A stretch of 64,000 nt of DNA from Neophaeotheca triangularis (lineage: Eukaryota). The notes under the pieces are model-generated. The model saw only the letters and a list, made by a program, of their open reading frames with translations. It ran no database searches and was not told where the DNA came from. Positions 1-64,000 of this stretch are shown here, one piece after another. A program made the translations under genes and the position numbers. The DNA lies in the NCBI GenBank assembly GCA_054600435.1, contig BAAIJX010000023.1, positions 124,001 through 188,000 of the forward strand, read 5' to 3'. The first letter of the stretch is position 1. Each line of letters begins with the position of its first letter.

Positions 1-652
1 GCAACCCAGTCCGCTGGACCTTCCTTGCAATCTGCGGCACCGACGACAGCGGCAACAACGCAAACTGCCGCTCCACGCAACCCGCGCTGCCCTTTGACCC
101 GCCCAACAACTTCGACACGGAGCAAGGCATCCCCGACACTTTCATCGGCACCAACAAATTCTACTACCTCAGCCGCTTCATGTTCGCCTTTTACCTGATC
201 GCCCTCTTCTTCGCCGTCGTCTCGCTCTTCGTCGGTGTGCTCGCGCTCTGCACGCGCCTTGGCTCCTATCTCTCCGGCTTCACCGTCTCCATCGCGCTCT
301 TCTTTCAGACCCTCGCAGCAGCGCTCATGACGTGCGTCTCCCCTACCCTGCCAAACCCCCTCGAACCCTGTCCCCCAACTAACACTCCTTCAGCGCCTGG
401 ACAGTCCAAGGCCGCAATGCCTTCCGCAGCAACGACGAATCCGCCCAACTCGGCCGCTACGCTTACGGCTTCACCTGGGCCGCCATGGCCTGTTTCCTCA
501 TCTGCACGGTCCTGTTCTGCATTGGCGGCCGCGCGGGCAAAGACAGCACGTATCAGAAGAAGAGCTATTTCGGCCGCAAGAGGAGTACGCGGAGTCGGGG
601 TAGCTTTGTTGACGGTGAGAGCCAGAGGAGGGTAAAGGATGAGTATGAGTGA
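1..652 (+). CDS. SUR7/PalI-family tetraspan membrane protein, 3' part (5' end outside window)
   Basis: Frame from base 3 reads NPVRWTFLAICG..C..PALPFDPP..F..YYLSRFMFAFYLIALFF. Intron 332-393 (GTGCGT..CTAAC..CAG) joins to AWTVQGRNAF..LGRYAYGFTWAA..RVKDEYE*, typical of fungal Sur7. Confidence 0.85.
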
Positions 653-1519
653 GGCAATGTTGAAAGGACAGGAGGAGGGTGGGAGGGTAGTTGTTTGATC
701 GGATTGGATACCCGTGCAAGAGCTACGCGACGCGATGTCACGGGTTGGGTTGGAAACGGAAATGGAATGGATGAAAATCAAATCGCGCGGAATCTCGTAA
801 CAAATCTCCGGTTGTTTTTTTCTAAACTTGCTTTTTTTCTTCTTTTTCTAAACGAACGCCGCTCGCACTGCCGTACCGACATGGGAAGAGGAGGGTGGTT
901 TTTTGTCGTCTCTTTTGCAAGCAAAGCCTGCTGGAATGTACGGATCATGTAGGGCTACGTATACTTAATGTCTCTTTTATACCTTGGCTCTTCTCGTTTC
1001 TCGTGCTAGCGAATGTCATGGGTCTTTTGGTCAATGGATGTGCGCACTCGGTTGCGGGTACTGGATTCGACTGGCTATCTAAAGGATTCGAGAGTTCGAT
1101 GGATGAGAAGAAGTACGATGGATGAAAAGAAGGGATGTGAGAGGCTCGGGACCGTGAATGCAACCGAGCAGTTCGAGTAGAGTGTCTAGCTTGCTGGAGC
1201 AAAAAACTGGAAAAAGGCCCGTCCGCCCGTATGGCCGCAGCTCGAAGAAAGCGTCGATGAGGTAGTTGATGCTTGCCCACGAAGTCAGACGGACGGAAGC
1301 TCCAGGCGGCGGCACTCTGTCCTCCTCACGTCAAAGGTTCCCTTCATCTGCTGCTGCGGCTTTTCCTTCCCGTGTTCGTAGCAAAGCACTGGAAAAGGAA
1401 ATCTCTCGCCATCCTGCCCTCGGGATTCACGTACCCCTTTGCCCTTTCCCTCTGCCCCTCACACGACGACCCCTCATACAACGCTCGCTACCTACCCTCC
1501 ACCCTCCTCCTAAAACCCC

Positions 1520-2719
1520 CTAGCAAGCGCCCCGACAATCCGACTCCCCCGCCTGCCGAAGCGGATGCTCCAACGCCGCTGCCCCCAAATGCGCCGGCGT
1601 CCTCTCAGCCGCCCCAACCCCGCCGCTATAACCCCGCCCCACCCCTTCCTCCTTCCCGTCCTCTCCCGCGGTTTTCGCGCGTTCCAGGAACTTGCTGCTC
1701 GGGCACGTGCACCATCCGGTGCATTCGCAGGGGTTCCACAGTTGGCGGAATTCTTCGCGCGTGAGCGGCGTGGCGGGGGTGTAGGGGTTGGTTCCTTTTG
1801 CTGTGGCTGGGGGAGGGGAGAGCGAGGGCGAGGGCGAGGGCGAGTGCGAGGATGGGGTCGGGCTGGCCGGCTTGGTCGTGGCGAGGCTTGGGTGGTCGGG
1901 AGGGGGTGTGGGGCTGCTGGATGTGGTGGTGGGTGACGCGTGGTCGGTGGTTTCGGCCAAGGTGGCGGTGATGGGGGCGCTGAGGGAAGCGGGTTCGACG
2001 CCAAAGGGGGTCGACGAGGCCTCGATTTCGTCGCTTGTGGGTTCGTCGGAAGAGATTGATATGGGCGAGCCTTCGTCGGTCGTAGCGTCACCCTCGCTCA
2101 TGTCGGCGTCGTCTCCTTCCTCTTCTTCACCCAACCCCAAAGCATCACCATCCTCGTCTCCCTCTTCATCCTCCTCCTCCTCATTCCCCATCCCCAACCC
2201 GTCTTCCGCCACCCTGATCCTCTCAACCGCCACCACCTTCTCCCTCCTCCCTACCTCGGTCCCCAAATCGCCCAAAATGACCTTCCAAACCCGACTCCCC
2301 CGGGGCCGCTTGTGCTCCGTAAACTGCATCCTCACGCTGTCGGCCTCGAGCGCGGTGCCAAAAACACGGTTGAAAAGCTTCGCGATAAGCGGCCAGACGC
2401 TCATCTCGGTGCCGTGTTTTTGCGCCAGGTAGTAGACCAAGACTCGCTGTTCGCGGGTCCAGGAGTGGTTTTTGGACTTGTTTTTGTGTTTGGGGCGGTT
2501 GGTGGTGCTAGACTGGTGGGGGCTTTTAGCTTGTGGGGTTTGGGTGGAGCGGGTTACGGGGGGCTGCTTGGGAGCGATGCTGACGGGGATGTTGGTGCCG
2601 TTTTCTTTGGATTTGGTTAAGGTGGTTGGCGAGGTGGAGATTGGGTCTTTGGGGCCGGAGGTGGTGGTGGGATGCTGCTCCTCCTCCTCCAAGTCGCTGA
2701 GGGAAGAGGACGACGACAT
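1520..2719 (-). CDS. Hypothetical protein with a Myb/SANT-like helical segment, acidic tract and Ser/Pro/Thr-rich regions
   Basis: Long ORF with likely ATG at 2719 (MSSSSS). Segment WTREQRVLVYYL..WPLIAKLFNRVFG..SVRMQF resembles a Myb-like helix-turn-helix repeat. Confidence 0.6.
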   Translation of the reverse strand: MSSSSSLSDLEEEEQHPTTTSGPKDPISTSPTTLTKSKENGTNIPVSIAPKQPPVTRSTQTPQAKSPHQSSTTNRPKHKNKSKNHSWTREQRVLVYYLAQKHGTEMSVWPLIAKLFNRVFGTALEADSVRMQFTEHKRPRGSRVWKVILGDLGTEVGRREKVVAVERIRVAEDGLGMGNEEEEDEEGDEDGDALGLGEEEEGDDADMSEGDATTDEGSPISISSDEPTSDEIEASSTPFGVEPASLSAPITATLAETTDHASPTTTSSSPTPPPDHPSLATTKPASPTPSSHSPSPSPSLSPPPATAKGTNPYTPATPLTREEFRQLWNPCECTGWCTCPSSKFLERAKTAGEDGKEEGVGRGYSGGVGAAERTPAHLGAAALEHPLRQAGESDCRGAC

Positions 2720-3713
2720 GGTTGAAGTGCGGTTCTGCGGTAGCTTGGGTTTAGGAGAGCCGCTGGGAGTAGTGAGGGTGCAATGTGAAGGTGGAGTGAG
2801 CTCTTCAGTTGAACTTGAAAGAGAGTTGTGAACGGTATTAAAATGCAATGGTTGTTCAAGTGAGAAGCTTCGGCGATGGGTGGGTGTTTTCTGGGAAGAC
2901 GATACAAGTGAGAATGTGCTCGAGCGTCGGAGTGGTAACTGGTAAAGTTGTGAGTTACGAGGCCTACGTCACCAGTCCCGTTTATCCACTCATAAGGCAC
3001 CCATGACAGCCAACGACAGACCATTCACTGCAATTGGCTTGTTCAGTGCGAGGACGGCAACTATGTTTCAAGAAACCAAGGTGAGAAAAATGTTCACCTA
3101 TGAGTCGGAATGATTTCGTGGTCAAGGGGTATCCTACAGGTCTATTTTTCTCCTGACTGACACTAGCTAGCTCATCACCAGGGAGAGTAGAGGCTTCGCC
3201 TATTTTAATCGATAGATGTTCCGGCCGCATAACATCGACTGGTTGACAGCTACTGAGGCTTATCCATGGATCCTATCGATTTGGAACTGTGCAATGCTCC
3301 CGCTGAACCAGGCTCCCGCTCAAGCAAGAGATATGCCAGTGATGGACTGCCAGGAGAAAGCTGGGCTGCCCTCTTTTCCGTGATTTACCTAGTTGGAAAT
3401 CAGCGATTGGTCCTCAGCTTCGTGCCAACAGCTGGTAGTTTCGGTTCGAGAGCTGCTGGCTGTTGTGTCCAAGGGTAAGGATCGGATGGAAATTAGTTGG
3501 AAGGCGTCGGATACACGATGCGCTATCCTTCTCTCTCGTATTTGATTGCGCTTTGATTCGTAATGCTCCATGGCAGGGGGTTCGGACCGCTCTTCGGAGG
3601 CCAAGCTGGCATCGGACAGGAATGTAATGGAGTTGCCAATTCTGTAACGAAATCTATCGTAACGCTGATTCGCATGTAGTTTGCTGTCGTGAACCCGTCT
3701 TCTACATTCGTGA

Positions 3714-4310
3714 TCAACGTCGAACGGCGATACCAGAACCATGGGCAAGTTCGCCAGCAGCAATCGTCCACTCTCGGATTACCGGATGCGCAGCAGCCAC
3801 TTCTTCAAACGAGATCGCTCCCTCCTGATCCTGACCGGGCACATCATACAACCACACCCCATCGCCGCCAAAGTAAGCCTTGTCGAAAAGTTTCTCCATC
3901 TTAAGCTCTTCTTGAGCAATCTGCAACTTCTGCTTGGCCTTTGTAGAAGAGTCTTCTTCACCGGAAGGTGTGGCGGGACCGCCAGTTCTCATTGCAAGAG
4001 CGCGATGCACACCGTCCAGAACACCTAGACACCATCCGACTTTCAATCCCATCTCGGCACCCAGGCTGTAGCCTTCATCGAAGCCGGCTTGGATGTGTTG
4101 GTCTTTACTCTGGGCAATGCCTTCACGGTAGCCATTTGTCACGTGCGTGGTTCGCAGACGGCGAATATCAGAGCTTTCGTTGGCTAGAGCTGACGATTCT
4201 CCATGATTGCCGTCGGCAGGAGATGCAGGAGAAGTTGGAGAAGAGCCAAAAACGTCGTCGAGGGGGTCGACGTATGGTCTGGCTTCGTCGGTAGTCATGT
4301 CGGCGTCCAT
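3714..4310 (-). CDS. YAE1: Yae1 (Fe-S assembly adaptor, Yae1_N domain)
   Basis: DPLDDVFGSSP..SDIRRLRTTHVTNGYREGIAQSK..QAGFDEGYSLGA..G..LG: the GX3 repeat pattern of Yae1. ATG at 4310. Confidence 0.85.
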   Translation of the reverse strand: MDADMTTDEARPYVDPLDDVFGSSPTSPASPADGNHGESSALANESSDIRRLRTTHVTNGYREGIAQSKDQHIQAGFDEGYSLGAEMGLKVGWCLGVLDGVHRALAMRTGGPATPSGEEDSSTKAKQKLQIAQEELKMEKLFDKAYFGGDGVWLYDVPGQDQEGAISFEEVAAAHPVIREWTIAAGELAHGSGIAVRR

Positions 4311-5022
4311 GGTCACGTGTGCATCTTGCTCGTGGCTATAGATGGAAGGGATTTCCCGGAGCATAACTTGGTGTGCGTATACGATAGGTAGGTAATCAAC
4401 GCTCAGCTTCGACGATACGTCTTTTGGCTCGCAGACCTCGGGCCTCACAAAGTACAGCAGTACTTGTATCAGAAGGGATGCTTTGACACCAAAGTACGAG
4501 GTGAGGTCGAAAAACACAATCGGAAGGTCGGGACCGAGTCCGAAGCCAGCAACCCGGAAGGTTTCGATCGTCACCCCGCATCCGCATCCGCGCGACAGGC
4601 CTCCACGCGACAGGACGGGATGGCAAGCTGGAGTGCTCTCTCGGCGGAATCATCCCATGTTCGTGACGGCGAGCTTACCATGTCTTGCCCGCCTATTTGC
4701 TGAACACCTCAACGACACGCAAAGCCGACTACGCCCGACTGCCTCGTATTGTTGCATTGTACATATCTCGCTACCGTGTTATCCCATAATTGCGCTGCAG
4801 CACGCGCAAAGAACAGCTCCGCAACTCGAACCGTGGACCTAGAGCTGCCTACTCTGCTCGACTTCTTTCAAGGTCGAGACACAGCTTGTATCGACCACAG
4901 AGGCCCAGGCGGGTTGCCGGCAGACTCTGCAGTCTCCCCGCCATTAATCGCAGGGTGAAAGCCGTGTGCGAACGCTACTGGAAGGCTGGGAAAAGGACAG
5001 CTCGAATGGGAGTAAGAGGATC

Positions 5023-6898
5023 ATGGCCTCGCCAGTGACGGATCGCAATGGTGGCCTTGATGGAAAGAAAGACGCGGCAACCCCCAGGGTCGAGCAGACT
5101 ACACAGAATTCACCAAAGCGCAAAGCTTCCGAAGTGAGCCAGGATAAGCCGGATACTGGGACTGGCAAGAAGAAGAGGCGCAAGGTCAATCATGCATGCG
5201 TCTACTGCCGCCGTTCGCACATGACTTGCGACCTGGAGAGACCATGCGCTCGGTGTGTGAAGAGAGACATTGGCCATCTTTGTCACGACGAGCCAAGGGA
5301 CCCACCGAAGAGAGGGAAGAGTGACGCTGGCCAGGCAGACATCGCCCCTGCGCCCGAAGGCAACGAATTGAAGCCAGAGCTTGCACCTGCTGGGCAAGTG
5401 AATGCGCAGGGAAACGGAGACATGACTCTTGCACAAGCCAATGGTGCCAATGGCGGTGGGCCACAGATCGCACAACCAGTGCCTGTCTCGCCTACCCAGC
5501 TTCAGCAAGCACCTGGGATGAACGCTGCGAGAAATATTGGGATGAGTTACGACTGGAATAATAGCGGCGTGCAGAATCAGTTCCAGGATATGCACCATTT
5601 GCATCCGAACTACATGTTCAACACGTCCGAGGTCACCAACGAGTATAACTTACTCAACGACTTTCTCAGTACCTCCCTCCTGGATGAAGGCGCGCTCTAC
5701 AACGACGATACTCAAGCGCTGTTCAACGACCCTCTTTTGGCAACCTCTTCTATCAACGCTCTCAGTAACACTATGGGTCAACAGGGAAATGCCAATACCC
5801 AAAACCAGCAGCAACCTCAGCAGCCACAGCAGACTCACCAACAGCAGCAGCAGCAGCCGCCGCCGCAACAGCAACAGCAACAGCAACAGCAACCGCCCGC
5901 AAACCTCATGCAACTTCCGCCTCAGCCACCGACTTCATCAGAAATTTCACGTCCTCCATCAACATATCCAGTAGATTCTCGCGCTCGCGACAAATTCTAC
6001 ATGACAGCCGCCGACCCAGCCGGACTTTCCAGCGCCGAAGATCGTTTACACAAACTCCTCAAAGCCAAGTACGACGCAGGAATGCTCAAACCGTTCAACT
6101 ACGTCAAAGGTTACGCCCGACTCAACACATACATGGAACGCAACATCAGCCGCGACAGCCGGGTGCGCATCTTACGACAACTGGAACGTTTCCGACCAAA
6201 GTTCCGAGAAGCGATGCAGACTTTGACGGACATGCAGCTCGTACTGGTGGAAATGTGGTTCGAAAGGAGTCTGATGGAATACGACCGGGTCTTCGCAAGC
6301 ATGGCAATCCCAGCATGTTGCTGGCGAAGAACAGGCGAAATCTTCCGCGGCAACAGAGAAATGGCGGAACTAATCAACGTGCCGTGGGAGAAACTGCGAG
6401 ACGTACGTCCCACCAACCCTACACGACACAACCACTCCATACTCAATCTGTACCGCACTAACTCCACCACCCCTGCAGGGCAAACTCGCCATCCACGAAA
6501 TCATCGCCGAAGACTCCCTCGTTTCGTACTGGGAGAAATTCGGCGCCATCGCTTTCGACAATAGCCAGAAAGCCATCCTCACCTCTTGCAATCTCAAATA
6601 CCCCACTCAGACGCCCGAGAGCGAGCTCCAGCCGCCTTCGACTTCTGCTTCCGAGGGCGATAAGGACAAGGCCGAGGCAGCGCTTGCAAACACTAAGCGC
6701 GAGACTGTGAGGTGTTGCTTTTCGTTTACGATTCGGAGGGATCCGCATAATATGTAAGTGCTTAACTTTCTTCATCAAGCAGCAAGCTGTGGCGAAAGTT
6801 GGAGGGGTTTTTTTTTTTTTTGGCTATGCTGACTCAAATTTTCTAGACCCGCGCTGATTGTTGGCAATTTTCTTCCCGTGAAGCGGATGGGACGCTAG
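5023..6898 (+). CDS. acuM: Zn2Cys6 gluconeogenesis transcription factor AcuM/Rds2 with C-terminal PAS-like domain
   Basis: KKRRKVNHACVYCRRSHMTCDLERPCARCVKRDIGHLC and LKPFNYVKGYARL..PACCWRRTGEIFRGN. Introns 6403-6478 and 6754-6846 restore GKLAIHE..CCFSFTIRRD..PALIVGNFLP. Confidence 0.9.
5805..5892 (+). repeat. CAG/CAA trinucleotide tract encoding poly-Gln/Pro inside acuM
   Basis: Interrupted (CAG)n and (CAGCAA)n runs translate as QQQPQQPQQTHQQQQQQPPPQQQQQQQQQ. Confidence 0.9.
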
Positions 6899-7025
6899 AG
6901 ACGGGAGGTCAGGGCGTGTCGCTGCAGCGACGAAATGCATCTCAGCATAGCCAGCGCACGAAATGTGCTAGCAGTAAATAGCAGCAATCATACCCGCATG
7001 CGTCGCCCACGCTCTCGTTCAGATT

Positions 7026-8160
7026 TCAAACACTCTCAGGCCGTGTCGACAGTAGGCATATTGTCTCAGGGCGATGGTCCTTTTCAGTATTGGTGTACCA
7101 TCCCTCGTTAATGAGACCCTGCTCGGCGTCCCGCCACTTGGGTATCTTGTCGGGCGACTTGAAGTCCAGATCCCCCAGTCTTGCTTCGAAACTTGCTTCC
7201 TTGCCCTCGCCTGACTTCAGCACGAACAGCGTGCAGTCCCGTAGAGTCATGGCCTTGCACAGCCCCTCGATGGCTTCCGGACTACGTACAACGAAAGTCA
7301 GCAGCTTCCCTCACAAATCCTTTCACATACACGCCAAAGAAACCTGAAGAAATACAAACAAGAAGAAGAGAAACCCACCCGTCCCCCACGCCCAAAACGC
7401 CCTCCAAATCCAACCCCTTCTGCCTCCCCCTCAATCCCTCCAGCACCTCCCTCCCCTCACCCCCCTCCCCGGTCAGAAACCCCACAACGCCATCATCCCC
7501 ATCCACAAACCCCCCAACAACCGCCCTCCTAACCCCCTCATCCCGACTCACAAACCCCAGCACGCAACCCCCCTGCGCATCCGTAGCCGTCCGCACCCCT
7601 CTCCCCGCTCTCCGGGCCCTCAACGCACAAGTCCTGCACCGCTTAGCTCCCGCGGGCGCATTCGGGGACTGGGAAAGCCATTTCGGTTTCAGCTGGTAGA
7701 GCTTCTGGGTTTTTGGGTCGCGGGGCGTCATGGAAGTGACCAGGAGCCCGTAGCCGTCGTCCTGGGCTATGGAGTCGGCGGAACGGGTGGAGGGGCGGGT
7801 TGGCAGGGCGTGGAGAGTTTGGTTCAGCTGGGAGAGGAGAGTGGGGGATGTTGCTATGGGGGTTTGGAGGAGGAGGTTTTGAGCGGGGAAGAGCGGGGTG
7901 AAGTGGGTTTGGTGGAGGGTTTGGTGGGTTTGGGTTGAGGGGAGGTGGGGAAGGGCTTTGTGGAGGCGGAGGAGTTTGTTTTCGAGGATGGAGGGGAGGG
8001 GGTGAGAGGGGGAGGTGGGGTTGAGGGTGTAGAGGATGTTGGCGCCGCCTTCGTTTAGGTAGGTCAGGGTTAGGGAGTGCGAGGGCGGGGCTTGGAAATT
8101 GTGAGGGTGGAGGGTCGGTTGCGAGGTTGAGTCGTATGTAAGGGTGGCTTGGATGGACAT
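7026..8160 (-). CDS. IPK1: Inositol-pentakisphosphate 2-kinase
   Basis: YLNEGGANILY, KLLRLHK, LKPKWLSQSPNAP..RCRTCAL. After intron 7282-7378: AMTLRDCTLF..RLGDLDFK..WRDAEQGLINEGWY. Confidence 0.85.
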
Positions 8161-8605
8161 GTTGAGGTTTCGTCTTGCGATGCTTGTTTGATGCTCTGTC
8201 TGTCGCTGGAGGAGATGAGTCTTTGGCGAATGGTAGCCAGGGTGAGCTAGATCGAGTCGGTGTCGGGATCGAACCACTTCAATGGACGTGCTCCAAGTTG
8301 TTCGAGATAGACCAGTTTGTCGATTCTTCGACTGCTCTTATACTGGACGTGACTTGATACGCGGTCTTCTCACAATTACCGTTACTGTCGTTGTTGCTGC
8401 TGTACAAGACAAAAAAGACACACCCAAATGAAAGCGACGTGTGGGCAATATATGGATACTTCCATCTCACAGCTCCCCAGCCCCACTCTCCAAGCAGCCT
8501 CACAAACTCACGACACCACATGTCCGGCCCAGATCTTCAAATCAAACCCCTCAACATCCATAACCCATGGAAACATCGCCCCAACTCCAAAATCTAGCCA
8601 GAAGA

Positions 8606-9221
8606 ATGTCCGAAGGCGATCCAACAAAACTGCCAACACCGGCATCATGTACTGCAGGTAAAATCAACCTCTCCGTCTCACCGTGAACATCTCGAAACCC
8701 AGTCCAAGTCGAGGCACCCGAATCTACACCGATGCACGATTAAAGCCGATACTGATCGTTGATGGCGCAACGATAGATTTCTGCCTGATTCCCCTAGGCA
8801 CGCCCACAGCAAGCGTCTCCAGGGAAGTCGCCCAAGTCCAAAAACTGCTGAAGAAATCCGGCATCAAGTATACCATGCACAGTGCCGGGACTACTCTAGG
8901 TACGTTTTGAACCAAGAAAAAAAAACACCCTCCTCCCTTCGTAATTCAACCTCTCGTCTCAATCCCATTCATACAACCCCTCAATCCTCCTCTACCAACC
9001 CTCCTTCCAACTTCATATTAACACCCCAAACAGAAGGCTCCTGGGACGACTGCCTCCGAGTGATAGGCCAATGCCATAGCATGCTGCACGCCAACGGTGT
9101 GGTTCGGATTCAATCGGACATCCGGGTCGGGTCAAGGACGGATAAGAAACAGACGACGGAAGACAAAGTGGCGGCGGTGGAGAAGTTGTTGCGGGAAGGG
9201 GATGGGTCGGGGGAGAGCTAG
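8606..9221 (+). CDS. ECM15: Ecm15 / thiamine-binding (UPF0045) family protein
   Basis: Introns 8658-8776 and 8900-9033 give CTADFCLIPLGTPTASVSREVAQVQ..MHSAGTTLEGSWD..H..GVVRIQSDIRVGSRTDKKQ. Alternative in-frame ATG at 8567. Confidence 0.85.
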
Positions 9222-9624
9222 TTGTGACTGTAGTAGTGGGGAGAATGGGCTTGGGTGGGTTTCAGAATGGGATCAAGGTGGAGGAAAGCGGCGGTAGGTT
9301 TTTGTTGATGGACATTTGGGGTAGATTATTATGATACATTGCCCCTTGGTATATAGCCTACTTCACTTATTGATGCGCCAGTTTGTCGGGGCGGGATACC
9401 CGGTTTGCTTTCCTTAGCCGAGCCTTGTTTCCCGGGCTTTCATTAGTACCTATACCGTTTCGCCATGACTTCCGCTCCCGCTCATTATGGAAGAAACCCG
9501 TGTTTACAACCACGCCAGTGACTCTAGACCAACATATTTAACACCCAGGAACCGCAGCGTATTCGCCCGCTGTAAAAATCAAAACCAAAAAGCAAGTACG
9601 CCAACGCTGCGTTCGAGAATTCGC

Positions 9625-12036
9625 TCAATCAAACCCTCCCGGCAACTTGCTCTGCCCGCTATTGCTCTTCGCTTCCATAGCCCGGATGCGCTCTTGAATG
9701 GCAGAGGGCCTTCGCTTCGGTTGCACGGGCTTGTCGTCTTCAGTGGCTGTAGCCGGGGACTGAGGTTCGTTGATGACGGGCACTTGCGTCTCGGCGGGTG
9801 TCTGAGCCGACTGTTCTTCCACTGCGGACTCGTCGTTCGTTGGAGGCACGTCGGCATTCGTTTCGGGATTCGGGTCGCTGGAAGTTTCGGCAGCGATCTC
9901 AGTGGTAACGTTGACCATACTCGTATCCTCTGAAACGGTGGGGGTCGCTGCCGAGACGATGGGCGTATTCGCGTCCTTGGAAGCGGCCATGTCGCTCTCA
10001 AGTTGTGCTGAAGCTTCGGCTTGCTCGTTCGGCGTGGTCGCCGCAGTCTGCTCCGGCGGCGTAACAGGCTCTCCACTCTTAGGTCTCTCCGCTCGCCTCT
10101 CCGGCGCATCGACAGCAACGGGCTCCACCTCTTCGCTGGTAGTGCTTAAATCCTTACTAACCAAAACAGGCGAGGCCCCCACCCCTTGATCAGCCCCGAC
10201 CGACTGATCAACACTCGCTCTGACACTCTTCATTCCCACAACGCTCCCATCCTTACCCACCTTATCCACGAACCCTGGGACCACGCCCCCGCCCAATCTA
10301 GCCCAGAACATCCTCTCTCTCAACCGCGTAGCCTCTTCCCAAGCCCCTTTACGCTCCTCCTCAGTCTCAGCCCGCCAATGCCCATCACGCACCATCCTCA
10401 AAAACCCGACAAAATCCCCCGTTGCCCTGACTCGGTTGAGACAGTAGTCGCACAACGGATACCGCTGCGCGCTCTCCTCCTCGCTAGTCCTGAAACGGTA
10501 TTTCCGCACATATGGTTCGTTCTTACGCGCTTCACCGCACAGAGCGCAAGCGAAGACAGGGCCGTAGAATTTGGCATGAGCGGCAAAAGGTTCGACAACG
10601 AGAGTGCCCTGGAGGAGCGAAGACAACACGGAGCGTCGAGATAGGAAACTCAGGCCTGGTGCTAGATCCAGGCGAAGCGTGGGTTCGAGGTCTTCGACGA
10701 CTGCGCGTTTGTAGAATTTGCTCTCCTTGAGGGGTGGTACTATCGGCTGTTGGCTGCTCGATTGCGGGCTTGAGGATGCGGAGAAGGAGAAGGCGCCGGG
10801 CAAGCTGGGGGAGTAGCCACTATAGGTGCTCGTCGGCGCGGCTGTGCTGGTCTGATTTTGTGACGTGGAGGCTAGATTGTTTGTGCTGCTGCTGCCGGAG
10901 CGCGAATGCGGTAGAGCTTTCCGAGCGGTCAGCAAGAGATCCTGGAAATCGGTGTAGGCGTGCACATCGGTGCGCATAACGGGAGTGAGGAGTTGGGAGA
11001 AGCGTAGGGGATGATCGGGCGCAATCTCTGTAGATCCTGGCGCCGTAGGAGACAACTGCAGAGCGTCAAAGAGAGCAGTAGCCTGACTGATCGGGGTAGA
11101 CGGAACACTGCTATCTCTAGCAGCTGACTCAGCCTCGTCTCGTTCCGACATGCGCTCCATGGTATGCTTGAGATCCTGCAGCTGCTCCTGCTGCGAAGCC
11201 AACAACACCTCCGTATCCTGAATCTGGCTCTTGAGTTGGCTGTTCTTCTTCTCCATAGCCTCAGTGTCTCTCCTCGCCGCCGCAACCATAGTATTGGCCT
11301 CCTCGAACAACGCCGTGGTCAAGTTCTCCAACTCCCCGTCCGTCTGCTTCTTCGCCTTCTCCGCCACTTCTCTCGCCGCGCGCTCAGTAGCAACTTCAGC
11401 GCGGAGTCTCGCGATAGTCTTATCCACCTCCGTCCTCCGCATCAAAGCCCCGGAAGCAACCATATCATCCAAGAACTTCTTCTCCGCCGCCAGCCTCGCG
11501 CTCTTCTTCTGCTCCTGTTCCAACTCATGTCTAGTCTGCTGCAGCGAGTCGTCCAGGTTTGTCTGATAGTTGATCGCATTGACGAGCTTCGTGCTAAGCA
11601 TCGCGACCTCGGAACTCAAGTCGGTTCCGTTTGCTTCGGCGCTGCTGTCGTGACTGCCGCTTCGTGGCACCGGGGAGGGCGTGCGCGTGTCCATGATCCT
11701 GTCATTCCGCGGATTCGCGCTGCTCAAGGACTGTTGCTGCTGCGGCGGCATGACTACGGTCATTTTGCCGTCTTCGCCGACCTTCTCCGCCAGATGGGTT
11801 GTCGAGGAGCTCTTAACTAGTCGAGGTGCCGGCGATTGCGATCTTCGGTTCGGGGAGATAGGATTCGGGGTGACTGATCGAGTGAGAGTGGAAGGTCGCG
11901 AGGTAGTCGCTGATTTAGTCAGGGAAGGGCCATGGGGGCCCAAGCCACTGACGAACAAGTAGCTGCAGATGGGGAAAAGAAGATGTGAGTGAATGTCCAC
12001 GGGGTGAATGATTGCGCGAGGAACCTACTCAGCCAG
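9625..12036 (-). CDS. SEC2: Rab GDP/GTP exchange factor Sec2
   Basis: Coiled coil with ELENLTTALFEEANTMVAAAR, EDLEPTLRLDLAPGLSFLSRR, CALCGE, CDYCLNRVR, LRERMFWARLG. Intron 11963-12028. Start codon uncertain (see findings). Confidence 0.9.
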
Positions 12037-12762
12037 CGTGGGTGGTTGTTTTCAGCAAACGCGATTGTTTGTATACAAAGTACAAGGCGTAGCACCGAGT
12101 TGCTACGTCCGCGTGTTGGCTCAAGCAGGCGGCTAATCTTGGACGAGTAATTTAGAATGGCTGCATGGGTGTTGCGCAGGGAGGTCGTTTAGATTCAAGG
12201 GGGGTCTGTCAATTGCGATGGGGCCGCAAGGGTATAATCGCCTGAAGAATCGAGAGAGACAATGTGAGACGCAAAGAGGGACAAAGAGCAAGCAAATGTC
12301 TCGGGCGAGATGATGGGCATGTCCTCGTCCGGCTGAATGCCAAGCTCCGGTCAGCTAGGTACTAGCAGCTGGCGGGCGTTGTGATTAGGTATTGTCGTTG
12401 GAGCCGCTTCCGTCATCAAATGGCCCTTTCACCGAACCGTTAAGAGTTGAAACCTTCGATTTACTACTGCCTTTACTATCATATAGATCATGGCTATCTG
12501 GATAGTATTTACGGGCAGCAATGGCAAAGTCATGCCCAAGAGACTGGACACGCTCATGAAGTTGAAGAAACCTATCCCAGAAACCCGAAATATCCTTCCT
12601 TCCTCTTTGAACAGTCGAGCGATAGTTTCCACTAAATTTAGCATGGCTATCGGGTCCTCACTCGCTCGGCCGTGAAGATTCCATGCTACATTCGAGCTTT
12701 CTCCAAGAATCTTCACGAACCTTCGCCATGGCAAGAGTGCCCATCCACCCGTCTTTGCAGAA

Positions 12763-14547
12763 TCACTGTCCACTTCCGGGACCCAAGAATCCAGCCCATC
12801 CCGAAACCCACGAGCTCTTCTGCAATCCTAAAGTGGACGTCCCACCAGCACCCGTCTTTTGCTCTCCGAATGGCGACTGAGGTCCGGGGCTCGTAGGCAA
12901 GGTAGCACCATAGTTATCAACCTCATCATCCATATCACTCGCGCTTTCACCATCCTTCCCATAGCCATTCATATTATCGATGTCAGCCACGAAAGGGGAG
13001 GTGGGATCGTTTACTCTCTCCCCCGGCGCTCCGTCTCCGGGCATCAAAACCCCCGGCACGTACTCATCAACCTGCATTTCCTGCTCGTGCGCACGGGGAC
13101 CGAACTTACAGTTCATCTTCCCGCCGCGGTACCTGCAGACCGCATTTTGACAAACATGCCCACTATAGCAGTTGAGATTGCGGCAGTCGCCTCTCGCCTT
13201 GCAAGGATTACCTTGCACGATCTGCAAGAGCCTATTGAACTCTCCCTCAGCCATTGGGTCGTGATCGAATTCGCAACTGCCGTTGCGACAAGTGCCGAGG
13301 ATATGATAAGTGTTGCAAAACTTCTTACGCTGCACGCGGTTGAAAAAACTGTTCTTCTCCGCAGCGGTTGGATTGCGGACGAAAGGATCCAGGCGATACC
13401 CTGCTTTGTTGACGGGTATCTGACCTCTTGGAATTTGCGACCGCTGCGGAAGCTCTGCGGTAAAGTCGATTTGGTTTTGCGTTTGCTCTTCCTGAGGGCC
13501 GAAGTTTGATTGTTGGTTGCGGAAGAAGGCGCTGGCTTCTTGTGATGTATATGGCGTTTGAAAGGGGTCGGCATTGGCTCGCCAGTCGGCTGCACTCGAA
13601 GGTTGAGTGTGGTCGATAGATGTGTGGTTGGATCGCACTTTGATGTGAGCGAATTTGCAGCCGTTGCCGTACTTGCACTGGCCTTTTTGGAAAAAGTTGC
13701 ATATGGGTTTGTTGTTTTCTTGAGGTTCGTTTTTGACTGGCGGGGCTTGTTGAGCGACCATGGGCTGCTTCGGTGCAAAGAATTTTTGCTGCGTATCGAG
13801 TGGAGCAGTTCTGAAAACTCCATGAAACTCCTCGATACGCAGTCCCAGGTTGTTGAATTGATGGTGGAAAGCGGGCGTTCGCACCAACGTAATCTTTTCG
13901 TGGTTGTCCCGGTATGGCGTGAGCTCAGCAACATAGCCCACATCGTGACAACCTGCGAAAAAGATGTGCTTGCAAGATGGGTTGTTGACGAATTGCCTGA
14001 ACATGGCACGGATTTTGAAGTCGGCGTTTTCCTTCAGATCGCCAGCGTCGACGAAATCGAATAAGTCGTTGGAGCGGGTGAAACTTGCTGCGAAAGGCGC
14101 GAGAGAACGCTTCTCCGGTCCGCAGAGTCCAGCTTTCGAGGCAGCTTTCGAAAGGCCGGCAAGGTTCGTATAAACACGGACCATGATACTGCAAGTCGAA
14201 TCAAGGCCTCGGTTGGCCAAGCTGTTCCGAACAGTACGGCTGAGAAGCTGACCGGCTGCCTGGCCGCCCTCTGTACCCTTGGAGATAAGACCGTCGTCGA
14301 AGACGTAACCATCGCCATCAATAAGTACAAGTACGAAGGAGGCCCGCTCAGAACCTCTAGCCATCTGCTTGTACTTTTCGCGGGCATCACGTTCCTCCTC
14401 GTAGTCGCTTTTCAGGCGCCTGAAATCTTCGATAAGCGTGTGGTAGTTTTGTAAGATATCGGAGAGCGATGTCTGCTGCTGTTTGGAGACATCTTCAAAA
14501 GTACGAAGCTGCCCGAGAGCATTGCTCAGCTCTCTTTCGTCCGGCAT
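12763..14547 (-). CDS. CCCH zinc-finger protein with N-terminal coiled coil and NYN/PIN-like (DUF7923-type) domain
   Basis: FVLVLIDGDG..FDFVDAG..KENADFKI..HIFFAGCHDVGY. CCCH fingers CNFFQKGQCKYGNGCKFAH and CNTYHILGTCRNGSCEFDH plus further Cys/His clusters. Intronless, ATG at 14547. Confidence 0.8.
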   Translation of the reverse strand: MPDERELSNALGQLRTFEDVSKQQQTSLSDILQNYHTLIEDFRRLKSDYEEERDAREKYKQMARGSERASFVLVLIDGDGYVFDDGLISKGTEGGQAAGQLLSRTVRNSLANRGLDSTCSIMVRVYTNLAGLSKAASKAGLCGPEKRSLAPFAASFTRSNDLFDFVDAGDLKENADFKIRAMFRQFVNNPSCKHIFFAGCHDVGYVAELTPYRDNHEKITLVRTPAFHHQFNNLGLRIEEFHGVFRTAPLDTQQKFFAPKQPMVAQQAPPVKNEPQENNKPICNFFQKGQCKYGNGCKFAHIKVRSNHTSIDHTQPSSAADWRANADPFQTPYTSQEASAFFRNQQSNFGPQEEQTQNQIDFTAELPQRSQIPRGQIPVNKAGYRLDPFVRNPTAAEKNSFFNRVQRKKFCNTYHILGTCRNGSCEFDHDPMAEGEFNRLLQIVQGNPCKARGDCRNLNCYSGHVCQNAVCRYRGGKMNCKFGPRAHEQEMQVDEYVPGVLMPGDGAPGERVNDPTSPFVADIDNMNGYGKDGESASDMDDEVDNYGATLPTSPGPQSPFGEQKTGAGGTSTLGLQKSSWVSGWAGFLGPGSGQ

Positions 14548-15079
14548 GATAGTGAAGTTATATCGAGTCAAGATGTCTTTGTCCGTCGCGGATACTTATT
14601 GCCGCGCTGCTACTGCGCATTAATAAAATGAGGCGGAGTCCAAGTCCAGAAGCTGAAGACAAAGGCTGGGCGACCGTAAGCGCAGAGCAAAGGCTAGACT
14701 AGACATGCGCCGTCTGCCAATTGCTTGCTACGGAAACGGGCGTCTCTGACTTGAGTACTGTATGTCAGAGAAAGTGCAATGGAAGATTCGATCCAAGCGT
14801 GCCTAAGATGGCAGTAGATGCAGGTGGGAGAGTGGACGACGGCGGCTAATATAAGCCGGGCGTGTGAATTCTAACTTCGGCCCAACGCGCAATCACGTGG
14901 GACAGCGCGTTGCTTGGCACATACTAGAGCTTTCAGAGCACGTGGACCAGTAGCAATTGTCCGCGTGAGATTCATATCGATAGCAGTGGCGTGACTTGGG
15001 TATTCAAGAAGTTTGCTACAAGAAGAGCTACAAGAAGACCTTTGACTTTGGCGAGGTCTGGACGCCAATTCTCGGAAAG

Positions 15080-15715
15080 CTACCAGACCACACGCTGATC
15101 CTTCCGATAAACAACCGGAATCACCCCCACGAACCCGTCCAACGTAACCTCCAAATCAATCTCCGAAGCCTCCATCACCGCCTTTGTAACAGCAGCCCTG
15201 GTTTGTCGCAAAGCACTGTCAGCCCACTCGTAAGTGTCCACATCAGCTTCCAAACCACTGAGCGGCAAATCGCCCCACTTCTCCAGATCGCCATAGTTTG
15301 AAGTCGTCAAAGCCTCCAGCAACGATTCCAGCCGCAGAATACCCGCATCGGATTCATCCATCTCGGTTTCCGCCCTCATCCTGCGCTTGAAGCCGCGATT
15401 GAGCTCCTTGAGTTTTACGCAAAGGGCTTTCTGCTGGTCTTCGATCTGACTGCGCACCTTTTTGAGCTCGGAGTCGGTTTCCAGGTTCTGCATGGCGGCT
15501 GCGAGGTCTGCATGCTGGGAGAGAAGGGAAACTTGTTGTTGTTTCTGCAGGGCTAGTGCGCGGTAGTGGACGATTCGAGCGTCATGGAGGATGGCTTCGT
15601 AGGAAGTTTGGAAGATTTTGAATTTGTCGGTGCGGACCTGGAGGCGGATGCGGACGGCAATTTCCTTGGTTGGGAGTGGGGGAATGGGTGTTGGGCTCTC
15701 GTTGGAGGAAGTCAT
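15080..15715 (-). CDS. Hypothetical coiled-coil protein
   Basis: ORF from ATG 15715 (MTSSNES), ~211 aa, helical composition; no recognisable family. Confidence 0.55.
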   Translation of the reverse strand: MTSSNESPTPIPPLPTKEIAVRIRLQVRTDKFKIFQTSYEAILHDARIVHYRALALQKQQQVSLLSQHADLAAAMQNLETDSELKKVRSQIEDQQKALCVKLKELNRGFKRRMRAETEMDESDAGILRLESLLEALTTSNYGDLEKWGDLPLSGLEADVDTYEWADSALRQTRAAVTKAVMEASEIDLEVTLDGFVGVIPVVYRKDQRVVW

Positions 15716-16125
15716 TTTTTGTTGATTGGTAGGGTTTGGCAAAGGTAGGTTGGTTTGGTTTGGTGAAGGGAATTGGTGAAGAACTTGTTGGTAGTTCAAG
15801 GCGATACAGAGAGGATCTCTTTGTAGACCTGGAAGTTGCCTTGACTGCAGTCAATGGCGTGGCCTCTCCGTGACCCTTGAAGAGCCATTGAACGTGATTT
15901 CCGGCATGAGACGGTAGGGATACAATCGACGGTAGTGATAAGAGGACTCGGCCCTCATCACGAGGGCGTGGCCGTGATGCTGGCTGCTTGCCATAACAGT
16001 CCTTCTCGGGCCGTCTTCGAGCCACGATATGGAACATTGGCGAGCTCCTAGTTGTGACTGGATCAACGTGTTAGGTCTGGCCGAGACTTCACTGGGGTAG
16101 ATCGTCGCGCTCTACGGTACAAGGC

Positions 16126-16711
16126 TCAAAGGTATCTCTTAGCAGCAGCAGCGACCCTCGACCTGAAGATTGGCGAAGTGATTTGTTGATTGGCATCGTA
16201 AAAAGGGTTGAGCGTGCACTTGACCCAGATCTCGTAGACCTGTAGCTTTGTTAGCTGGATGTAAGGCACACTCGGCTGATCATTGCCCTACCTCATTCAT
16301 GAACAGCCTCACAGCATCCTCGGTCTGAGGCGAATTGGGATTGTTCGCGAGGAGCAGTCCTTGCCTCGAGCTGGGCGGCTGCTTACTGGGCGGCGAAGAA
16401 AGTTGGTAAGCAGAGTAGGTTGTGCTCGAAGGATCCGGATTCATCAGCAGCAAGAACTTTGCGTTTGTACCTGTGAGGAAGCAGTGGATGTGGTTGTTCT
16501 GATAAGAATCGACGCGCTTGAGATACATGTCCTTGGTGCCCCATTGAGCCTCTTCGACCAAGTCAAGACTGGCATGGACAATGAATTGATTCATATGTCT
16601 TGCCTCTTCGCGGAATCTGGCCACCCCATCACCGCCTGACTTGGAAGTACCAAACTCGACTTCGAAGAGCGGATTGTCTCTCGTTCCGATGATGGTGAAG
16701 TAGTAGGACAT
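16126..16711 (-). CDS. TRS20: TRAPP complex subunit Trs20 (sedlin)
   Basis: MSYYFTIIGTRDNPLFEVEFGT..NQFIVHASLDLVEE..MYLKRVD. Intron 16240-16291, then VYEIWVKCTLNPFY..ITSPIFRSRVAAAAKRYL*. Confidence 0.92.
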
Positions 16712-16986
16712 AATGGGCGGACCTTTGGCGTTGGGGGTACTATGGCGCGAATCTCCTCCTGATAGACTTCTATATCATCATTTCAATAAGAGAGAGAGAA
16801 CGTTTGGATAGGCGAATGCCTCGCGCAGGAGGTGTTGTTGGAAGAAGATCTTATCTTATCTGGACGCCTAGCCGGCTACATCGAGAATATTGGCTTTCCC
16901 GCTGGCTCCGCAACCTAGACCACGCTCCTACATCTTGACAGCGCTGAACCGGTCACTCGCAACATTGCTGTACTACAATACCGATC

Positions 16987-17658
16987 ATGTTCGGACCGTT
17001 CAAACCATCTGCGCCGCTTTCCGGTGGTCTCCTATGGTATGCGCCACGGCAATATAGAAAACATACTTGCAAACGCTGACCTGCAAACAGGAAGGTACCA
17101 TGGCGACTTTCTCCGCCGCAAAAGCTCCGCCAACGCCGCCGTCTGCGCCGTGTAGATAATGTAGTAACGACGCTCGACAATGCCCTACAGAGACAAGCGG
17201 CATCTACTTCCCAGCAAAGTGGGCGTCCGGACCCTCACTCTCCCCTATCGAACCCGAAGAAGGCTCCCAACAATCCCCAGCAGCAATCCGGAAGCACTGG
17301 CAAAGCAACCCCTTCAGAGCTCTCACAAACTGCGCAAGGGCAACGTATACTCCGCGACGAAACCGAACTAGAAGGTTCTACAGCGCCACCACCACAACCA
17401 CCGCAGTCAGGGCATTCGCACGCTCTGTCCCCGGTACACAGTATGCCGGGTCGCCAGGTTGTGCCGCAGAGGGCGAACATGTTGGGCACGATAAGGCCAG
17501 TGGAGAGGTGGAAGGCCACAATGCCGACTGAGCAGGAGATGCTGCCGAAAGACAAGTACAGCATGTTTGACAGGAAAGCGAGAGGGTATAGGAAGGGCAT
17601 TCACAAGCTGCCGAAATGGACCAGACTCAGCCAGAGGGTCAATCCGCCGGGTTTCTAG
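16987..17658 (+). CDS. MRPL31: Mitochondrial large-subunit ribosomal protein L31 (mL60)
   Basis: MFGPFKPSAPLSGGLLW, intron 17037-17090, KVPWRLSPPQKLRQRRRLRRVDNVV..MPTEQEMLPKDKYSMFDRKARGYRKGIHKLPKWTRLSQRVNPPGF*. Confidence 0.93.
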
Positions 17659-18319
17659 GGTTTTCCACCTGGCAGGAGGGAATTGACAAGGCGTTTGGCG
17701 TGGCATGATATCAGCATTTCGCGAAAGAGGCGCGAGGGAAGAGAGGCATCGAGCGAAAGGCAGCTGCGGAAGATGATCGGCTTGGAGGTTGTTTGAGACT
17801 TGCTTTCTCGCAGACATGGACCTTTAGACCATCTACCCTATTCCAGTCCATGGAGTTTGCCCGACAACGAAACACGCTATGTGCGATCACCCGCGAGGGT
17901 GCAGGATCGGCACCATTTGGCTGTATGGAATTTGACGGCGACTTGTACACCAGCATGTGTGCCAGCTGAGGAAGAATTCCCTCGTCGGAGATGGAGGGTA
18001 GACTGTCACAAAACTGTATTAAAACCATGTACGACTACTATCGTCAAGTCCAGCGACTTGGTTGTTGCAGCTACGTTGACCTTGGGAATCTGTTAAGAAA
18101 GCCTCACAAGTCTATCACTGACCTATTCCCCAGGTAATCGAATTACTACTACTTGTTCAACCGTAGAAATTTCAACGTTTGAGAGAATCTTGGTTCCTCA
18201 CCTTATTGTCTTCCCGGTCTTCCGTATTACTCACCCTCGACTCCTAGTTTTAGTCTACGGTTTACTTAGTATGCTTTCATGATTACTGCCTAACTTACTC
18301 TATGTGTCATTATCTAGCT

Positions 18320-18530
18320 TACTCTCTATTTTACTCTATTTCACCCTCTACTTTACTCTTGTTTTACGCCCCATTTCTCTCCCTATTTCACTCCCTATTC
18401 CACTCCTTGATTCATTTTCTATCTTACTCCATATTTTACTCCCTGTTTCACCCCCTTATCTAACTCCTAGATCCACCTCAGATCCACCTCCTGTCTTGCT
18501 CCTCATTCTACCTACTATTTTATCACCTAC
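18320..18530. repeat. Degenerate 12-bp minisatellite (consensus ~CTCCCTATTTCA) in an AT-rich, RIP-like tract
   Basis: Consecutive units ctccctatttca/ctccctattcca/ctccttgattca/ttttctatctta/ctccatatttta/ctccctgtttca/cccccttatcta. Confidence 0.7.
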
Positions 18531-18759
18531 TTATTTCTCGACATCGTTTCCCGACCTACTTAGTACAGTAGTGGAAGTCGGATAGACCTAATACCTTATC
18601 TAGAACGAGGATGAGCGGGAAGCACCGACGAGTACTAATCTACATTCCGAGTGATTCGAAATACAAAACGACCAAGATAGTACGTAAGCCTAGTCTCGTC
18701 CTACTAAAACAATGTACGATACTGGACTCGTAGACATCAAACCGGGCGCCTCCTCCTGC

Positions 18760-19713
18760 TCACGCCGCCTTCAGCATCTGCTTCAACACTTGCGAAGCCT
18801 TACGCTGCGGCGGTGCCAAATCCATCACCGCCCTACTCGTGGGCATAGTTTCCACCGAACACTTCCCCTCCCACGAGGGCACTGGAGCCAAAGCGATCGA
18901 GCGAATAGCCAGCTCGGTCAGATCCCCATTTTGGCGCAGTGCATCCAAAAATGACATGTCCTTGAATTTGACTTTCTCGACCTTCTCTCCAATCTGCTCC
19001 CCAAGAATGTCCACTATCTGCTTTCCGGTGATGTTTTCCGGCCCATTGATACAGAGTCGGCCTTGATGGCGGCTGTCGATATAGTCCTGGGCGAGCAATT
19101 GAGCAGCGAGCTCGCCGACATCGCTGGGGTCTATCACGGCGACGGGTGCAGTCTCGTCAGCCATGAAACCGAGTGGCTCCTGCTTGCCGGTTTCACGGTA
19201 CTTTTGAAGCCAGTTCAAGCAAGGCATGAAGTAAGTGTTGGTGAAAACGTTGGGTTGAAGCGAAGACCAATGGAGGTCTTTGAACTCCGGCTGGCTGAGG
19301 AGGTTCTCAATGGCCCAGTGGGTTCGACCGTAATAGACTTGCGACTCGGGAGCCACGTTGGCCGGGGTAGTCGAGATGCGTACGACATATTTGACTCCAG
19401 CGAGCTGGGCGTTGTTGAGGAAGTTGGCTTCGAGTGCAAAGGCAGAGAGGGTGTTGAAAGCGGCGAGGAATACCCTAACGATTTCGTTGTCTTTCAACCA
19501 TTGAATGTCGATGTCGGTCCAGTCTTTCTCGGTCATTTGGACATGCGGTATCTCTGACAATTCCTTTGCAGTTGCGCTGGTGACGTCCCGTGTTAGACCG
19601 AGGATTCTGTAGCTTTTAAGGTTCTTGCTGGTGTCAAGGAGCTTTGGAAGCAGATGCATTACACTCTGACCAGTGTTGCCAGTCGCACCTGCAACAAGAA
19701 TTGTAGGCGCCAT
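18760..19713 (-). CDS. NmrA-like NAD(P)-binding Rossmann protein (atypical SDR)
   Basis: ILVAGATGNTG, GLTRD, YYGRTHWAIE, WSSLQPNVF, IDPSDVG, INGPENITG; intronless, 317 aa. Confidence 0.9.
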   Translation of the reverse strand: MAPTILVAGATGNTGQSVMHLLPKLLDTSKNLKSYRILGLTRDVTSATAKELSEIPHVQMTEKDWTDIDIQWLKDNEIVRVFLAAFNTLSAFALEANFLNNAQLAGVKYVVRISTTPANVAPESQVYYGRTHWAIENLLSQPEFKDLHWSSLQPNVFTNTYFMPCLNWLQKYRETGKQEPLGFMADETAPVAVIDPSDVGELAAQLLAQDYIDSRHQGRLCINGPENITGKQIVDILGEQIGEKVEKVKFKDMSFLDALRQNGDLTELAIRSIALAPVPSWEGKCSVETMPTSRAVMDLAPPQRKASQVLKQMLKAA

Positions 19714-20444
19714 CTTTAATAATCGGGGTTTATGATCGGGAAACGTAAGGAAGAGACAAGAGGCTTGATACTAGACGTAGCTTGTCTCGTCGGGGATGTC
19801 GTATGCTTTTATGCTTGACCACTTGTTTGTAATACTTTACCTCCGGATACAGCGGATGACAAACCTTAGAAAGATACGGAAGAAGAGGTGACGTCGCTCT
19901 ACATACTGCGTAACGCTTCCAAGGTTCTCAGGTCTGTAAGCCTCTACGACAATAGAGACCTGTGAGTGAACCTTAAGGTAAGATTGGTAAGTCTAGATGC
20001 ATTATTTATGCTTTGTTTATGGAAATTTATGCCAATGCTCGAATGAAGCGTTAAGTTGCGTGACATGAACTCTACTTTGTCTGTAAGCTTAATTATGCAG
20101 GGAAATATCTTCAGTATGCACACCCGCACTGATGCCACAACAGCGCTGTCCTTGGGATGCTTAACCAGAATGCTCGAGGGTGTAACATCTCGTTTGTGTC
20201 GACGGACGACATTAGAGCTCCCTCATACGGTGGATGTCAGCACGCAGCGATCGAACAAGACTTTCAAAGACAAGCGAGATTATCGATTACCTACGTAGAT
20301 GAGGTGAGGTCGGAAAAAGACAAACAAGGTTCCCGGCTAGCGCGTTCGGCAGACCTTCCAACTCTACCAAGTTTAAACCTCTGGAAGCTCTTTTTTCAGA
20401 CAACCTTTGGCTGAAAACATACTATACGACTTGACAAAATCAAC

Positions 20445-22386
20445 ATGAAGCGCAAACTGAACGAACACGACGTCCCGGAGGCGACATCCACTGGAGTTGG
20501 AAAAGCATCTCCCGCAAAGCCTGCCTTCGCCGCCCTCAACCTCGATTCCCGCATCCTCAAAGCCATTTCTCGAGAAAAATTGCCATCCCCGACGCCGGTA
20601 CAAGCCAAAGCCATTCCTCTAGCACTGGAAGGCAAGGATGTTCTAGGTAAGCTTCTCTGGCGATCGCAGTTGATGTTTCCGCTAACACAAAGAAGCTCGA
20701 GCAAAAACCGGCTCCGGAAAGACCCTCGCATACCTTTTGCCCATCCTACACTCGATTCTCAGCAACAAGACCTCGGCGAAGGTGCGCAAACAAACGACTG
20801 CGCTCATATTAGTCCCCACGAAAGAGCTCGCTACTCAGGTCACATCCACTACCAAGACGTTCTCTTCCTTTTGCGCCGAAAGCATTCGGGTCGAGAATGT
20901 CACCCGCAAAGAGGATGCTGCCGTCACCCGCGCAAGACTTGCAGAAAATCCGGACATCGTAGTCGCCACACCCGCCAGGGCAAGTCAGTGGTCAAATGAC
21001 CAGGCTCTGAGCCTTGAGAGTCTCAAATGGATTGTTATCGACGAGGCAGATTTAGTACTGAGCTATGGGTATCAGGAAGATCTTGAAAGCATCGCTGCAG
21101 CACTTCCCAAGGGCGTACAGACCATGATGATGAGCGCTACGCTGCGCACGGAGGTGGACAAGCTCACCAAGCTTTTCTGCAAGGACAAAGAGCCTGAGAT
21201 TCTGGATTTGAGTGCGGAGGAAGCCGGCGAGAAGAACGTACTCAAGCAGTACATTGTGAAGACGGCGGAACAAGAGAAGTTTCTGCTAATCTATGCCATC
21301 TTCAAACTTCAACTGGTCAAGGGCAAGGTCATCGTGTTTGTGGCAGATGTGGACAGGTGTTACAGGGTCAAGCTCTTTCTGGAACAATTTGGCATTCGGA
21401 GTTGCGTGTTGAACAGCGAGCTGCCGGTCAACAGCAGGCTGCATGCCGTGGAAGAGTTTAATCGTGGCGTTTACGACATCATCATCGCGGCTGATGAGAA
21501 TGAGGTTATTGGGGAGGAGGATGGGAGTAGTAAGAAGAGGAAGGTTGAAGAAGAGGAAGCGGACGACGGTGAACCTCAGGCAGTCGAAGAGTCTAGCAAA
21601 GGTGGCAGGAACACGTCTGGCAACGGTGAGGAACAAGGAAGCAAAGGGAAGAGTTCCAAGGATCAGAAGCGCAAAGCCCCGCAGCAAGATCGAGAGTTTG
21701 GCATTTCTCGGGGTATCGACTTCCGGAACGTCGCTTGCGTACTCAACTTCGACCTCCCGGCTACTTCGAAGTCTTACACTCACCGCATCGGTCGTACTGC
21801 TCGCGCCGGACAAACTGGTATGGCTCTGTCGTTTGTCGTCCCGAAAGAACTCTATCGAAAGCATAAACCAACCTCCATTCCGCAATGTGAGAACGACGAG
21901 AAGGTGCTGGAGAAGGTGCGGCAAAAGCAGGAGAAGACAGGCGCGGAGCTTGAAGAGTGGCAGTTCGACATGTCCAAGTTGGAAGGCTTCCGCTACCGAA
22001 TGGCAGACGCATTGCGCAGTGTCACTCGTATCGCAATCCGCGAGGCTCGCACGAGAGAGTTGAGGCAGGAGCTCATAAAATCCGAGAAGCTGAAGAGGCA
22101 TTTCGAGGAGAACCCCGAGGAGCTCCGGCATTTGCGACATGACACGGAGTCGCATGCTGTACGGCAGTTTCCCCACTTGAAGCACGTGCCGGACTACCTT
22201 CTACCTACGGGAGGTCGGGCGGCTGTTAGCGCTGAAGTTGGGACTGTGGGTCTGAGAAAGGAGAGCGAGAATAGGATAAGAAAAGCAAGGTCCTTCAACA
22301 AGGGCAGGGGTAAGGGAAGCCTGGCGAAGGGCAAAGGTCTTGATCCGCTGAGAAGTTTGAATGTCAAAGGGAGAGGAAAGAAATAG
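20445..22386 (+). CDS. DBP9: ATP-dependent DEAD-box RNA helicase Dbp9 (60S biogenesis)
   Basis: [21 protein letters not shown], intron 20647-20695, [55 protein letters not shown]. Confidence 0.95.
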
Positions 22387-22832
22387 GGGTGTATGGATGG
22401 CAGAGAGATAACGGTAATGTCAAATTCGAATCCACCCCAGGTGGCCAACACCAAGGAAACTCCTTTCGAACAGGCCTCTTTCAGCACTACGTATCGAACA
22501 TCTACACCCTCAATTTTTCTTTCTGGAGCTTACGTTGCATCTCTTCTCTTTGCTCCTGGTTTCACACGGCGTTTGCTACAACCACATCAGAGCCTTTCAC
22601 CATGTCAAAGGGGCCAATGCGTCAAGCCTTCTCTTTCTTGCATCTTCCTCATCGTCATCAGATGGGGAGCTGAAGATTGATCCACAAAAGGGGCAGTTCC
22701 CGCCACTGCATCAAACTTCTCCTTTCCTCTACAGCATCCGCAGCTTGGTCATAAGTTGCCTCTGCTTTCTCAAACTTCGCATTTCCTCTTCTTTTCACCT
22801 TTACCGATCCGCCGTTAGTGAAACAACCCATC

Positions 22833-25800
22833 ATGAGCGGCAGCAGCAAGCCGTCCCCTCAGGTGGTCCGGCGATCTTCGCAAGTATTTGCAAACCAAGA
22901 CCACTTGCCGATTCGCGAGTCCCCTCGCTCGGATTCCAGGACACCTCGGAGGGGCCAATCAGGAGACAACGTCAAAGAGCTTTTACGGAGCGCCAACATC
23001 CAGGACAACATCGACGGTGTTGCGAACACTCTCACCGAGAGCCCCATTCAAGCCCGGAAAAATGCAGCACGTCCCATGTTTCGTAGCACCTCGAGAGCTG
23101 GTCCTGAAACCCCGTCGCCCATGAGCAACCTAGCCACACACACGCAACTGCCACCGTCTGAGGACGCGCGCCGAGCTCGGTCTCGTCAACCAAGCAGCGA
23201 TGTTGCAGGGATTGGACCGGGTCTTTCGACGAACATCAGCTCAAGCCAACCTGGAGCCCAAAGCAGCAATTCGACGTCTCCGGTCGAATCGAACCCGCAA
23301 AGTTCTGCTGGGTCGTATCGAACCGCTTCTGAATGTTGCGGAACGATTCCCCCGCCTGCGTTCCTTCAAACGACTGGATCTGAGTCGCTGCAAAACACAG
23401 AATTGCACTTTTACAAGGTCACGAGCGCGCACATGATGCCTGGTCAGGACAACGGCGGCCAATCAACCTCGAAAAAGCTGAGTCGTTTCATCCATCGACA
23501 CGGCCTCAAGTACTTATTCGAGAATGCCGAGAAGCTTTCGCACGTCCATAGCGACTACTTTCTATCACCGGTCAAGCTGGCACACAAGCAGCGTCCTATT
23601 AGGATGCGCAAGGTGCCTGCTAACGTCTCAAGAAACGTCAGCACCACTGGAGGTCAAGCCCCACAGGCTCGTGTTGGTGACGACAAGTGGAGCTTGATCG
23701 TGGTCGATGCGTCAAGTCCCGCGGTATCAACATGCGACCTTTCGGTCAACGTGGAAGAGATCGAGAAGGACAGCCTTTTCGAGCTGGCGCGTGTGCGCTC
23801 CTTTTTCCCCAAGGACGACCTCAAGGAGACTGAGCACCACGAGCAGCAATCTCGGTCCAACTTGGACGCGGTCATCGCTTCTCTGCTTCGCCTGCAGTTC
23901 GAGAAAGCTGAAATTGTCGACGTTGCAAAGACATTCAGCCATGGCAACCGTGTCTTTTCCCACATGCACTCAGAGCTCATCCCAAATCTCGCTCTGAAGA
24001 AACACGGCTTGGAGGGCAGGATCGTCTACGACGACTGCGGCCTGAGCCCGTCACTCGCCTGGAAGCCTTGCGTCGCCAACTTCATCCCTGAGGCTCTGGT
24101 CTCAGACTTCCTCATCGCCGTGGCTGGGCCTTGCATGTCCGAAGCAAAGTACCTAACCGACGCTCGCATGAACCGCTTGACAAAGATGTTGAAAGGCAAA
24201 CGGGTTGCGGTTGCTCTTGCGTCTGGGTGCGAAAAGCAGACATACTCCATCATCGGCTTCTGTCAAAGTGCTCAAGATGACCCGTCAGCACTGTACCTCA
24301 CCAACAAGAGGGTCACTTTGAGCAGCATGCGGTACCCGGACATGGCATGCTTGAGGGCTGTCCGCACAGGCCCGGGGTTCAGCAAGCAGCCCGTGACTCT
24401 GCCCGCCGAGCTTTGCAAAATACTTCCTGGACAGTCCCTCCGTTTTGAGCCACCACTCCAAGCCTCCGACATCTCGGTACCGCGTCCAGGGCGAGCAGTC
24501 ACAGAGTATGTGCCCAAGGATGGCGATCCCTTCGAAGGCATCAGGCCCGACACTTTTACGCTCCTCTTCGCTCGTGTGGTGGATGAAAACTCGCCGGTCA
24601 GCTCCGATGACGAGTTGTCCGCGAAATCATGGGACAATTTCAAGACAGAAATCGGCAAACGTTTCAACGGCAAGCTTCGTGAAGCTGTCGATCGTTTCAA
24701 CGACGAGATGTACCGCAATGATGATAGTGAGGAAGTTGACGACACCGTCATCAAACGCAAAGTCAATGACCAAAAAGGCTCCTGGGCAGACATGTGGCAG
24801 AACCATTTTGAAGATCTTTGGCACTCCATCGAGCAGCGCAGCGGCAAAGATACCGTCCTGATTGTCGCGATACCTCCTAGTTTGGCAAAGACCGAGGTGA
24901 ACCAGATGAAAGCCTTCTGCGACGTCAAACTCGGCATTCAGGCTTGCTTCGTCAACACCAGGGAGCTTTCCAAACGCTACGAACCGCGTGCCAGGCGCGA
25001 TCAGAGCCCGATGGTCAAATACACAGGCGCCGTCGTTCGACTTTTCTTTTCTCGAGCACTTGCCCCAGCAATCGATGGGGACGCGACTTCAAGCGCCACG
25101 AACGACCCTCCAGAAGATTATGGAAAGCTGGTCGTCGGTCTGCAAGTCACCAGGATGAAAAGCTTCTTTGCCGGACGTGGGACGGATTCCAAACCTACGG
25201 TGAGTGGAGATGATGGTGAGAGGTTCCTCGTGACTATTGTCGCTTTCGATGGCACCGAGCGCCGCCTGACGTCCACCTTCAAAATGCCCGTTGGCAATCT
25301 CACCGACCTTCCACGCCTTCTTGCAGAGAAAATCAACGAGACAGTGGACTTGTCCAGTTACAAGCAGACAGTAATCCATTTTGTTGGTCACGATGCCTTC
25401 GATCTCGGCTTCTTCGATCCGTTCTTGAATCTACTCGATCGTTTACGTCTACAACATCCCCTCGCCACAAACACATCCGAGCAAGTGCAGATCGTCGCAT
25501 ACTCCGCCGAATCGAAACTCTCGAGCATGGGAGCGAGCGAGACGCCCCACTCGACGATACCCTTGGAGTGCATCTCCCAGGTCGACAACCCTTCTGATGC
25601 TTTGCCTGCACCGGTGCACGGAGCCGCCAAGAACAGCGTCTTCGGCGACCGCGAGCTCCGCTCCCACATCACCAACGTCACAAATCTCGACTCTGCTCTT
25701 CGCGCGGTTTTCGTCCACCCTGGCGGCAACTCCCAGTCGCTGAAACAGGACCCGTACCGCGTCTCCTACCACCACAGCATGACGGCTCAGAACGCCACGC

Positions 25801-26009
25801 AGAAGTTCCGCTACACCTTCGCGCCGAACCAGCAAGCGCACATTCACTACCGCCAGCTCGAACGCCGCGCCCTGCCACCAATCGTCTTCCTGGTGCAAAA
25901 AGCGACCAAGCGCGCCCTCACCCGCATGGACACCTCCACCGATGGCACCCAGCCGCTCGAAGTCCCCGAAACCCACGTTGCGCTGCAGCACAGCCTCTAC
26001 TTTTTGTAG
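22833..26009 (+). CDS. Highly divergent Argonaute-like protein (PAZ-MID-PIWI remnants, catalytic residues absent)
   Basis: Ago landmarks in correct order: LTKMLKGKRV, RYPDMACL, PVTLPAELCKILPGQ (PAZ end), VLIVAIP..MKAFCDVKLGIQACFV (MID), LVVGLQVT (cf. VVGxDVTH), LPPIVFLVQKATKRA (cf. PPAYYAxLAxxRA), HVALQHSLYFL* (cf. HxxLxxTMFYI). Confidence 0.75.
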   Translation: MSGSSKPSPQVVRRSSQVFANQDHLPIRESPRSDSRTPRRGQSGDNVKELLRSANIQDNIDGVANTLTESPIQARKNAARPMFRSTSRAGPETPSPMSNLATHTQLPPSEDARRARSRQPSSDVAGIGPGLSTNISSSQPGAQSSNSTSPVESNPQSSAGSYRTASECCGTIPPPAFLQTTGSESLQNTELHFYKVTSAHMMPGQDNGGQSTSKKLSRFIHRHGLKYLFENAEKLSHVHSDYFLSPVKLAHKQRPIRMRKVPANVSRNVSTTGGQAPQARVGDDKWSLIVVDASSPAVSTCDLSVNVEEIEKDSLFELARVRSFFPKDDLKETEHHEQQSRSNLDAVIASLLRLQFEKAEIVDVAKTFSHGNRVFSHMHSELIPNLALKKHGLEGRIVYDDCGLSPSLAWKPCVANFIPEALVSDFLIAVAGPCMSEAKYLTDARMNRLTKMLKGKRVAVALASGCEKQTYSIIGFCQSAQDDPSALYLTNKRVTLSSMRYPDMACLRAVRTGPGFSKQPVTLPAELCKILPGQSLRFEPPLQASDISVPRPGRAVTEYVPKDGDPFEGIRPDTFTLLFARVVDENSPVSSDDELSAKSWDNFKTEIGKRFNGKLREAVDRFNDEMYRNDDSEEVDDTVIKRKVNDQKGSWADMWQNHFEDLWHSIEQRSGKDTVLIVAIPPSLAKTEVNQMKAFCDVKLGIQACFVNTRELSKRYEPRARRDQSPMVKYTGAVVRLFFSRALAPAIDGDATSSATNDPPEDYGKLVVGLQVTRMKSFFAGRGTDSKPTVSGDDGERFLVTIVAFDGTERRLTSTFKMPVGNLTDLPRLLAEKINETVDLSSYKQTVIHFVGHDAFDLGFFDPFLNLLDRLRLQHPLATNTSEQVQIVAYSAESKLSSMGASETPHSTIPLECISQVDNPSDALPAPVHGAAKNSVFGDRELRSHITNVTNLDSALRAVFVHPGGNSQSLKQDPYRVSYHHSMTAQNATQKFRYTFAPNQQAHIHYRQLERRALPPIVFLVQKATKRALTRMDTSTDGTQPLEVPETHVALQHSLYFL

Positions 26010-26404
26010 AGGCCGACGACTTTCCCTTGCTCTTTTTCGCGTCGCTTGCTTGGTTGTCTTCACTTCACAACACCCCACACTCGCTTTTCCTCACATTTCC
26101 AAAAGTCCTCTCCTGAGAGGGGCGGGCCCGTCACTGGACCTTGTCATGTCCTGCCACTGCGGACCTCTGGCATTTTTGTGCTGCGTTCTTGAATTTGGTG
26201 CTGTGTTTGGGAGAATGCGGGTATTTGCGGTACTGGACTTTGGATGATGTGGATTAGCTCACTTGAAACTTTTGCTCTCACCTTTGTCTCACGGTCTTCA
26301 CGGGTTAACGGTAAATCTCGGTGTTGAGGTAGTTGGTTGTAATCATCACCTCCCATATCCATTGCATATCCTACAAGAAAGGCAGTCACGGATCTGGTCT
26401 AGCC

Positions 26405-27148
26405 CTACGACTTCTGGTGCCTGCCATCGTCGCCATTGGAGTATGGGCCTCCGCTCTCTTTGACCAAACCTTGCTGCTCGTTGTGGTCCTTGCTCTGTTG
26501 GCTCCACTCCGGCGCCTCATCCTTTCCATTCTCTTCCTCCTCATCACCCTCATCCTTGGTTTTATGCTCTGTCTGAGTATCGTGCTCGGCAGGGCTGTAG
26601 ATAGTAACCACCTCGAGCGGCTGCGTCTTGGACGTGTTGATGAACTGATGCTGAGTACCGGCTGGCACAACGACGACGTCCGAGGCTTTGACGTCCTGCG
26701 AATGATTAGCAGAACGCTCTACCAAATCCGGGTCGATGAGTCTGCATACCTGGTCCTTCCCAGCCACCGTTGCCTTGCCCTCTCCAGATGTGAAGATCAA
26801 TACTTGGTCGACCATGTGAACTTCGTCCCCAATGTCTCCACCCACGGGAATCTCCATGGAGACCAACTGCGAGAAAAGACCAGTGTGCATGACTGACATT
26901 GTGAGCTATCGTTAACATCCAAGAGGCGCTTTGGTCCTACCTTTGCGGAACTGCCCAAAAGCTCTCACATCAGACGTGAGCTTCGGGAAATACACCATCT
27001 CGTGCTTCGGCGGGTCTGTCGGCATCTTAGAGTCTTTGCCCATGGTTGCTATGGTAGTTGAGAACGCTCTGAGCGGCAGTACTGCAGGTGGTGGTTTGGT
27101 CTTGGAAGCTTTGGTGACGATGCGAGAGATGGTGCGAGCAGAGAACAT
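26405..27148 (-). CDS. Cupin (RmlC-like / mannose-6-phosphate isomerase-like) protein with possible mitochondrial presequence
   Basis: Introns 26893-26940 and 26696-26749 give FRKVMHTGLFSQLVSMEIPVGGDIGDEVH..DQ..VVVVPAGTQHQFIN..TIYSPAEH. The N-terminus is Arg/Ser/Thr-rich and acid-free. Confidence 0.85.
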
Positions 27149-27553
27149 TGGAGGATGTGTGTGGTGTGCTATACTTGCCCTGAGTGGGTGCGTCGCTCTC
27201 GCATATATGGTGACTACGGTGATCCAAAGCGTAGAGTTGCTTAGGGTCCCATTCCATTACAGCAATGGATGCGCCATAGAGCTCATGACGTGATGGTAGC
27301 GCCGTCGAGATCGAGAGCTCGACGAAGCTCATCAAGCCGAAGTTGTGCTCGAGCCGAGAGCCCCGCACGGTTGATTGAGGACATCACCCTCTCCTCCATC
27401 AAGAGCCCAACACCAGGAAACCCGTCAAGCCATTGTGAGCAGGCCGTTAACAATTACCTAGCTGCTGGTCGCCATTTGATACGAAACAGAGGTTTCCATT
27501 ACTTCAGACGAAGTTCAGCACCCACCGCAGTGTCGTAAGAGCGACAGGGAGCC

Positions 27554-28057
27554 ATGGCATCAAACTCATCCACCGACGAGCACTCACACGCTCCGCCTCC
27601 TGAAGACGGCTGGAAGCGCGAAGGCGTCCGAGTGATAGGCGGCGACCAACTCGACACCAACACACCCCAGACCCCAGGCATGAACCGCGCAGCAGCCGTC
27701 AACTTTGCCCGAGTGGGTGCCCAAAAGCTCTGGGCAGGCACAGTGCACATCCACGCCGATGCCAAAACCGGCGCACACCATCACGGCCACTTGGAGTCCG
27801 TCATATACGTCGTCAAAGGCAAAGCGCGCATGCGATGGGGCGAGAAGCTGGAGTTCACTGCCGAAGCTGGTCCTGGAGATTTCATCTACGTCCCTCCGTA
27901 CGTGCCGCATCAGGAGATCAATGCTAGCAAAGATGAGACACTCGAGTGCGTTCTTATGAGGAGTGATAGCGAGGCTGTTGCTGTTAACATTCCTGGGTTG
28001 GAAGCTGTCGAAAAGCCTGAGACTGTCAAGTGGATTGACCCGACGCATCCTCACTGA
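27554..28057 (+). CDS. Cupin_2 domain protein
   Basis: TGAHHHGHLESVIYVVKG and AGPGDFIYVPPYVPHQEIN cupin motifs 1 and 2; intronless. Confidence 0.9.
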   Translation: MASNSSTDEHSHAPPPEDGWKREGVRVIGGDQLDTNTPQTPGMNRAAAVNFARVGAQKLWAGTVHIHADAKTGAHHHGHLESVIYVVKGKARMRWGEKLEFTAEAGPGDFIYVPPYVPHQEINASKDETLECVLMRSDSEAVAVNIPGLEAVEKPETVKWIDPTHPH

Positions 28058-29704
28058 TCGAGCCTCTACGTAACCGCCATGCTTGGCTCTCAATTCTTCC
28101 ACTGGGATCTCGAGTCTTGTTTTCCCGGACTCCTTGTTCGCTTTGCTTGACTATCGAATTCTCTATCCTCGACAGACTTTTGTGGCTTAACGGGGCGCTG
28201 CACAGTCGGCCCTGTAGCCGCCGCATAGCCACCCTCATGTCTAGAGTGGCGAGCAACGAGCTACCGTCTTATTAGCGATTACAGCCAGCACTTCGTTTTG
28301 ATCGTATCAAAGGACCACGAAACTGGGGTTCCGATCTGGAGCTTCGTGATCACCCTACGACATCGACGAAGTAGCCATCTACCTACAGTAACTAGACATA
28401 TCCACAAGTCTATCTCCCAGCGCGGACCTTTGGGCATTGGTACCCATAGCTCTGAACACGATGGCTGAACCCTCTGGAACGATACTGGTCACACTTAGCT
28501 GATGGAGCTTCATCGCGCGTAGCTCGCCGGTCACATGCGGGATGCATGCGATTGATAACATGGGATCACTATAACCACGACGAATCCATGGATACTGTCG
28601 GCCACGCTGTTTTCGCACTGCCTCCTTTAGCTTTGCTTGCCATCTTCTTTTTTTTCCCCTCCCGTACGCTTTCGAGAAGTGGTTTGAGCGAAGGGTGACC
28701 AATGCTTGGACGATACGCATCATAATGGGGAGCCTGACCGGATATTTCGCTTTGATTCATTTACTGGCTGCTGGCGCCTTTTACTTCTGGACCTAAGACC
28801 ATACAGTATCGACGAAGCCTGCAAGCTTGCGCAGGCCGACTGGCTTGGTAAGGACATGTGAATGAACCAGCAGTCGAACGTGCGCGACCAAATCCGACAG
28901 GGGTACATGTGTTTGACGTCCGGGAGTAGCAGGACAACTGGAGAAGCGAAATTATCAATAGAACCGATGTATCGGACGATATCTCTACATTACGTGTAAA
29001 ATCTCTTTGCCATTCTTTTCGACACACCATGGGCGAGACGATAAACCAGCAGGGAAGCTCATTTGTTGAGCCTCGAGAGGACAGCGCTGAGGAACATTCC
29101 TTCTGTTCTGGTCAAGACCATAGCCTCTCCGAGATGATAGAACTCGGACGCCCTTGGCTCTTGGCGGTGTTTGAAGTTCTCTCGCTTACAGTCTCCCCGC
29201 AAGTCCAGACGATTTCACGGAGCACACGGTGGCATGTCCCAGGGGCACTGCAGCCTTCGCGAGGTACTCAACGTGTCATATACATGCGACACTGCCAACC
29301 TCTGGCGCAAGGTCAGCAGTGCAAAGCATTCTGAAGACTCTTCTTACCCTCGACCACACCAATAACGCATGTTGATGGACACTCCTTGTCCGAGCAATGC
29401 ACACGCAATGGCAGCAAGTTGAAGACAAGATTTGCCATGCTTCTGCATCGCGTCCATAATGAGATGAAAGCGAAACCACAAGACTGACCATCATGCAATG
29501 ATGTCTCGTAGCCTTAGCGGCGAGCGCTCCCGTAATATCAAGACCGCCAACAAAAATGGGATGAAGATATAAAACAAGGCTCTCCGTGTCCTTCACGCCT
29601 CCCTTCCTCAAAAATCCAGAAAACAACAGATTTCAGTTCGCGGTCTCTCAATTTGTGCTTTTTTTGCACAGCCACTCTTTTATCGATTCCAATTCACTGT
29701 CAAT

Positions 29705-30984
29705 ATGAAATTCACTGCGTCCATTGCTGCGGCAATACTCGCGCACCTGGCGTGCGCGGAACCATGCTACACTGTTACCGAGTACGTCGACGCAGCGACC
29801 GAGCCAACTCCCGCACCATGGACTGGCGACTACTCGTCCGCTGTTGAGGAAGCCCCTGCCTTCTCTTCCTCCGTAGAAGAGGCACCTGCGTTCACTTCCG
29901 TCGTTGAAGAAGGCCCCGCCTTCCCTACGACGGTCGAAGAAACTCCAGCCTTCTCCTCTGTCGTTGAGGAAGCTCCTGCCGCGTCGTCCGCCGTCGAGAG
30001 CCCTGTTGAGGCTGCTCCGGGGGTTGATGGTGTCGAGGCCGTCGACAGGCCCACCACTACCTCTGGACCCATCGGTTACGCCAGCTTGAATGGAGGTACT
30101 ACTGGTGGCGAGGGCGGCTCTACTACAACCGTTTCTTCCATTGCTGAATTTACTGCCGCCGCTGAGGCTGATGGCCCTGCCGTAATTTACGTCTCCGGCG
30201 AGATGTCTGGCACTGAGGTGATCAGGCCTACTAGCGACAAGAGCATCATCGGTCTTTCGGGTGCGACCTTGGACGGCATTGGCTTCTACGTCAAGGAGGT
30301 CAGCAACGTCATCATCCAGAACTTGATCATGCGCAATGTCATCGACGACTGTGTTGGCATTGACCTGGCTACCAACATCTGGGTCGACCACATGGACCTC
30401 TCCTCCAACTTTGACAACGGCAAGGTACGTAACATTATCCACATATCAATCGATACGGACTTAGCTAATCATTTGTCTAGGACTATTACGACGGTCTTGT
30501 CGACATCACCCACGCTGCCGACTACGTGACCGTCTCCAACACTTTCTTCCACGACCACTGGAAGGCGTCCCTCATTGGCCACTCTGACGACAACGCTGAT
30601 GAAGACACTGGATACCTCCACGTGACCATGCACAACAACATCTGGGAGAATGTCAACTCGCGCCAGCCCTCAGTCCGCTTCGGCACTGTCCACATCTTCA
30701 ACTCGATCTTCGAAGCCGGCTCTCAGGGCGGTGACAGCGCTGTCAACACTCGAATGGGCGCCCAGGTTCTCGTTGAGGGCACCATCTTCTCCGGCTACAG
30801 CGACCCTGTCATGTCTGACTTTTCTGACCTCGATGGCTACGCTGTTCTCCGCGACAACGACTACGGCTCTGGCTCCCCGTCTGCCCCTGAGGGTACGCTT
30901 AGCAGCGTTCCCTACGAGTACTCTGCTATCCCTGTCGGTGACGTTCAAGGCGCTGTAGTTGGTTCCGCTGGTGCCACTCTCTAA
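29705..30984 (+). CDS. Secreted pectate lyase (polysaccharide lyase family 1)
   Basis: Signal peptide, GYASLNGGTTGG, NVIIQNL, NIWVDH, intron 30425-30480, YYDGLVDI, HWKASLIGHSD, SRQPSVRFG (RxPxxR). TATA-like TATAAAA at 29568. Confidence 0.93.
29843..29992 (+). repeat. Five tandem 30-bp coding repeats (VEExPAFxSx) in the pectate lyase N-terminal region
   Basis: VEEAPAFSSS VEEAPAFTSV VEEGPAFPTT VEETPAFSSV VEEAPAASSA. Confidence 0.9.
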
Positions 30985-32207
30985 GACAATAGCGTCTTAG
31001 GCTACGTGTGGCGGAGGTACATTAGTACCGCAAGGGTAGTGCTTCATACTGATCATGTGATGTACAACACAATATACAAACCCACGCTTGATGCGCGGGC
31101 GAAAACAGCACTTCCTATTTCCTCTGTCTTCGGTAAGCATTATTGTTTATCGTTACCTGCAGGCTGACCTACCTCTCAACATGGTTAGACTCGGCTACAA
31201 CGTAAAGCCTCGGTGTATTTTAGATGTCAGCTCACGCAAGCCGGTTTCAGCTGCAAAGTACAAGTTGGGAAGTGCTTTTGCAGGCAGTCTTTTACCGAAG
31301 GGACCCAAAAACAAATACCGGCGCTACTTGTTTGAGATAGGTCGGACTTCCGTGCTGGCTGGCTGGTCTGCACGATTCGACTTTGCATTGAGTCGTCTCC
31401 ATTTCTCCTTCAACTTTGTCAAGGTCGTCCCTCAAAATCGACAACACATCTTCACGTGCAGCGCCGAGAGCCTTGTTGTCAGACTACCTTGACTACCACA
31501 CCCTCAGAGACGCAGTTTTGGCATTCTGAGGTTGTGGTTCCGGACCGTCTTTCCTGGAGATCCCAGGACCGGTGAAAAAGTGTTCGAATCATCACCACGG
31601 CTGACTCGGGATATAGCGAGAAACACTCAGATGCAACCCAGAGCTCAGGACAACAGGAGCTCCTGGTGGTCACCTGCCGCTGGTTATGTCGCGATTCAAG
31701 CATGTGAAAGGTACTTCCATCGCAGCTCAGCGCCGAACCAGCTTCAGCGGACACATGATTGGAGAGTTTGGCGCGCCGTTTGCTCATTGCAGCCCAAAGA
31801 CTCGCAGTTGGCATGAACCTGCAGCACTCCGGCTCAAGTTCAAGGGGTATCTACGCTCATACTGAACGTTGCATGTTCGTCCGTCAGAAGAGGGGACAAT
31901 GCGGCTCTGTGAGACTGTAAATGTGACGAAAAGAGGTATAAAGATCAGCACCGAGTGGCCATCGCTGACACGGCCGTTGTCTTCTTCGAATAGTCGAGGA
32001 GCTTATCACGCAGCGTAACCCCCATATCCAGTTGTCTTTCGCCTTCGCGCTGGTCCCCCTTGAGCTGTCTTATTCGTTGCCCCGATCAAGGCAGTTCCAC
32101 TTCACCGTCCAATCGGGCCGTCCTGTTCTACCAAGCATCCCGACGACCGTCAAGCCGTGTTGCCTTCTGTTTTAGGGTTGCCGGGTACCTTGCATTCAGT
32201 CCTCGAC

Positions 32208-33914
32208 ATGAGCGTATCACAGCCCCGTACCTTTTGGGACGGTAGACGAAATCAATACTACTACTACGACAGCAACCGCGATGAGTTAGTGTATCAAGAT
32301 GGCACTCGGTTTAGGAGGCCGGATAGTGTGCCACGCACGACTTTGATGGCCCAGGCAACATCGCAAGTTCCGAGTGCGCCATCACAGCAAGGTCACAATC
32401 CCGATTACGAGCCGAACTATGTGCCAGGCCAAAGGAACACGAGTGCTCGCGCACAAGCGCAGAGTGCAGCCCCGAGACAACCACCAACCGACCAAATGAG
32501 CGGATTGGCAATCTCCACCGCAACCAACAGGCAATCTGGAGATCAACGAGATAATTTCAGAGGTCATCAGCCGACTGCAACAACCACTCGACAAGCGCAA
32601 GGTGAATCACAACAGGGTGCAAACCAGACGGTACGCAGAGGGGCTCCAGATCGATCTCCCCCCACAAATACGTATCAGGCTGTACCCGGTGGACAACATG
32701 CAAGACCGCAGCCTTCAGTTAATCAAGGACCGCCACGACAGGGAAGCCAAACGCAGCCCCAAGGCTCCGGGGATGTGAACTTCACGGACTCTCGCAACGG
32801 CGTTAGTGTGTCAATCAAAACCGGGTCCCCGCAAGACATCACCGACGCAGCGTTATATCGCGAGGGTGGAAGAGCCCAGCGCATGTTAGTCGGAACCGCT
32901 GGCGACGCGGAACAACTCTTCCCCGAATTCAAAAAGAAGCCACAACCAAGAAACTTCTTCAAGTTCGGCAAAGTCTTTTACACACTGTGGGCAGAGCCGG
33001 CTGGCGAGACGACGACCGCAATCTCCATGCTGGAGCCCGGTATTTTGCCTGGCCGATACGAAGGCGAAAAGATCTTCTCCAAGGTTCGGCGCTTCGTAGT
33101 CATCCGCGAAGGAGAGACCTACTGCAGTGCAATCCCCATCACCACGTATGGTTCTCGAGGTGTCGGCAAGTCTGGTGTCAACAAATCCGAGCATGTTGTG
33201 ATTTATACCGGAAAACAAGCACCTGAACCAGGCAGGGACGAATCTGGGATGCGCAAACCGTCAATTCGTGTCGATCCAGACCACCGAGACGGGAAATTAG
33301 ATCGATTGTCGAGGCTCAACCTCGCGCAGGTGTTCACGGTTCAGGTAAGCTGCAAACATTACATCGACTGCTAGTGCAGCCCCCGGACCACTGACATGTC
33401 GAAGCATAACCTGAAGGTCAAGAGCTTCGGCAAAGTACATGAGGCTTCACAGAAGCCTTTAAGAGAGCTGACTCTAGCTGTCTGGAGAGGTGATGCTTTT
33501 CCCAACTGCTCTAACAGCAACGATGACGATTCGGATAGTGACGACCAAGCCGACGACCAAGCCGGGTCTGTGCGGAAGGCTACAGCACAACCAAGTTCGA
33601 AAGAAGCAGTGCAGAAATCAGCACAAGCAATTCGCGCGCAAGCTGCCAATAGTACCTCATTAAAGAGAAAAGCTCCATCCCGCGAGGCTCGGGCTTCCCA
33701 AGGACAAGAAGATACCATCGCCGCCCTCCAGAGACAAAAAGGATTTACAAAAGAGCAGGCGTTACAGGCTTTGCTCAGGAGAAACCAACTGGCAGAGCAG
33801 AGCTCCAATGCGATGGCTGGTCCTTCCCGGGCGTATCAGGGCTCAGGGGCCCGAAAGCAAGACGAACAGGACGATGACGAAAGCGAAGAGGACAGCGAAG
33901 ACGAAAGCGACTGA
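32208..33914 (+). CDS. DUF6590-type domain protein, paralog A
   Basis: FFKFGKVFYTLWAEPAG..KVRRFVVIREG..CSAIPITTYGSRGVGK..EHVVIYTG..LDRLSRLNLAQVFTVQ, intron 33345-33404, HNLKVKSFGKV. Aromatic N-terminal motif, Gln-rich linker, acidic tail. Confidence 0.85.
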
Positions 33915-34726
33915 ATTTATCGCCGGCCGCGAGAATCCAAAGACCTCGGAGATGTTGGCGTGATGCGTGGTTGCTCTCATCACGTCGGCACCTGAGGTTG
34001 CTCCAATGCCTCTGGAAAGAAGATCGACAAACTTAGGTTTCCGCTCCAGGCTGCTCATCATACGGCGGACTTGCGACTGGAAGTCGCTTGGCTGCAACTT
34101 TTTCTTTAGGTACTTGGGACAGGCTTCCTTCAGTCCAGTTTTTGAAATTGCAGAGGTAATGGTCGCAACTCGCGATTCCACGGCTGCGGAGTAAATGTTT
34201 CTCTTGTCACGGGATCCATGTATCACGAATTAGCGAAGAATAATTAACGATATCCACGCTTTGTAAGATTCCACCACGTGAGCGTTAATCATAATTTCTT
34301 ATATACCTGCCATGTATCAAAGCTATCGAACAGCCTCCCAGCCTTAAATTTTCTGCGCAATTGCGATTGCCTACATCTTGGCGCTTATGCCGACGTTTTC
34401 GAAGATGCTTAGGGGCGGCAAACCAGGCCAATGAACAAGCCTTTTCCCATGGTGCGGTACACGGCATTGCCAGCACACCCGCCACATTCTTATGCTCTCT
34501 TGGGTAGCAGTCAGTCACATGGTACCCACCAAATAACCGAGGAAGTATTGCCGGCGAGTTCGTGGGGTGTTGCTAGTGAATGATGGTGCTGCAAATGCGC
34601 CGAAGTCACGTAGCAATTGGATTGATTGAGCGAAGAAGCTGTCCACCCACGTCCTGTGCATGGCTCCTTGGACCGGTCGCCTTTCCTTTGTAGAACTAAG
34701 TACCCTTTGCTATCAATCGGCGAACC

Positions 34727-36381
34727 ATGTCGGGGCAAAATTCCATCGGGGAGCCCACGCGATACAGGGACACTGTCACTGGAAAAGAAGTTTGGTGGTC
34801 GCGGAGTAAACACTCCTACGTGACGGCCGCTCGAGAACGTGTCAAACGGTCGAATGTGCAACAACGGCCTCAGACGCCTTCGACACAGCAGACGGAACCG
34901 GAGACCTCTCAAGAAGAGACAGACGATGAGTACGCCAAACTGCTATCAAAGATCGACACAACCGCAATGGTCTTGGTCTGGCTAACAAACCACTAGAGTG
35001 GATTCTTCCGATGGTCCCGCTCACAAGCTGGAGCAAACAACTTCCAGGGAGACGACGAATTCTCGCGGTACATCGCACTCGGCAAACCCCAGGGAAGCTC
35101 TCACTTCAGCGAATTTGCGGAGATTTAGCTCCATTAGCAGGACCGTGGAAACGACTGGTAGCCATGTAACAAACGCAAGCGGTATGTTGCTCGCTCTGCG
35201 CTCAAATGATGATGCTTTCTATTAAACATGTCAGTCAGGCTTCAAAATATCTACTAAGCCAGAAATCGACTTCAAACCGGGAACGGTAGGTCTTCTCCCA
35301 CCAAAAAATGCGAGCCTCTGGCTGAACATTCCAGGTGATTGCGATTCCAAGACCGAACAGCGAGAATGCAAGCGTCGCTGCTTTCTCTGCGGCCAGCCGT
35401 GGAGGTACCCAGCAAGTCCTGAAAATGAGGCTCGTGGTCTTGAGGACAGATGATCAAGGAACTGCAGAGTTCACTGCATTGTAAGCATGCGACCTTCACG
35501 CATACGTCGCAATTGCTGACAAGTTTCTCAGGTGTATTTCCACTTACAACGGCCAAGGCGTGGGTCTCCATGGAGTGGTAAAAGCCGATCATGTCGTGAT
35601 CTACACTGGAACAAGCGAACCTGATATCCTTCATTCGGAGCGACCACGAAGACTGCAGAACGGATCTATTGAAGGTGCCCTGCGAGAGCCTAGCATACAT
35701 GTACGACAACATCGGCCTGACGTGAAGCTTGACACACTCTCCCGTCTTGACCTCAGATCGGTCTATCGCATGAAGCATTCGACACCTTTCGCTACCATTG
35801 GATATGTGGAAGGAGACTCCCTAGCGGCACTCGTCAATTATCGATGGCAGGTTTCTCAACCACCGCAACTTCCGGCTAAGAACCAACCTCCACCGACGCC
35901 TCCATCCAGATACCGTCAAACTGCGCCCGAAACTTATGGCGTCGGTCAAGCTAGTAGCTCATCAGGGAGGCATCCACCGCATGCTAGTGGCCGCAGACCC
36001 GACGATGAAATTGCGCCAGTGATCGCGGCCTACGAAAGCGCTCGTAGATCGCAGCACGAGTCCATCAATGCTGCTGTACAAAGCTCGTCAAGCCGTGTCC
36101 GCAATGATGCACCAATGGGCGGAAGGTCCGGTTTGACCAACTTCGCCACCGAGCTCGCCACTCTCGTATCGGAGGCACAGCGGCTCAGCGTCAGAGGCCC
36201 GGAGCTAACTCGAGATGAACAAAGAAGACTCGCGGGTGACCGAACAGCTTGGGCTAGTTATGTGCGCAACCTGAAGCGGAACTGGGGAACGGAGCTAGCT
36301 AGTAGGCGAAACAACGAAGAGCAATCGGATGACGAAGAGTCGAGCCAAGGAAGCACGGAGGAGTCTTCGGACAGCGACTAG
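34727..36381 (+). CDS. DUF6590-type domain protein, paralog B (5 exons)
   Basis: Introns 34930-34996, 35182-35238, 35286-35334, 35481-35531 give a continuous ORF: DFKPGTVI..MRLVVLR..FTALCISTYNGQGVG..DHVVIYTG..LDTLSRLDLRSVY..IGYV, with acidic tail. Confidence 0.8.
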
Positions 36382-36674
36382 AAGAAAAGTCGATTGGTGC
36401 TTAACGCCGCTTATACGACCTCAACGGCGGGTGAGCATTAGCACACCGGCCGCAAGGAAATCATTATTATTGGAGTTCTCATGGAGGCTCACGAGGCGAA
36501 GCTACAGAATGCCAAGTTTCAAATAGTATCTAGTCTAAAGCAAACATTCATCTGGGCAGCAACGCATGTGTCACAAGGGAAACCTGCAAACGTGCATAGG
36601 CTTTGGTCATTCTTTGCGGCCTTGCCGCCGTCGCAGAAGCTCAGCTTTCGAGCGGGCCACGTGTTCTAGGTACA

Positions 36675-38164
36675 TCAGCCCGAAAGAGCTAAGTTCTCGG
36701 CATGTCTTCGCAAGAGCCCGCTCGACTCTGGCTCCTCGAGATCTGGCTTGGAAATGGGCGTTGTTGCAGGCGATTCAGCATCGTGTAGCTCTGACGGATC
36801 GCGTTTCCCCATGTTGAAGAGCCATGTTTGTGTGCGAACTTTTGGAGACTCCTTTGCAGCAGATCTAGAAATTTGAGAGTGCATATCGGTGGGCATGCTT
36901 TCCGGCCGTGGAAACTCAGAAAGCCAGGGTCGAAGTTCAGTGACAAGTGGCATACTCGCGACGCCACTGGAAAGCGAGGCACGGCTCCACCTTGGGTCTT
37001 GGGTAGAGATTGCACCTGGAGAAGAAGGAGTCGGGATCGGAATCTCAATGCCTTGCTTCTGGCATAACTTCCCCAGCCTGTCTGTGTCCTGAAGAGCCTT
37101 TTCATAGTCGTTTTCTAGTAACTCCCGAGCCTGCTCGAAATCTTGTTGAAACTGCTCATCCGATATCTCGAGGACCTGGTCTTGATCTTTCGCGAGGTCA
37201 CGCCGCCCGAGCGCCTCCTGATGCTCTTCCACAAATTCCTGCAACCGTTCCAGATATACCGCAATATCACCTTTGCGATCGTAGTACTCAGCCAGCAGAG
37301 GGTGAGTAGTACTTGCAGTCTCATTGTGCTCTGAAGGTGGAAGAATAGCCAGGGGAGGGTCTCGAATGGCCGTGGGTATTTCTTGCACACTGCTGGCAAA
37401 AGTCTCGGCCGAGGCTACGAATTCCTCTTCACGTTTGATGAGGCGGTATTCAAGGGCATTGAACTTGACTTCCAAGCTGCTGAGCACATGTTCTTGGTTC
37501 TGCAAGGCCGTCTGACCGGACTGCGCTTGTTGATAAAGCTGTTCGAGCTCCAGATGTGCTGTGTCTAATCCGACTTGGTCTAAGAGGCTGCGAAACATGC
37601 CTAGTAGCTTGCACGAAGTTTCCCATTGAAGGTTTCTCAGATCAGAATGGTTCTGCCGCTCGTTCTCTAGTTCCACTCGACTCAGCAGAGCTCTATCCCG
37701 AACGCGTTGCATTCGGCGGTGCTTTTTCTTGAGAGACTTTGTTCCCTCCGCTGATTGACGGTCCCATAAGAGCTCATGGTTCGGCGAGTCAATTGCGTGG
37801 TCTGCAATCTTAGAAGGGCTCGCTATTAGCCTAGGCGAGGGACGGCTGTGACTAAGTCCTCCTCCAAGTGATGACTTGTTGTCTCCAAAGTTCACTCTGC
37901 CCACCGACGCATGTTGTGTAGCTACAGAAGACAATAGTTCGTTATCTGGGCGACCAAAACGAGCACCAGTCTCCAGGCTATTTGCTTTCGGACGTAGATA
38001 CGAGTCACACGATAGTGTCCGATCGAGCACCGATCTCGGAATCTCCTTGGTACTGGCACGAGAATCGCTGCAAGACTGTGACCTCCTGGGCAGACGGGCG
38101 GATATCGTTGGCACTGCCTCTGGTCAGCACGTCATAACGCTCCTGCGTTTACCGCACACTTACT
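36675..38164 (-). CDS. Unnamed coiled-coil protein, paralog 1
   Basis: 479-codon ORF. Core PLLAEYYDRKG..EH..RRDLAKDQD..SDEQF..LCQKQGIEI is shared with ORFs at 48238 and 52977. Start probably across intron 38114-38163. Confidence 0.75.
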
Positions 38165-39039
38165 CCCTCACAAGCTACCTAATGGCGGGCCTTTGTTTCG
38201 AGCTTGGTGTTGTGTGAAAGTACGGCACGATTTGCATTCTCACGGGTCACGGGCAGGGCTGTAGCATATGGCTGACCTTGCTTTTGTCGTGAAGATGAGG
38301 GCGCAAAAATCTGGATCACCCCGTCAACAGTCGAAATGAGTATCGGTCAGGGTGGCACGGACCGTTGCAGGCCGCGCGCTGTTGAGTCACCTATGCTGTC
38401 GGCTCCCGTTACGACTGGGAAACGTCCTCTCTCTTTCCATTAAGTGCAAATTTAATTGTTGTATCAGGTTGAGAAGAGGATTGAGCTTTGAAGTAAAATC
38501 AGCTTTAGCCTTTTGGCTCTCGTAGCTACCTGTGCTCCGAAGGCGTCCCAAGGGTAAGTCACTATACCTAGGTACTTCGTGTCGTGTAACCAGTGCCTTG
38601 GTCATGAACCCAATCTAAACATGTACCTAGGTAGCGGTAGCCTCCCGAGGCTGTCTTCTCGCTTCGGGGCAGCAGAGCCTGCTATGCTATGAAGAGGAGC
38701 GAAGTTGTTCTACTCACTGTAGTTGATCTACTTACTGTGCAATATATATATGCTTCTATGTTAGCAAATGTCCACTGTTGCTCGACCTCTTTACAGCTTG
38801 AATGATATGGTAATAACGCCCACAAAATGGACGACGTGGCCTTGCAGGAGGAGGTTTCACAACGTGTATGCAGTACATGTAGTGTCTCGTAGAAAGCTCT
38901 GTTGTAAAGTGCTGTACTGCACATGTGATGATTGGCCATGTATGCCTGAGGCATTAACCAGAAGCTGCATTCTGCCTTTGCAGTAGTAGTAGCTAGTTCT
39001 GTAATCAATCAAGCAAAGTCATCAGAGTTCGTGCTGCCA

Positions 39040-40560
39040 TTACAACAAGCTCTCGGCTTCGGGTGTGGGGGTTTCTAGACGACCACCTAGGCATGGTCCC
39101 AAAACAGTAAGCTAGAAGCGCTAGTGGGAAGTTGAGCGTTCTAAATAGTAGGTAATCGAGCACTCGTTTTAGGCCCCTATGCCCTTTAGCACTTTAACCA
39201 GCCTACTTTGCCACTTGACCCCAAGGGTCCACTTCAAGACGACTACGACTATGGCGTACACCCACTAATATTAGCCTAAGTGATGCGAAACTGAAAGACT
39301 ATTTAAGTAAGGTTAAGGGAAACACATAACATCTATATAGAAGTTACTAGCGGTTAAGCTAACAGCTGCTAATTACAACCTTAGTTCTACGTATCTCTAC
39401 TAGAACTATTCCGTTACTAAGAAGGTTAGCCCCTAGATAATGCCGTAGACGGTAACGAGGTATAGGAGGTAGAAAACATTAGAAGACGAAGAAGGTAAAG
39501 GAAGATACCTTATATCTAGTAAATCAGAAGACCTATAACCCTAGCTAGAACTAGTAGGTACCTAGAAAGGATGTTAAGAATATACGGGAATAGATATATA
39601 AGTTTAAGACATGATCGAGATCCGAGAAATATACGAAGAAGACATAATTGATTATAGAGCTATAGAGGCTCGAGATTAACCCTAAAGGGAACATATCTAC
39701 TAGTAGTAACCCCGAAGGATGTCACGGTTACCCTAAAAAGCTCTAAAACTTGTAAAGATAACGTACCTAAAGAAACTCTAAGAACCCAAAAACTATGCCT
39801 AAATGATATCTCGAAGGATAGCTATAGTAAAAGAAAAGAACCTAGGCGCCTAACATAGAATCTGTAGTAGCTAACGCCTATAAGCTATAGCCCTAAATAG
39901 TCGTACTATGTAATAGTGACCGTAGTAGCTAGTAGTATACATGTACTCGTATACTACTCTACTAGTAACGAGAAAAATTAAAGCCTCGAGGCTCGTCGTT
40001 AAGACTTCTCCTAGCTCCTTTTTCATTTTAGTAAGGACGATTTATATAGTATTCTAAGCTCTAAATAGGGCCCTAAGGTAGCCGACCGACGTTATAAAGG
40101 CGGCTATTCGATAACGCCGCTCATCTCTACATCGCTAAAGCTTATAGCTAGGGGACGGAGCGATAGGGAAAACATTAGTTATAGGCTACAAAAATACAAG
40201 TGGTTCTATACTACTTAGTAACAGCAAGCTCAAACTAAAGGTTTAGGGAGTAAGCACATCGTTAGCCTAATGTAAGTAGTGTGGCATACTAGTAGCGGTA
40301 GCATAAACATTTTCAAGAGCCCTACCTAAAAAGAGTCGTTCTTATAGCGATCTAAGGGCACGGCATGATGGTTTAGGCGAAATTCTGACCATCTAGCGTT
40401 ATAGACCTAAGAAGAGACGCTCATTAGTTTAGAAGCCGAGTCTACAGCTATCGAGTATCGCTTGCCTAAACGTGAAAGCAATTATGCAGCCTTGACGTAG
40501 AAACTCGCGGCTAGCCTGCTCGAGCTGCTAATTACTCTCCCTGACCGGTCTCGTGCGAGT
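39040..40560 (+). mobile_element. RIP-degraded transposon relic including a chromoviral (Ty3/Gypsy) integrase C-terminus and chromodomain
   Basis: AT-rich, TpA/TAG-saturated, no ORFs. 39379-39605 translates P*FYVSLLELF..VDGNEV*EVENIRRRRR and, after a frameshift, YLVNQKTYNPS*N**VPRKDV (cf. HPVFHVSLLEP..WEVE.I..YLVKWKGY..NSW.P). Boundaries approximate. Confidence 0.75.
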
Positions 40561-41072
40561 CCCCCTGGCGTAGCGTCGAGCGATGGTCCGCGATCAGAGC
40601 CCGCACTCTTCTCCGCTGGCTTTGTTACCGGGCTTATGGACACCGGCTATCATGCATGGCCCTTGTCTACCGAGTAGCCCCGAGCGCATAGTATGTCCGT
40701 GGACCCGAACTTTGAGACATCAGAGTCCATGCCACAAGACCTTTCAACCTTTCGTGCTCGGTCGTGGTTACGCTCTGACTTCTCTATAACTTCCGTGGAT
40801 AGACCTACACCAACACTAGCTTCTGTTGCAGGATTTGAGGATGATGCGGTGGCTCCTTAACATTCTTAAAAGGTACTTTTCACTCGGGCAGCCCAGTTTG
40901 CTTTCTTTCAGTCGCAGCCGCTGCTTGCATCATGAAGTAACTTGGTAAAACTCGAAAGGTCTTGGCTCCTCTCGTAGCAGGTATGTCATGTTGACACCCG
41001 CTGCTAATCGTATGAATTATGCCTGAAACTGTCGCTGCTGCATACGTGGACCACCTAAGTCTCGTTGGTGTA

Positions 41073-43992
41073 TCAATCGTCTTCGTCCTCGGAATCCCCT
41101 GATTCCTCGTCACTCGATGCCATCGTCCTGCTCCGACCTTTCGCAGCCAACTCTGCTTGCCAATTGGCCTTCAGGTTCAGCTTGTACTTGGCCCAGGCGT
41201 TCTCGTCGTTGGCCAGTTTGCGATAGTTTTCGGGGCTCAACTGAGGGCCCTTCACGCCGAGCTGCTTCGCCCTCAAAGCAAGGGATGCCATTTCGGTGCT
41301 GAATCTGGTCGCGTGAGAGCCTGGCCCAGCTGTTGGTGTACCACTTTGAGTGTATTGTCCTTGTACGGGCTCTTGAACAGGTGCTTTGCTAAGCTGGCGC
41401 AGTGATCTCTCAGCAATCTCACGGCTCGTGCTAGCCGGCGCATACCCGACCTGCCCAATCGGACTATCGTATTGGCGAACACCACGGTCATCATCATTCC
41501 GAGTGCGTAATGCTGTCGTGCTCGGGTCAGGTAACGGTTGCTGCTCAAAAATGACTCTGCGGTCCTCTACTTTGTGCGATGGCTGTGTCTGCGGCTGCTT
41601 GCGAAGCTGTTGTTCACGTTGTGGCTGCGCAACCGACCAGCGATGCTGGACAAGAGTCGATTTTGAATCATCATCGACTTGTCCCAAGAATTTGACGGGT
41701 ATGTGGTGCTTTACAAGGTAGATCGTTTTCAGTTCCAGCCTGGACATTACGTCCAGCTTGGTGGCACGATCGTGCATGCGCACCCGAATACCAGGAAGGC
41801 GCACCCCGTTCTCAGTGGACCCGCCCTGGAATCGCTGGGGAAACTCAGAGGGCTGAAGCCGTGGCTCATCTTTGGTGGAGTAGATCACGGCGTGATCTGA
41901 TTTTATTACTCCGCTGCTACCCACGCCTTCCCTGCTGTAGGTCCAAATGGCTCTGCGATGGGTCAATAAACGTACAAAGAAAGTAGAACAAAAAATAGGC
42001 TACTTACAAAGCCGTAAACCCTTCTACCCCTTCCTCGCTTTCCCTGAGTACTACAAATTGTCTCTTGGAAGCGTTGTGACTGCTCGCTCGACTGGCGGCA
42101 ACTTCGGAGACGACGGTGAGGCCGGTAGTGCCATCGTTGACCCAAAGGATCTCAAAAACCTGCGCCTGTCAGATTGTGGTAATCCTTACCTAGGCTTTGA
42201 ACTCACTCTTCCTACTCGAAAATCGATGTCTGGCTGCTGAGATCTTCTGTGGTCTAATCAAATGATTAGACATTGTTCATATCGGAGGCTGAGGTCATAG
42301 CATACCGCCCGAAGCAACGACATGGCCACCAACAGTGTCGATGACTCTAGTAGCAGCGATGTGTCTCTGCAAGCTCAATCGTGTGAGTGGTTCCGTAATT
42401 GGCGTTGCCGTGGGAGATGTGCCGGGGCGCTCTGCAGCCTCTGCTTTTAAGTCCGCTGGCCGGCGAAATTCTTCAGGGGGGTCGCTAGAATCGTTTCTTG
42501 CCTGGATGCTTTCTCGAGATGGAAAAAGTCGCTGCTGTGTGCCTAGTGATCCGCCGGAGTCAGGAGAGCGAGTTTGGCGTTGGGGCGCATTCGCCCTTGA
42601 TGAAGTTTGCCTGGACAATTGTAATAGCGTGAGTGACTCCACGAGTTAGAACCCGTGCTGATGATTTTATTTACCTTGACTCGGAGATTTCTGTATTTGC
42701 ATGTCCTGGCGAAGGCCTCCGAATGATCGATCGGATATCTGAGGCGTGGACACGCTTGCCACCAGGGTCGGTCATCCATGATTGCTTAGAATGTGACCAT
42801 CGACAATTCCGCCCAGAGACACTGTCCACAAACCGCCGCGAACCCGGTATTTCTGTACGCCTTGGATAGGCCGACGGCCGCCGTTCAGCTTTCAACCCAC
42901 TGGGTACAGTTGCATCTGTCGACCGCTGAGGAATGGCGTCTTTGCCTGTCGAGTTGAATTCGGACTGATAGCTGGTAAACGATGCTACTGCTAGTTCTTT
43001 GAAATGCGATATCATGTGTCTGACCAGATTCACCGGGACCACAGTACAGCACAAGGGGCATTGTGACCTATCATCTGGTGCCTCTACTTGTACATATTGA
43101 AGGATGCTGGAAATGTCTTCTTCGCTCGACCATGTCGTTTGATGATCCGTCCGCAAATGCTCGGCCAACTTATCCGAAGAAGAAAACGCAATTCCATCAG
43201 ACTCTGGGCAATGCCACGTCTGGCGGTGCGCAGCTGCTTCGTGTTTCAGCCAATGATGCTTGCTCGAGAAGACGACTGCATCACCATGGCATTCGCGGTA
43301 AGTGCAAAAGAAGCTAGCTGTTGTCAGCGAGAATTCGCTTGGTTGATGGCCATGTTAATACCTATACTTCGCTGCGTCATCCGAGCTAATTTTGTTGCGC
43401 GTCATTATCGTCAATAGTATGTCTTCTTCTTCTGCCGGGCTTGATATTTGTCGCCAAAGTTCACGAGAATAGGCGACAGAAGCGACCATGCGTTCCACAA
43501 AGGGCTGAATCGAGGATTGAACTTCCACTCTCAGGGCCTTAGCAGCCAAGTCCGTGACGAAGTCTTCGACCACTTTCTCCTCTTCTTGCGTTGCTCTCGA
43601 GATGTAGTAGCTTGGGGGAGGTCTCTGGGCAAAATTTGGGGCCCAATCCAGGTCGACCAAGTCACAGAGGTTGTTCACCATACATCTGAGCCCGGTCATA
43701 CGATCACTAAATTCGTCTTGGTGAGTCTCTCTTTTCCTGGCTCTTTCTTGCGAATGGCGTGTCAATACATCATCGACTGTCGTCATTGCTGTCAGAAAAA
43801 CATGTTCGATTTATTGAACGGGTGAATCGTTCTGGGCAACGTACTTCCCACAAGGTTTTCATGAACCACTTCGAGACAGAGACGGGAGATCTCACACATT
43901 TCTGGAAGGGACGGCTGCTTCCACTCGTGAAAAAGTCGAAATGTGTCGCGGAAGGCTTTGAGTACACACGATCTTTCGAAAGGCTCCATCAT
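41073..43992 (-). CDS. C2H2 zinc-finger protein fused to a DUF6590-type domain, paralog C (about 7 exons)
   Basis: Introns 43777-43844, ~43314-43361, 42611-42674, 42254-42305, 42160-42206, 41953-42007. Motifs FCTYREC..HWLKHEAAAHRQTWHC..LAEHLRTDH, CPLC..RHMISH, then DFRVGRVFEILW..KRQFVVLR..AIWTYSREGVG..DHAVIYS..LDVMSRLELKTIY..LGQV. Start uncertain (43992 or near 44131). Confidence 0.7.
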
Positions 43993-44623
43993 CGTCGATG
44001 TATACCGTGAAAACGAAGGAAGCGCCCCATGAAAGCGGTCTTCGAGTAGCGAACGAAGTAAGCTTAAGCTGCGTCTCCACGGTCGAAAACCAGCTCTCGC
44101 AAGCGCCTTGCAAGTTATCAACAGTCGCCATCAGAACGCTTCAACATGAGACTGTTGTGTCGTGGAATGATAAGGGCGGGCGATCGTTTACACGGATTCC
44201 CACGGATTATTAATATGGAGAGTGCAAAGGTGGGGTGCCACACCGGTTGTAGCTGTACCCGTAATCACGAGCTGTAAGTACCTCCTCAAACTAGACAGCA
44301 GACAACCATGAGCATCCGAGTGCCATCGGACCTTACTCGGTTCGTACATAGTACGAACTTCGAAGGATGTGGCTGCAGGAAGACTCAGCTCGCTGCAACC
44401 CACCCCCCCCCCCGGTCTCTCGGTTCTAGATTCATTCCTGTACCAGACTGTCAGCTTATATATATGTACATGAGAAGGGTGTGCCAGCCCGCGATGCCCG
44501 CACCCCGGTGTAGAAAGCGACTTGTTCGACCTTTTCGAATTGCTTTTCCCCAACGTGAGCCAATTTCAGTCATTGACAACTACAAGACATGATTTACCCC
44601 AGTTCATCCTTTACCTAGAAGCC

Positions 44624-46362
44624 ATGTCAGGTCTCGAAATTGCCGGTGCAGTCTTGGGCGTGGTTGGGGTTTTGATGCAAACTCTCAACGAGAAAGGCAC
44701 TCTCTCATCGCTAATAAAGGGACCCACGGACTCCGAATGCAAAAGAAAACAATACATGGCCTGCCTCAGTGCACAGCGCCTACGCCTTCGTGCTTCTCTC
44801 GAGAAGGCTTTACGAGCTTTTGCCAACCCTGAAGAGCTCGGGCTTATCTTTGACAAGTCATGGAGCAACGACACTTGCTGGAAGCGATTAGAAAGCAAAG
44901 TGGAAGTCGCAGCTCCGAGACAAGCGGAGGTCGTCAGGAACTTCTTGAATCTCATGAATGTCGCGGTTTTTGACCTTGCTGAAGAGCTCGACATCGATCT
45001 TCAACCTTCTCTGGAAAGTAGCCTTTTCCATGACGTCCAATGAGCACTGCTAACACCGTCCGTACAGGAAGGTCCCGCAGGCCGCCTGAGAAGACAGCGC
45101 TTCGGCCGCAGGATTCGCTTTAATAGCCGTTTAGCGTCGATAGAGAGGTCACTTGATAACATGCGAAACTTTTGCGCCGATGCTTGCTCTGCGTTGGAGC
45201 TACTTGTGGATCTGCGTTCCGACGGGACCCCCGATCTGGCCTTCGAGGCCAGAACAGTCGCCAGTGCGCAGGGTCGAGTTGCTTTATTGGTCGCAGCCGG
45301 CGAAGATCTCTACCAGAAACCGACTTCTCATGACCTGTACATCAAGCTTGGTCATCAATTCGAGGAAACAGGAAGACCAGACCCAGGAAGCCATCAGATT
45401 CAATGCTCGAGGTGGGTGGCAATCTGTTGCTGCTTTTGCATTTCCTTGACTAATCGAGAGAATTATCGGTCGATAGGTCACCAGCTATCGTGGCGAATGG
45501 AGAGGATCCGTACCTACATCCCGTACAATTCGATGTTCTCAGCAATGCGACTCCGAAGGCTTCAAGTGGACGTTCCCCCGCTCCGGCCGCTGTCTGTCCT
45601 CGTCGAACATATGGTGCTTCAGCAATCAATATGGAGCTCACAACCGATGAAGACGGCAAGTACCGAGGTATGTGGTGTACGGACAGCAGAACACAAGTTG
45701 ATCTTGATCTTTGCCGTCATCAACGACAGAAGGTGGAGCTCGCCATGGCGCTGGATGATCAGTCTAAAGAAATGCCGACATCGCAACTCTACGGCTTGTG
45801 CAGAGACATTGCCACTTCAATGCTTATGCTCGGAGCCACTCCTTTGGCTCGCAAGCCGTGGGACCAGTCCAGCATATTCCTCCTGAGACACTACAACTCG
45901 CATTCCATCTCGGTTAGCGACGCTTATCTATCGGGCATTGGCGGGTGGGTATCAAATTTTCCCCCTCACCGTACCACTGTCCACCGCTTGCTAATACTGA
46001 GTAGCGCAAAGCACCACCATGGTCGAGATGAGGCACTTGTCGCACCAGTAGGGAGACCTCCTGAATCCTCACGAGAACGCAGCAGTACTTTCCCACAACT
46101 AGGGATAGTTCTGGCAAAAATCTTGGCCTTCACGACAAGATGTCCGATGCCAGCGCGAGCGACATCGCAAACACTGCAAATTTGCGAGGTGCACAAGTGG
46201 CTGAAAACTCAACAAGATCTGCCATTTGCAGTGAAACAAATCATTGCTCGGTGTCTACAGATGTATGAGTACGAGAACCTCACGGCGATGGAGATGATCG
46301 AGAAATACCTGAACAACATCCTTCGACCGCTGCGCGTGGAAGCTGCAAGGTACGTGAATTGA
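44624..46362 (+). CDS. HeLo-like N-terminal domain plus DUF7580-type C-terminal domain protein (possibly degenerate)
   Basis: MSGLEIAGAVLGVVG N-terminus with helical domain. C-terminal LCRDIATSMLMLGATPL..PW..IFLL..LGIVLAKI..IIARCL..ILRPL. Intron 45411-45476 is clean; the first intron (from 45018) needs a non-proximal acceptor to keep frame. Confidence 0.65.
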
Positions 46363-46691
46363 CGAGTTTCAGATATGGCTTCGATTTTAAGTGGCAAGTG
46401 TGCGAGTCTGGCCGTCCAACATGCTCACGCTGCTCTGCGCTACTGTATCGAAGGGACAATATGGGTCGTGGGTGGAGTAAACTCACCGCAAGATGCTTGT
46501 TCTTGTAACACGGAAAGCGATAGGCATGAAAAGGCAGTTGGAATTAGGCTTCGGATTTTATTATAGAGCTCACAAAAGCCAGTGTTTGTTCTCTAAAGGG
46601 ATTGAGATAGGAGAGGTCTTTACTATAGGCTCAATCAATATTCTTCCGTATCATCGGCTAGCTCCGACGCCAAATATACGAAAGCCCGTAA
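46258..46691 (+). repeat. Direct repeat copy 1 (3' end and 3' flank of the DUF7580-type gene)
   Basis: 46258-46328 matches 49391-49461 (3 mismatches in 71 nt by eye); 46492-46691 aligns with 49470-49670. Confidence 0.9.
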
Positions 46692-48237
46692 TATTCACAA
46701 GAGGAGGGAAGTTGGTCTACGTAATATACACTTCCGTGTAAGCAAATAACCACTGTTTGCTGGTTTACGGCTTGAATGACAGGGTACCAGCGCCTACAAA
46801 ATGCACGCCGTGGCCCAGCAGGAGTTAAGGAGGTCATCTCGCAACTTGCATGCAGTGTCCCGTTGAAAGCTTCGGGTGTTGGGGTTTCAGACGTGGGGTT
46901 TCAGAAATACCTCTCGCTACCTCCTAGGCCACCCACGTCGGTATTCCACAGGTAAGGCATCAAACAAAAGCATCGTGCCGTTGATTACGGGGCTCACACT
47001 TGCAGATATTGCTGCCCAAATGATGCGAAGGACCATTCAAGTAAGGTTACGGGAAACCCACATCGTGCTTGCGGAAGTCACTAGCGGTCAAGCTACCACA
47101 ACTGCTAATCGCAACGTCATTGCTACCTTAGGTTGTCACCTGGCACCTTTCTTTGAAGCTTGCTACATCGCAAACACTACCGGCCACAGCGATATCGATT
47201 TCAAGAAGGGATAAATGCAAGACTAGAACTCCTTCGATACGCGAAGCACCCGACATAATTCGACGATGCTGCGGCCTGCTGTGCCCTGGCATCTGGATTG
47301 GGCGAGTACTGGCGCTGATTTGAGGCTATGCTCCTTGATTTGATGAAAGCTCCAAATGTTAGGGACGGTGCGTCGAAATTTTGGTAAGGCTACTCACATA
47401 TTCACTGGTGCTGTATTGCTGCGAGCTTCCGCGACACCCAATGCTTGGTTGTAACCTTGGTTTGGCAGGGGGGTGCTATTTGACGACATGGCTGGCCAGA
47501 ATTATCGTAGCTCATTCTTGAGCACCGGTGCTCATTGTCCGGACTTGCGAGTATGTCCGTGATTTCTAGAGCGCGATGCTTGTACTTATAGGTGGCACAG
47601 TATGAGCTTCGAGCAGCCCTCCCGGCATCTACTCGATCCAGCAGACGTGTTTGTCAGCTGCTCAAGTTGCGAATTACGACAGCGCACACTCTGGCTCCTG
47701 GAGCATGTGAGTGTACTTCTACATGTTGAGCGTTCGATGCACATGCAAGTTACCAGGTTGCCTTCCAATAAGTGGCGTATGTATGCGACTGGATCACATG
47801 GCCGATCGGTGACGGCTTTCCGCGCATTTGGCGACCTTCGAAGCTGGCGCTAAGCGAGATACTCGTGTTTGTAAATTGATTAGATACAACACAGGTTTCT
47901 TGCCGACGGGAAAGATGGAAAGCAAAAGGAGCGGAGCAAGAAGGCAATGCAAGTCTACTTGCTTGGATGAGTGGGTACCGGTCGTGAAAATCCCTTGCCG
48001 TCCAAAACGGAATCTGACATTATTGCCCGCTAACAAGTATCGGCCTTCGCATTTCTTGCTGGTAGTGAGTGGCACTGTTCTGCGCTGCACGGACCTAGCT
48101 TGCATGGTCCAGTGACGATCCTACCGGTGAAGCATCGTTATTCAACAACTCTCGCCACGAAATAGCTAGCTCACCAACCGAAATCATTTACGGATACTTT
48201 GTCACTTCACGACAGTGGGGATGACTTCACTTTCTCA

Positions 48238-49401
48238 ATGGCGGAAACTCAGCCAACGGAGAAACCCTTCATTTTGGATCAAGATCGTCTGGCAGACATT
48301 GCAGCAGCATTCCATGCCCACGGAAAGCTCATTGAATTACATGATGAATTACTGCTCGCTCGCTACGATGCGACTGCTCGAACGGACGACTCGCGGACCA
48401 AATTGCAGCATGTTAGTGAATCGATTCAAGCTATCGCCTCAAGATTTGCGCTTCGGTCCCAAGAAGGGCTCGAAATAATGCCAGATCTGTCTTTTGACTC
48501 ACTGCATAGCCAGATGCAAGACGATCAGGCCGCCTTCACGAAGTGCGTAGAGGCGGCTATGCTGCAAGAAAAGCGCGTCAAGACTTTGGAGCACAGTTGT
48601 CTAGCAATGCATAGACAGCTCAACGCTGCTCTTCAAGCTTTCTTACGAGACGTTCCCGGGATCCCAACGGCTGTCGCATTTCCCCCCCTTCGCAAAGTCG
48701 TCGATAATCGGGTACCAAGCCCGTCATTGGGTGTCCCGTCTGAAGCCCAGGACTACTTCGAGAAGGTCGGAGCACTCCACTTGCTGGAGCGAGAATGGCA
48801 AAACCTGGAGCTTGACCACCGAATCGATTTCGGAAACCGCCAGCATGCACGAGACCAAGACCGTGAGCTTTCCACCACCGATACCGAGTTTGAAGAGCAA
48901 TATCATTCGAACCGTGCAGAGCTAGCTGAAAAGATCCAAAGTACCAAAGACGAAGCAGCAGCGTTGCATTCGATCTGCAATCAGCTTCATCTGGACCTAG
49001 TGCGTCTGCAATTTCGTCAGCCGCCTGACTCTCCGGGAGAGCATAGGCTGTATCCCTCGGCGTCTGATTCACTAGATGAACATCACATGGAGGAAGACAT
49101 CGCCGACGAGCCCCCGGAACACCCTTTTCCGCTCATCAGTAAAACAGTTGAGAATTGGTTGAATTTGACCAATGTCTCGCCCCCTGTTGAGAAATTTACA
49201 CACGATGAGGTGAAATGGGGCAGCCCTGACTCAACAGAGCACTACAAGGGTGCAGGGTCTGGAATGGATCAAGAAAGGATCCTCATGACAATTAAGTCTT
49301 CCACTGATTTACCAAAGGTGCTAGAACAGAAGTCGGAGGAGGCTACAAGATCTACCATTCGTAGTGAAACGGATCGTAGCTCGATATCTGCAGATGTATG
49401 A
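48238..49401 (+). CDS. Unnamed coiled-coil protein, paralog 2
   Basis: Intronless ORF; VPSEAQDYFEKVG..DH..NRQHARDQDRE..TDTEF..ICNQLHLDL..VENWL. Confidence 0.78.
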   Translation: MAETQPTEKPFILDQDRLADIAAAFHAHGKLIELHDELLLARYDATARTDDSRTKLQHVSESIQAIASRFALRSQEGLEIMPDLSFDSLHSQMQDDQAAFTKCVEAAMLQEKRVKTLEHSCLAMHRQLNAALQAFLRDVPGIPTAVAFPPLRKVVDNRVPSPSLGVPSEAQDYFEKVGALHLLEREWQNLELDHRIDFGNRQHARDQDRELSTTDTEFEEQYHSNRAELAEKIQSTKDEAAALHSICNQLHLDLVRLQFRQPPDSPGEHRLYPSASDSLDEHHMEEDIADEPPEHPFPLISKTVENWLNLTNVSPPVEKFTHDEVKWGSPDSTEHYKGAGSGMDQERILMTIKSSTDLPKVLEQKSEEATRSTIRSETDRSSISADV

Positions 49402-49670
49402 GTACGAGAACCTCACGGCGATGGAGCTGATCGAGAAATATCTTAACAACATCCTTCGACCAGGTTTGTGATGCTTGTTCGTATGACAAAAAGTGGCAGG
49501 AATGAGATGGTAGTTGGAATCGGGCTTCGGATTTAAAGGTCACAGAAGCTGGTGTTGATTCTCTAAAGAAATCGAAATAGGAAAGGTCGTTACTATAGGC
49601 TCAATCATTATTCTCTCGTATTATCCGCTCATTCTCCTGGCTCTGGCACCGAACATACGAAAGCCCGTAA
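49391..49670 (+). repeat. Direct repeat copy 2 (with ~155-165 nt internal deletion relative to copy 1)
   Basis: cagatgtatgagtacgagaacctcacggcgatggag..aacaacatccttcgacc, then gatgcttgttc..tactataggctcaatca..atacgaaagcccgtaa. Confidence 0.9.
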
Positions 49671-50005
49671 CATCCCCTGAAACAGTACTGTTGCGTCAAA
49701 AAATTCGTGTCAGCCCGATGCGTAGGTAGAGAGCTAGCGCAACTCCAACGGGCCATCACGGCTCAGAAAGCTGCACGCATAGCCACCCTCGATCCTGTCA
49801 TCAAAGAGCACACCTCAAAGTCGTTGCAATCCGTCGTCTTATGTCTGTCGCTGACCCAAACCCGAGCCACAAGCTCCGGTTCTGGCCTCGTTGTGAAGTA
49901 TTCGGGAGGATCTAACAAGATACTGCGTCATATCCAGTCTAGCCTTGTCGAACTGTCGATGTCGGATGACCATATATTTATAAGTATGTTTGCTACGCTA
50001 GCTCT

Positions 50006-52054
50006 TCACTCGTCGTCACTGTTGTAGTCGTGAGTCTTTCGGGGTCGTGCAGTTCGTCCAGCAGTGCGCTGTTGCGCAGCGTGTTGCGAAGTACGCCTTT
50101 GTCCAAAGCCATCTTGCGTAGAACCTGACGTTTTCTGACCACTGCTGGAGGCTTGCGCATATCCCGCCAGCGGCAGTGAGCTGGCATAGCTCGGAGGCGT
50201 TGCGCTATAGCTGCCCGAAGCCTGGGCTGCACTCCCGTGTCCAGATGAGTAGACGTGATTGCCGCGATTGATAGAGATTGGTTGTGTTTGGAGTGGTTGT
50301 GTCTGGCTGTATCCCCTGTGAGCGTAAGATACAGGCTGCTGCTGAGCGCCTTGAGAAGCTTGTCCGTCCATGCGCCGTGATGACGAGCTTGCTTGCGACG
50401 TTTGTGTCTGCTGTGTACGTTGCACAGCAGGGTTCGAGGAGCTTCCTATTCAATCTCACCAGTCAGCAGTTTTTTTTTTGGGCTTGACGAAGATGCGGCT
50501 CTAGATATATAACACACCTGCTTGGGGCATAGAGCTTCCCGCCTGACGGGGATCAACCTGTTGCGGGAGCGACCGAGGAACCGTTGACGACGCTGTCACA
50601 ACAGAGGCGGCACTATCGGCACGGTCGTGGCTGTCCGTGTTTGCTGGTTGGTCTCTGGAGCTCGCTTGAATCGTTGGCTGTGACGAAAAGGCAATGCCTA
50701 ATCCTTCTTGCCAGACTTCCTGGAACTGCGTGATTAGATGGGTGATCGAGTCGGGGTTCACAAGACCACAATCCTTCACTTTGACGTTGTGTTCGACCGT
50801 GGTCACCTTGGCAAAGTTGACACGAGAGACTGCGTGGAGAAGCTCATCCCGCCTGAAAGGGTCTACCTTAATCGGAAATGGCCTCATCCCATCTTCTCCG
50901 GGGCCCGGCGCTTCACCCCGTAGCCGTTGTGGTGGCTGCCTGCTAGTGTGGATGATTGCGTGGTCGGACTTCCTGACACCTCGTTTTCCTACGCCCTGAT
51001 AGTCGTATGTGAAAATAGGGCTGGCCAAATCATTAGTGCTCATGCTTAAGGGCACAGTGAACTTTGAAGGAGTATGGCACTTACATTGCCGAGCATGACT
51101 TTTCGCCTTGCCGGATTGTGACGAAACGACGTATCGTCACATACAATCGCTCTCCGAACCTGGCGTCCCGTGTTACACTCGAAGCGTTGTCAATCAAAGT
51201 GCCGTGAGGCTCGGCATGAAGCATCGCAAAGACCTATCTAGACGTCAGCTTTGTACCATTGAGATGGAGCGGCCTGCACCTACCCTTCCGACTCTGAAGA
51301 AGCTGTTGGGCTCTTTGCGCCTAATGTACGTTTTGATTCCAATTAGCTACTAACCTACCGTCAAGCTCAGGGAATGCGATGCTTCTCAGTACGTACAGTC
51401 ATCCAGCTGTTCATACTCCTTCTCGTCGCGGTCATCTCCCTTGATGCGTTTGTCGGGTCTGACGCCCGACTTGTACGACTGGGGATCGGTAAGATACTGG
51501 GGCGGCCCTTTTTCATAAACTGTTTGAAGCGGCTGTTTGCTGGTGCCGCCGGTCACATAGTATCGGCTGAGACCTGTAAGGGAGTTCTTCTGGCGTACAA
51601 CATTGCCATCGCTTAACTGCTCAATCGGCTGACTTGTCGGTGCCGACGAGGGGGCCGGAGAGGAGCTAATCGTTAATGACTGCATTTTGAGAGGCAGGTT
51701 GGAGCTTCCGCGGGAGGTGGTATATGCTGCAGGGGAAGCGGACGACCCTTCGCCTCCAATCTTACTATTTGTTTGGGACGCATCTTTCCAGACCAGACGC
51801 GGATCAGGTTTCACTTGAGTCCCCGGGCTGAACTCATGGGGCGACCAGTCAGTGTGGTCCCACTCTCGCAGAATAGTCAGGCTCGTTGTTAGAACTCACG
51901 TTGTTGGCCATGTGTCTTTGATGTACTGTGGTGACACTTTATGGCCACTTGGATGAAGTCGAAACACGCCTTCTTGAGGGAGCCATTTGAAGTTCTGCTT
52001 GAGGTGCGGATGGTACCTCCATTCAGGCTCCGTTGGATCCTTGTTGGACGACAT
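50006..52054 (-). CDS. DUF6590-type domain protein, paralog D (6 exons)
   Basis: Introns 51828-51899, ~51322-51391, 51234-51283, 51021-51084, 50446-50517. Motifs FFRVGRVFAMLHAEPHG..TIRRFVTIRQG..CSAIPIFTYDYQGVGK..DHAIIHT..LHAVSRVNFAKVTTVEHNVKVKDCGLV. Gln/Ser/Tyr-rich tail ending DYNSDDE*. Confidence 0.8.
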
Positions 52055-52976
52055 ATTCGGAGCAGCACCGACCTTGAGAAGCCATGGATTCAAGGGTCAT
52101 CGCTGCAGCGACTGCACTTAAGTAAAATCAGGAAGCTCACATCACCAGGACGTATTTACCTCTTCACCGGTCTGGAAGCTGCTGTCACCCACACTCAAGC
52201 AGCTTCGCTCAATCTGCGCAGCTGAGATATGCTCACCTGATCTTTCGGCATTGCCGTACAACCGCGCAAGGCTGCGTCAATGTACCAAGAACGTCGGCTG
52301 GCTTATTGGAGAGCAGAGGCACACGTCAAGCTACAGTATGACATGGATTAACAGATTCCCTTCGAGTCTTGATGTTTTGGTCGGGAATCAATGATGAAGT
52401 GGCACGTAGCTTTTGAGTTCTTGCGGCCCGACGGGGACTACCCCAGACAACCCCACCTTTGTCTTATCTCAACGTCGATAAGGTGCCTCAGCTAAGGTAC
52501 CTAAGGTAGGTAAGTACTATGAGGTGCACCTAGCAAACCACCTGCAGGCTACTACCTAGGTAGTCCACACGATTTACATGAAACTGCGCTCTTACCTACA
52601 GTAGCGAACTTTTGTGTTAGAAGCACGGACCAAAGGTAGACGCGTTAACGGCTGTCGTTGCTTCTAGCGCTAGAATGTTACGGCTGTCATTACTGAGCTC
52701 AAGGCCGCCGAGTCGAGCTTGCTCTCGTCGATGTTTGTTGACACAAAGGTTTCCGCATGATGCGACAACAGTTGCTTTGCCTGTACACTAAATCTTGATG
52801 CGTCCCAACCGTAAGGTGTGTTGCACCGCACGGCTGACACTTTCGCCGTATGGCCGACCATGTCCGCGCGTCGAATTTCCCCTGATCGGAACACCGCAGG
52901 CTCGCAGCGCGTTCGTGGAAGATGGTATTTGGTCTCCCCGGCCTTCTGGACCACAATCTACCGCGATGTGGTCAAT

Positions 52977-54356
52977 ATGTCTACTTCCCTTACACGGTTC
53001 GCTTCTAGCTCATTCCACCCACCGGAAGAACGTGATCCACGCGATGATATTGACCCCACTCTCACTGATCAATACGCCGATTGGACGCATAACACGACCA
53101 ACATTGAACGGGAAAGCGATCACTCAAGCCCAATGGCGGATCAAGAGCAAGGGTTAGACACCATACCACTGTTAGACAGTGGAGGCAAAGCACACCTGGC
53201 ACTCCAAGCTGTGTTCGAAAGCCAGAAGCGAGTTACATCTCTTCGCGAGTCTTTGCTGCATGCCAGGTTGCGAGCCGCGACTGAGATGCAAAAGATGGTT
53301 GAAAAGGCTCGCCATGTGGAAGAGTCAGTCACAGCGATTGTAGCGACGTTCTCGTTGCAGGAAGAGGAGAACATGCGACGAACTCCCCCAAATTCCTTCA
53401 TCTCCATACAGCGCCAACTGCAAACTGACAAGGTGACATTGACTGAGACTGTTCAGGCGGCGGTGGAATGTCAGTCTCGAGTCAGTACGCTGGAGTACGA
53501 AATTGGCCAAGAAGAAGAGCGATTCGATCAAGCCTTCAAGGAGCTTATAGACCACATTCCGAATGGCCGTTCGCTCCATGCTGCTATTCCGGAAGTCAAT
53601 GTCGAAGAAGACCACGCCGCGAATCCGGACAGTAACATCCCCGTCGAAGCGAGACACCTCTTCGCCAAGATTGGCGAACTGCGGCTACTAGAGCAAGAAC
53701 GATTGGACGTCGAAGATGCTCACGCAATCGCCGAAAGTGATCGTCAATTCGCTAGAGACCAAGACCGTGAGCCATCTGAAAGCGATTCTGAGTTCGAAAG
53801 GCTTTACCTCGATCATATGACCTCGTTGCAGCACCGTGTGCACCAAGCAGAAGCACAAGTCGCTTCTTCGAGACTTTTGTGCGAGCCATTGAACCTTGAT
53901 CTGGATACGTTAAGATACACACGACCTCCGCAAGAAGCTTTCGAGCACCCAACACGCTCGCTTTTGCCCGAACATGCCGCTTCACCTAAACAGCAAATTC
54001 CGGGGCAGGTCGAAGGGGACCTCCCGGCCGGGGCCGAAGGGAATATACAGCAGTGGTTAGACACCGTGTCCGAGCAGGACGAGCGGCAAGGCCCACCGTC
54101 AGACCCCGGTTCGGAAGTGAAAATTCTGTCCACAAGCGCAGCGTTGGCAAACGATGTCCAAGCTCTGTATCATGAGCCAGGAATTTGGGCCAGTGATACA
54201 TCTGCAAAGCCTCTTCTACAGACGCCTGAGGTCGACCTGGTTGCAACAACCAAGTCGCTGAATTTGGCCAGTCTGCGGCCTCAGAAGTCACAGTCACACA
54301 TTGTCGACCGACATCGAAGCCCTCTTCCACCTCGAAGGAGTTCGACGGGGGGCTGA
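52977..54356 (+). CDS. Unnamed coiled-coil protein, paralog 3
   Basis: Intronless ORF (ATG 52977, alternative 52860); IPVEARHLFAKIG..AH..DRQFARDQDRE..SDSEF..LCEPLNLDL..IQQWL. Confidence 0.78.
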   Translation: MSTSLTRFASSSFHPPEERDPRDDIDPTLTDQYADWTHNTTNIERESDHSSPMADQEQGLDTIPLLDSGGKAHLALQAVFESQKRVTSLRESLLHARLRAATEMQKMVEKARHVEESVTAIVATFSLQEEENMRRTPPNSFISIQRQLQTDKVTLTETVQAAVECQSRVSTLEYEIGQEEERFDQAFKELIDHIPNGRSLHAAIPEVNVEEDHAANPDSNIPVEARHLFAKIGELRLLEQERLDVEDAHAIAESDRQFARDQDREPSESDSEFERLYLDHMTSLQHRVHQAEAQVASSRLLCEPLNLDLDTLRYTRPPQEAFEHPTRSLLPEHAASPKQQIPGQVEGDLPAGAEGNIQQWLDTVSEQDERQGPPSDPGSEVKILSTSAALANDVQALYHEPGIWASDTSAKPLLQTPEVDLVATTKSLNLASLRPQKSQSHIVDRHRSPLPPRRSSTGG

Positions 54357-54461
54357 TTTCTTTGCTTGAGATTCTGATTGGTGGCTCATATCCATTCTCC
54401 TGCATTATAAGAACCCTATATTGTCACTATGTGCGAGTCCTTGAGGCTTACCAACAGCTAA

Positions 54462-55575
54462 TTACACACGTATCACCACCTTGCCGACATGCGCTCCTGA
54501 CGACAAATGTGAAAAGGCCTCGGCGGCATCCTCGAACTTGAAGACTTGATCGACGAGCGGCTTCAAAGAGACCTTGTGTTTCGCCAAAAACTCGCACAGG
54601 TCTTGCTGATCTTTGGTCGAACCGACACCGATACCTCTGTGAACGGGTGGTCAGTAACTGGTGATCGGTCAGTGATCGGGGCGGTACTTACTGCATCTTT
54701 GCTTGCTTCTGCATCAATGGAAGGGTTGTGTTCGGCTTTTTGCTGTCATCGAGGAATCCTCCGAGGAATCCGACCAACGAAACAGTACCATCATGGTTGC
54801 ACAACGCGTTAATGTTGGATTGCACGGAGGTCTCTCCCACGTTGTTGATGACGACATCGACCCCGGCGCCATCCGTAAGCTTCTTCACCTCCTCCGCAAT
54901 ATCAGGGGTCGTTCGATAGTTAATTCCTAGAACAGGCCGGTCGCTGGACCCAAGCGCTTTGACTTGCTTCAGTTTCTCATCGGAGGAGGACGTGATGATC
55001 GGGGTAATGCCGGCGGCGATGCATATCAACAACGCAAAGAGACTGACGCCGCCGGTACCCTCGAGAAGCACGTATTCGATCGGTCTGGTCTTGCTCAAGC
55101 GCTCAAGAGCGACCCAGGCGGTCACACCAGCGCAGGAAATGGTCGAGCCTTCTTCATAAGGTAGATGTTCGGGGAGCTTTGTCAGGCACTTTTGATTGTA
55201 GATTGCGTATTCCCTTAGCACGCCGTCCACATCTCCGCCCAGGGCATCATTGTAAGCTGCTAGTTTTTCGCGGCCGGTGTTGAGGTTGACGTGGAAGCTC
55301 GGAGCGACGTAGTCGCCTTCTTTGTACTGGGAGACGGAGCTTCCGACAGCAACGACTGTAGCTGCAGCATCTGAGCAAGATACTCCCCGTTCGATGACGG
55401 AGATCGGGTATGTGCCCTCTACCATGGCAACGTCTCGGTAGTTCAATGAAACAGCGTGGATCTTGATCAGGACTTCTGATGGCTGGAGGGAATCGGGCAG
55501 CGAGTCCTCGACAGCTTCTATGGATTTGCCATCTTTCGTGCGGCGAAACGCTTTGGTCTTAGTTGGGAGAGCCAT
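54462..55575 (-). CDS. Medium-chain dehydrogenase/reductase (zinc-type alcohol dehydrogenase-like, enoyl-reductase type)
   Basis: EVLIKIHAVSLNYRD, LGGDVDGVLREY, CAGVTAW, LEGTGGVS, ITSSSDEKL. Intron 54637-54691, then GIGVGS..FKFEDAAEAF..GAHVGKVVIRV*. Confidence 0.92.
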
Positions 55576-57700
55576 GTTTTAGGTAGTATTCAATGGGGCT
55601 GGAAATCTTCAGAAGATAGTGTTTGCAGGAGGTATTGTTTGCAGAAGGTAGTGTCGGATTGGGTGCGACGGCGCAATTGATATACCTTTCTCAAGGTCGT
55701 CTGCATAATTAACCTTACAAACAAAGTACGGTTTATGTCACGCAACTCAATGCTTAATTCGTGCATTGGCATGAATTTCCATGGATAATGCATAAATAAT
55801 GAATAAATAATGCACCTAGACTTATAATTCGTCATCCTCAGGGACGGGATCTAGGTAAGGAGGGTCTAGAGCCTAGTTGCGGCTGCTCTCAGCTCAGTGT
55901 TTACCATCTCCAAACCTATTACCTTGCCGGGTATATTGCTAATCATGTTGACTGAACGAGGGAGAATGCGGTCGCAGGAGATGTTTCTAAACTCTACGAC
56001 TCGTACGACCTCTAAGGTACTCCTCTAGCCTCCTTTGTCTACTGTACGAGGCGCCTCTCCTATATGAAACGCCTGGGACACTTCGGCTACGCATCTGAGC
56101 GCTCAACCTACTGTCCCCGGTATGCTTAAGACTGTGGCATCACTCTTCCTAGGTATAAATCCCTCGCGCCAGACACTACGGGCATCCTAGCTGAACGCTC
56201 ATAGTGCAAGAAGATTAAATAATCTAAACCGCTGGGAACTAGGAGACTACTAATACAGAGCGTTAGCGAGTACACGGCCATTTTAATCGCAGACTGGAAC
56301 TACACTGGGTCTGCGAGCTTTCAGAACGAGTAGTGCATGCCGGCTGTCTGGATACTTCGCACGCGAGACGGTTATACGATTGAGGCGCCAGGTCCCTAAG
56401 GGATGTCCCGTCATGAGAGATTTCTTTGCCTCCCGGCGATTATACGAACGTAAAATCACTTCGTCTTGGGCAATCACATAATAGTAAGCGGCTTGTGCTG
56501 GCCACGCCGGTGCTCGCGGTGGCTACGCTTCCAGAACGTATTCCCGCCGGGAGCATTTTCATGATCTTGGTGCCGACTTTCATACGGGGGGACGGTGTCC
56601 TCGGCGTATCTTGCAAGTTGAGAAGACCTCGCATGTACTAAAGTACATTGTAGAAAGCAGTTTGCGCTGTCGACTCGGGTCTTTAGGGAAGTCAGGTCTA
56701 CAGACGATGTACATGCCGGGGGTCATGGGCCACAGGCCTCTTCGTGATTCCTCCCAAGCAGAACCCCATGCCCCTGGCGGCTCTCGAGTAACACAGAGGC
56801 TACCTTGGTCAATGTAGGCAGTGCGGATGCACCTCGGGGGCGTGTCGGTATACTTGAGCAAACCTCCTCGAGATACATTTCACGGGACAAGAGCGCTGGC
56901 TTTGGCGAGCCACGGACGGCGCTGTGATGAGGCGGTCCATTGCGTGAATTGCTTGATCTCAAGGCAAGATAGTTCCATTTAGGTCACCCCCCTCACACCA
57001 CAATATTTTACTCCTCCCTGAGCTGAATGCGTCTATCATGTCTTCACGATGCAACTTGAGGGAGATACTTCTGATGCCAATTGCTCCCGTGGCATTTGGG
57101 GGCTGCGTTACTATCATACCTATGCTAAGCAGTCTGGATGCAAGTATGGCTTATCAGTTGCTAGGTCAAAGCCGTAGAACAGAGCATGAGTCGCCCGCTC
57201 CAAGATTTCCACCAATTTACAGTAGCCACTGTATCAAACTCGAAAAGGCAGCTCCTCTAGGCTCCCAGGCGCACCCAGGGGACGATGCATCACCATTCTC
57301 ATCGACAGCTACTCTCCGCCCGAGAAAGGAGTCGTGGAGTCGGCTTGTTGATGCCTAGGAGCTACCGCTCTCCCGTTTTGATCCTTATTTCAGCTCGCTC
57401 TGCAGTTGCACCGCTCAGAGGATGCTACTGATGCCTTAATTCTTGTCCTTTCCAACATACCATTTCTCTTTGGTGCCTTCGGGACAAGGCACCACGTGGA
57501 GGCTGATGGCGACCGAAGCTTGCTCGAAGTGCGATTTGAGCCGCTCGAATCTCTCAACAAGCTCTACTCCCCCTCGCATTGCAACATCTTTCATCCCGTC
57601 GGACGGCATCAATTCAATCGCCACTACCTTGAAAAGGTTGTCCTTGCTGCTGCCCCCAAGGTGATGTAGCCAATTCTCAAGCCGGCGAGTGAATCCCAAG

Positions 57701-58913
57701 AGGCTGGTACACTTGCGTGCGTCGATTCGGTCGTGCGCGCTCCAGCGAGCTCACATTCTATCGCGTGGAGTTCATCAATGTAAGCCCTCAGGTTCTCGTT
57801 TCCGTCCAAATTGAGGCTTGCATCAATGTCGCATCTGACTGTGATGTTGCAACAGGACAATCTGACGGTCTCGGTGCGTTGCGCAATCTCAGGCAAAGAG
57901 ACGCGAGAGTGCTCGTCATCGTCGGAAGCCTCATCTTCATCGAGACCCTCGCCATCCTCACCCTCATCTTCCCCAGTATCCTCATTCTTGCTAGAACCCT
58001 CATTCTCGCCGGAGCGCTCGCCATCACCCAAACCCTCATTCTCCTTCTCGGCGAAGGCTTCACGAATGCGCTTGATCCCCCCAAGGCGCTTGCCAAAGGC
58101 CTCGCTCTCGCCAGAAGCCTTCCGCTTGAGATCAGCTCTACCCTCGCCAGGACCCAATGCCTCCTCCACGTCTCAAGTCAGTAAGTCTCTAGCCAAGTCT
58201 CTCGAGGGGGCGACGGACCTATTCCACCGGGCCAGGTTTGGGTCACAGGCAATCACGTATCCCTCTTTTTTTGTCCATATCGACTATCGTGCACTTGAGT
58301 CTGAGCAGGTTGAGGAATTCAAGAAGTTTTTGGACTCCTTCGACAAGAGTCTCGTCAAGGCAACCACCAGTAGGATGGTAGCTGAGTAAGTTTACTCCTG
58401 ATCTTTCGACCTGTAGGTGAGCATGGCTTATTGTGATACAGCGACGCCGAAAAGGAGAGAAAGGAACATGAGAAACAAGAAGGACAGAGAGCAGCGTAAG
58501 TACAATTTCTCCTTTGCACTCAAGGGGCCGAAGATAGTTGACATTACTACAGCGCCACTGCGCAGGAAGACGAGCCAATTACCAAAGGACTCGATACAAA
58601 CGATGAAACTTCTGATTCTAGCAGCGCGGAGTCGGGCCCTGAAGAAGATTTAAGTGGATTTGATTGGGAGACAGGGGCGATCGATGATACCGGGGAGGAT
58701 ACGCTCCCAAGTAAGAAGGGCGAGAAGGGGTTTTCTTTTACTAGCGAGTCTCGTAAGGAGAAGGCCTGGGGAATGTGGAATTTCATAGGTAGCCTACTTT
58801 CAAGGATCACATCCAACAGCACACAATGCAGATGCTTGAATGCCTGCAATTTCGATTCTCAACGCCTTGACGCCGTGTCTCAGCGCTGCAGTATGGTACA
58901 GGATAGCAGCTAA
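57701..58913 (+). CDS. Multi-exon hypothetical protein, Ser/Pro-rich then acidic (5' end unresolved, upstream of 57701)
   Basis: Three phase-compatible canonical introns (57780-57855, 58385-58441, 58496-58552) join exons into one ORF ending TAA at 58913; no family recognised. Confidence 0.45.
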
Positions 58914-59000
58914 CTGCTCGATTAACAAACGATCTGATATCGTAGTTTCGATCATCACCTCGAAGCCGCATCCGCCACCTCGACAAACGTGTGTACCGCT

Positions 59001-59826
59001 CTAGTACCCAGTAGCCCCAGGCGCCTTCTCATCCTTCCTCAAGCTGACCAACAACTCCCTCATCTTCCCCTTCCCACTGGCCGCCGACCCACCACTCGCG
59101 CCCTTGCCGCTCAAATCCACCAACTTTGCGATCCTCTCCCAGCTGGTGCCGCCAGCCGTAGTGTCCTCCCTCTTCTGCAAGAACTCCTCCGCCTCCTTCC
59201 TCGTCTGCGCAATCGTCTTGTCCTTGCGGTTGTTATAATTCTCGTAGAATTCGTCGATGGACTCTTGCGCAGCCTTAACGGTCTCGGCCTTGCGGTTCGC
59301 AGACACCTCGTCACGGTGCTGAATCTGCATGTCTCTACGCTCGCGCCATTCGCGGAGGACCTCAGGCTCGCCCTCGTCGTCTTGGGGCGCGGTAGAAGGA
59401 GCGCGGTATGGGAGTGTGGAGCCGGTGATTGTGCCGCCGGGCGCGACGCCCTCGTTGCCGGTGTCGACGGCCGGGAAAGAGGATTCGAAGTCGCCCATAT
59501 CGTTGCCGCCGCCCATCATCATGTCATTGTCGCCGTTGGTGGGCATGGAGTCACCGCCGCCGCCACCGCCAAGGAGGTCATCATCGCCGGTGTCTTCTTC
59601 TACTGTTGCGGCGTTGTCGGCTGGCGTGGAGAACTGCTCGGCATCTTCTCCCAGGGCTGCGCGTTCACGGGCGAGGAAGTCGGAGGGTTCTTCGGAGCTG
59701 TCTGCTGCCGGCGCGCCCTTGGTTTCGGTCTGGCCTTTTTTCATGTCAACAGATGTCCGCATTGTTGTTAACGGAGGCGAGCCTACCAGCATCGAAGTCA
59801 TCCAAAGAAGGGAACCTGTCTGCCAT
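59001..59826 (-). CDS. CLC1: Clathrin light chain
   Basis: MADRFPSLDDFDAG, intron 59735-59786, DFLARERAALG, FESSFP, EPEVLREWRE, IDEFYENYN, GTSWERIAKLVD, MRELLVSLRKDEKAPGA. Confidence 0.95.
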
Positions 59827-60300
59827 AACTGCTGATGTCTCCTTTCCGCGTTGCGCTCTTGAGAAGGGTCGTGTGGAATTTGGTGAATGTCAGGTGGCAG
59901 GTGATATCTCTCCTGATATTGACGAGAGTAACTGTATCTCTGCGCAGATGTGATGAGGTTGTAGAGAGTGAAGTCGGACTCAATGGTAGCCCACGAGCAG
60001 CTGGAGTGTAGCTGGCCAACATTAAAGCACGGCCGTCACTGTCGGCCAATCAGCGTCCAGCGCGTGGAGCTATACAATTATCCGCGACTTTACCTTACAG
60101 CTTCATTCGCGTGTCCAACCTCACCTGTACTACCACTACGACTGCCAACTGTACACTCTCTTCCAGTAGCTGTATATACGTTTTGTCAAGTCGTGTACTG
60201 TATCGAAAAATCTTCTCCCTCCAGCGGCAACCGATCTGAACCGAAAACAGGGAATTAGAGCTACTTACGCGCAAGCTGGGCGCTGCAGCGAGCAAACAAC

Positions 60301-61752
60301 ATGGCCTATTCAGATGACGCCGTCAAAGCGAAGCTCTCAGCTCTCAATGAGTCTCAGGATAGCATTGTGACAGTCGCTCAGTGGATCATGTTCCATAGGC
60401 ACGTCGAACCCAAGAAGCCCTTATTGCTTTAGAGCACATTGCTAACCCCAGCTCACAGACGCCATGCCGACAAGACCGCCGCCCTCTGGCTCGATCGCCT
60501 CCGAGAGTCCAACACGCCGAAGCGCCTCAATCTTATCTACCTTGCGAACGAAGTGGTGCAGCAGTCTCGCGCGCGCTCGAAACAGGACTTTCTACTAGCG
60601 TTTGAGCCCCTGATCGCCGATGCGACTGCCATGGCATACAAAGGAGCCAGTCAAGAGGTTCAAGGAAAGCTCAGACGTGTCGTGGAGGTCTGGAGGCAGC
60701 GTACTATCTTCGATCTGAATATTCAAGCCAATACCGAGAAGCGTCTCGACGAGCTTGACAAGTCGCGGGGCGGTAAAGCCAATGGGGGAGGAAAGCTGGG
60801 TGGGAGTTTGTTCGGTGGTAGCGCTGGCTCAGTTCCACCGGAACTAGAAGGAATCTCCAAGAGTTTGACGGCTACGACAAAAGCGGAGACGTCCGCCATG
60901 CCTCTTCTGAACACCGCGAATACGGAGCACGCCAAGATGACCGACCCGAACACTCCTCTACCGACACCACCAGTTCACGCCGCGCGACTGAGTGCCCTGA
61001 TGAGAAATCTAGCATCAGCTCAAGGCGCCGTCGAAGCCAGTATCAAAGCGCGCGAAGAGCTAGTAGCAGGCCTCGAAACCCTCATCAACACCAACCGCAG
61101 CAAACTCACCGAAGAAAAAACCAACGCTACCGACCTCGCCATGCGCCGCGAAAACATCGAAAACCGTAAACGCGAAGTCGAAGACGGGATAATGCGCGGC
61201 CTCTCCAACCCTTCGACTCCGAACACGCCCAACTTCTCGCCACCCGGCCTAGCACCCCTGACCGACGATGCAGCACCTACAGCGCCCCCTGAACCCGACC
61301 GCCCCGACTTCGAACGCTTCACCCCACCACCTCCCGAAGTCGAATCCTTCACCCCACCGCACGACCCGCCAGCGCCAGCCAACGACTCCACCCACCCCTC
61401 TTTCATAGGCGACGCAGCCGCATCCGAAGCCCTCCTCTCCGCACCCACTGGCGCCGAACCTTTCAACCCCATCCCCCCATCCCACGAACAACCACCCCCA
61501 GAATTCCAACCGGCAAACCAAACTCCCACCGACGCCGCCGCGGCCGCCAAAAGTTTTCTCGAAACCCTCAATCTCCCGCCAGTCCCGTCAGTAGACCAGG
61601 GGGACCTACACGCGCCCCAGGATCCGCGCTTGAAGCGGAGGAAGTATTCGCATAAGTCGGGTAGGGACGACGAGGGGGAGGCGGAGCTTTTTGCCAACGG
61701 GGCAGGTGAGGGTATGGATGAGGAGGGCATTGCTGCTATGCTTGGGCAGTGA
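60301..61752 (+). CDS. RTT103: Rtt103 / RPRD family CTD-interacting domain protein
   Basis: MAYSDDAVKAKLSALNESQDSIVTVAQWIMFHR, GC-AG intron 60399-60458, RHAD..KRLNLIYLANEVVQQS..KLRRVVEVWRQR. Confidence 0.92.
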
Positions 61753-62289
61753 GGGGGGGGGGGAGCGAAATTCACAGTTCGAGGATGTGGAGGGCCTGCT
61801 AGGCAACACTTAGGCGGAAGAGGTGCGAGAGGCAGTTGCCTGTGTGCTGGCTCTTTGTCGGAAGAGGCCTTTTTTTTTTTTTTCGTATAATTTTACAGCT
61901 TGCAGATATACTAGAGTATTGATCAATGCTAGTATTAACTTTTCACACCGAATTGTGTTGGCTCTATTCGCCACACTTACTATGATGGGAGGCAAAATCA
62001 GTCGCGAGGATGCGTTTGTCTTACAATTGAAGCCAGTCTGTTTGTCAAGCTAGTCTATAATATATTACATGTAAGTTCGTGTCGTGGTAGAAAAAACTAC
62101 AGCTAAAGCTATTTTCCCGATTTCAGAAAGAAACAGTCGTTAAAAATCGTGCTTCAGGCGACCTTGCCTCTTGACAAGCAAGTCACACTCGAAGCGCCCA
62201 CGGTCTCAAGCAATCAACAGAGCCCGAAAGTCGAGCAAACCCTACTCATCACCGCCACCACCCACCACCACACATTCCCATCCCTTTCT

Positions 62290-63077
62290 TTACAACAAAA
62301 ACGCCGCCAACCCCAAAGCGCCGACGGCCGCAGCTCTTGCACCCCCCTCGACCCTCCCCGCCGCATCCGACTCACTCGCACTCGCGCTCGCCGCAGCCCC
62401 CGTAGCACTAACGCCCACAACCTCCGTGGCAGTCGCCAGCGCCGGCGCGGTAGGCCCCGTCTCCGGATCGGCACGCCTGACACCGTCACACTCCAGAATG
62501 CAGTCGCGCATGTCATCGTAAGCGTCATCGTCGGTCAAGTCGTCGGGGAAACCGGCTTGGGCGCACTCGCGGGCGCAATTGTAGGATTCGCATGGCAGGG
62601 ACTCTGGGGACCAGAAGGGGGCGCCGTCGAGGGCGCGTTCGTAGTCCGAGGGGGTTCCCGTGGTGTTGGTCAGTTGGAATTGAGGGGAGTAGGAGAGGTC
62701 CGCCGTTCCGGAGGAGCTGGAGGGGCCGATGGCGATGGAGTAGTAGTCTGCCGAGGGGCCGACCGAGGGGGGGATGCGGATTGTCAGGGGTGAGGAGAGG
62801 GTGGTGCCGTTCTCGAGGTAGCCTTGGAAATGGGGTTAGTGGGGGTTTGGCGGTGTGGCGGGTTGGGGTTGAGCTCACAAGTTGGGCCGTTCTCGCCGGT
62901 GATAGCTGCCGCGAGATAGACACGGTATTCTTGCGTGTCGGCGCCGGTGAAGGTGACATCGGTTGCCGAGCCGGCGGAGACGTTGGATGCGATTTCAATG
63001 TTGGTGATGTCTGCGGTGGCGTGGGCCGCGAACAAGGTGGCGAGCGCGGCGCTCTTGGTAAGGAATGAGGAGAGCAT
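62290..63077 (-). CDS. Secreted, probably GPI-anchored cell-surface protein
   Basis: Signal peptide MLSSFLTKSAALATLFAAHATA and intron 62823-62878. IPPSVGP..YY..YSPQFQL, Cys cluster LPCESYNCAREC..CILEC, Ala/Ser/Thr linker and hydrophobic C-terminus. Confidence 0.8.
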
Positions 63078-64000
63078 GGTTGCGTCTGGGTAGACTGTGG
63101 TAAAAGGTTGTTCGGAAAGTGGTAGTCTGTGGTATAGCGTGAGGGTATGAAGGAATGACGGTATCACGGCGGTTTCAAGAACGATAGGAAAGGATGGTGC
63201 GGAACTACAAACGTTCTGTATGTCTGCAGAAAAAACTTGAAGATGAATAATGTGAAGAGGTGAGGTCTGGCTCTGACCAAGGCATTGGGTCTCGATTGCC
63301 GACCTAGGAAGAAGAGTTTGCTGCCGTCTTTCCGCGCTGCTCGATTGGGACTGGAACTCTCCCACTTCCAATATTATTAATCAGCGCTGCCTCACCTAGC
63401 CCAGGTAGTAAGGGACCTCATGATCAGTGACGGACAGTAACCTTAGGTAAGGTACTGTAGGTAACTTATTCTCCTTTGTCTCCATCATTTGGAACCATCA
63501 GTATTCACAGTACCGTACCTAGTGTCGACTAGTCCATCTCCAAGAGCTTGATGAGCTTCGCCAAAGTCAATGATCGACGGCCCCAGGCTGTCATGTTTGA
63601 AGATCATGCAGAGACCCGCAACACCCACAACTATACATAATTTCCCCGACAGACTTCATCCTTGATCTTACAATTCTGCATCTGAGACCACTTTGGGAAG
63701 GCTACTTCCGTCGAATCAAGTAGACACAAGCCACCTTTTCTGACGCTGTCCACCCGCCCAAGGAGTGCTTGCTCGACGAACAACGGCGATACAACCTCGG
63801 ATGAGATAGCGTTGTCGTCTGGCCACCAACCGACCAAGGCCAATGTTCTTCTTCTGGTCTGCCCGGCTCGACACTATGCGGACACTGTTGGCATGTGCGG
63901 CAAAGTAGGCCCCGTTGCCTTCAAGCTTACCTTCAAAGCGGTGCTGAAGCTCGCTTAAAGTGTCAGCCCAAAGTACCAATGTACAACTATAGTGAGCTAT

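Follow-up and report, generated by a model that had tools for sequence, protein, structure and literature searches.

A probable full-length Argonaute-fold protein with substituted slicer positions in the fungus Neophaeotheca triangularis

Introduction

In canonical Argonautes, PIWI is the best-conserved domain, and the MID 5'-phosphate pocket, as seen in hAGO2, comprises a Tyr, a Lys, a Gln, two further Lys residues, and the C-terminal carboxylate. The slicer-inactive human AGO1 and AGO4 act through guide binding and partner recruitment rather than cutting; their PIWI sequences remain close to those of active paralogs, and they keep the canonical pockets for both the 5' and the 3' ends. PIWI folds that have diverged far, such as those of Med13 and the prokaryotic pPIWI_RE proteins, are not known to come with PAZ or with the eukaryotic N-L1-PAZ-L2 lobe. 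In fungi, the closest known proteins are QDE-2 of Neurospora crassa (MID-PIWI structure 2yha) and other Argonautes of the AGO-clade. In funRNA (PMC4290597), an Argonaute is defined by matches to both the PAZ and the Piwi domains.

We analyzed a gene from Neophaeotheca triangularis (GCA_054600435.1, contig BAAIJX010000023.1) within a window of 64,000 nt (124,001-188,000 of the forward strand), in which all positions below are counted. Its product, P0001, is probably a full-length Argonaute-fold protein that follows a disordered N-terminal extension of ~180 aa, is slicer-dead, and represents the most divergent known member of its family.

Results

The coding sequence occupies positions 22833..26009 of the plus strand and runs from ATG to stop as 1058 codons plus the stop codon, yielding 1058 aa, exactly as described by the original prediction of an intact ~1058-codon ORF. 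Its stop-to-stop frame (1084 aa) is the longest of those overlapping 14-36 kb, the second longest being 610 aa, so that a chance ORF is excluded. The reading frame is continuous, and a weak candidate for an in-frame intron (24727..24789, plus strand; 63 nt, GTGAGG...CAG) lies inside an acidic insertion of the L2 linker. The motif coordinates given earlier were likewise exact for LPAELCKILPGQ (nt 24399; aa 523-534), VVGLQVT (nt 25131; from aa 767), and the C-terminal LYFL, which forms the protein terminus; the further motifs are VNQMK..CDVKLGIQ (aa 689-703), HFVG (aa 849-852), and FLVQ (aa 1019-1022). All of these occupy the assumed columns in our family alignment, and in profile-to-PDB alignments these columns coincide with motifs of the Argonaute MID domain and C-terminus. 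A speculative functional tie to the DUF6590 genes 6 kb away (32064-33374 and 35485-36381) was rejected, as no evidence for it was found and the genes in between, a cupin and a weak pectate-lyase-like ORF, are unrelated.

The proposed Argonaute identity is supported by Foldseek and by structural alignment of the predicted model. The best Foldseek match was human AGO1 (4kxt), and an alignment to hAGO2 (4w5t) spans model residues 1-878. The model displays the bilobed N-L1-PAZ-L2-MID-PIWI architecture, with an RNase H-like PIWI fold packed against MID, and on this fold evidence we rejected the reading that the protein is not an Argonaute at all. A single-sequence AlphaFold prediction of P0001 (pLDDT 34.5) was unusable as a structure.

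All domains lie on the plus strand, and their outer boundaries in the N-terminal part are approximate. The S/P/Q/R-rich extension (aa 1-180; 22833..23372) is probably disordered, as had been proposed, since it shows no structure in the low-confidence model and no alignment with relatives. It is followed by the N domain and L1 linker (aa 181-420; 23373..24092), covered by the hAGO2 4w5t alignment and containing a loop of low per-residue pLDDT at about aa 254-335, and by the PAZ domain (aa 421-545; 24093..24467), which ends in the PAZ-L2 signature. The L2 linker (aa 546-670; 24468..24842) carries an acidic insertion at about aa 620-650 that is lineage-specific relative to the family; the shortening of L2 noted previously holds at the family level, with 95 profile positions between the aligned PAZ and MID blocks versus 142 residues in AGO10. 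The MID domain (aa 671-760; 24843..25112), assigned by alignment of the family profile to the MID domains of AGO10, hAGO1, and AtAGO1, contains the VLIVAIP strand, VNQMK with K693, CDVKLGIQ with Q703, and the helix KYTGAVVRLFFSRA with R736 and R741. The PIWI-like RNase H-fold domain (aa 761-1058; 25113..26006) harbors the substituted slicer positions and the C-terminal tail.

An exhaustive homolog search with P0001 returned 25 relatives, and the family totals at least 35 relatives in two clades, whereas word-indexed searches, whether started from the protein or from the family alignment, recovered the query only, probably swamped by low-complexity words. The description of an extremely divergent Argonaute thus holds insofar as P0001 is the most divergent member, but the protein is not a lone case. 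Its terminal branch is the longest in the family tree (1.91 versus a median of 0.61), and it belongs to clade A, which is more derived than clade B. All named members are from Dothideomycete fungi, the names being attached to clade B members only, and the annotation of one relative, P0031, places a Pol II CTD-interacting (CID) domain at its N-terminus. Of the 25 PIWI columns conserved in the family, P0001 matches 17, which is low among the members, and it agrees with few of the N-L1 columns; for PAZ (18/23), L2 (12/13), and MID (14/17), it is on par with other members.

In P0001 alone, PAZ fell below the Pfam threshold (16.6 bits versus a cutoff of 28.8; E 0.0079; aa 449-538), whereas the family profile matched the AGO10 PAZ with E 7.2e-16, and 12 of the 30 relatives scanned passed the Pfam PAZ cutoff (7/22 and 5/8). 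For Piwi (PF02171), P0001 gave no Pfam match even at E 10; none of the 30 relatives reached the gathering score, which is a detection criterion and not a structural one, and nine showed sub-threshold matches to about the first 170 positions of the 302-position model. Searched against the PDB, a MID-PIWI-only family profile found no PIWI, its sole match being the AtAGO1 MID motif (E 0.0081), and phmmer with P0001 alone returned nothing relevant. The PIWI domain of this family has drifted past sequence recognition and appears to act chiefly as a structural core.

The original prediction had read GLQV, FVG, and FLVQ as replacements of GxDV, RDG, and YYAH, which fits the motif context and the predicted strand topology. 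In place of an Asp-Glu-Asp-His/Asp tetrad, the corresponding columns hold Q771 (25143-25145), V851 (25383-25385), and Q1022 (25896-25898), and the segment of the family alignment expected to supply the Glu finger contains no conserved acidic residue. The His column was fixed by aligning the family profile to hAGO4, and the two Asp columns were positioned from the conserved G/V/G next to them and from where the predicted strands β1 and β4 end. We thus derived this mapping from motif context and predicted topology rather than from residue-level superposition, since no solved Argonaute matches the PIWI half in sequence, even when a MID-PIWI profile is used. With Gln, Val, and Gln at the positions of the two catalytic Asp residues and the His, P0001 is predicted to be unable to slice.

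The 5'-phosphate pocket had been called eroded; while the Tyr position is indeed lost, K693, G701, Q703, R736, R741, and the C-terminal tail are conserved, so that the putative pocket is better described, from its alignment columns, as modified than as simply eroded. Column counts across the family were K12 R10 H1 for K693, 24/24 for both Q703 and G701, R20/24 for R736, and R23 K1 for R741. The K693 and Q703 columns align to the Y-x-x-x-K...Q-C motif of AGO10 and hAGO1; R736 and R741, in a helix that no tool aligned, presumably sit at the positions of the two pocket Lys residues of hAGO2. All clade A members (14/14) have lost the MID Tyr column by deletion, whereas clade B has Tyr or His there. 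At the PAZ-L2 signature, P524, E526, and C528 are conserved in 23/23 and Q534 in 24/24, and a PAZ helix segment of 9-12 residues, common to clade B and hAGO1, is absent in 12/12 full-length clade A members. Any guide binding in clade A, which has neither this PAZ helix nor a MID Tyr, would therefore be non-canonical.

Comparison with a second isolate (X2), ~2% apart, showed the 1058-codon frame to be intact in both, and the only indel listed inside the ORF was in frame, while frame-breaking indels occur immediately outside. Over codons 1-481, pN/pS was 0.17 (p 3.7e-4) among the 40 of 239 differences listed, revealing purifying selection on the N-terminal half of the gene and supporting its proposed retention. 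Within the N-terminal extension, three synonymous and three non-synonymous differences gave a pN/pS of about 0.34. Difference density in the PIWI half (25/1121 and 17/686; 2.2-2.5%) was not lower than in downstream intergenic DNA (6/270; 2.2%). A third run (X3) aligned only to the neighboring helicase gene and has no bearing on the presence or absence of the ORF.

Discussion

The reading that we tentatively favor is that P0001 would anchor a 5'-phosphorylated nucleic-acid end in its MID-PIWI pocket, through the conserved Lys, Gln, and Arg residues and the C-terminal carboxylate, and would act without cleavage, either by occupying a target or by recruiting partners through its disordered N-terminus. 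The columns most conserved family-wide are those of the PAZ-L2 junction, the Lys/Gln/Arg positions of the MID pocket, and the C-terminal tail, and MID and PAZ are the best-conserved modules; their conservation above PIWI, which differs from the pattern of canonical Argonautes, points to selection for end-binding, or for module structure, in the absence of catalysis. Such a pattern, although explicable by a structural role too, argues against an ex-Argonaute scaffold or decoy that binds no nucleic acid and whose only activity would be contacts with other proteins, such as the sequestration of Argonaute partners, loading factors, or viral suppressors. The original prediction had suggested a scaffold or decoy, or alternatively an RNAi inhibitor. 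In favor of the scaffold or decoy, both the PAZ helix and the MID Tyr/His position are missing by deletion from clade A, P0001 is eroded further around its former active site, and the long N-terminal extension fits disorder; we regard it as somewhat unlikely rather than implausible.

The length of its branch, the few family-conserved PIWI and N-L1 columns that it matches, and a PIWI half that differs between isolates as much as nearby intergenic DNA could instead mark P0001 as a decaying, lineage-specific relic under relaxed constraint, bound to become a pseudogene and without current function. Against this stand the frame kept in two isolates amid frame-breaking indels just outside it, the low pN/pS over codons 1-481, and PAZ, L2, and MID modules that match the family as well as those of other members do, which together make decay improbable. 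The family in turn conserves the replacements at the catalytic columns (H17/24, S18/24, and Q13/22, plus a TTHH motif), as would befit a nuclease or other enzyme with a new active site built from these His, Ser, and Gln residues. P0001, however, lacks the His at the first Asp column, the Ser at the second, and TTHH, having Q, V, and Q with TSTFK instead and hence no such site, and we know of no precedent; this reading is extremely improbable.

Full-text searches of openly accessible literature listed no paper on a PIWI-degenerate Argonaute-like family in ascomycetes. A broader proposal, which we consider distinctly doubtful, is that these proteins form an undescribed and repurposed fungal ex-Argonaute family in which the nuclease domain was freed from constraint while the end-binding PAZ and MID modules were kept, perhaps acting co-transcriptionally in the nucleus, in a pathway other than quelling or meiotic silencing. 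The sole hint of a nuclear pathway is the CID domain of P0031, which would tie the family to the transcribing polymerase if it is not a merged gene model. If this proposal is true, the loss of canonical contacts to both guide ends in clade A would imply that the proteins bind a new ligand or act independently of guides.

The family illustrates the extent to which an Argonaute can diverge with its fold kept. If its members bind small RNAs, ascomycetes would have an effector branch that does not slice; otherwise, the family would clearly exemplify the Argonaute fold put to other use. Surveys of fungal RNA silencing that require both PAZ and Piwi matches would miss the whole family, so that the RNAi genes of these fungi may be incompletely inventoried.

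Compared with QDE-2 and the fungal AGO-clade, to which it shows about 11% identity in structural alignment, P0001 has no Pfam Piwi match, substituted slicer positions, a shorter L2, and the long disordered extension, and its clade lacks the MID Tyr and has the PAZ helix deleted. Like human AGO1 and AGO4, it combines the full fold with the lack of an intact catalytic tetrad; unlike them, it has a PIWI domain undetectable by sequence, and both of its end pockets are altered. The clade B entries from Elasticomyces elasticus and Friedmanniomyces (P0015, P0018, P0020, and P0022; E 1e-13 to 1e-19 against P0001), which databases label 'PAZ domain-containing protein', 'hypothetical protein', 'Protein argonaute-2', or 'argonaute 5', share the substitution of three of the four catalytic columns, but belong to a clade that keeps the PAZ helix and the MID Tyr or His and gives sub-threshold Pfam Piwi matches. 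A language-model search with Piwi clusters excluded gave pPIWI_RE clusters as its best matches (score 0.84), which we treat as a lead only. Med13 and pPIWI_RE proteins resemble P0001 in having far-diverged PIWI folds, whereas P0001, according to its predicted model, has the whole eukaryotic Argonaute architecture.

Sequence and structural recognition

The ORF runs from ATG to stop over 22833..26009 (+) and comprises 1058 codons, and among the stop-to-stop ORFs overlapping 14-36 kb this Argonaute-like ORF is the longest (1084 aa; the runner-up is 610 aa). The motif coordinates of the original prediction proved exact on re-mapping, all on the + strand: LPAELCKILPGQ at aa 523-534 (nt 24399), VNQMK...CDVKLGIQ at aa 689-703, VVGLQVT starting at aa 767 (nt 25131), HFVG at aa 849-852, FLVQ at aa 1019-1022, and LYFL at the C-terminal end. 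A 63-nt stretch of the ORF (24727-24789), in-frame and stop-free, starts with GTGAGG and ends with CAG; it lies within an insertion that is acidic and, relative to the family, specific to ~aa 620-650 of the window protein, and its excision would give a 33-residue linker before MID, approximately the length in relative P0003. The stretch is a weak candidate intron, and the predicted intronless structure is to that extent unproven.

Of the PAZ and Piwi domains expected, Pfam detected in the window protein alone a sub-threshold PAZ (aa 449-538; E 0.0079; 16.6 bits versus a cutoff of 28.8) and no Piwi, even at E 10. A single-sequence search with it returned no relevant PDB chains, and a word-indexed comparison with 5.8 billion proteins recovered nothing but the query. 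Exhaustive HMMER searching against 1.84 billion representatives yielded 26 proteins at E <= 0.001, the query among them (22/26 at <= 1e-10), with relatives sharing 25-50% identity; as a lead only, 180/256 language-model features were shared with Piwi/Argonaute clusters (score 0.92). In the PDB, a 23-member family profile picked out the PAZ domains of Argonautes (AGO10, E 7.2e-16; hAGO1-4, 1e-8 to 1e-10), with weak collinear pieces in (i) MID, where family CDTxxGVQC aligns with AGO10 CETELGLisQC, and (ii) the C-terminus, where family PdILyLaqkAskra...LYF aligns with hAGO4 PAPAYYARLVAFRA...MYF. A profile weighted toward clade B, the family clade that does not hold the window protein, matched the isolated MID domain of Arabidopsis AGO1 (E 8.9e-5) and aligned family I-Y-x-x-L-K...G-V-Q-C with Y-x-x-x-K...Q-C of AGO10 and hAGO1. 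The family is Argonaute-derived. At the level of sequence, its PIWI half is not recognisable, because none of 30 relatives scanned one by one passed the Pfam Piwi cutoff (12/30 passed that for PAZ) and a MID-PIWI-only profile (13 sequences) found no PIWI in the PDB, the MID motif being its sole match. Sub-threshold Piwi matches, present in 9/30 relatives, went no further than about position 170 of the 302-position model.

A single-sequence AlphaFold model of the window protein was unusable (pLDDT 34.5). A model of aa 181-1058 from the 26-row family alignment reached pLDDT 72.1 and pTM 0.70, and Foldseek gave 232 PDB matches at E <= 0.001; among the matches listed, ranks 1-49 were all Argonaute/PIWI by title, rank 50 having an uninformative title. 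The top match was hAGO1 4kxt (E 9.5e-21; 867 columns; TM 0.45/0.48), and yeast KpAGO was also matched. That the TM is modest and the rmsd high is consistent with lobes placed differently relative to each other. Because the matches are Argonaute/PIWI proteins, the window protein is predicted to have the full eukaryotic Argonaute architecture; structure prediction, on which the original prediction had staked its Argonaute fold, thus bears that fold out.

Catalytic positions and predicted end-binding pockets

Catalytic and pocket columns were counted in the 26-row alignment, the catalytic mapping being based on motif and topology rather than on superposition. The first Asp (G-x-D-V) is Q771 in the window protein (family H17 N3 Q2 K1 D1), the second Asp (R-D-G) is V851 (S18 T2 R2 V1 H1), and the His (Y-Y-A-H), a column placed by profile alignment with hAGO4, is Q1022 (Q13 E3 A2 G2 R1 D1), while the flanking residues G769, V772, and G852 are shared by 23/24, 22/24, and 24/24 members, respectively. 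In an RNase H fold, the catalytic Asp pair sits in β1 and at the end of β4; in our model, Q771 falls within predicted strand β1 and V851 at the β4 end. The family alignment contains no conserved acidic residue in the presumed Glu-finger segment. By this mapping, the three catalytic positions are replaced family-wide. Most of the family has the same replacing residues (His in 17/24 at the aa 771 column; Ser in 18/24 at the aa 851 column), and likewise a TTHH motif after strand β3 (columns of window aa 814-818); the window protein lacks the conserved His, Ser, and TTHH around the former active site.

The 5'-phosphate pocket had been described as eroded, which is only half right: the Tyr is missing, but the Lys, Gln, and Arg positions and the C-terminal tail are conserved. 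The conserved MID columns comprise K693 (K12 R10 H1), C696 (21/23), G701 and Q703 (24/24 each), R736 (R20 of 24), and R741 (R23 K1), and L-Y-[FY]-[LIV] closes every complete member.

In a quick maximum-likelihood tree, the 31 full-length members fell into two clades (SH-aLRT 100 each). Clade B has 19 rows; its named rows, from Elasticomyces elasticus and Friedmanniomyces species, are labeled "hypothetical protein" or "PAZ domain-containing protein", two being auto-named argonaute. The nine aligned clade B members all keep the PAZ helix segment that aligns with hAGO1 VAQYFKQKYNL (one with a 3-residue gap), and their MID stacking position is Tyr in four and His in five. In the more derived clade A (12 rows, including the window protein), the PAZ helix is deleted (9-12 residues) in 12/12 full-length members, and the MID Tyr/His is absent in 14/14 members covering MID. 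Within clade A, the window protein branches as sister to all other members, and its terminal branch is the longest of the tree (1.91 changes per column versus a median of 0.61). In leave-one-out comparisons, it matched family-conserved columns typically in PAZ (18/23), L2 (12/13), and MID (14/17); its counts in N-L1 (10/16) and PIWI (17/25; family range 0.41-0.91) were low for the family.

One relative, P0031 (Friedmanniomyces endolithicus, 1503 aa), carries an N-terminal Pol II CTD-interacting (CID) domain (PF04818; E 1.6e-32; aa 7-123), with the PAZ (aa 882-978) following ~750 residues later. Same-species relatives P0032-P0034 and P0036 (917-1016 aa) have no room for the ~490 extra N-terminal residues. 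The CID stems either from a true fusion, which would hint at a co-transcriptional role, or from the merging of gene models.

Constraint and genomic context

Across nine relative pairs, identity was highest in MID (0.44-0.69) and PAZ (0.45-0.61) and lower in PIWI (0.33-0.49), which is also indel-rich; in canonical Argonautes, PIWI is generally the best-conserved domain. The interval separating the PAZ and MID aligned blocks holds 95 family profile positions versus 142 AGO10 residues, supporting a shortened L2 at the family level.

Contigs from the sequencing run of a second isolate (X2; same species label, containing 47% of the sampled words) span the gene. The indels listed include just one inside the ORF, which removes 3 bases in frame at 24700; frame-breaking indels lie close by on either side of the ORF, at 22804 (5 bases) and 26038 (1 base). 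The first 40 of 239 substitutions, reaching 24275, were classified. Among the differences listed, codons 1-481 hold 17 (11 synonymous, 6 non-synonymous; pN/pS 0.17; binomial p 3.7e-4 versus the neutral site ratio), and the ordered codons 181-481 hold 8 synonymous and 3 non-synonymous (pN/pS 0.11; p 6e-4); the adjoining helicase gene has 13 and 1, respectively (pN/pS 0.02). X2 contigs over 20400-27400 are short (43 pieces), with two variants at about half depth in places (e.g., 21756, 21765; 54/118), which points to two haplotypes or to sample mixing in that run.

The Argonaute-like gene lies between a DEAD-box helicase (20686-22386, +) upstream and a cupin gene (26405-26905, -) downstream, with an NmrA-like gene and a weak pectate-lyase-like ORF farther away. 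The cupin gene and the pectate-lyase-like ORF separate it from the predicted DUF6590 "island" (32064-33374, +, E 4.3e-41; 35485-36381, +, E 1.9e-16). About 8 kb upstream, a 610-aa stop-to-stop ORF (12763-14595, -) in which DUF7923 (E 9.5e-60) precedes several CCCH zinc fingers encodes a putative RNA-binding protein. Gene context revealed no tie between the Argonaute-like gene and its neighbors.

Interpretation and comparison with known Argonautes

The best-supported reading is that the window protein is a selectively retained, slicer-dead Argonaute-fold member; the family's nuclease domain would have become a drifting structural core, with PAZ and MID kept. Decay toward a pseudogene is improbable, being disfavored by the intact frame and the pN/pS, but difference densities in the PIWI half (25/1121 and 17/686) are no lower than in the downstream intergenic sequence (6/270). 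Constraint is therefore shown for the frame and for codons 1-481, and in the PIWI half the densities give no sign of it.

Within retention, the conservation pattern suggests that the protein may still anchor a 5'-phosphorylated end, a reading we put somewhat short of an even chance, given that canonical contacts to both guide ends are gone in clade A. Its main rival is a scaffold or decoy working through protein alone, which seems rather unlikely.

Inactive Argonautes are common, and a slicer-dead member is thus of a known kind. Our search of the openly accessible full-text literature found no description of a PIWI-degenerate Argonaute-like family in ascomycetes. To count a fungal protein as an Argonaute, funRNA demands a PAZ and a Piwi InterPro domain together (PMC4290597), a definition that would leave out proteins of the present family. 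Unusual here are how far PIWI has diverged, the replacement of three catalytic positions across the family, and the disappearance of both the PAZ helix and the MID Tyr in one clade.

Follow-up and report, generated by a model that had tools for sequence, protein, structure and literature searches.

A diverged island of DUF6590 genes and genes for a helical protein in Neophaeotheca triangularis: a candidate effector and binding-partner module

A 22-kb island in a Neophaeotheca triangularis contig carries four DUF6590 genes together with three genes for an unnamed helical protein (here cc) that are diverged paralogs of one another, and neither family has a copy outside the island within the 64-kb stretch that we analysed (the window). 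We favor, at a probability of about one-half, the reading that the island arose by tandem amplification and divergence of a two-protein module, an effector with its binding partner. The DUF6590 protein would be the first component and would carry a MazF-like domain. The cc protein would be the second, built of two long helical hairpins and binding the DUF6590 domain directly through its most conserved motif. That motif would cover a conserved face of the MazF-like domain that may be catalytic and includes the residues that we place, by manual reading of motif and strand order, as the MazF catalytic Arg and Thr. Family memberships, fold likeness, fused protein records, and a co-fold that scores above its controls support this reading.

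Results

Layout of the island

The whole window was searched in six frames with local HMMs of both families, and all gene models (Table 1) rest on reading frames, splice motifs, and homology. The initial annotation had placed four DUF6590 genes and three coiled-coil paralogs between a pectate lyase and an MDR-type gene, and this picture holds. All four DUF6590 genes exceed the Pfam cut-off for PF20233 (27 bits), and the six-frame scan of the window gave no fifth copy. A single family HMM matches all three cc genes (E 1e-56 to 2e-70), and the window contains no additional match. Both flanking genes were recovered, and the wider surroundings are housekeeping genes (Sec2p, sedlin, mitochondrial L31, a DEAD helicase, and clathrin light chain).

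Table 1. Features of the island and its flanks (positions in the window)
Feature	Position	Strand	Details
Pectate lyase gene, left flank, outside the module	29573..30984	+	Pfam Pectate_lyase_4, E 7e-32 (30481-30984) and 3e-05 (29573-30529)
DUF6590 gene 1, canonical copy	32208..33914	+	Inferred exons 32208-33344, 33405-33914; PF20233 140.9 bits (ORF 32064-33374)
DUF6590 gene 2, most diverged copy	34727..36381	+	Several inferred introns; N-half exon 35335-35481, last exon ~35533-36381; PF20233 60.9 bits on last exon (ORF 35485-36381); local HMM matches 34721-34921, 35536-36357
cc1, tail-to-tail with DUF6590 gene 2	36675..38164	-	ORF 36675-38123; family HMM E 2.1e-70 at 36996-37760; start 38164 from the initial annotation
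AT-rich spacer, possible transposon relic	38200..41070		Varies between isolates; holds short repeated pieces
DUF6590 gene 3, domain part	41073..42162	-	Exons ~42019-42162, 41073-41951; PF20233 66.4 bits (ORF 41073-41999); local HMM matches 42034-42162, 41079-41948
Upstream ORFs, Cys/His zinc-finger-like motifs	42671..43992	-	Separate gene, or the N-terminal portion of gene 3
Candidate "HeLo-like/DUF7580" gene, head-to-head with gene 3	44624..46362	+	Introns inferred at 45412-45476, ~45945-46004
Local duplication, copy A	46212..46659	+	3' end of HeLo-like candidate and downstream DNA; direct repeats D1, D2, D4, 76-89% identical to 49345-49629
cc2, tail-to-tail with DUF6590 gene 4	48238..49401	+	ORF 48166-49401; family HMM E 1.1e-56 at 48286-49044
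Local duplication, copy B	49345..49629	+	3' end of cc2 and downstream DNA
DUF6590 gene 4, between cc2 and cc3	50006..52054	-	At least 4 inferred introns; PF20233 102.9 bits (ORF 50501-51136); local HMM matches 51929-52060, 51401-51742, 51281-51334, 51084-51233, 50600-51019
cc3, head-to-head with DUF6590 gene 4	52977..54356	+	ORF 52815-54356; family HMM E 4.4e-64 at 53190-53960
Medium-chain (zinc-type) dehydrogenase/reductase gene, right flank, outside the module	54688..55578	-	ADH_N E 5.4e-16, ADH_zinc_N E 3.6e-18

Every cc gene adjoins a DUF6590 gene, as first described (junctions 36381/36675, 49401/50006, and 52054/52977, the last being a common upstream region of 922 bp). With four DUF6590 genes, three cc genes, and one other in a row, such adjacency arises in 134 of 280 gene orders (48%). 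Thus, adjacency within the island is by itself no signal; the signal is the co-clustering of the two families.

The local duplication and the strong divergence among paralogs that had been proposed were both recovered, the latter at 34–49% identity across the shared domain part. Two other elements of the initial picture were not confirmed. The spacer (GC 0.40 at 39000-39999) had been called a transposon relic; no transposon domain, and no Pfam family match at all, was found in the 11 ORFs of 38340-41170. The stretch is AT-rich and carries an indel between isolates, isolate X2 skipping 39408-40822, and its segments 39202-39254 and 39632-39706 are matched by short pieces of other X1 contigs. The "HeLo-like/DUF7580" label falls short of the Pfam cut-off (15.3 bits against 27; E 0.016), and the in-frame stop of that gene at 45041-45043 would have to be removed by an intron whose splice sites are weak. 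In the ORFs scanned, none of the Pfam families of fungal conflict systems, such as HET or NACHT/NB-ARC, rose above cut-off.

Two diverged families

At all 31 key positions, DUF6590 gene 1 has the residue typical of the family. Its inferred intron, with splice sites read from the sequence, spans 60 nt (GTAAGC...CTGAC...AG). Orthologue-like relatives P0155 and P0156 align over 98% of the query at 43% and 39% identity, full-length relatives occur in several Dothideomycete genera at 32–43%, and the C-terminus gives a UBA match below threshold (E 0.052). Genes 2–4 have lost several near-invariant DUF6590 residues; genes 3 and 2 share 38% identity over 293 residues. Divergence among the island copies extends to predicted interface positions. 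The ORFs upstream of gene 3, which would make it a domain fusion if they belong to it, gave Pfam matches below threshold only (Zn_ribbon_ZPR1, E 0.025; zf-C2H2, E 2.1). The initial annotation had compared the island with fast-evolving fungal loci. The last exon of gene 2 differs from isolate X2 by 13 synonymous and 10 nonsynonymous changes, which in this small, incomplete sample of one exon and two isolates looks like constraint rather than diversifying selection.

The cc paralogs stand far apart: cc2 and cc3 share 33% identity (E 1e-38), cc1 and cc2 share 21% (E 4e-11), and cc1 finds cc3 at just E 0.011. Judged by sequence searches, they belong to a large family without a Pfam entry that is newly recognised here, with 564 cluster representatives at E ≤ 1e-3, of which 257 reach E ≤ 1e-10; most of the matches span ~230 positions. 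The proteins measure ~390–460 aa in our window models and mostly 400–550 aa across the family, and contain no Pfam domain. Their conserved motif, Y-[FY]-D-R-K-G-D-x-G-[VI]-x-x-E-R-L, is canonical in cc1 (YYDRKGDIAVYLERL) and diverged in cc2 (YFEKVGALHLLERE). The public collection contains the cc3 protein under the name P0004, in a version that starts earlier. An AF2 model of cc1 (pLDDT 78) contains four long helices, these above 95.

The DUF6590 domain is predicted to have a toxin-like fold

An AF2 model of the gene 1 orthologue P0155, built from 73 sequences, is mostly above pLDDT 90 in the DUF6590 domain (residues ~205–385). As modelled, this domain of ~175 residues has the CcdB/MazF (PemK/Kid) toxin fold, a likeness of fold only. 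Against 48,161 PDB representatives, ranks 1–11 were all MazF, Kid, or CcdB (Z 6.4–7.9), the type III toxin CptN came at rank 17 (Z 5.5 over 105 aligned residues, rmsd 4.2), and the other listed rows match the C-terminal helical hairpin only. In a second structural search (VIA), all 50 entries listed were MazF or CcdB (Z 6.5–8.2, 89–117 residues aligned). On the Z scale of both searches, a best value of 7–8 is usual when a model has no clear match, and rows less than 1 Z apart are tied. Foldseek against the PDB gave no match at E ≤ 0.001; its listed rows are MazF-family toxins (probability 0.75–0.99, TM to target 0.51–0.67) except for H. pylori HtrA at rank 42.

The initial annotation had suggested a putative RNase effector. 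The toxin-only fold matches agree with this; no significant sequence-profile link was found. PemK_toxin had no match in 73 DUF6590 members even at E ≤ 10, a PDB profile search with DUF6590 returned acidic-tail noise only, and hhalign against MazF stayed below significance (E 0.4 and 0.22), aligning the DUF6590 ALPITT with the MazF VPCTT. By manual reading, the DUF6590 motifs K-V-R-R-F-V-V and P-I-T-T resemble R-P-x-V-V and P-C-T-T of MazF. Across the alignment, polar residues form an almost invariant, enzyme-like set (R263 72/73, T/S282 73/73, Y283 73/73, H298 70/73, D333 72/72, and H355 70/71). The shared fold proves no function for the domain. CcdB chains (Z 6.8–7.1, 91–97 residues aligned) fall within about 1 Z of MazF (7.9–8.2), so the fold cannot separate an RNase from a gyrase poison.

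Fused records and a predicted interface

Two protein records from other fungi combine the domains in a single polypeptide, with the order reversed between them: P0021 (1048 aa; DUF6590 211–365, cc domain 636–870) and P0226 (610 aa; cc domain 77–313, DUF6590 494–569). They came from searches seeded separately with each family, one among 150 cc representatives and one among 75 DUF6590 relatives (2 of 225 in all). P0021 may be a merged model of two neighboring genes. P0226 seems to continue into an apparent intron at the intron place of genes 2–4, and we take it for an unspliced single open frame, not a merge. By comparison, at one metagenome locus the cc domain of a cc relative is joined to an aspartyl protease, and no DUF6590 lies within 10 kb. 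Linkage in other genomes, proposed at the outset as a check, was examined through these two fused records, which show it, and this one locus, which lacks it.

We co-folded P0021 residues 195–395 and 625–885 without alignments, that is, halves of one record rather than the window's own pairs. The score, a model confidence, was 0.64 against 0.15 for the best of three controls. Among solved complexes, 51 of 78 attain the mark so passed, as do 2 of 108 mismatched pairs; for eukaryotes, the figures are 39 of 65 solved pairs without a like complex and 2 of 126 unrelated pairs; 7 of 44 neighboring genes drawn blind also reach it. At least 42% of contacts were common between runs, and partner pLDDT was at least 66. 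The most conserved motif of each family is predicted to sit at the interface, with K251 (71/74), T/S272 (74/74), D324 (73/73), L330 (71/73), and D331 (69/73) on the DUF6590 side and Y/F780 (65/68), F/Y781 (64/68), G785 (65/68), E792 (57/68), and R793 (55/68) on the cc side. The earlier idea of a partner gains from both the fused records and the co-fold; binding in the cell and any toxin/antidote behavior are putative.

Discussion

Under our reading, the first component would target nucleic acids, with endoribonuclease activity the likeliest form, and the second would mask or regulate it in the manner of an antitoxin. Nuclease activity, inhibition, toxicity, and any role in allorecognition or against viruses are all putative. 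A possible but rather unlikely alternative is an ordinary cellular complex, in which a nontoxic RNA- or protein-binding DUF6590 protein works with a helical scaffold or adaptor and the island is plain tandem expansion, with no role in conflict, toxicity, or immunity. The intact key residues and full-length Dothideomycete relatives of gene 1 are in keeping with this, as are its subthreshold UBA match, the housekeeping surroundings, the hint of constraint in the SNP sample, and the adaptor-like fusion to an aspartyl protease away from any nearby DUF6590. In addition, DUF6590 proteins have a small beta motif at the N-terminus, a helical hairpin at the C-terminus, long disordered linkers, and acidic tails as in nuclear proteins. 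However, an unbiased fold scan matched toxins of one superfamily only, the invariant polar residues look enzyme-like, and the partner's conserved motif is predicted to lie over that polar face. Repeated local duplication with strong divergence, including at the predicted interface, would moreover be unusual for a housekeeping complex.

We consider it improbable that two unrelated, lineage-expanded families came together by chance in a region prone to duplication, with the fusions being model merges and the co-fold a false positive. The chance level of in-island adjacency, the rarity of fused records, the cc locus lacking DUF6590, and the blind-drawn neighbors that reach the co-fold mark all leave room for it. 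Against it stand opposite-order fusions from independently seeded searches, a P0226 that does not read as a merge, and a co-fold far above its controls whose interface coincides with the best-conserved columns in each family. Least probable of all is a CcdB-like action, with DUF6590 poisoning a topoisomerase or binding another protein rather than cutting RNA, and the helical partner as antidote: the tied Z scores would allow it, but the best structural rows are all MazF or Kid endoribonucleases and the motifs resemble those of MazF (manually read; hhalign E 0.2–0.4).

It is useful to set the proposed effector and partner module beside known systems. Like the DUF6590 domain, the bacterial toxins of MazE-MazF, Kis-Kid/PemI-PemK, and CcdA-CcdB combine a small barrel with a C-terminal helix, and nearly whole chains align at Z up to 7.9–8.2. 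As in these type II systems, the product of a neighboring gene is predicted to bind the conserved face of the effector, and there are multiple diverged copies. Unlike them, DUF6590 has no detectable sequence similarity to CcdB/MazF toxins, and its domain is ~60 residues longer, with inserts, inside proteins of 430–600 residues with disordered linkers, introns, and extra terminal domains. The antitoxins MazE, Kis, and CcdA are small DNA-binding proteins, whereas the cc partner is a helical-hairpin protein without a Pfam domain. The DUF6590 and cc genes often lie on opposite strands, with no operon, and a toxin role here is putative.

CapRel SJ46 is a single-chain (fused) toxin-antitoxin defense protein. 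P0021 and P0226 similarly join effector-like and partner-like domains, the layout expected for trigger-released auto-inhibition, although the folds and the kingdom differ and the window copies are separate genes. The toxins of type III ToxIN/CptIN systems are restrained by repeated RNA antitoxins; CptN aligns to the DUF6590 domain, more weakly than MazF does. Fungal conflict loci include het/NLR allorecognition genes and the Spok and wtf spore killers. The island's paralogs are likewise clustered, duplicated, and diverged, with indel variation between isolates, and a poison-plus-antidote logic is conceivable. The island differs in the conflict domains, which in the ORFs scanned are absent above cut-off or, for HeLo-like/DUF7580, subthreshold, and in showing no excess of amino-acid change in the one exon sampled. 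Overall, the DUF6590/cc module may represent a eukaryotic counterpart of bacterial toxin-antitoxin pairs.

Results

Two gene families confined to one island

The initial annotation had placed four DUF6590 genes (genes 1–4) and three coiled-coil genes (cc1–cc3) in the island at 32.2–54.4 kb, and both sets are upheld here (see table). The DUF6590 genes score 140.9, 60.9, 66.4 and 102.9 bits against PF20233, for which the Pfam gathering score is 27 bits; the Pfam matches of genes 2–4 are single exons only. Local HMMs built from relatives and run on all open frames of at least 15 residues across the whole 64 kb recovered the same four genes exon by exon, and found no member of either family in the window outside 32.2–54.4 kb. 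Pairwise comparison of long ORFs shows the three coiled-coil genes to be true but distant paralogs: cc2 and cc3 share 33% identity (E 1e-38), cc1 and cc2 21% (E 4e-11), and cc1 and cc3 are related at E 0.011 only. The strong divergence claimed for the paralogs is likewise borne out among the DUF6590 genes, with 34–49% identity over the common part of the domain; genes 2 and 3 share 38% over 293 residues.

Island genes, their family matches, and a related metagenome locus
Feature	Gene	Match	Strand	Match from
Gene 1 (DUF6590)	32208–33914	32064–33374	+	Pfam PF20233
Gene 2 (DUF6590)	34727–36381	35485–36381	+	Pfam PF20233
Gene 3 (DUF6590)	41073–42162	41073–41999	-	Pfam PF20233
Gene 4 (DUF6590)	50006–52054	50501–51136	-	Pfam PF20233
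cc1 (partner)	36675–38164	36996–37760	-	Local HMMs, whole window
cc2 (partner)	48238–49401	48286–49044	+	Local HMMs, whole window
cc3 (partner)	52977–54356	53190–53960	+	Local HMMs, whole window
L002 partner-protease fusion	9797–11845	partner domain residues about 108–281, protease 327–414	+	
L002 neighbour of the fusion gene (DUF6594)	8372–9463		-	

As annotated, the island is flanked by a pectate lyase on one side and a zinc-type dehydrogenase on the other. Housekeeping genes, including those for Sec2p, sedlin, mitochondrial L31, a DEAD-box helicase, clathrin light chain and a CID protein, lie farther out on both sides. The island is therefore embedded in the core genome, and their presence at both ends argues against an accessory or subtelomeric location. 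Also outside the island, a gene at 12766–14595 (-) encodes a DUF7923 domain (E 9.5e-60) followed by several CCCH zinc fingers.

The further claim that every coiled-coil gene adjoins a DUF6590 gene on the opposite strand is correct as to strand arrangements, but adjacency in itself carries no signal. With four DUF6590 genes, three coiled-coil genes and one other gene, all coiled-coil genes stand beside a DUF6590 gene in 134 of the 280 possible orders. Thus, the signal is co-clustering, not adjacency.

Other elements of the island

For the single gene labelled HeLo-like/DUF7580, that label is not borne out. Its stretch at 45454–46362 matches DUF7580 (PF24476) at 15.3 bits (E 0.016) against a cut-off of 27, the exon alone gives 12.4 bits, and Pfam finds no HeLo-type match in the N-terminal exon; the candidate also contains an in-frame stop and needs a poorly supported intron. 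Likewise, for the supposed transposon relic at 38200–41070, an AT-rich stretch, a transposon origin was considered and set aside, as the 11 ORFs scanned there contain no transposon domain. Pfam matches of the zinc-finger-like ORFs that lie upstream of gene 3 all fall below threshold, and the island ORFs scanned with Pfam (sets of 19, 42 and 10) contain no HET, NACHT/NB-ARC or repeat sensor domains. The proposed local duplication is real: 46212–46659 and 49345–49629 are 76–89% alike. The duplicated piece comprises the 3′ end of the HeLo-like candidate and downstream DNA, with its copy at the 3′ end of cc2, so the last cc2 codons and the 3′ flank share their origin with the end of the HeLo-like candidate.

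DUF6590 resembles MazF/CcdB in predicted fold

Gene 1 has 75 relatives at E ≤ 0.001, on which PF20233 is the sole Pfam family. Those with names are Dothideomycetes, for example Hortaea, Recurvomyces, Zymoseptoria, Zasmidium, Cladosporium, Oleoguttula, Rachicladosporium and Cryoendolithus. DUF6590 genes seem to be clustered in other fungi too, since two Oleoguttula sp. paralogs (LTR95_001278 and LTR95_001280, our P0206 and P0228) lie on one 42,971-bp contig, and two others (P0157 and P0187), for each of which the longest contig is 10,379 bp, probably also share one.

We modelled the structure of P0155, an orthologue-like relative of gene 1, from 73 sequences. The prediction has a small N-terminal beta unit (8–39), long disordered linkers, a beta-rich domain at about 205–385 with pLDDT mostly above 90, and a C-terminal helical hairpin (466–520) followed by an acidic tail. 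The two end regions gave only sub-threshold Pfam matches: WW at E 0.027 and OCRE at E 0.066, in 2–3 members, and RHH_1 at E 0.15. In the C-terminal part of gene 1 itself, 33405–33911 (+), UBA is likewise sub-threshold at E 0.052.

In a Foldseek comparison of the DUF6590 domain with the PDB, the listed entries are MazF-family toxins (probability 0.75–0.99, TM to target 0.51–0.67) with one exception, an HtrA protease at rank 42; no match reached E ≤ 0.001. With VIA, all 50 listed entries are MazF or CcdB (Z 6.5–8.2), and nearly whole chains are aligned. An independent scan of 48,161 PDB representatives placed MazF, Kid or CcdB at ranks 1–11 (Z 6.4–7.9), with 89–109 of 94–118 target residues aligned, and the type III toxin CptN at rank 17; all other rows match the C-terminal hairpin alone. 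A Z of 7–8 is middling by the comparison tool's own warning. The fold match draws its weight from a single superfamily filling the list with end-to-end coverage.

The model offers the small beta-barrel and C-terminal helix of the CcdB/MazF (PemK/Kid) fold, and sequence profiles do not place the domain in that family. None of 73 DUF6590 members matches PemK_toxin (PF02452) at E ≤ 10, a profile search of the PDB gave no link to MazF, and hhalign was not significant against either E. coli MazF (E 0.4) or a profile of 69 bacterial MazF relatives (E 0.22). These non-significant alignments are collinear with the fold match, laying A-L-P-I-T-T on the V-P-C-T-T of MazF; by manual reading of strand order, K-V-R-R-F-V-V falls at the place of MazF R-P-x-V-V. 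R263 is kept in 72 of 73 DUF6590 sequences and T/S282 in all 73; in E. coli MazF, R29 and T52 are the residues that we take to be catalytic. The near-invariant polar residues (K261, R263, R269, T/S282, Y283, K290, K295, S296, H298, D333, D340, S343, R344, H355, N356 and K358) look, from conservation, like the set of an enzyme.

Gene 1 has a single clear 60-nt intron and the family residue at all 31 key positions examined. Genes 2, 3 and 4 each apparently contain an intron just before the first domain strand, between G-[KR] and V-F, and a second within the A-L-P-I-T-T motif. Because of these apparent introns, the stops between their exons are best read as intronic. The two positions (exon starts 35335, 42162 and 51233; exon ends near 35481, 42019 and 51084) are apparently common to the three genes and have no counterpart in gene 1, which fits an origin of the extra copies from one diverged sub-lineage. 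Gene 4 departs from the near-invariant residues at K261 (to T), W227 (to H), D333 (to F) and D340 (to H), and genes 2 and 3 at D331 (to R), D333 (to H), N356 (to S or H) and K358 (to P). The first strand of gene 2 is barely recognisable; hmmalign did not place the N-half exon of this gene, which was compared by eye only.

A large family of helical partners

A profile of the three window paralogs, searched against 1.84 billion cluster representatives, matched 564 of them at E ≤ 1e-3, of which 257 also reach E ≤ 1e-10. Lengths are mostly 400–550 residues, with about 230 positions matched. Against the resulting family HMM, cc1, cc2 and cc3 score E 2e-70, 1e-56 and 4e-64. A Pfam scan of 150 listed representatives left 148 without any family; of the other two, one has a sub-threshold match to FBF1 (19 bits against a cut-off of 45) and one, P0021, carries DUF6590. 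A homologous-protein search with cc2 only gave 0 matches, and one with a 16-sequence alignment returned only 5 of its own members.

An AF2 model of cc1 from 65 sequences predicts two long antiparallel helical hairpins (helices 2–61 and 65–126, then 154–192 and 201–235), with pLDDT mostly above 95 and a disordered tail after the helices. No Foldseek match of this model reached E ≤ 0.001, and those returned are generic coiled coils alone, SMC arms, BAR domains and colicin hairpins among them. Helix 3 opens with the hallmark motif of the family, Y-[FY]-D-R-K-G-D-x-G-[VI]-x-x-E-R-L, a looser form of which (as a regular expression) occurs in 90 of 153 partner-family sequences. The motif is present in cc1 and in diverged versions in cc2 and cc3.

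Both domains occur in single protein records

Of 150 partner representatives and 75 DUF6590 relatives, one of each carries both domains in a single record. P0021 (1048 aa), found with the partner profile, has DUF6590 at 211–365 and the partner domain at 636–870. P0226 (610 aa), which the search with gene 1 turned up independently, carries the partner domain at 77–313 and the first half of DUF6590 at 494–569; past A-L-P-I-M-T it continues in unrelated residues, exactly at the apparent intron place of window genes 2–4. We read P0226 as one unspliced open frame and a true fusion, and P0021 as possibly two neighbouring genes merged in the gene model. Whether merged or not, the records show the two families joined in other fungi, in both orders.

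Co-folding of P0021's two parts gave 0.64, against 0.15 for the best of 3 controls. Among solved complexes, 51 of 78 attain the mark applied, as do 2 of 108 mismatched pairs; for eukaryotes the figures are 39 of 65 solved pairs without a like complex and 2 of 126 unrelated pairs. Agreement between the runs covers at least 42% of contacts, with partner pLDDT of at least 66 and alignments left out. The prediction supports, short of proving, binding between the parts of P0021, not between the window's own pairs. In the predicted interface, the partner motif (773–802) meets DUF6590 at K251, S272, G274–G275 and the loop D322–E332, residues that rank with the best conserved columns in each of the two families. 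K251 and S272 adjoin the putative catalytic pair of Arg and Thr.

The link has a counterexample in a metagenome contig, L002, found through the partner family. Here the partner domain is fused to a retropepsin-type aspartyl protease, and a DUF6594 gene adjoins. A full six-frame scan found no DUF6590 within 10 kb of the partner gene, which counts against the link, so other effectors too may be served by the partner family. The related-locus search with the 16-sequence partner alignment gave two loci that are one same stretch.

The array in a second isolate

Three DNA data sets (X1, X2 and X3) come from one organism and study, and the window's DNA may derive from X1. Contigs of X2 cover all 30 bins of 35000–54999. 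Their 109 matching pieces comprise 12 at ≥99% identity, 44 at 95–99%, 45 at 90–95% and 8 below 90%. Thus, the whole array is present in a second, clearly different isolate. X3 has no match on 35000–54999 at 80% likeness, which is no proof of absence. At 39408–40822, X2 lacks 1413 bases and has 27 other letters instead, and short pieces of other X1 contigs match 39202–39254 and 39632–39706; this stretch is a repeat-bearing spacer that varies by indel within the island. The base differences of X2 total 967. The last exon of gene 2 accounts for 23 of the 40 listed, 13 being synonymous and 10 non-synonymous, a small and incomplete sample with the look of constraint, not of decay or strong diversifying selection.

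Discussion

We propose that the island holds repeated, diverging copies of an effector-plus-binder module. The effector core would have a MazF/CcdB fold and probably act on RNA. The helical protein would bind across the conserved face of the effector, thereby masking or regulating it, and in some fungi both parts would form one chain, an auto-inhibited protein. For this reading as a whole we put the probability at about one in two. At the predicted contacts, effector and partner alike differ from their family consensus: D333 and D340 are absent from gene 4, and cc2 and cc3, which adjoin it, have neither the K nor the D of the K-G-D motif. These departures could reflect co-divergence of pairs.

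The main rival is a non-toxic complex of an ordinary kind, which binds nucleic acid or protein and has only the small barrel in common with the toxins. It is favored by the conserved, orthologue-like character of gene 1, by the housekeeping genes around the island, and by the occurrence of the partner with a protease; set beside the enzyme-like residues and the predicted contacts next to the putative catalytic pair, we consider it rather unlikely. Somewhat less likely still is the boldest form of the effector-plus-binder proposal. DUF6590 and its helical partner would then be a widespread fungal toxin-antidote system, with a MazF-type endoribonuclease fold and an antidote unrelated to any bacterial antitoxin, encoded as gene pairs and as single auto-inhibited chains. 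Genetic conflict would be its setting, with possible roles such as a selfish poison-antidote element, an allorecognition trigger or a suicide response to mycoviruses, and the island would be an arms-race array changed at the contact surface on both sides. Chance co-location of the two families is improbable, since both fused records, and a co-fold that passes its controls with conserved motifs in contact, must then be accidents. CcdB also appears among the fold matches, and the fold by itself would allow a CcdB-like, protein-poisoning mode of the DUF6590 domain, the most improbable reading of all.

It is useful to contrast the effector-plus-binder module with the type II pairs MazEF, Kis-Kid and CcdAB, which it resembles in layout and effector fold. 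It differs in that sequence-profile membership failed and in that the partner is unlike any antitoxin named by Pfam; we know of no other antitoxin that it resembles. Nor do the DUF6590 genes have beside them a gene for a small DNA-binding antitoxin of the AbrB, RHH or similar type. Their neighbours encode helical-hairpin proteins of about 390–460 aa, by our gene models, that have no Pfam domain, and the weak RHH_1 match is in the C-terminus of the DUF6590 protein, not in the partner. Because of the failed profile membership and the dissimilar partner, we file the module outside the type II pairs.

To our knowledge, MazF/CcdB-type toxins are treated as prokaryotic. No mention of DUF6590 was found in the literature searched, although fold-level annotation may exist in databases such as InterPro, and titles and abstract openings revealed no fungal MazF-like protein. 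A 2008 survey (PMC2446400) states that no eukaryotic sequence met its authors' toxin-antitoxin criteria.

If the fold likeness reflects function, DUF6590 and a non-Pfam family of at least 564 clusters would become a testable fungal two-component system, for which both the interface and the candidate catalytic residues are defined. Bacterial conflict modules with a eukaryotic counterpart would then number one more. Even a non-toxic module would leave three results that hold as annotation, namely the fold assigned to DUF6590, the partner family and the interface predicted between the two.
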